DNA of 20,000 nt, from IMG/VR virus record IMGVR_UViG_3300031133_000283; one strand, given 5' to 3'. Source of the stretch: an uncultured virus (IMG/VR IMGVR_UViG_3300031133_000283). Its lineage: Duplodnaviria; Heunggongvirae; Uroviricota; Caudoviricetes. How positions within the stretch are numbered: the stretch's first letter is position 1; every line of letters starts with the position of its first letter. The notes under the pieces are model-generated. The model had not been told where the DNA came from. It made no database searches and was given only the letters and a program-made list of their open reading frames with translations. A program made the translations under genes and the position numbers. Positions 1-20,000 of this stretch are shown in pieces.

Positions 1-1
1 T

Positions 2-250
2 CAGGTTGCCAGTGGCCCATCAGATACCGTTGCAGTGAATGACGGAACCATCAAAGTTACTGGTGAGAATAACGCAACATACAAGGGAACCTTTGTTGAC
101 GATAAAGGTAAGTCAGCTTCTCTCAATGATAAGCTTTCTGACAGCTACCTTGTTATGTGCGTGTCAGGTAGTTGCGAAAAAGGAACTTTCCATCTTATGA
201 GTAAAGACCGTATCTATGGAGAAGTCCAGAACATCAAAGAGAGCAAATGA
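2..250 (+). CDS. hypothetical protein, 5'-truncated by window edge
   Basis: The frame of ORF 35..250 is open back to position 2. Its stop overlaps the next ATG (ATGA at 247-250). Confidence 0.6.
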   Translation, partial: QVASGPSDTVAVNDGTIKVTGENNATYKGTFVDDKGKSASLNDKLSDSYLVMCVSGSCEKGTFHLMSKDRIYGEVQNIKESK

Positions 251-540
251 TTATGAACCTGAAAACATTGTGGGTTTCATCTCATGAACTCAAAGGAATC
301 TGGGAAGCCCTTCATGAGTACCGTTTCAACATTGGGCAGAAAAATGTGCATGTTGAGAATATTCTTACTGAATGTGGGATTGCAGAAACTCGAGCAGAGG
401 TACTCTACCCTGCTTATGAACGCATTGCTGTGAGCTTAGGAAAAACAGATGGTGCTATCCCATTGAAGCTCCTTCCTGCTGAATATGAGTTTTTAGCCAG
501 CCTTCCTTTGAATCAAGAACTGAAAGAGATATTACATTGA
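247..540 (+). CDS. hypothetical protein (97 aa)
   Basis: ORF overlaps its neighbours by 4 nt at both ends, suggesting translational coupling. No motif recognised. Confidence 0.65.
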   Translation: MIMNLKTLWVSSHELKGIWEALHEYRFNIGQKNVHVENILTECGIAETRAEVLYPAYERIAVSLGKTDGAIPLKLLPAEYEFLASLPLNQELKEILH

Positions 541-1007
541 CTACAAAGTTCCCAGTAGTTCCCATAAGTGTTATGAAGACACTAATGCCGAACTATCAAA
601 CTGAGGCAGAAGAACTTGTCACTGGCGGTCTCTGGTTCTACTCAATTCCTGACTCTCAGTTCTTGTCTTACGTTCCGAACATCAATGTATGCGTGAACGA
701 TGTAAAACCTCCAACGCACACGCTTTACAAAGAGAGCTTACAGTTCAATATTAGAAAATATGGAGCTGTATATGAAGTGTCAACGACTGATGCCTTCCCT
801 TCCAGTGTACTGTTAGCTTCTAATCTACAGGAACTTATCAACGAGTACTTGGATGTGACGGATGATTTATACGTAGGTGTTTTGAACAGTCTGACAGCTC
901 CGATAATTTTAGGTAGTAAAAAATCATTGGAAAGATTGTTTGTTGCCAGTGATGACGATAGCTATAAAGTGTTCCAGTTGAACCATTTCATTGAAAGAAA
1001 GGGTTGA
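537..1007 (+). CDS. hypothetical protein (156 aa)
   Basis: TTG start overlaps the upstream stop, with AAAGAG upstream. No motif recognised. Confidence 0.65.
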   Translation: MTTKFPVVPISVMKTLMPNYQTEAEELVTGGLWFYSIPDSQFLSYVPNINVCVNDVKPPTHTLYKESLQFNIRKYGAVYEVSTTDAFPSSVLLASNLQELINEYLDVTDDLYVGVLNSLTAPIILGSKKSLERLFVASDDDSYKVFQLNHFIERKG

Positions 1008-1014
1008 TATTCAT

Positions 1015-1269
1015 ATGTTTGGTAATTTAGAAACAGATATTCAAAGTCGTATCCCCGACCGTCCTAAAAGAGGCATTCCTGAGAAGATTTCAGATATGCC
1101 AGAACTTCCATGGCTTGCATCCCGCTACGTCCCACAGGCTAATGCAAAGCCAACTACAAAGACAATTATTTCTCGTTTAGTAAAGACTGCTATCCCTATT
1201 TTGGGGGCTCTTATCATCCTTGGCCTTATTGGTTTAGGTGCTATGCGTCTGTTTTCTTTCTATTCTTAA
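1015..1269 (+). CDS. small protein with C-terminal transmembrane helix
   Basis: Likely start is ATG 1015 (MFGNLE) after the purine-rich GAAAGAAAGGG. C-terminal hydrophobic stretch AIPILGALIILGLIGLGAM. Confidence 0.65.
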   Translation: MFGNLETDIQSRIPDRPKRGIPEKISDMPELPWLASRYVPQANAKPTTKTIISRLVKTAIPILGALIILGLIGLGAMRLFSFYS

Positions 1270-1288
1270 TATTTTTATTTGACTCAAG

Positions 1289-1317
1289 TTGACAAGAGGC
1301 TTTCTGGGTGCTAAAGT
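1289..1317 (+). promoter_or_regulatory. SigA/sigma70-type promoter for the exonuclease
   Basis: TTGACA (1289-1294), 17-nt spacer, TGc-TAAAGT (extended -10, 1312-1317). Confidence 0.7.
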
Positions 1318-1352
1318 ATAGCTACAAGCACCACAAAAGAAAGCCTCTTGTC
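1291..1352. repeat. inverted repeat enclosing the promoter -10 and the exonuclease start region
   Basis: GACAAGAGGCTTTCT (1291-1305) is the exact reverse complement of AGAAAGCCTCTTGTC (1338-1352). Inner pair GGTGCT (1307-1312)/AGCACC (1327-1332). Confidence 0.85.
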
Positions 1353-3213
1353 CTTTATGTCCGATTCACTTGATACCAACCCCGCGTTAGCTGTGCGGGC
1401 TGTCCCCCCTTACCGTGAGCGTTGGGACAAAATTGGCAGGCTCTATCATAAGCCTGGTTTTGAACTCCCGAGCGATTACCGGGAGCTTCCTGTTCTAAAA
1501 CAGCTTATTCGTGACGGTGATCTGGTTCCTTCCATCACCAATGTCATCGATGTTAAAGGTAGCCCTTACCTGGTTGACTGGGCAGCAAAGCTCGTCGCAA
1601 AAGAAGGTATTCGAATTGGTATCCGATTCGCACAAGACCTTGCGGCTCGAGAAGAGAAGGCTTTCCGTTATCTGAAAGATATCCCTCATACTGAGAAGAC
1701 TTTTTGGGGCACTCAGGGTACTAATGTGCACACTGCTTGTGAACTTATCTCTCTTGGGAAAGACTATTCTCATTTGAAATTGACTGAGTACGAGCAGCAA
1801 TGCGTGGACCAGTTCAAACGTTGGCTTGATGATTTCCAGCCAACGTTCAATTACACCGAGTTCACTGGATTCGGCACCACCCGTAATACTAAACTTGGGT
1901 TTGCTGGAACAGCAGACTTCCACGCCACTGTGAATGGAGTAAATATCTTGGGCGACTACAAATGCACGACTGATGACACGCTTATCCTGATGAAGGATGG
2001 TTCCCAGAAAAAAGCTAAGGATATTCAGGTTGGTGACGAAGTAGTTTCATGGTCTGAGAAGGATGGCCTCCGTTCTGACTACGTTTCATATGTTGGCTCC
2101 AATGGCGTGAAGAAAACATATACAGTTATCACTGAGCTGGGTCAGACTATTACTGTTACAGGTAACCACAAATTCCTCAAGCGTTCTGACCAGGGCATGG
2201 TTTGGTCTGAGAGTGAAACGTTGACTAGTGATGACCGTGTGTACATTGTTTCTGGTTGGTCACACTCTCCGTACAAGACTGAGACAGAATGGCCTTTCAA
2301 TAAGCATCTCTCTCCTTATCTCTTAGGTATGCTCTGGGCATTAGCACATCACAATAAAAACGAGTGGACTGATTCAGGTAAGGTTGATTACCCGACCAGC
2401 GCCCGCGCAGAACTGTTTGATGAGCTGGCTTCCTTCGGTTTCCTTCGTTCAGCAGATGACCGTATCCGTGTAAAGACAGGTCTGCGTCGTGTTGCTAACA
2501 AAACAAAGATTTCCATCGAAGAGCTTCTGGAACTCATCAACACGGACCGAATTCCTGATTTTGTTTTCACTTCCCCTCTTATTTTCCAGACTGCATTCAT
2601 GTCAGGTGTCCAGGAAGTGTTTGCAAATAAAGCTGTCAATGAAGATTACTTCTTTGTAGAGCACCGTGGTATTGAAAGTCTTCGCTCTTTGCAGCAGTTG
2701 TACTTCAATAACGGCCAGGTGACAAAGATTGGTGCAAACGCGAAGACAAAGCACCCAGTTCTGCGTCTTCCTATCCAGTCAGGTGAGCAGGTTCACATTT
2801 ACGGACTTGAAGAGGTAAAAGTTGTTCGAGTGACTGAAAACGAAGAACCTGTACACACTGTTGCTATCACCGTTGAGAACACCCACAATCACGTCACTGG
2901 TGGAGTCCTGACTCACAATACAAACCGCTCTGGTCTGCACGCAACTATTGCGTTACAGCTGGCAGCTAACCGTTTCGTGGATACTATTACTCCTGATAAC
3001 AGAACTATGATTACCCCTCCTCAGACAGACATCACTGCTGGTTTGCACCTTTCTCCAAAGGGATACACCTTCAAAGAGGTTGACTCTTCGGAGAAGATGT
3101 TCGGTATGTTTGAATCACTTCGTGAAGTTTGGCCGTTCCATGCATTTGAAGGGTCTTTGGATGACTCTAAGGGTGTTTTCTTGCGTACCATGAAAACTCC
3201 AGCTGATATTTGA
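1348..3213 (+). CDS. PD-(D/E)XK exonuclease (phage Cas4/RecB/YqaJ-like) containing an intein
   Basis: Extein motifs VPSITNVI..LVDWAAK, GTNVH, FAGTAD, ILGDYK|T and LQLAA. About 302 aa after removing the intein. The start may be TTG 1348 or ATG 1357. Confidence 0.85.
   Translation: MSFMSDSLDTNPALAVRAVPPYRERWDKIGRLYHKPGFELPSDYRELPVLKQLIRDGDLVPSITNVIDVKGSPYLVDWAAKLVAKEGIRIGIRFAQDLAAREEKAFRYLKDIPHTEKTFWGTQGTNVHTACELISLGKDYSHLKLTEYEQQCVDQFKRWLDDFQPTFNYTEFTGFGTTRNTKLGFAGTADFHATVNGVNILGDYKCTTDDTLILMKDGSQKKAKDIQVGDEVVSWSEKDGLRSDYVSYVGSNGVKKTYTVITELGQTITVTGNHKFLKRSDQGMVWSESETLTSDDRVYIVSGWSHSPYKTETEWPFNKHLSPYLLGMLWALAHHNKNEWTDSGKVDYPTSARAELFDELASFGFLRSADDRIRVKTGLRRVANKTKISIEELLELINTDRIPDFVFTSPLIFQTAFMSGVQEVFANKAVNEDYFFVEHRGIESLRSLQQLYFNNGQVTKIGANAKTKHPVLRLPIQSGEQVHIYGLEEVKVVRVTENEEPVHTVAITVENTHNHVTGGVLTHNTNRSGLHATIALQLAANRFVDTITPDNRTMITPPQTDITAGLHLSPKGYTFKEVDSSEKMFGMFESLREVWPFHAFEGSLDDSKGVFLRTMKTPADI
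1963..2919 (+). mobile_element. intein (319 aa) with a degenerate LAGLIDADG-type insert
   Basis: Block A CTTDDTLILMKDGSQKKAKDIQVGDEV, block B TITVTGNHKF (TxxH), blocks F/G TVAITVENTHNHVTGGVLTHN followed by +1 Thr. LAGLIDADG-like remnants PYLLGMLWAL and IPDFVF...AFMSGVQE. Confidence 0.92.
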
Positions 3214-3217
3214 TAGT

Positions 3218-3766
3218 ATGGCTCGTAAACCTATTCTACCTGACGAAAACGGCGTATACACTGACGCTCAATTAGAGCGCCTTCGCAACCGTGCCTGGAA
3301 TTCAGCAATCTGGCATCTTGGTCGCGCTCCTCAAACGGAGTATCAGATTCGTGAGAAACTCCGTAAGAAAATTATCCCTCAGGACATCATTGATGCGACT
3401 GTGGAAAAACTACTGAACGTAAAATATCTTAATGACCGTGACTATGCTGAGAACTTTATTTACAGTAAACGTAAGTATGAAAAGCTCGGTACGTCTGCTA
3501 TCAAAATGAAATTGTCGCAAAAAGGTGTTGACCGTGAAATCATTGATGAACTACTCGCAGAAGTAGACCCTGAAGATTTGCGAGAAACAGCCGTTATCTT
3601 AGCGGAAAAGAAAATGCGTTCTCTTATGCGAGAACCAGATAAGCAGAAACGTATCAGTAAGATGGTTTCTTTCTTAGCCTATCGTGGATACAACGCTGGC
3701 GTTGCTTATGATGTAGCAAAACAAGTGGTTGAAACAAGTGCTGAAAATGACCTGGATTATTCCTGA
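3218..3766 (+). CDS. recX: RecX family RecA regulator
   Basis: Typical RecX repeats: AIWHLGRAPQTEYQIREKL, YLNDRDYAENFI, G..AIKMKLSQKGV, KMVSFLAYRGY. Confidence 0.9.
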   Translation: MARKPILPDENGVYTDAQLERLRNRAWNSAIWHLGRAPQTEYQIREKLRKKIIPQDIIDATVEKLLNVKYLNDRDYAENFIYSKRKYEKLGTSAIKMKLSQKGVDREIIDELLAEVDPEDLRETAVILAEKKMRSLMREPDKQKRISKMVSFLAYRGYNAGVAYDVAKQVVETSAENDLDYS

Positions 3767-3814
3767 CTGTTAGAATAGATAGTAGAAACACACAGACAAC
3801 AGTAAAGGAAAATC

Positions 3815-5371
3815 ATGAGCGTTTTTGTTTCACACGATGGCGATGGTACCGAGGTATACGTAGCAACAGCAAAAGGTAAAGTTACTCAGTTAGATGAGAA
3901 AGCTAATGCTATTAATGTAAAGATTGAAGCTCCTTATTTAGACTACCCACTCAATGGTTGGTTGAACAAAGATGAGGAAATCCTTACAGCAATCCGTAAA
4001 GCGCATGAAGATGGAACCGAACATGAAGTTCGTATCGAATCTCAGCGTAAAAAAGGGTTAGACCGTTCCACCCCCATCCAAGAACTTCGTGAGAAAGATG
4101 CTAATAAGAACATCATCAAAAAGCTTGTAGCTTTTGATGGAGCTTTTACAGGAGAAGCTCTCACGAACCCTGAGGAAGACCCTGCTACTGGGCAGGCAAC
4201 CTCAGCTCTTAACAAACCAGCACGTAACAATACTGGTGGCACTTCAACTGGCGGAAGCACAAGCGTTAACAAAGAGGATGTTCTTGCTACTCTGAAAAGC
4301 TTGGCTACTGCACGCGAAGTTTCAGAAAGCGTCCTTGACGCAGTAAAAGCACAGGCACTTATCTCAGGAGCCACCGCAGCAGAAGTTATTGCTGCTTCAA
4401 CTCTTGCTGATGAAGAACCTAACGCAGTTCAGGCAGGTTTCAGTAAGGAAGCCCCTGGATTCAAAGAGTACAACTCTGATGGTCGCTTGAACTTAGGTGG
4501 ACCATCAGTTTCAGCAGGTGTTGGTGTATACAACTCTGTATATGAGCGACTTAACAAGCAGTTAGGGAAAGAACCTAATGCTGAAACAGTGGAATTCTTA
4601 GCACACTTGCTTCTTTCCATTGCTGACCGCATTCAGGTTGGAGCATATGGAACAGGCTTCCGTATTGACCGCACTGCTGGGTCCCATACCCGTGTTCGTG
4701 CATCGATTTACACGTTGCTTGACGCTGGTGTAGCACTTCCTATCAATACTGATGGCACTATTGCCAGCAAAGAAGCCGTAAACGACTTCGTTCAGTACGT
4801 TGGTAAAACAGCTCGCCATAACTTCCTTGCTGGAATCAAAGTTTCACAGCAGAACGTATCAGTCAACGCCTTGCTGGCCAGCTTGGACAAGTCAGCAGTT
4901 GCTGATGCAGCTCCTGTTAACACAGTTCCTGATGTAGCGCCTGAGGCACCTCAGTCAGCAGTAGAGGAATCTCAGGTAACTGTTACCTCTGGTATCGTTG
5001 CTCCTGCCTCAGAGGAGGAAGTAGCTACTCCCGCTGCAGCAACTGTTTCCAGCCCTGTCTCTGCGCCTGAACCAGTGAATGTTGTTGATGGCACTGAATG
5101 GTTCCCTCAGCAGCTTCTCCCACCAGGAGCAATCAATGCTTCCAACGCACCAAGCGAAGAAACTCTTGAAGAGTTCAAAAACTTTGTTGTAGAGGAAGCT
5201 AAATTGCAGTCAAAAGCAGAACAGGCACAAGTAGCGAAACTGTTGGCTCATACCTTCGGTAAGTCATACAGTAAGGCTTCCAATGTTCCTGATGAGCACC
5301 TTGGTGACTTCCTTGACTTCTACGTTGCCAGTGGCGTAGAGAACTTCAAGGCTGTTCTCGCCAGCTTCTAA
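3815..5371 (+). CDS. hypothetical 518-aa multidomain protein in the recombination cluster
   Basis: Strong RBS AAAGGAAA before the ATG. Globular segments are separated by G/S/T-rich and A/P/E-rich linkers. No family recognised with confidence. Confidence 0.85.
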   Translation: MSVFVSHDGDGTEVYVATAKGKVTQLDEKANAINVKIEAPYLDYPLNGWLNKDEEILTAIRKAHEDGTEHEVRIESQRKKGLDRSTPIQELREKDANKNIIKKLVAFDGAFTGEALTNPEEDPATGQATSALNKPARNNTGGTSTGGSTSVNKEDVLATLKSLATAREVSESVLDAVKAQALISGATAAEVIAASTLADEEPNAVQAGFSKEAPGFKEYNSDGRLNLGGPSVSAGVGVYNSVYERLNKQLGKEPNAETVEFLAHLLLSIADRIQVGAYGTGFRIDRTAGSHTRVRASIYTLLDAGVALPINTDGTIASKEAVNDFVQYVGKTARHNFLAGIKVSQQNVSVNALLASLDKSAVADAAPVNTVPDVAPEAPQSAVEESQVTVTSGIVAPASEEEVATPAAATVSSPVSAPEPVNVVDGTEWFPQQLLPPGAINASNAPSEETLEEFKNFVVEEAKLQSKAEQAQVAKLLAHTFGKSYSKASNVPDEHLGDFLDFYVASGVENFKAVLASF

Positions 5372-5376
5372 ACCCC

Positions 5377-5415
5377 GTTGGGTCCCCGTAGATATATTGT
5401 TTGCGGGGACCCAAC
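5377..5415 (+). terminator. long GC-rich hairpin (terminator or mRNA stabiliser, no U-tract)
   Basis: GTTGGGTCCCCGTA (5377-5390)/TGCGGGGACCCAAC (5402-5415), one G-U pair, just after the stop at 5371. Confidence 0.7.
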
Positions 5416-5426
5416 CCCTATGGAAA

Positions 5427-5441
5427 GCCTATAAGTAAAGT
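5427..5441 (+). promoter_or_regulatory. GCCNATA motif (sigma28-like -10 candidate), leaderless start
   Basis: GCCTATA 5427-5433, then 8 nt, then ATG 5442. No Shine-Dalgarno site in the gap. Confidence 0.5.
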
Positions 5442-5957
5442 ATGTTAGTAATTGGTATAGACCCTGGCGCAAAGTACACTGGTGTTTCTGTAAGGAACAT
5501 TGCAGAAGATACAATTCTTTTATCTTCAACATATGTAAAACCTGATGAAACTGAAATCTTTACTTGGGCGACAGAAGTTGCTCAATTGATTGCAGAGGAA
5601 GTTGTTTCCCAATTCCCAGATGCAAAAATTGGTATTGAAGGTATTTCCGATCCTAAGGGTTATAAAAATGGAAAACTTTCACCCCTGAATCCTAAATGGG
5701 TTATTCGTTTAGGAATTGTCGCTGGTGCAATTGCAAATGAATTCAGAGACGTGGCAGTCATTATTCCTCCTGGGAAAAATGGTTCATCACAAGCTGGATA
5801 TCCAGATGTTCTCAATGGTCGCCGCCCTGCTTCTCTTCCAGGAAAGTCAAAAGGTGCAGGAACTCGTAATCACGAGAAATCTGCATATGATGTTGCAGGA
5901 GAAATTCCTTTTGTCTCGGGAAATAATTATAAATTAGACTCAAAATCTGAGCTATAA
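5442..5957 (+). CDS. RuvC-like Holliday junction resolvase (RNase H fold)
   Basis: N-terminal VIGIDPG..TG, central IGIEG, LGIVAGAI helix, C-terminal NHEKSAYDVA. Confidence 0.8.
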   Translation: MLVIGIDPGAKYTGVSVRNIAEDTILLSSTYVKPDETEIFTWATEVAQLIAEEVVSQFPDAKIGIEGISDPKGYKNGKLSPLNPKWVIRLGIVAGAIANEFRDVAVIIPPGKNGSSQAGYPDVLNGRRPASLPGKSKGAGTRNHEKSAYDVAGEIPFVSGNNYKLDSKSEL

Positions 5958-6045
5958 AGAATAAAGACGTTAGACTATAAATAAGCAAGCGTAGACAGTT
6001 TACGTTATACGCCTTGACACATAACAAACACAGAAACGAAGAAAA

Positions 6046-6528
6046 ATGACAGCATATAACAAACACATTGTATCTGGCCGTATCGGACGTAAACCAGAAA
6101 TCCGTTACACTCCTTCCGGAGTCCCAGTTACTTCTTTCAGCTTGGCTCGCCAGCCTCGCCGTTTGAACCAGCAGACCAATCAGTGGGAAGATGGTGAACT
6201 CACTTGGTACGACGTTACCATGTTCAAGCGTCTTGCAGAGAACGTTGTTAGCTCTCTTGACCAGGGTCACGAAGTTACTGTTTTTGGTGAGCTGAAAGTC
6301 TCCCAGTACAAGACCCGCGATGGCGAAGCTCGCCAGAGTCTTGAAATTGTTGCAGATGATGTAGCAATCAGCCTTGACCACCAGATTGCTACCGTTACAG
6401 ACAAGTCTGCTTACGGAACTAAAGCTGGTGGAAACATCGGTGGTAACGGTGGCGGAAACGCACCTGCACGCACCAACAACACACCTGCTTACAGCGCACC
6501 TGCTGAGGATGACGACGCACCATTCTGA
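6046..6528 (+). CDS. ssb: single-stranded DNA-binding protein
   Basis: GRIGRKPEIRYTPSG, QWEDGELTWYDVTMF..LAENVVSSL, Gly-rich linker and acidic tail DDDAPF. Actinobacterial style. Confidence 0.96.
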   Translation: MTAYNKHIVSGRIGRKPEIRYTPSGVPVTSFSLARQPRRLNQQTNQWEDGELTWYDVTMFKRLAENVVSSLDQGHEVTVFGELKVSQYKTRDGEARQSLEIVADDVAISLDHQIATVTDKSAYGTKAGGNIGGNGGGNAPARTNNTPAYSAPAEDDDAPF

Positions 6529-6540
6529 TTCAATCAGTAA

Positions 6541-6578
6541 GAAATACCTCCCACTTCACACGAAGTGGGAGGTATTTC
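6541..6578 (+). terminator. perfect 17-bp hairpin after ssb
   Basis: GAAATACCTCCCACTTC-acac-GAAGTGGGAGGTATTTC. Confidence 0.8.
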
Positions 6579-6688
6579 CCGTTAAGGGACAATATAGCAA
6601 TGATTTTCACATTCTTATGAGGATACAGATAGATATAAACGACCCCCTTGCAGCAAGATGCTTGCACTGAGCCAATATTAGAAGTGAT

Positions 6689-8962
6689 ATGATTAGCCAA
6701 CTTGTCAACCACGCTGTAATCCTAGTAGGAATTTTCATAGGTATCTCATTAGCCTATGCCGGTTTGTCATACCTATGGAACCGTAAATATGTCCCTTCAA
6801 GGTTAGCTAAAGGTAAATTAGTGAAACCTTTGGGGAAGATTGTTTCCGAGGTGCAAACTTTTGCTTTCAAAGAAGATAATCGCAGCTTACTGAAAAAAGG
6901 TTCCCCAAAGGTCAAGGGTATCTTTGCAGTTAAGCGTCTGCACATCTATCTGTTTATCATCGGAGCTGTTGGGTTCATCTTAACAGGAAACTACTTATTC
7001 CTGATTGTTTTCCCAATCAGCCTTGCTGTTGGGTTTAGCCGTGCAATGCCAGTTCTGAAAGAACGTAACCAAGTCCTTGAACGCATTTTTGCTATTGCAG
7101 GGGCTTCCATCAACTTCTCTAATGGGACAAGAGGTAAGAGCGCTGTTCCTCCTGCCTACTGGAATCATCTTACAGTAGAAGAATGGACCTTCAATCAAGA
7201 AGGGGATACTCGTGAGTATATCCCTAAAAAAATGATTCTTTCTTTCCCTACTGGAAAAGGACCTGACCAGACTGCGCAGCGTACGTTTGAGAAGACATTC
7301 AAAGCTAATGTTAGCAATTTGAACGACTGGCACGTCGAATGGGAATTGACAAAAGACCGTGCAGTATTCAACCGTGTTGAAAACCTTCCAACTACGCTGA
7401 ATTATCCTGGTTCTGAGGACTCAAATTGGAGTCGCTTCCCAGTTGGATTATCTACTGCTGGAATAGCCGCGTTTGACGTTTCTACATTCCCTCACTGCCT
7501 TGTTGGTGGACCATCAGGTACAGGTAAATCAGTTCTGCAGCGTAACATTGTATTTCACACCATTCAGCATAACTATCGCTGGCGTTTCCTTGGTATTGAC
7601 TTGAAACGAGTAGAGCTCACACCTTATAACCGTTATAAGAAAACAGTTATGGGTATCGCTACTGAAGTTGACCAGGGTCTTGAAGTTCTCAAATATGTTA
7701 ACAATGAGATGATGGACCGTTACAAGATGATGGAGGAGCAAGGCAAGAATAATCTTATGGACCTTGATGACCCTCCATACTGCATCCTCCTCATGATTGA
7801 TGAGGCTACCATGTTCTTAGGTGCTTCTGGCTCTAAAACAGAAGAAGGTAAAGCAGAAGACGCTATGAAAGCAGAAGCGTCAGACTTAGTAGGTAAGATT
7901 CTTCGTTTGGGTCGTGCTGCTGGTATTCACATGGTTGTTGCTATGCAGCGACCTGACGCTACTGTCCTCCGAGGTGAGTTCAAAGCTAACATGGACGTAC
8001 GTCTTGCAGCAGGTCGTATGGACTCTACTCCATCTGCCATGATTTTAGACTCTGGTGAAGCAGTTAACCTGCCAGGTATCAAAGGTCGCGGACTTATCCG
8101 TGTCGGTGGTTCTTTGGATACTTTCCAGGGCTACTTTGCTCAGCCAGACTGGATTGACGATTTTATTTTAGCTCACCCAGAAGTAGAACCTTCAACAGTA
8201 TCCCCTGGTGGACACCTTCATGAGAAATACCAAGCAAGCCAGCGTTTAAAAACTGCGGATGCGCCTGCTATTGAAGAACAGCCAATCTCTATGGACAAAA
8301 CTGTCTCAGCTGAACCAGCTCTGTCTATGGATAAAGAAGCATCTCCTGTCTTACAGATGGAAAAAACATTCCCTGAACCTGATTTCATGAATGAGCCAGA
8401 ACCTGCAACAGCAGGACAGCAGAATCTCATGGAAGCTTTGCAGAAGAAGCCTGTTGACAATACATTGGATATGGGAGAGAAGACCATTCCTACCTTCTTC
8501 ACTGGTTCTGCTAATCCTCAGCAGAGTGCCCCTACATCGGAACCAGAGCTGAAACTCTCAGAAGATGATTTCGTTCTTGACGACTTTGATGATTCAATCC
8601 CAGAAGAAGAAGTTGTTCCCCAACCAACAGCTCAAGCTCCTGCCGCAAAGGTTACAACTATTCCTTCGCCTTTCGGTTCAAAGCCAACGCGTCCTGGAGT
8701 ACAGCGCCCTGCGAAAGCCCCAGTAGCTCCTGTGAGCGATTCTGAGGCCAGTAAACCTCGTTCTCTCCCTGGGAGACCAGGGGGCTTCCCAGCGCGTCCA
8801 GAGACCCCACAGCAGGTTCCTGAGCAGGTCCCAGAGAAGCCTGTTGCTCAGGAAAAAACAGAAGAGCCAAAGGTTGCCCCTAAGCGACCTGTTTCTCCAA
8901 ATAAAGCACCTATTGTCACAAAACCATCAAACGGTCAGAGAATAAGTAATCCTTTTGGGTAA
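6689..8962 (+). CDS. membrane-anchored FtsK/SpoIIIE-family ATPase (TraB/TcpA-like DNA translocase or coupling protein)
   Basis: N-terminal TM helices, Walker A HCLVGGPSGTGKS, GIDLKRVEL, Walker B LLMIDEA, and LGRAAGIHMVVAMQRPD. Long Pro/Glu-rich disordered tail. Confidence 0.9.
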   Translation: MISQLVNHAVILVGIFIGISLAYAGLSYLWNRKYVPSRLAKGKLVKPLGKIVSEVQTFAFKEDNRSLLKKGSPKVKGIFAVKRLHIYLFIIGAVGFILTGNYLFLIVFPISLAVGFSRAMPVLKERNQVLERIFAIAGASINFSNGTRGKSAVPPAYWNHLTVEEWTFNQEGDTREYIPKKMILSFPTGKGPDQTAQRTFEKTFKANVSNLNDWHVEWELTKDRAVFNRVENLPTTLNYPGSEDSNWSRFPVGLSTAGIAAFDVSTFPHCLVGGPSGTGKSVLQRNIVFHTIQHNYRWRFLGIDLKRVELTPYNRYKKTVMGIATEVDQGLEVLKYVNNEMMDRYKMMEEQGKNNLMDLDDPPYCILLMIDEATMFLGASGSKTEEGKAEDAMKAEASDLVGKILRLGRAAGIHMVVAMQRPDATVLRGEFKANMDVRLAAGRMDSTPSAMILDSGEAVNLPGIKGRGLIRVGGSLDTFQGYFAQPDWIDDFILAHPEVEPSTVSPGGHLHEKYQASQRLKTADAPAIEEQPISMDKTVSAEPALSMDKEASPVLQMEKTFPEPDFMNEPEPATAGQQNLMEALQKKPVDNTLDMGEKTIPTFFTGSANPQQSAPTSEPELKLSEDDFVLDDFDDSIPEEEVVPQPTAQAPAAKVTTIPSPFGSKPTRPGVQRPAKAPVAPVSDSEASKPRSLPGRPGGFPARPETPQQVPEQVPEKPVAQEKTEEPKVAPKRPVSPNKAPIVTKPSNGQRISNPFG

Positions 8963-9019
8963 GTCAACAGATAGGAATAAGCAGCAAGTCATTTTAGTAG
9001 AAAAGTTGAGTAATAAACA

Positions 9020-9907
9020 ATGAGCAGGTCACGCAAATCAGGTGGTAAATTAGGAAGCATTCTGACGTTCTTCGTCATCGGTGCATGTATCATCGGTTTC
9101 TACGGCATTCCTAGTGACCCTAACATTCATGAGATTCCTCAGATGCTGAAATCGAAGTCAAGCACAGTGAACGCTTGGATGAACAATTGTGTTCCAGGAG
9201 CTGTCAAAGGCGACTTCAGCCATTGTTCCCTTTCCAGCAACGTTCAGACTGGCGGAAACACTGGCACCCCAGGAACAGGTACCCCTGGTGATTCTACAAA
9301 TCCTGGCACATCCACAGGAGCAGCACCTGTAGCAAAAGATAAAGCGTTACAAGATTTATCATCAATCAAAGTTGCTAACTCTGGTAACGTATCATATGAC
9401 CGCGGTCAATGGAAGCACTGGATCAGCCAAGGTTCATCCTGTTGGGATACCCGAGACCAGGTTTTGTATCGTGATGCAGCCAAAGATAGTTCATTAGTGC
9501 TGACGAATAGTTCAGGAAAGACTGTAACTAACGTCAAAGAAGCGTGTACTGTCAAAGCTGGAACATGGACAGACCCATACACGGGAAACAAAGTCACTGA
9601 CCCTCGCTCTCTTGACATTGACCACGTTATCCCATTAGGTTATGCAGCTGACCATGGCGGACAAGCATGGAATGCAGCAAAGAAGCAAGCATACGCTAAT
9701 GATATTTCAAATTCTTATCACCTGCGTGCAGTAGGAGCAAGTCCAAACCGTGCCAAAGGTGATAAAGGCCCAAGTGCTTGGAAGCCTTACTCAGGCGATT
9801 ACTGCAACTACGCTACCTCCTGGGTTGAAATTAGTAAGAATTATGGTCTGAGCGCCAGTGCAGCTGATGTCAAAGTTCTCAAAGATATGTTAGCAACTTG
9901 TAGGTGA
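9020..9907 (+). CDS. secreted/membrane-anchored HNH nuclease (DUF1524-like)
   Basis: N-terminal TM/signal segment and G/T/P linker. Motifs YDR..W.HW, CWDTRDQVL, WTDPYTG, DIDHVIPL, AYAND, NRAKGDKGP..W.P. Confidence 0.88.
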   Translation: MSRSRKSGGKLGSILTFFVIGACIIGFYGIPSDPNIHEIPQMLKSKSSTVNAWMNNCVPGAVKGDFSHCSLSSNVQTGGNTGTPGTGTPGDSTNPGTSTGAAPVAKDKALQDLSSIKVANSGNVSYDRGQWKHWISQGSSCWDTRDQVLYRDAAKDSSLVLTNSSGKTVTNVKEACTVKAGTWTDPYTGNKVTDPRSLDIDHVIPLGYAADHGGQAWNAAKKQAYANDISNSYHLRAVGASPNRAKGDKGPSAWKPYSGDYCNYATSWVEISKNYGLSASAADVKVLKDMLATCR

Positions 9908-10113
9908 TTGCGATGAAGCATATAAGAAAACAGCATCAACTTATGAAGTACATGTCTTCCCCTGCTGGGTGGTTTCCAGACCCATGGGACTTATCTGGTA
10001 ACGCTAAACAAGAACGTTGGTGGTCAGGGCTGATTTGGACTGAAAGAACGCGCGAAATTGAAAAAGTGCCTGATAGGAATAATTCATCAGTCATTGACCA
10101 AAAGGAAAGCTAG
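9904..10113 (+). CDS. small DUF2510-like protein
   Basis: PAGWFPDP...ERWWSG..WT signature. The true start may be a downstream ATG (9943 or 9952). Confidence 0.7.
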   Translation: MIAMKHIRKQHQLMKYMSSPAGWFPDPWDLSGNAKQERWWSGLIWTERTREIEKVPDRNNSSVIDQKES

Positions 10114-10301
10114 TGATTAAGAAAGCCATCAAGAATATCCTTCTTGCCATCGGAATAGGTGTTGTTCTTCTATTCATCTGGCAAGTATGGGGTCGTTCCG
10201 GTAACATTGCAGGCTTCATTGGCATGCTTTGGGACTGGTTCTACGCTGTATGTAGCGGAATCGTTCAGGTGGTTCGTCAAGCAACGAATGACTTGAAATA
10301 A
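10113..10301 (+). CDS. small membrane protein
   Basis: RBS AAGGAAAG then GTG. Basic N-terminus, TM helix and an amphipathic Trp-rich segment. Confidence 0.75.
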   Translation: MIKKAIKNILLAIGIGVVLLFIWQVWGRSGNIAGFIGMLWDWFYAVCSGIVQVVRQATNDLK

Positions 10302-10319
10302 TCAAATAAGTAAGTCAAG

Positions 10320-10353
10320 TTTACGGCCCTGATTTCCCCATCAGGGTCGTAAA
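10320..10353 (+). terminator. 14-bp hairpin, probable terminator
   Basis: TTTACGGCCCTGAT-ttcccc-ATCAGGGTCGTAAA, one G-U pair. Confidence 0.7.
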
Positions 10354-10415
10354 TATTTAAAAGATAAAACCTCGTTACCAATTTGTTACTTATTGCCATA
10401 GAACGAGTAGTACGC

Positions 10416-10430
10416 GCCGATAAATTCCCC
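10416..10430 (+). promoter_or_regulatory. GCCGATAA sigma28/WhiG-like -10 box, leaderless start
   Basis: GCCGATA 10416-10422, then 8 nt, then ATG 10431. No Shine-Dalgarno site. Confidence 0.55.
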
Positions 10431-11111
10431 ATGTTTGAAAATTTTGCAACATCCTTATGGTCTGCTGCAATAGCTGTCAACCTGGCAGTTACAGGTGGAG
10501 CGTTACCCGCTCACACTGAACCACAGCAGGCTCCCAACGCAAACATACTGGATGTAGTGTACTCCGACTCTGGAACTACCACTACTCAAAACCAAACCAT
10601 AAAAACTGCCTCAAGCGCACGATCAGACTCCACATCCCGTGATGTTTACACTATTGTCGCTCCGAAGCCGAAACCTAAACCGGCTCCAAAACCTACCGTA
10701 TCCGAAGCAGTTTCAGGGAAAAGTACCACAACATCATCCAGTTCAACCGCGTCTCAGTCCAAAACATCAACTCCAACACAAGCTTCCGCTCCTAATGTAA
10801 CTCCTGATCCAGGCTCCGCACAAGCAGAAGCTTGGAATCAAGTACAAGCATATGGTTGGGGACAAGATGAATTCAATTGTTTGGTAGCTTTGTGGAACAA
10901 AGAATCTGGCTGGCGTTTGAATGCCGCCAACGCTTCCTCAGGAGCTTACGGAATTCCACAATCCCTCCCTGGAAGTAAAATGGCTTCCGCAGGAGCTGAC
11001 TGGCAAACAAACCCTGCTACCCAAATCAAATGGGGATTAGGTTACATCCAAGGCTCTTATGGAACTCCTTGTGGAGCTTGGGGACATTCTCAGGCCACTG
11101 GTTGGTACTAA
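10431..11111 (+). CDS. secreted lytic transglycosylase (actinobacterial SLT domain)
   Basis: Signal-like N-terminus and S/T/P linker. Domain CLVALWNKESGW..NA.N.SSGAYGIPQSLPGSKMASAGADWQTNPATQIKWGLGYI..YGTPCGAW. Start moved to ATG 10431. Confidence 0.9.
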   Translation: MFENFATSLWSAAIAVNLAVTGGALPAHTEPQQAPNANILDVVYSDSGTTTTQNQTIKTASSARSDSTSRDVYTIVAPKPKPKPAPKPTVSEAVSGKSTTTSSSSTASQSKTSTPTQASAPNVTPDPGSAQAEAWNQVQAYGWGQDEFNCLVALWNKESGWRLNAANASSGAYGIPQSLPGSKMASAGADWQTNPATQIKWGLGYIQGSYGTPCGAWGHSQATGWY

Positions 11112-11119
11112 ACTAACAA

Positions 11120-11650
11120 CTAACGTTCAATAAGCTCAACAGTAAGTTTGAGACGAGAAAGAACTTTGAAGAGAACGGCAACACTCATAGCAGGGTTGCC
11201 GTTCTCTATTTCTGTAATGCGAATAATAGGTACCTTCAAATCATTCGCTAAACGCTTCTTATCCCAATTGAGCTGTTCACGTCGTCTTTGAATAACGCTT
11301 CCTAGGGTTTCATAATCATGAACTACCCGCCGTAGTTTCTGATTGTCTTCTGGCTTTACACGAGAGTGACCTACATGCAGAAACAGACAATAATCGCAAC
11401 GGTAAATATTTGTTGCTGGGTCTAAACGTAAGCGCTCAGGAACTTCACCTTCGTAGCGGTACTTGGTTTTCCAATTCCAGACCCCGTTGACTTCCCTCTT
11501 ACAATGCCGAGGAGCTTTCTCTACCTGAGGCTTTGGAGCAGGGTGCGGAACACAACGATATGAACAGAACTGACCGTTGAGGACAGTATCTTCTAACTTC
11601 TTACGGCAGTTCTTACAACGCATACGGTCTGGAAAAAATGTTTCACTCAT
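11120..11650 (-). CDS. Zn-binding protein with C-terminal XRE-type helix-turn-helix
   Basis: CKNC..FCSYRC, HC..YRCDYCLFLHVGH, and C-terminal LGSVIQRRREQLNWDKKRLANDL..ITEIENG. Start placed at ATG 11650, 9 nt after TCCGATA. Confidence 0.8.
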   Translation of the reverse strand: MSETFFPDRMRCKNCRKKLEDTVLNGQFCSYRCVPHPAPKPQVEKAPRHCKREVNGVWNWKTKYRYEGEVPERLRLDPATNIYRCDYCLFLHVGHSRVKPEDNQKLRRVVHDYETLGSVIQRRREQLNWDKKRLANDLKVPIIRITEIENGNPAMSVAVLFKVLSRLKLTVELIER

Positions 11651-11719
11651 ACAGTAAACTATCGGAAAGCTAACAGGTGAACGCACTCTTGGTGCCTACA
11701 AGTAAACGATCAACAAAAG

Positions 11720-11748
11720 TTGACAGCCTTCTTACTCCATGGTATAGT
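11720..11748 (+). promoter_or_regulatory. SigA-type promoter for the RNA ligase
   Basis: TTGACA (11720-11725), 17-nt spacer, TGg-TATAGT (11743-11748). Confidence 0.8.
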
Positions 11749-11837
11749 TACTTCTGATGTAGCCCCTCCGGGAAATATCTGGTGACCCACGCTGGACTCG
11801 AAATCCGAAACCAGTATTTACATAGGAGGAACTGAAA

Positions 11838-12920
11838 ATGGCAACATTTGAAGTTACAATTGAAAACATCACAGTGCACCCTCACCCGAATGCTGACCGA
11901 CTCGAGTACGCTCAGGTTGGCCTGTACAATGTCGTGGTTCCCAAAGGTGTGTACAGCACAGGAGATGAAGTTTTCTACATCCCTGAATACGCTGTACTGC
12001 CTGAAACAATCATTGCAAAGTTAGGGCTTGAAGGCAAGCTGGCAGGACGTAAAAAAGACCGAGTGAAGCCTGTCCGTCTACGCGGACTTCTCTCACAAGG
12101 GCTTGTTGCTCCTCTTGATATCCTTGACGTTGACTGGGACCGTAATAAGAAAGACTTCTCAGAAGACTTAGGGATTGTGAAATGGGAACCTGAAATTCCT
12201 CTTTCATTAGCAGGAGATGTAACAGCTGCACCTGAGCTTGTTCGTTGGATTGATATTGAAAACATCAAGAAGTTCCCGAACATGTTCACAGATGGTGAAC
12301 TTATTGTCGTTGATGAAAAAGTTCACGGGACAGCAACCTGCATTACCGTAACAAACCTGAACACAGATGAGCCAACAGTGTATGTTACTTCTAAGGGAAT
12401 CGGAGCACGTAATCTTGCTCTGAAAGAAGACCCGAAGAACGCATACTGGCGGATGTTCCACAAGTACGAACTGCTGGAATTTACTAAGTTCATCGCTACA
12501 CGTTTCCCAGGAACAGAGAAAGTCGCTGTTTTCGGAGAAACATACGGTTCAGTGCAAGACCTGCATTACGGCCTGAACAACGATTTAGGTTTCATTCTGT
12601 TCGACATCCACCTTACCCACACAGCAGCAGAGGGTATTGTTGGAGAATGGGTTGACCCTGAAACAACAGAACAGCTCGCTCATGAAGCAGAAGTTCCGTT
12701 AGCACCACGGCTTTACGAAGGGCCTTACAGCCTGGAAAAAATCACTGAACTTGCTTACGGGCCAGAACAAGTTTCTGGAACAGAAGCTAACATCCGTGAA
12801 GGAGTTGTGGTACGTCCTGCAGCAACAAACCCCAGCAAGACTTTTGAAGGGTCTCGCAAGATTGGAAAGTTTGTTTCTGATGACTACCTAACACGTTCAG
12901 GTGGGACAGAGTACAACTAA
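11838..12920 (+). CDS. ATP-dependent RNA ligase, DRB0094/Rnl5-like
   Basis: N-terminal HPNADRLE..VVVPKG..GD.V.YIPE..VLP domain. Nucleotidyltransferase motifs EKVHGT, FGE, FILFDI, REGVVVRP and KFVSDDYL. RBS AGGAGG. Confidence 0.92.
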   Translation: MATFEVTIENITVHPHPNADRLEYAQVGLYNVVVPKGVYSTGDEVFYIPEYAVLPETIIAKLGLEGKLAGRKKDRVKPVRLRGLLSQGLVAPLDILDVDWDRNKKDFSEDLGIVKWEPEIPLSLAGDVTAAPELVRWIDIENIKKFPNMFTDGELIVVDEKVHGTATCITVTNLNTDEPTVYVTSKGIGARNLALKEDPKNAYWRMFHKYELLEFTKFIATRFPGTEKVAVFGETYGSVQDLHYGLNNDLGFILFDIHLTHTAAEGIVGEWVDPETTEQLAHEAEVPLAPRLYEGPYSLEKITELAYGPEQVSGTEANIREGVVVRPAATNPSKTFEGSRKIGKFVSDDYLTRSGGTEYN

Positions 12921-12963
12921 ACAAAATGAGGGTTCCGTATTACTCGGAGCCCTCATTTTGTTT
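12919..12963 (+). terminator. 19-bp hairpin terminator
   Basis: AAACAAAATGAGGGTTCCG-tattact-CGGAGCCCTCATTTTGTTT, with a T-rich 3' arm. Confidence 0.8.
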
Positions 12964-12994
12964 CTCCCGACCAATAAGCTGGTACCATTGAATA

Positions 12995-13258
12995 ATGAAG
13001 ATCAAAACACCAGCTTGCCCAGTCTGCGGTAAAACAAGTATGCTTGACTTGCCGAACTATGTCGTAGCAAAAATACGTAGTGGAGCTTTCATTCAGGAGT
13101 CCATGAAAGATTACGATGCTGATACCAGAGAACTTGCTCTTACCGGGACACATCCCGCATGCTGGGATTCAATGATGCCTGAGGATGAGGAGGAAGAAGA
13201 GTTCATCACTGATCCTTGGGATGAACGAAGCTGGCATCTTCACAAACCTCCTTTTTGA
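12995..13258 (+). CDS. small putative Zn-binding protein
   Basis: CPVC near the N-terminus, TGTHPACWD and an acidic tail. Preceded by TGg-TACCAT 6 nt before the ATG, consistent with a leaderless SigA-type start. Confidence 0.7.
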   Translation: MKIKTPACPVCGKTSMLDLPNYVVAKIRSGAFIQESMKDYDADTRELALTGTHPACWDSMMPEDEEEEEFITDPWDERSWHLHKPPF

Positions 13259-13346
13259 GGGAATCAAATCAACTCATTAGCAGTTGAAGAATAGGCAAGC
13301 TCAGCCTATAAATTGAGAGCGAAAAAGAAGCAATAGAAATGGAATC

Positions 13347-14150
13347 ATGACTAACACTGCATATGAAGACCTTCTCCGACATGTCGTAGAGAACGGAACA
13401 CACAAAAGCGACCGAACAGGCACAGGTACCACAAGTGTCTTTGGTGCGCAAATGCGCTTTGACCTAAAAGAGGGCTTTCCTCTTATCACCACCAAGAAAG
13501 TATTCATGAAAGGTATTGTTCATGAGCTTCTTTGGTTCTTACAAGGTGCAAGTAACACCGAATATCTGCAAGAACATAACGTCAAAATTTGGGATGCTTG
13601 GGCAGATGAAGATGGGGAGCTTGGACCAGTTTATGGTGTACAGTGGCGCTCCTGGCCTAACCCTTACAAGCCTGGGGAAACCATTGACCAGATTGCAGAT
13701 GTTATTGAACAAATCAAAACGAATCCTGACAGCCGTCGCCTTATTGTGCAGGCATGGAATCCAGCTGCATTAGAGTTACAAGCGCTGCCTCCTTGCCATG
13801 CATTCTTCCAGTTCTATGTAGCTGACGGCAAACTTTCATGCCAGCTGTACCAGCGTAGTGGTGATATGTTCTTAGGTGTTCCATTCAACATTGCTTCATA
13901 TGCTCTGCTTACTCATATGATTGCTCAGCAGACAGGTTTGGAAGTAGGCGAGTTCATTCACACCTTAGGTGATGCTCACGTTTATGACAACCACCAAGAG
14001 CAGGTTCGTGAGCAGCTTTCACGAGATATCCGAGAATTCCCAACCTTGAAGTTGAACAAAGCTGACTCCATCGATGATTACAAGTACGAAGATGTTGTCA
14101 TTGAAGGATATGACCCTCATCCTGCAATTCGCGGCGCAGTAGCAGTCTAA
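13347..14150 (+). CDS. thyA: thymidylate synthase
   Basis: [68 protein letters not shown]. Confidence 0.98.
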
Positions 14151-14165
14151 TTGCTATAAAACGCC

Positions 14166-14211
14166 AGTGGCGGTTCATCAGATAAGATTCTGGTGAACCG
14201 CCACTTTTTTT
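14166..14211 (+). terminator. intrinsic terminator of thyA, overlapping the 3' end of the convergent gene
   Basis: AGTGGCGGTTCATCAGA/TCTGGTGAACCGCCACT, 17-bp stem with one G-U pair, followed by a T run to 14211. Confidence 0.85.
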
Positions 14212-14645
14212 GGAACTTTATTTACATATAAATACGCATGAATTGCTATGTACGCAATAAAACAGATAGCTGCTAATACCGCTAGTGTTATCAAAGAAGC
14301 ATACGAAGCTGGAATGAATAAGAAGAAAACGCTGAGTAATGAAACTACTAACACTGTCCCCATTAACGCACTTCTTCGAACATCCAAGATATCAGCTCTG
14401 GTATCTTGGAATCCTTTCCACCATCCAGAAAACCCGACTTTTACTGGGGTGAAACGAAATGCATGAATCAGATTCTCCTGAGGGAGCCTTTTCCCTCTCA
14501 TGTAGAGCTTATTCTCTGCAATATCCACTTTCTCTTTAAGCGTTTTCCAACTTGTGAATACTTCCCCATCGTACCATTGCAATCCACCTGCTTTCAAAGC
14601 ATTTCTTTGCATTTCTGATCCAATGAATTCTACTTTACCTAACAT
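14178..14645 (-). CDS. membrane protein with two C-terminal TM helices
   Basis: Fills the thyA-folA gap. Two hydrophobic helices. TAATAT lies 7 nt before the ATG. Confidence 0.7.
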   Translation of the reverse strand: MLGKVEFIGSEMQRNALKAGGLQWYDGEVFTSWKTLKEKVDIAENKLYMRGKRLPQENLIHAFRFTPVKVGFSGWWKGFQDTRADILDVRRSALMGTVLVVSLLSVFFLFIPASYASLITLAVLAAICFIAYIAIHAYLYVNKVPKKVAVHQNLI

Positions 14646-14717
14646 ATGTTCTATATTACTCTATTTTTTCAATTCGAGGTACTCTGTTCGATAAAGCAAG
14701 TAGAAAAGATAAGGAAT

Positions 14718-15209
14718 ATGACTATCAAAGCAATTTGGGCACAAACCCCACACGGAATCATTGGGGATGGCAGTAGTATGCTTTGGCATCTCCCAGAAGA
14801 TTTGAAACACTTTGCTGATTTGACAAAGAACCATACGGTAGTTATGGGACGCAAAACTTGGGATTCCCTTCCTGCAAAGTCACGCCCGTTACCTCAGAGA
14901 CGTAATGTTGTCATTTCTCGTCGCGCCACCACATTACCAGGCGCTGATGAAATTAGTGATGATTTGTCAGCTGTGTTGCAAAATGAAAACAATGAAGAAC
15001 TTTGGGTCATCGGCGGTGGTGAGATTTACTACCAGGCGCTACCATATTTGGATGAAATTCACATTACGCGAGTTCTTCTTGATATTGACGAGGGAGTGTA
15101 TGCTCCTGAGTTAGTAGGCTTTGTTCAGCAGACAGGAACCTCTATCCGAGTTTCAACCACTGGAATTAAATACTCATTTGAAGTTTGGGTTCGTGAAAAC
15201 GCCCAGTAA
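14718..15209 (+). CDS. folA: dihydrofolate reductase
   Basis: IWAQ..GIIG, LWHLPEDLKHF, VVMGRKTWDSLP, RPLP.RRNVVISR, WVIGGGEIY. Start ATG 14718 after AAGGA. Confidence 0.96.
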   Translation: MTIKAIWAQTPHGIIGDGSSMLWHLPEDLKHFADLTKNHTVVMGRKTWDSLPAKSRPLPQRRNVVISRRATTLPGADEISDDLSAVLQNENNEELWVIGGGEIYYQALPYLDEIHITRVLLDIDEGVYAPELVGFVQQTGTSIRVSTTGIKYSFEVWVRENAQ

Positions 15210-15280
15210 AATTAGCGTATATCATGTTTTTACGCTATGATAGAGCAGTACTGACTAAACACGAAAAGAAAGCGGTGCTT

Positions 15281-15592
15281 ATGCCAATCTCAGCAGCTTA
15301 CGAGCGCACAGTCCCAGCCAAACTCTATGTGCACATTGAGGGGGAAGCGCCTTTTGAAGCAAGCGAAGCAGATTTGATTAACTTTGGTTATGTCAAAACT
15401 GAACCTGAGCCTCAGGAAATCCCTGAAACTACCCAGGAAGGTTTCGACCCGACTCCTTTGCTCCGCGCAGGCGCTAAATTCGGAGCACGTGCTTTGAAAG
15501 TAGTAAACGTTGCAAAGGATGTTACAACCACAATCGTTCGGGACAAAGTGAACGAGAAAAATAACACCAACAACAAAAACCCCAAAAACTGA
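15281..15592 (+). CDS. hypothetical protein
   Basis: Likely start ATG 15281 after AAGAAAGCGG. Asn/Lys-rich tail, followed by a strong hairpin. Confidence 0.65.
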   Translation: MPISAAYERTVPAKLYVHIEGEAPFEASEADLINFGYVKTEPEPQEIPETTQEGFDPTPLLRAGAKFGARALKVVNVAKDVTTTIVRDKVNEKNNTNNKNPKN

Positions 15593-15610
15593 AAACGCAG
15601 TAACCATCGA

Positions 15611-15661
15611 TTAATAGGCTTGGGCCTACCTTGAAATATAAGGTAGGCCCAAGCCTATTAA
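15611..15661. terminator. perfect 22-bp inverted repeat
   Basis: TTAATAGGCTTGGGCCTACCTT-gaaatat-AAGGTAGGCCCAAGCCTATTAA. Confidence 0.75.
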
Positions 15662-15667
15662 GATTTA

Positions 15668-15696
15668 TTGTCATAATGACTAAAATGTGGTAAGAT
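15668..15696 (+). promoter_or_regulatory. SigA-type promoter for the Nudix gene
   Basis: TTGTCA (15668-15673), 17-nt spacer, TGg-TAAGAT (15691-15696). Confidence 0.7.
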
Positions 15697-15722
15697 CATT
15701 ACACGTAAGAAAAGGAAGCAAC

Positions 15723-16367
15723 ATGGATACCCCCATTTCAGATAACATCAACCAGCTCTTTCATTTGAGCCTGGAAGAAAAAACCCATCTACAAGAACAG
15801 CTTGTAGAAATTCATGAGCTTTCTCAGCATTATAAGCATGACTATGAGCATGAACCTGCGCCTTCAACTCGTGACGGCGAGCAGGAGTATCTTGAAACAT
15901 ATGACCCAACACGGTATGGTGTTGACCCGACCTCTTCTGTTGGAACTGCTGATAACATTATCTTCACCGATGGCGAAGATGGTCAGCTCCAAGTGCTTCT
16001 TATTGAGCGGAAGAACTACCCATACAAAGGTTATTGGTGTCACCCAGGCGGCTTCATTGACGCAGGTGAATCAACAAAGACCGCAGCTGTGCGTGAGTTG
16101 GCAGAAGAGACAAGTATGCAGGTCGACGCTGACTTAGTACTGTTCGTCAAGCGTTACGCTCAGCCGTGGCGGGACCCTCGCATGAAATATATTGTTATGA
16201 ACACTCATGTGGCCTACTTCCCTACTATCCCAGCTTTTGCTGCTGCTGATGACGCAGCTGATGCAAAACTTGTCGATGTTGCAAGTCTCTATACCGAAGA
16301 TGGTCTGCCTTTGGGCTTTGACCATAAGCAGTCAATTGCGGATGCAGTCCAGTTCCTGCTTAATTAA
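15723..16367 (+). CDS. Nudix hydrolase, NrtR/ADP-ribose pyrophosphatase-like, without a wHTH domain
   Basis: EYLETYDP..Y, LQVLLIERKNYPYKGYWCHPGGF, Nudix box GFIDAGESTKTAAVRELAEET, RDPR, A.DDAADA, LGFDH. Start ATG 15723 after AAAGGAAG. Confidence 0.88.
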   Translation: MDTPISDNINQLFHLSLEEKTHLQEQLVEIHELSQHYKHDYEHEPAPSTRDGEQEYLETYDPTRYGVDPTSSVGTADNIIFTDGEDGQLQVLLIERKNYPYKGYWCHPGGFIDAGESTKTAAVRELAEETSMQVDADLVLFVKRYAQPWRDPRMKYIVMNTHVAYFPTIPAFAAADDAADAKLVDVASLYTEDGLPLGFDHKQSIADAVQFLLN

Positions 16368-16635
16368 CAGCGTGTTACAGTTTCATTTTTCTCACTGCTT
16401 ATTCTGCTTCTCATTCTAAAAAGCCGATAGGATTTAAGCACACAGAAAGACCGTGAAAACGTTGACTGCTTACACCATTGTTAGTGCTGGACTGCTTCTC
16501 AAAGCAGCCGGATTCAACGTTCACCATGTTCACCTTCCGAGGGGGTGTTGCTCTTCCAGTTAAGAACAAACCGTCACCCAAAATGCAAGCAACAAGCCCC
16601 TCAAAAATCTATTATAAAAAGGAAGGATGTGCATC

Positions 16636-18297
16636 GTGTCTGTTTTCTACGAGACTGATGTCAACCAGAACATCCAGCATGAAGTCAAAGTCCGTCTTCG
16701 TACTCGTGAAGAAGCTCCTGAAAAGGCAACCCTTTACGTCGGCCCAACTAATTCAGGTAAAACATTCAACTCATTGAATGCTTTGTTTGATGAGTATGAG
16801 CAGAATCCGCAAGGTAAGTATGTATTCGCTGGACCACTACGACAGCTCGCTTATGAAGTTTATGAGAAAATGGTTGCCCGTTATGGGGAAGAACGAGTAG
16901 GGTTTCTTACTGGAGAAGAGCAAATCAACCCAGATGCTCCTCTCATTGCCTGCACGGTAGAGATGGCTCCTGATGAAGGAGACTCCTTAGTCCTTGATGA
17001 GACACACTGGATTGTAGACAGTGACCGAGGACAGCATTGGACGAATCTTCTTATTGGTGGAAAATATAAGAACTTCCACATCCTTACTGCCATGGAAGCA
17101 CTGAATACTGTTGCTTCTTTCGTAGAAGATGCTGCAAACCTTGACCTAAAAGAATACACTCGTAAAACTCCGCTTACCTTCAAGGGTAAAATCAACATTT
17201 ACAGCGTTCCAGAACGAAGTGCTGTGGTTTGCTTCTCCCGTAAGGCCGTGTACGCTGTTGCGCAGATGCTCGAAGAAGCGGGAAAGAAAGTAGGCGTACT
17301 CTACGGTCACCTGCCTTTGAAAGCTCGTAACGCTCAGCTGGAAAAATACCTCAAAGGTGACTATGACATCATGGTAACAACTGATGTCATCGGTCATGGA
17401 ATCAATCTGCCTATTGACAATGTAGTCTTCGTGCAGTCTGAGAAGTTTGATGGTTCGCAGCGCCGTAAGCTGCGCACGTGGGAAATCGCTCAGATTGCAG
17501 GTCGCGCAGGCCGTTTCGGCTTATCAACTGAGGGATCAGTGTATGTCTTAGAAGGCAAAGACTGGTTTACTGATGACACTCTTCTTTTGGAAGAAGGAAC
17601 TCGTGCAGGTGCAGGTCTGACTGCGACTGACCTTGATGTCAGCAAAGCTATCATTACACCAAGGTTCTCTGACTTGAACATCAAGAAGCAAACAGATATC
17701 CTCCCAGCTTTGCTCTCCTGGGAGCTGGAAGCCTCTGTACGTCTCTCTGAGCGCTCCGTAGCTCCTTCCACGCTCAACGACATGAAGCACCTGCTTTACG
17801 CCGTCTCTGACCACCTGAACGCTCCTCTGTACCCTGATGAGCAGGGTGAGTGGAAGATTACAGTACCTGAACTCTGGACGCTTATCTCAGGCCCGTTCAA
17901 CCCAGAAGGTAACGCAATCAAAATGATTTCAACCTGGCTGAGTGAACGTAACCGTGAGAAATCACGCAGTCTTGAAGAATACTTCTACAACATTGTTCTT
18001 GCCCCACTATACAACCCTGTTTATGATGACAAGAACGAAAACGGTGACGAGGTATCTCCATTTGAGCACAGTGTTCATTGCATTGGGGAACTCAAAATGG
18101 CGAATATCATGTTTGGCAGTTCAGGAACTCTTCTGTACAGCGAACTGGTAGAGTATGAAGAGCGTCTTAGCGATGTCGTTATCAACACGATTCAGCATGC
18201 AATTACAAAAGGAAAATATGGCGTATGCATGACTTGCCGTAACTCCTGCTCTCCATGGTTCAAATACTGCGAGGATTGCTACTGGTCACGTCGCTGA
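16636..18297 (+). CDS. SUV3-like superfamily 2 helicase with C-terminal CxxC-CxxC
   Basis: YVGPTNSGKT, AGPLRQLAYE, TGEE, CTVEM, VLDETH, AVVCFSRK, LYG.LP, TTDVIGHGINL, QIAGRAGRFG. GTG 16636 is best spaced from RBS AAGGAAGG; the ORF track uses ATG 16627. Confidence 0.9.
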   Translation: MSVFYETDVNQNIQHEVKVRLRTREEAPEKATLYVGPTNSGKTFNSLNALFDEYEQNPQGKYVFAGPLRQLAYEVYEKMVARYGEERVGFLTGEEQINPDAPLIACTVEMAPDEGDSLVLDETHWIVDSDRGQHWTNLLIGGKYKNFHILTAMEALNTVASFVEDAANLDLKEYTRKTPLTFKGKINIYSVPERSAVVCFSRKAVYAVAQMLEEAGKKVGVLYGHLPLKARNAQLEKYLKGDYDIMVTTDVIGHGINLPIDNVVFVQSEKFDGSQRRKLRTWEIAQIAGRAGRFGLSTEGSVYVLEGKDWFTDDTLLLEEGTRAGAGLTATDLDVSKAIITPRFSDLNIKKQTDILPALLSWELEASVRLSERSVAPSTLNDMKHLLYAVSDHLNAPLYPDEQGEWKITVPELWTLISGPFNPEGNAIKMISTWLSERNREKSRSLEEYFYNIVLAPLYNPVYDDKNENGDEVSPFEHSVHCIGELKMANIMFGSSGTLLYSELVEYEERLSDVVINTIQHAITKGKYGVCMTCRNSCSPWFKYCEDCYWSRR

Positions 18298-18302
18298 CTT
18301 TG

Positions 18303-18311
18303 TGGTATCCT
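18303..18311 (+). promoter_or_regulatory. extended -10 promoter candidate
   Basis: TGg-TATCCT in the short gap before the phosphatase RBS (AAGGAG). Confidence 0.5.
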
Positions 18312-18344
18312 GATGGTAACTAAGAATATACAAGGAGACTAAAG

Positions 18345-19178
18345 ATGACACTCCCAATGAAGTTCACACTAGTACGACACGGGCTTTCCGAAGCAAACCG
18401 TGTGCAGAGGTACATTCGTGAAAAGGATACAAAAACGCTTGCGGCATTAGTGAACCCTAACTTCACCGACCGCCATGACTCCACAGCAAAGCTGACAAAA
18501 CGAGGAGTTGAGCAGGCAGAAATTACAGGGGAATGGATACGAGAAAATTTCAACCCGTTTGATAGGTTCTACGTATCCCCTCATGTTCGTACACGAGAAA
18601 CAGCTGGGCATTTGCATTTGAACGGTGACTGGATTGTGGATGACCGTTTCCGTGAGCGTGACTGGGGTGAGGTGTCATCACCAGATAAGAACCTCCAAGA
18701 TTTGATGTCTCCGCTGTCTCGCCATTTGAAAGAAATGAACGAATGGTATTGGAAGCCTCAGGGTGGAGAGTCATTGGCTACGGGTGTTCGTTCACGAGTA
18801 GAGCTTGTAATGCAGAGCCTCTACCGTAGAGAGAATGTGCAGAATGTCATTGGAGTTACTCACGGTGAGTTTATTCGTGTAGCTCAATTCGTCATTGAGC
18901 GTTTGTCACCAGATAAATTCAACCTGATGGATTCTAATGAGAAGTACCGTGTGCAGAACACTATGGTGCTTGAATACGCTCGTCAGAACCCACATAACCA
19001 TTCTGAGATTACTGAGAACTTCCATTGGCGACGAGCAACATGTCCGTGGGATGAGAGTCTTTCTTGGGATAATGGTGAATGGGTTGAGTTCCATACAGTC
19101 AAGCATTCTGATGACGACTTACTCAACTATGCAAACACATATGAAAGGTACTTCTCTGATGAGCGAATCGAAAACTGA
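18345..19178 (+). CDS. histidine phosphatase (phosphoglycerate mutase-like)
   Basis: LVRHG, LT..GVEQA, SPHVRTRET, RERDWG, GGES, VTHG. Confidence 0.92.
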   Translation: MTLPMKFTLVRHGLSEANRVQRYIREKDTKTLAALVNPNFTDRHDSTAKLTKRGVEQAEITGEWIRENFNPFDRFYVSPHVRTRETAGHLHLNGDWIVDDRFRERDWGEVSSPDKNLQDLMSPLSRHLKEMNEWYWKPQGGESLATGVRSRVELVMQSLYRRENVQNVIGVTHGEFIRVAQFVIERLSPDKFNLMDSNEKYRVQNTMVLEYARQNPHNHSEITENFHWRRATCPWDESLSWDNGEWVEFHTVKHSDDDLLNYANTYERYFSDERIEN

Positions 19179-19431
19179 AGATAGAATTCCTCTCACACAG
19201 TCTGAACGATTCATGCTTGCTCTATCATACATGGAAGCCGTCATCAAAGACGACCAACAAATGGCAGCTCTTGTACAAAAGAGTATGACATCACATGAAT
19301 TTATGGCAGGAGTTGGAGTTCTCTCGCCCATCCTCTTCACCTTATATGAACAAAAAACTGGCGAAGGAGAAGAACTTCTTCAACTCCTTCGCCAGTTAGG
19401 AAACAAAATGAAACTTGACGAGTCCCGTTAG
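19159..19431 (+). CDS. small hypothetical helical protein (90 aa)
   Basis: 3' part of ORF 18937..19431. ATG 19159 follows GAAAGG and overlaps the phosphatase end. Confidence 0.6.
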   Translation: MSESKTEDRIPLTQSERFMLALSYMEAVIKDDQQMAALVQKSMTSHEFMAGVGVLSPILFTLYEQKTGEGEELLQLLRQLGNKMKLDESR

Positions 19432-19889
19432 TCAGCGTTCGGAAGAGACCAGATTTCTAAGTGAATCTGGTCTTCTTTCTTTGCTACAGACTCCATCACT
19501 TCTTTAACATCCAGCCATTCCAGACCTCCGATGTTTGCTCCGATACGGGGAACAGCGAACCCTTCTAAACCCTGCTCTTTGCAGAAACGGAAAGCAGCTG
19601 ACATAGAAGACTCAACCCATTCTAAACGAGCATGCTTACCTGGCTTGTCCTGAGAAGCCAGGTTCAGAATGTAAAAATCAGGAGCTGTCTCAACTTTGAC
19701 GTACTGCATTAAACCTGGGGCTAATGTTTTGTCCCGACAGGCTTGCTTATATGGAGCTAAAACCTGAGGGTAACGGGTTGCGACAACTTTGGCGAACCCA
19801 GCGCCCATCATCCCATAAATGTTCACCCCATGGCCAATAGCGGGCATAGTTGTCGTAAACGCATCACCTGTTATGAACTCCACAGACAT
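19428..19889 (-). CDS. stand-alone macrodomain protein (Poa1p/TARG1/DarG-macro-like)
   Basis: ITGDAF, IGHGVN..GMMGAGFAK....RYP, ILNLASQ, AVPRIGANIGGLEW..V. Start ATG 19889 after AGAAAGAG. Confidence 0.9.
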   Translation of the reverse strand: MSVEFITGDAFTTTMPAIGHGVNIYGMMGAGFAKVVATRYPQVLAPYKQACRDKTLAPGLMQYVKVETAPDFYILNLASQDKPGKHARLEWVESSMSAAFRFCKEQGLEGFAVPRIGANIGGLEWLDVKEVMESVAKKEDQIHLEIWSLPNAD

Positions 19890-19962
19890 ATAAAAATCTC
19901 TTTCTTTTTCAACCTTGATAGTAGTAATCCCCATCATACTCTAAAAAGCCGATATTTCCCAT

Positions 19963-20000
19963 ATGGATGAGACAAAAACTGATTTTACGTTGAAAGTAGC
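19963..20000 (+). CDS. probable start of next gene (MDETKTDFTLKV...), 3'-truncated
   Basis: ATG lies 8 nt after GCCGATA (19948-19954), and the frame is open to the window end. Confidence 0.4.
   Translation, partial: MDETKTDFTLKV

Follow-up and report, generated by a model that had tools for sequence, protein, structure and literature searches.

Conserved and strand-specific, the sequence (G)CCGATA(G/T) precedes many genes on a large uncultured replicon and its relatives, where it is probably the −10 box read by a sigma-28-like factor of the element itself, with little or no input from a −35 box. The CCGATA motif is real and promoter-like. Although element-encoded sigma factors with private regulons are already known (SigN, phages), which limits the surprise, what is new here is the sequence-based identification of a candidate sigma reader matching the box on the same element.

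The stretch analyzed (the window, 20,000 nt) is the terminal part of a 75,357-bp record, G000, and the end of the window is the end of the record. The contig covers part of one member of an uncultured plasmid-like family of 0.7–1.0 Mb; the element itself is ~0.9 Mb, its host is probably actinobacterial, and its gene content suggests that it is extrachromosomal. In IMG/VR, the record is classed as viral. Neither capsid nor portal proteins were matched among 73 proteins (Pfam) or 30 proteins (PHROGs) from 75 of the ~880 kb; in the same scan, a weak terminase match mapped to the FtsK ATPase, and there was one weak tail match (E 2e-4). A reduced bacterial chromosome is unlikely, as the 73 proteins include no ribosomal proteins and no tRNA synthetases and no GTDB genome carries the 248-aa sigma factor described below. 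No Rfam family was found in the contig and no tRNA in seven loci. Searches for viral relatives of the FtsK protein, for GTDB relatives by alignment of the HTH protein and for a plasmid match to the RuvC-like protein found none, and the open-licence PMC and bioRxiv literature yielded no description of this 0.7–1.0 Mb family.

In the window, the motif is significant because of its position, the raw count alone being marginal (5 GCCKATA against 2.0 expected; 5 was reached in 11 of 200 shuffles). When one mismatch is allowed, GCCGATA is found 7–11 nt before 5 of 23 starts that were chosen blind to the motif (0.11 expected) and is the sole heptamer of 16,384 to reach 5 at this distance, in a window test that is post hoc. 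A sequence-only reading of the window had implied positional enrichment across the replicon, and this is what we find contig-wide and in relatives: CCGATA is the top-ranked upstream hexamer outside the window (9/53 genes against 0.48 expected), in the related locus L089 (8/21 against 0.19) and in seven more distant loci (31/78 against 1.18; reverse complement, 8), with z = 12–26. It is not enriched in chromosomal control loci (3/144 against 1.2 expected and 0/89 against 0.8), and in record G001, which has an HTH homologue and no sigma match, it occurs upstream in only 1/200 cases. Gene starts were set by a simple rule, with no gene caller, and in the megabase relatives the motif was tested on the 2–21 kb around their sigma genes. 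The loci left out before counting were L086 and L087, which match G000 at 99% identity, L088 and L090, which nearly duplicate L089, and L091, L100, L120 and L158, which are short or atypical. Since the related loci have orthologous genes in common, their box counts cannot be treated as independent.

The conserved core is CCGATA, usually in the form G-CCGATA-(G/T). Of the motif as first proposed, GCC(G/T)ATA, this core stands; the one-mismatch variants are weak as a class (CCTATA, 3 against 1.0 expected, and CCAATA, 2 against 1.0, are not significant), and CTGATA is marginal (5 against 1.7). Eight of nine upstream sites of the region shared with L089 recur there, at ~70% nucleotide identity. 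Homologues also carry footprints of the box. The start at 11650 is backed by 85 HTH homologues, mostly of 175–177 aa; 15 homologues have a called N-terminal extension, and in 10 of these the extension shows box-derived translation at a gap of 8 (null 0.3% each), the rest comprising two with one mismatch, one at gap 9 and two at gap 12. By eye, the box is also compatible with all four RuvC-like homologues in which a short extension precedes the conserved Met, one of them fitting the same GCCTATA variant at gap 8.

Table 1. Boxes, promoters and sigma-like genes. Coordinates are window positions unless prefixed G000:C1 or C1.
Feature	Position	Strand	Relation to gene	Remark
GCTGATA variant	3202-3208	+	9 nt to recX ATG 3218	within last codons of upstream gene
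GCCTATA variant	5427-5433	+	8 nt to ATG 5442 of RuvC-like gene	
GCCAATA variant	6671-6677	+	11 nt to ftsK-like ATG 6689	
GCCGATA, exact	10416-10422	+	8 nt to ATG 10431 of lytic transglycosylase gene	
TCCGATA	11666-11660	-	9 nt to ATG 11650 of Cys-rich/HTH gene	
GCCTATA variant	13304-13310	+	36 nt upstream of thyA	+1 predicted near 13319
GCCGATA(G)	16423-16429	+	~200 nt upstream of Suv3-like helicase gene	helicase by Pfam
GCCGATA	19948-19954	+	8 nt to ATG 19963	frame cut by contig end after 12 codons
TTGACA-17-TG-n-TAAAGT	1289-1317	+	before intein-bearing nuclease gene	housekeeping-sigma type
TTGACA-17-TG-n-TATAGT	11720-11748	+	before RNA ligase gene	11/12 consensus matches
Sigma-28-like gene, 248 aa	G000:C1:45100-45846	-		9.5 kb before window
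GCCGATAG box of sigma gene	C1:45898-45891	-		
Second sigma-like protein, 433 aa	G000:C1:51972-53273	-		

The positions and spacings first reported for the eight window sites (Table 1) all agree with the sequence, as does the repeated stretch, TCTAAAAAGCCGATA, which is identical at 16415 and 19940. The label recX derives from Pfam RecX, RuvC-like from phage matches at ~30% identity and transglycosylase from a PHROG match (E 4e-33); in the last gene, an in-frame TTG at 10383 is a possible alternative start. With +1 predicted at ATG 10431, the 10416 box would yield a leaderless transglycosylase mRNA, and the minus-strand site at 11666 is the best-supported leaderless case. The distance of the thyA site agrees with the leadered class described below. 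Because the 16423 box overlaps a TANNNT hexamer (16428–16433), its promoter class is ambiguous. Half of the window sites, those of recX (3202), ftsK (6671) and thyA (13304) and that at 19948, are individually uncertain. Contigs from RNA runs cannot reveal start sites; one covers the 5427 box and another starts at 13309, which is upstream of the predicted +1, is explicable by read-through or DNA and was weighed neither way.

How far are the boxes from the genes they precede? The near-fixed leaderless spacing that the sequence-only reading described is exact for the window cases but characterizes a minority overall: outside the window, it is seen at only 1/53 genes (0.25 expected), and 39 of 54 sites lie 16–54 nt upstream of the start codon. 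In the distant relatives, the commonest short gap is 11 (10 sites). Among the 39 leadered sites, a purine follows the box at 9 nt in 36 (p 4e-9) and at 8 nt in 26 (p 0.02), and this peak likely marks the start site, as a signature independent of the ATG. Both the peak and the 8-nt gap at 10416 agree with the geometry of Pseudomonas aeruginosa fliC, in which GCCGATAA lies at −15 to −8 (PMC12784957).

Promoters of the FliA/SigD/WhiG family combine a −35 box (TAAA, T(A/C)AA or CTCA) with the −10 box GCCGATAA (PMC12784957; 10.64898/2026.01.14.699351; PMC8325347). Sought ~15–16 nt upstream of the −10 box, all three −35 forms occur at chance level on the element (TAAA, 3/56 against 2.2 expected; T(A/C)AA, 2/54 against 2.4; CTCA, 0/54 against 0.5), in agreement with the earlier remark that a cognate TAAA was not seen at four sites. 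Since there is no conserved upstream column and TCTAAAAAG, upstream of the box, is limited to two window sites among those listed, the latter is not a general element.

A FliA/WhiG-like sigma factor, proposed as an object of search on the replicon, is indeed encoded on the contig (248 aa; Table 1), and GCCGATAG lies upstream of its gene in 11 of 11 loci. The best family matches are FliA/WhiG models at 115–116 bits, where the cut-offs are 189.6 and 201; among the 25 matches listed, the protein passes only the cut-off of the sigma-70 superfamily. With regions 2, 3 and 4, no region 1 and a length of ~250 aa, the protein has its nearest relatives among sigma-28 factors. In P. aeruginosa sigma-28, R80, D87 and R97 contact −12G, −13C and the extended GC (PMC12784957). 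These residues align to R88, D95 and R105 of the 248-aa factor, which are invariant in 44 of 44 homologues. Column identity is 0.83 in region 2.3–3.0 against 0.53 in the 4.2 helix, which reads QHQLNQ in the near clade instead of the ESRVSQ type and, in 21 of 44 homologues, has E or D where the Arg would be; the mapping of P. aeruginosa S224/Q228 goes through an E. coli alignment. As Microbacterium FliA likewise has no 4.2-helix Arg, loss of this residue alone proves little. Region 4 models as a confident helix-turn-helix; the AlphaFold model has a pTM of 0.41, and a fold search confirms a sigma factor only. In a tree, 18 element sigmas form one clade (support 1.0) separate from Micrococcales flagellar FliA. 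Close relatives were not found among PLSDB plasmids, GenBank phages, IMG/VR or GTDB species genomes, the best full-length match having ~30% identity, and no flagellar genes or FlgM/RsiG anti-sigma were found in the 73 proteins scanned (75 of ~880 kb).

It is conceivable, if unlikely, that the second sigma-like protein, of 433 aa, reads the box, or its CCTATA, CCAATA and CTGATA variants, either by itself or together with the 248-aa factor in a cascade. This protein is sigma-28-derived (E 8e-11), is also present in L089 and carries Asn where the −12G-contacting Arg would be, −12 being the base altered in CCTATA and CCAATA; the Curtobacterium plasmid pS16 likewise encodes, beside its FliA-like gene, a sigma-like ORF that is very diverged (weak, E 0.03). 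However, the dominant word has G at −12, matching the sigma factor that retains the Arg, enrichment of the variants is absent or marginal, and no box lies within 110 nt of the start of the 433-aa gene. The protein matches no plasmid sequence and does not resemble the diverged pS16 ORF (E 0.38). The plasmid-wide box of pS16 is CCGCGCATAG, whereas the flagellar promoters that its FliA-like gene seems, by eye, to serve have a different form, so in such replicons an obvious FliA need not read the plasmid box.

Could the box instead be read by a flagellar FliA/WhiG1 of the host, coupling the element's programme to host motility? Upstream of a Microbacterium chromosomal fliC (one gene, by eye) is CTTA-N16-GCCGATAG, so a host FliA might recognize the −10 box as well, and actinobacterial WhiG/FliA regulons cover type IV pili and whiG itself (10.64898/2026.01.14.699351; PMC8325347). 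Yet the reported host consensus needs a conserved −35, T(A/C)AA or CTCA (10.64898/2026.01.14.699351), neither of which is enriched at element sites, and the element retains its own sigma factor, with invariant −10 residues and a box before the gene at every locus. We regard reading by the host factor as quite unlikely.

An improbable alternative is that CCGA is an upstream flank or activator site of ordinary housekeeping promoters, with a TANNNT that begins at the TA of CCGATA, or that a transcription factor, for example the HTH protein, binds the box. The element does carry housekeeping-type promoters: TG-n-TANNNT is enriched upstream of genes (17/76 against 5.5), and one such promoter (11720–11748) is divergent from the 11666 box. 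A few boxes overlap TANNNT (at 16428 and after 11666), and in pMP7017 a motif specific to the plasmid overlaps an ordinary −10 (PMC10832533). Nonetheless, the housekeeping-type promoters are a class largely separate from the CCGATA sites, and the purine peak matches sigma-28 geometry. The TANNNT overlap itself was rejected, as the required T occurs in 23 of 56 sites, no higher than at neighboring positions. Against binding by the HTH protein, G001 carries its homologue without the box. A chance or compositional pattern is scarcely credible despite the marginal raw count in the window, as for the core word it is refuted by the strength of enrichment, the clean controls, the box before the sigma gene, the conserved position in homologues and the HTH footprints; single variant sites, for example that of recX, may be chance.

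The sequence-only reading had proposed an own or co-opted sigma28-like factor that reads mainly a −10 box. The encoded sigma factor, the enrichment and the missing −35 support this proposal, and we infer from sequence that the 248-aa factor is paired with the CCGATA box. In such a programme, the factor would load onto host RNA polymerase, its region 2.4/3.0 residues would read GC-CGA, and transcription would begin 8–9 nt past the box, giving predicted +1 positions of 3218, 5442, 6686–6687, 10431, 11650 (−), 13319, 16438 and 19963 for the window sites. It could amplify its own gene by positive feedback through its GCCGATAG box and drive core genes for pilin-like, transglycosylase, SbcCD, RuvC-like and HTH proteins. 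An ATG 8–9 nt from the box would give a leaderless mRNA and one at 11 nt a 2–3 nt leader, while most targets would have ordinary leaders. The separate TG-n-TANNNT class, likely served by the host housekeeping sigma, heads the ter, Nudix, RNA ligase and phosphatase genes, so that the element probably has two transcription tiers.

Known sigma-28 promoters are bipartite. If the reading above is correct, a sigma-28-like factor that uses only the −10, represented by 44 natural variants and by dozens of sites, would offer a handle on how group 3 sigmas trade the −35 for an extended −10, and the element could switch on its own gene set. The box also outlines a core regulon of the 0.7–1.0 Mb family. 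With FliA/SigD/WhiG systems, the element shares the −10 core GCCGATA, the distance to the predicted +1, the R/D/R residues and, among its targets, pilus genes and the sigma gene itself; unlike theirs, its boxes are without a −35 consensus and end in G/T instead of A. The element sigma further differs in its variable 4.2 helix, its sub-cut-off scores and its putatively extrachromosomal gene.

Late promoters of phage T4 are −10-only, and gp55 is a truncated sigma that requires gp33 and the sliding clamp. These promoters (TATAAATA, read by gp55) resemble the system here in an element-encoded sigma, a single −10 box and a second transcription tier; unlike gp55, the sigma factor here is as long as a complete sigma-28, and no co-activator for it was identified. 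The closest precedent is found on Bacillus subtilis plasmid pBS32, which encodes the alternative sigma SigN (ZpdN); SigN recognizes its own consensus, has a regulon confined to the plasmid and acts on its own gene by positive feedback (PMC6751061). Here too, the sigma gene and boxes are on the same element, with a putative cognate box before the sigma gene. SigN promoters have both a −35 and a −10, and SigN may be a separate subclass (PMC6751061), whereas here we find a sigma-28-like factor, a sigma-28 −10 box and no −35. SigN has experimental proof; the element here, known from sequence alone, has some predicted leaderless targets and a far larger replicon.

The Curtobacterium giant plasmids pS16, D40 and pCPAA3 (546–608 kb; pCPAA3 is mentioned in PMC8929003) come from cultured Microbacteriaceae. 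They have the closest transglycosylase (68–78%) and ter/TelA, thyA, DHFR and DnaE genes in common with the element, and pS16 resembles it in that a box with ATA at its end precedes start codons by 8 nt throughout the plasmid. They differ in G+C (67% against 45%), the pS16 box is CCGCGCATAG rather than CCGATA, the pS16 FliA-like gene belongs to another clade and lies inside a flagellar cluster, and only 15 G000 proteins match in pS16. We tentatively suggest, as a possibility short of an even chance, that megabase actinobacterial replicons run a phage-like two-tier programme in which sigma-28 factors without −35 recognition read lineage-specific −10-only codes, CCGATA here and CCGCGCATAG in pS16. 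If so, these would be natural orthogonal sigma–promoter pairs, many with leaderless or 2–3 nt-leader mRNAs. Since the sister box is found in giant plasmids of cultured Curtobacterium, laboratory tests of the general idea are feasible.

The upstream word (G)CCGATA is very probably a genuine promoter class of the element that carries the window. All eight window sites listed in the sequence-only reading (3202, 5427, 6671, 10416, 11666 on the minus strand, 13304, 16423 and 19948) were confirmed against the sequence, spacings included. By number alone, GCCKATA is only marginally over-represented in the window (5 versus 2.0 expected; 5 was reached in 11 of 200 shuffles). Its placement is not marginal: allowing up to one mismatch, GCCGATA is found 7–11 nt before 5 of 23 starts called blind to the motif (0.11 expected), a tally that no other heptamer attains. 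Since this positional test was post hoc, other DNA was tested, comparing observed and expected hexamers in the 60-nt regions upstream of genes. The enrichment that had been proposed as a check was found: of 1,835 hexamers, CCGATA is the most enriched in the rest of the source record, G000 (9/53 versus 0.48 expected), and it again tops the list in L089, a related sigma locus (8/21 versus 0.19), and in seven more distant loci (31/78 versus 1.18; reverse complement 8). Chromosomal control loci gave 3/144 (1.2 expected) and 0/89 (0.8 expected). Within the region shared with L089 (~70% nucleotide identity), eight of the nine upstream boxes are present in both. Because related loci have orthologues in common, box counts across relatives cannot be treated as independent. 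The consensus reads (G/A)CCGATA(G/T), preceded by G in 31/54 and A in 14/54 and followed by G in 24 and T in 20; among single-mismatch variants in G000, only ACGATA (5 versus 1.1) and CTGATA (5 versus 1.7) are weakly enriched.

Homologues whose starts are called further upstream carry translated promoter region, which we used as a footprint test. For the minus-strand Cys-rich/HTH gene (ATG 11650), 10 of 15 extended homologues show the exact pattern of a box 8 nt before Met (null 0.3% each); of the other five, two match once a single mismatch is allowed, one has the box at gap 9 and two have it at gap 12. Among homologues of the RuvC-like gene, the four short N-terminal extensions are, on visual inspection, all compatible with a box, in one case the GCCTATA variant. 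The recX, ftsK, thyA and 19948 sites are uncertain as boxes. In record G001, which has an HTH homologue and no sigma match, one box was found in 200 upstream regions; instead of CCGATA, a TG-n-TANNNT box precedes the ATG of its HTH gene at a gap of 7 nt. G001 (L248-L258, 203 kb, 51% G+C) is a different large element that has only DnaE, SbcC and the HTH gene in common with G000; GTGCTA, GATTTA and CCGCCT are modestly enriched upstream of its genes, and no sigma was found.

The box appears to act like a −10 element. At the 39 leadered sites, where the count is free of ATG bias, the base 9 nt past the box is a purine in 36 (p = 4e-9) and the base 8 nt past it in 26 (p = 0.02). In the P. aeruginosa fliC promoter, GCCGATAA occupies −15 to −8, so that its box-to-+1 distance equals the box-to-purine distance here (PMC12784957). 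The sequence-only reading had seen no TAAA −35 box at canonical spacing at four sites, and the larger sample agrees: upstream of the box, TAAA occurs in 3/56 (2.2 expected), T(A/C)AA in 2/54 (2.4 expected) and CTCA in 0/54, and no column exceeds 0.17 bits apart from the box-adjacent G. CCGA as the flank of a TANNNT hexamer was rejected, T being at the required place in 23/56 sites, much as at neighbouring positions. A second promoter class, TG-n-TANNNT, is enriched (17/76 versus 5.5 expected) and heads mostly different genes.

The leaderless starts at near-fixed spacing described in the sequence-only reading are not general in G000: outside the window, only 1 of 53 of its genes shows the pattern, and leaderless genes are a minority of box-bearing genes. 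Most of the 54 boxes counted outside the window (39) are 16–54 nt upstream of the start; a gap of 11 occurs 10 times and a gap of 8 twice. In the distant clade, the genes behind short-gap sites include some for type IV pilin-like proteins, and 5 of 9 such proteins scanned have an N-terminal methylation motif. AGT seems often to stand directly before ATG at gap 8–11 sites in both clades (window 3215-3220 and 5439-5444; also related loci L096, L098 and L101).

What reads the box? A search of G000 for a FliA/WhiG-like sigma factor, also suggested earlier, yielded a 248-aa protein. Its best families are FliA/WhiG (E 4e-33; 115 bits, below the 189.6 cut-off), and its closest solved relatives are WhiG and FliA. 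R80, D87 and R97 of P. aeruginosa sigma-28 contact −12G, −13C and the extended GC (PMC12784957); the aligned R88, D95 and R105 are invariant in 44/44 homologues. The region 4.2 helix, by contrast, varies across these 44: its column identity is 0.53, against 0.83 in region 2.3-3.0, and none has Arg at the usual place. GCCGATAG lies 17–45 nt before the sigma gene in 11/11 loci examined. In a FastTree phylogeny (38 sequences, 240 columns; deep branches poorly supported), the 18 element sigmas group in a single clade (support 1.0), separate from the FliA proteins of Microbacterium, Cellulomonas and Curtobacterium plasmids. Of the proposal that an own or co-opted sigma28-like factor recognizes mainly a −10 box, the encoded factor and the missing −35 thus stand, and from these sequence features it seems likely, with less assurance, that the 248-aa sigma reads the box with little −35 input.

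Genes and box around the sigma locus of G000 (C1, its contig; L003, a stretch of it)
Feature	Location	Strand	Remark
248-aa sigma-28-like gene	G000:C1:45100-45846	-	~9.5 kb before the window
GCCGATAG box of sigma gene	G000:C1:45898-45891	-	sequence
Second sigma-28-derived protein, 433 aa	C1:51972-53273 (= L003:14972-16273)	-	near 248-aa sigma gene
550-700 aa gene beside sigma gene	L003:6305-8068	+	positional equivalents in L089, L092, L094, L095, L096

Several observations temper this pairing. Counted against it are GCCGATAG upstream of Microbacterium chromosomal fliC and a Microbacterium FliA that also lacks the region 4.2 helix Arg. On the other side, reported actinobacterial FliA/WhiG consensus sequences retain a conserved −35 (10.64898/2026.01.14.699351). 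The 433-aa protein lacks the −12G Arg and has a ~190-aa N-terminal extension and no recognizable region 4. The Curtobacterium giant plasmid pS16 also tempers the pairing, since its sole clear sigma sits in a flagellar cluster and it has a highly diverged sigma-like ORF (L304:16961-18127, plus strand; only a weak region 3 match, E 0.03), a candidate reader of the plasmid-wide box CCGCGCATAG. That box peaks sharply 8 nt before ATG/GTG. In the first 400 kb of pS16 (NZ_CP126255.1, 1-400000; L268-L287), GCATAG is the top upstream hexamer (77/376 versus 3.2 expected), a start follows after exactly 8 nt at 21 of 64 CGCATA sites, and CCGATA shows no enrichment. The box word is also frequent in stretches of the Curtobacterium giant plasmids D40 and pCPAA3. 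The near-complete flagellar cluster, with its own FliA-like sigma, spans 335.7-364.2 kb (L295:738-29183); three of its promoters appear, by eye, to have CTAC-N15 plus a GCCGA-like box. The sigma neighbors flagellin in D40 and flgK in pCPAA3.

Canonical FliA/WhiG systems have a −35 box and the helix that reads it; the G000 sites show no such box, and the G000 sigma departs from the usual helix and scores below the family cut-off. We therefore call the factor sigma-28-like, not a family member. In using a single box, the system would resemble T4 late transcription. It would work like SigN of Bacillus subtilis pBS32, a plasmid-encoded sigma that feeds back positively and has its regulon on the plasmid (PMC6751061); the G000 counterparts are an element-encoded sigma, a box before its own gene and a putative element regulon. 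The G000 case contributes a box that equals the sigma-28 −10 core, along with a fitting factor encoded on the same record and a conserved site ahead of that factor's gene. Main texts of the open-licence literature yielded no description of this element family or sigma factor. In G000 and the five related elements of the table, the 550-700 aa gene, which belongs to no known family, and the sigma gene are arranged tail to tail; its product may be a partner of the sigma.

The window is the final 20 kb of the 75,357-bp IMG/VR record G000 (44.7% G+C; classed linear, 67% complete). A 20.7-kb stretch matches an 883-kb metagenome contig at 99.4% identity, two window proteins have near-identical copies on 881-883 kb contigs, and relatives of the 248-aa sigma sit on 725-885 kb contigs (up to 1.0 Mb in the protein collection). 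We infer a giant plasmid-like replicon; it may instead be a huge phage. Scans of 73 proteins against Pfam and 30 against PHROGs found replication and repair genes (DnaE, RecG-like helicase, SbcCD-like proteins, SSB, RecX) as well as FtsK, prepilin peptidase, a ter cluster, ThyA, DHFR, NAPRTase and RNA ligase, and no capsid, portal, ribosomal protein or tRNA synthetase. The host probably belongs to the Micrococcales, judging by sequence matches: the window transglycosylase is 68-78% and TerD and TelA ~50-58% identical to Curtobacterium giant-plasmid counterparts, and many best ThyA matches are actinomycetes (partial scan, 3/64 parts).

A leaf-litter RNA run contains G000 pieces, 13 of 22 at ≥99% identity. 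In a strain of run X2, an extra G at window 10429 changes the transglycosylase box-ATG gap from 8 to 9 (one contig, depth 4). An intein interrupts the exonuclease-like gene at window 1357-3213 (plus strand). A stand-alone IF3 C-terminal domain (L003:12494-12811, plus strand) is of interest given leaderless and short-leader mRNAs. Within the 200 nt preceding the helicase there is a possible 36-codon frame (16453-16563, plus strand), which follows a purine-rich site and ends close to a hairpin (16531-16547); the stretch has no Rfam match.
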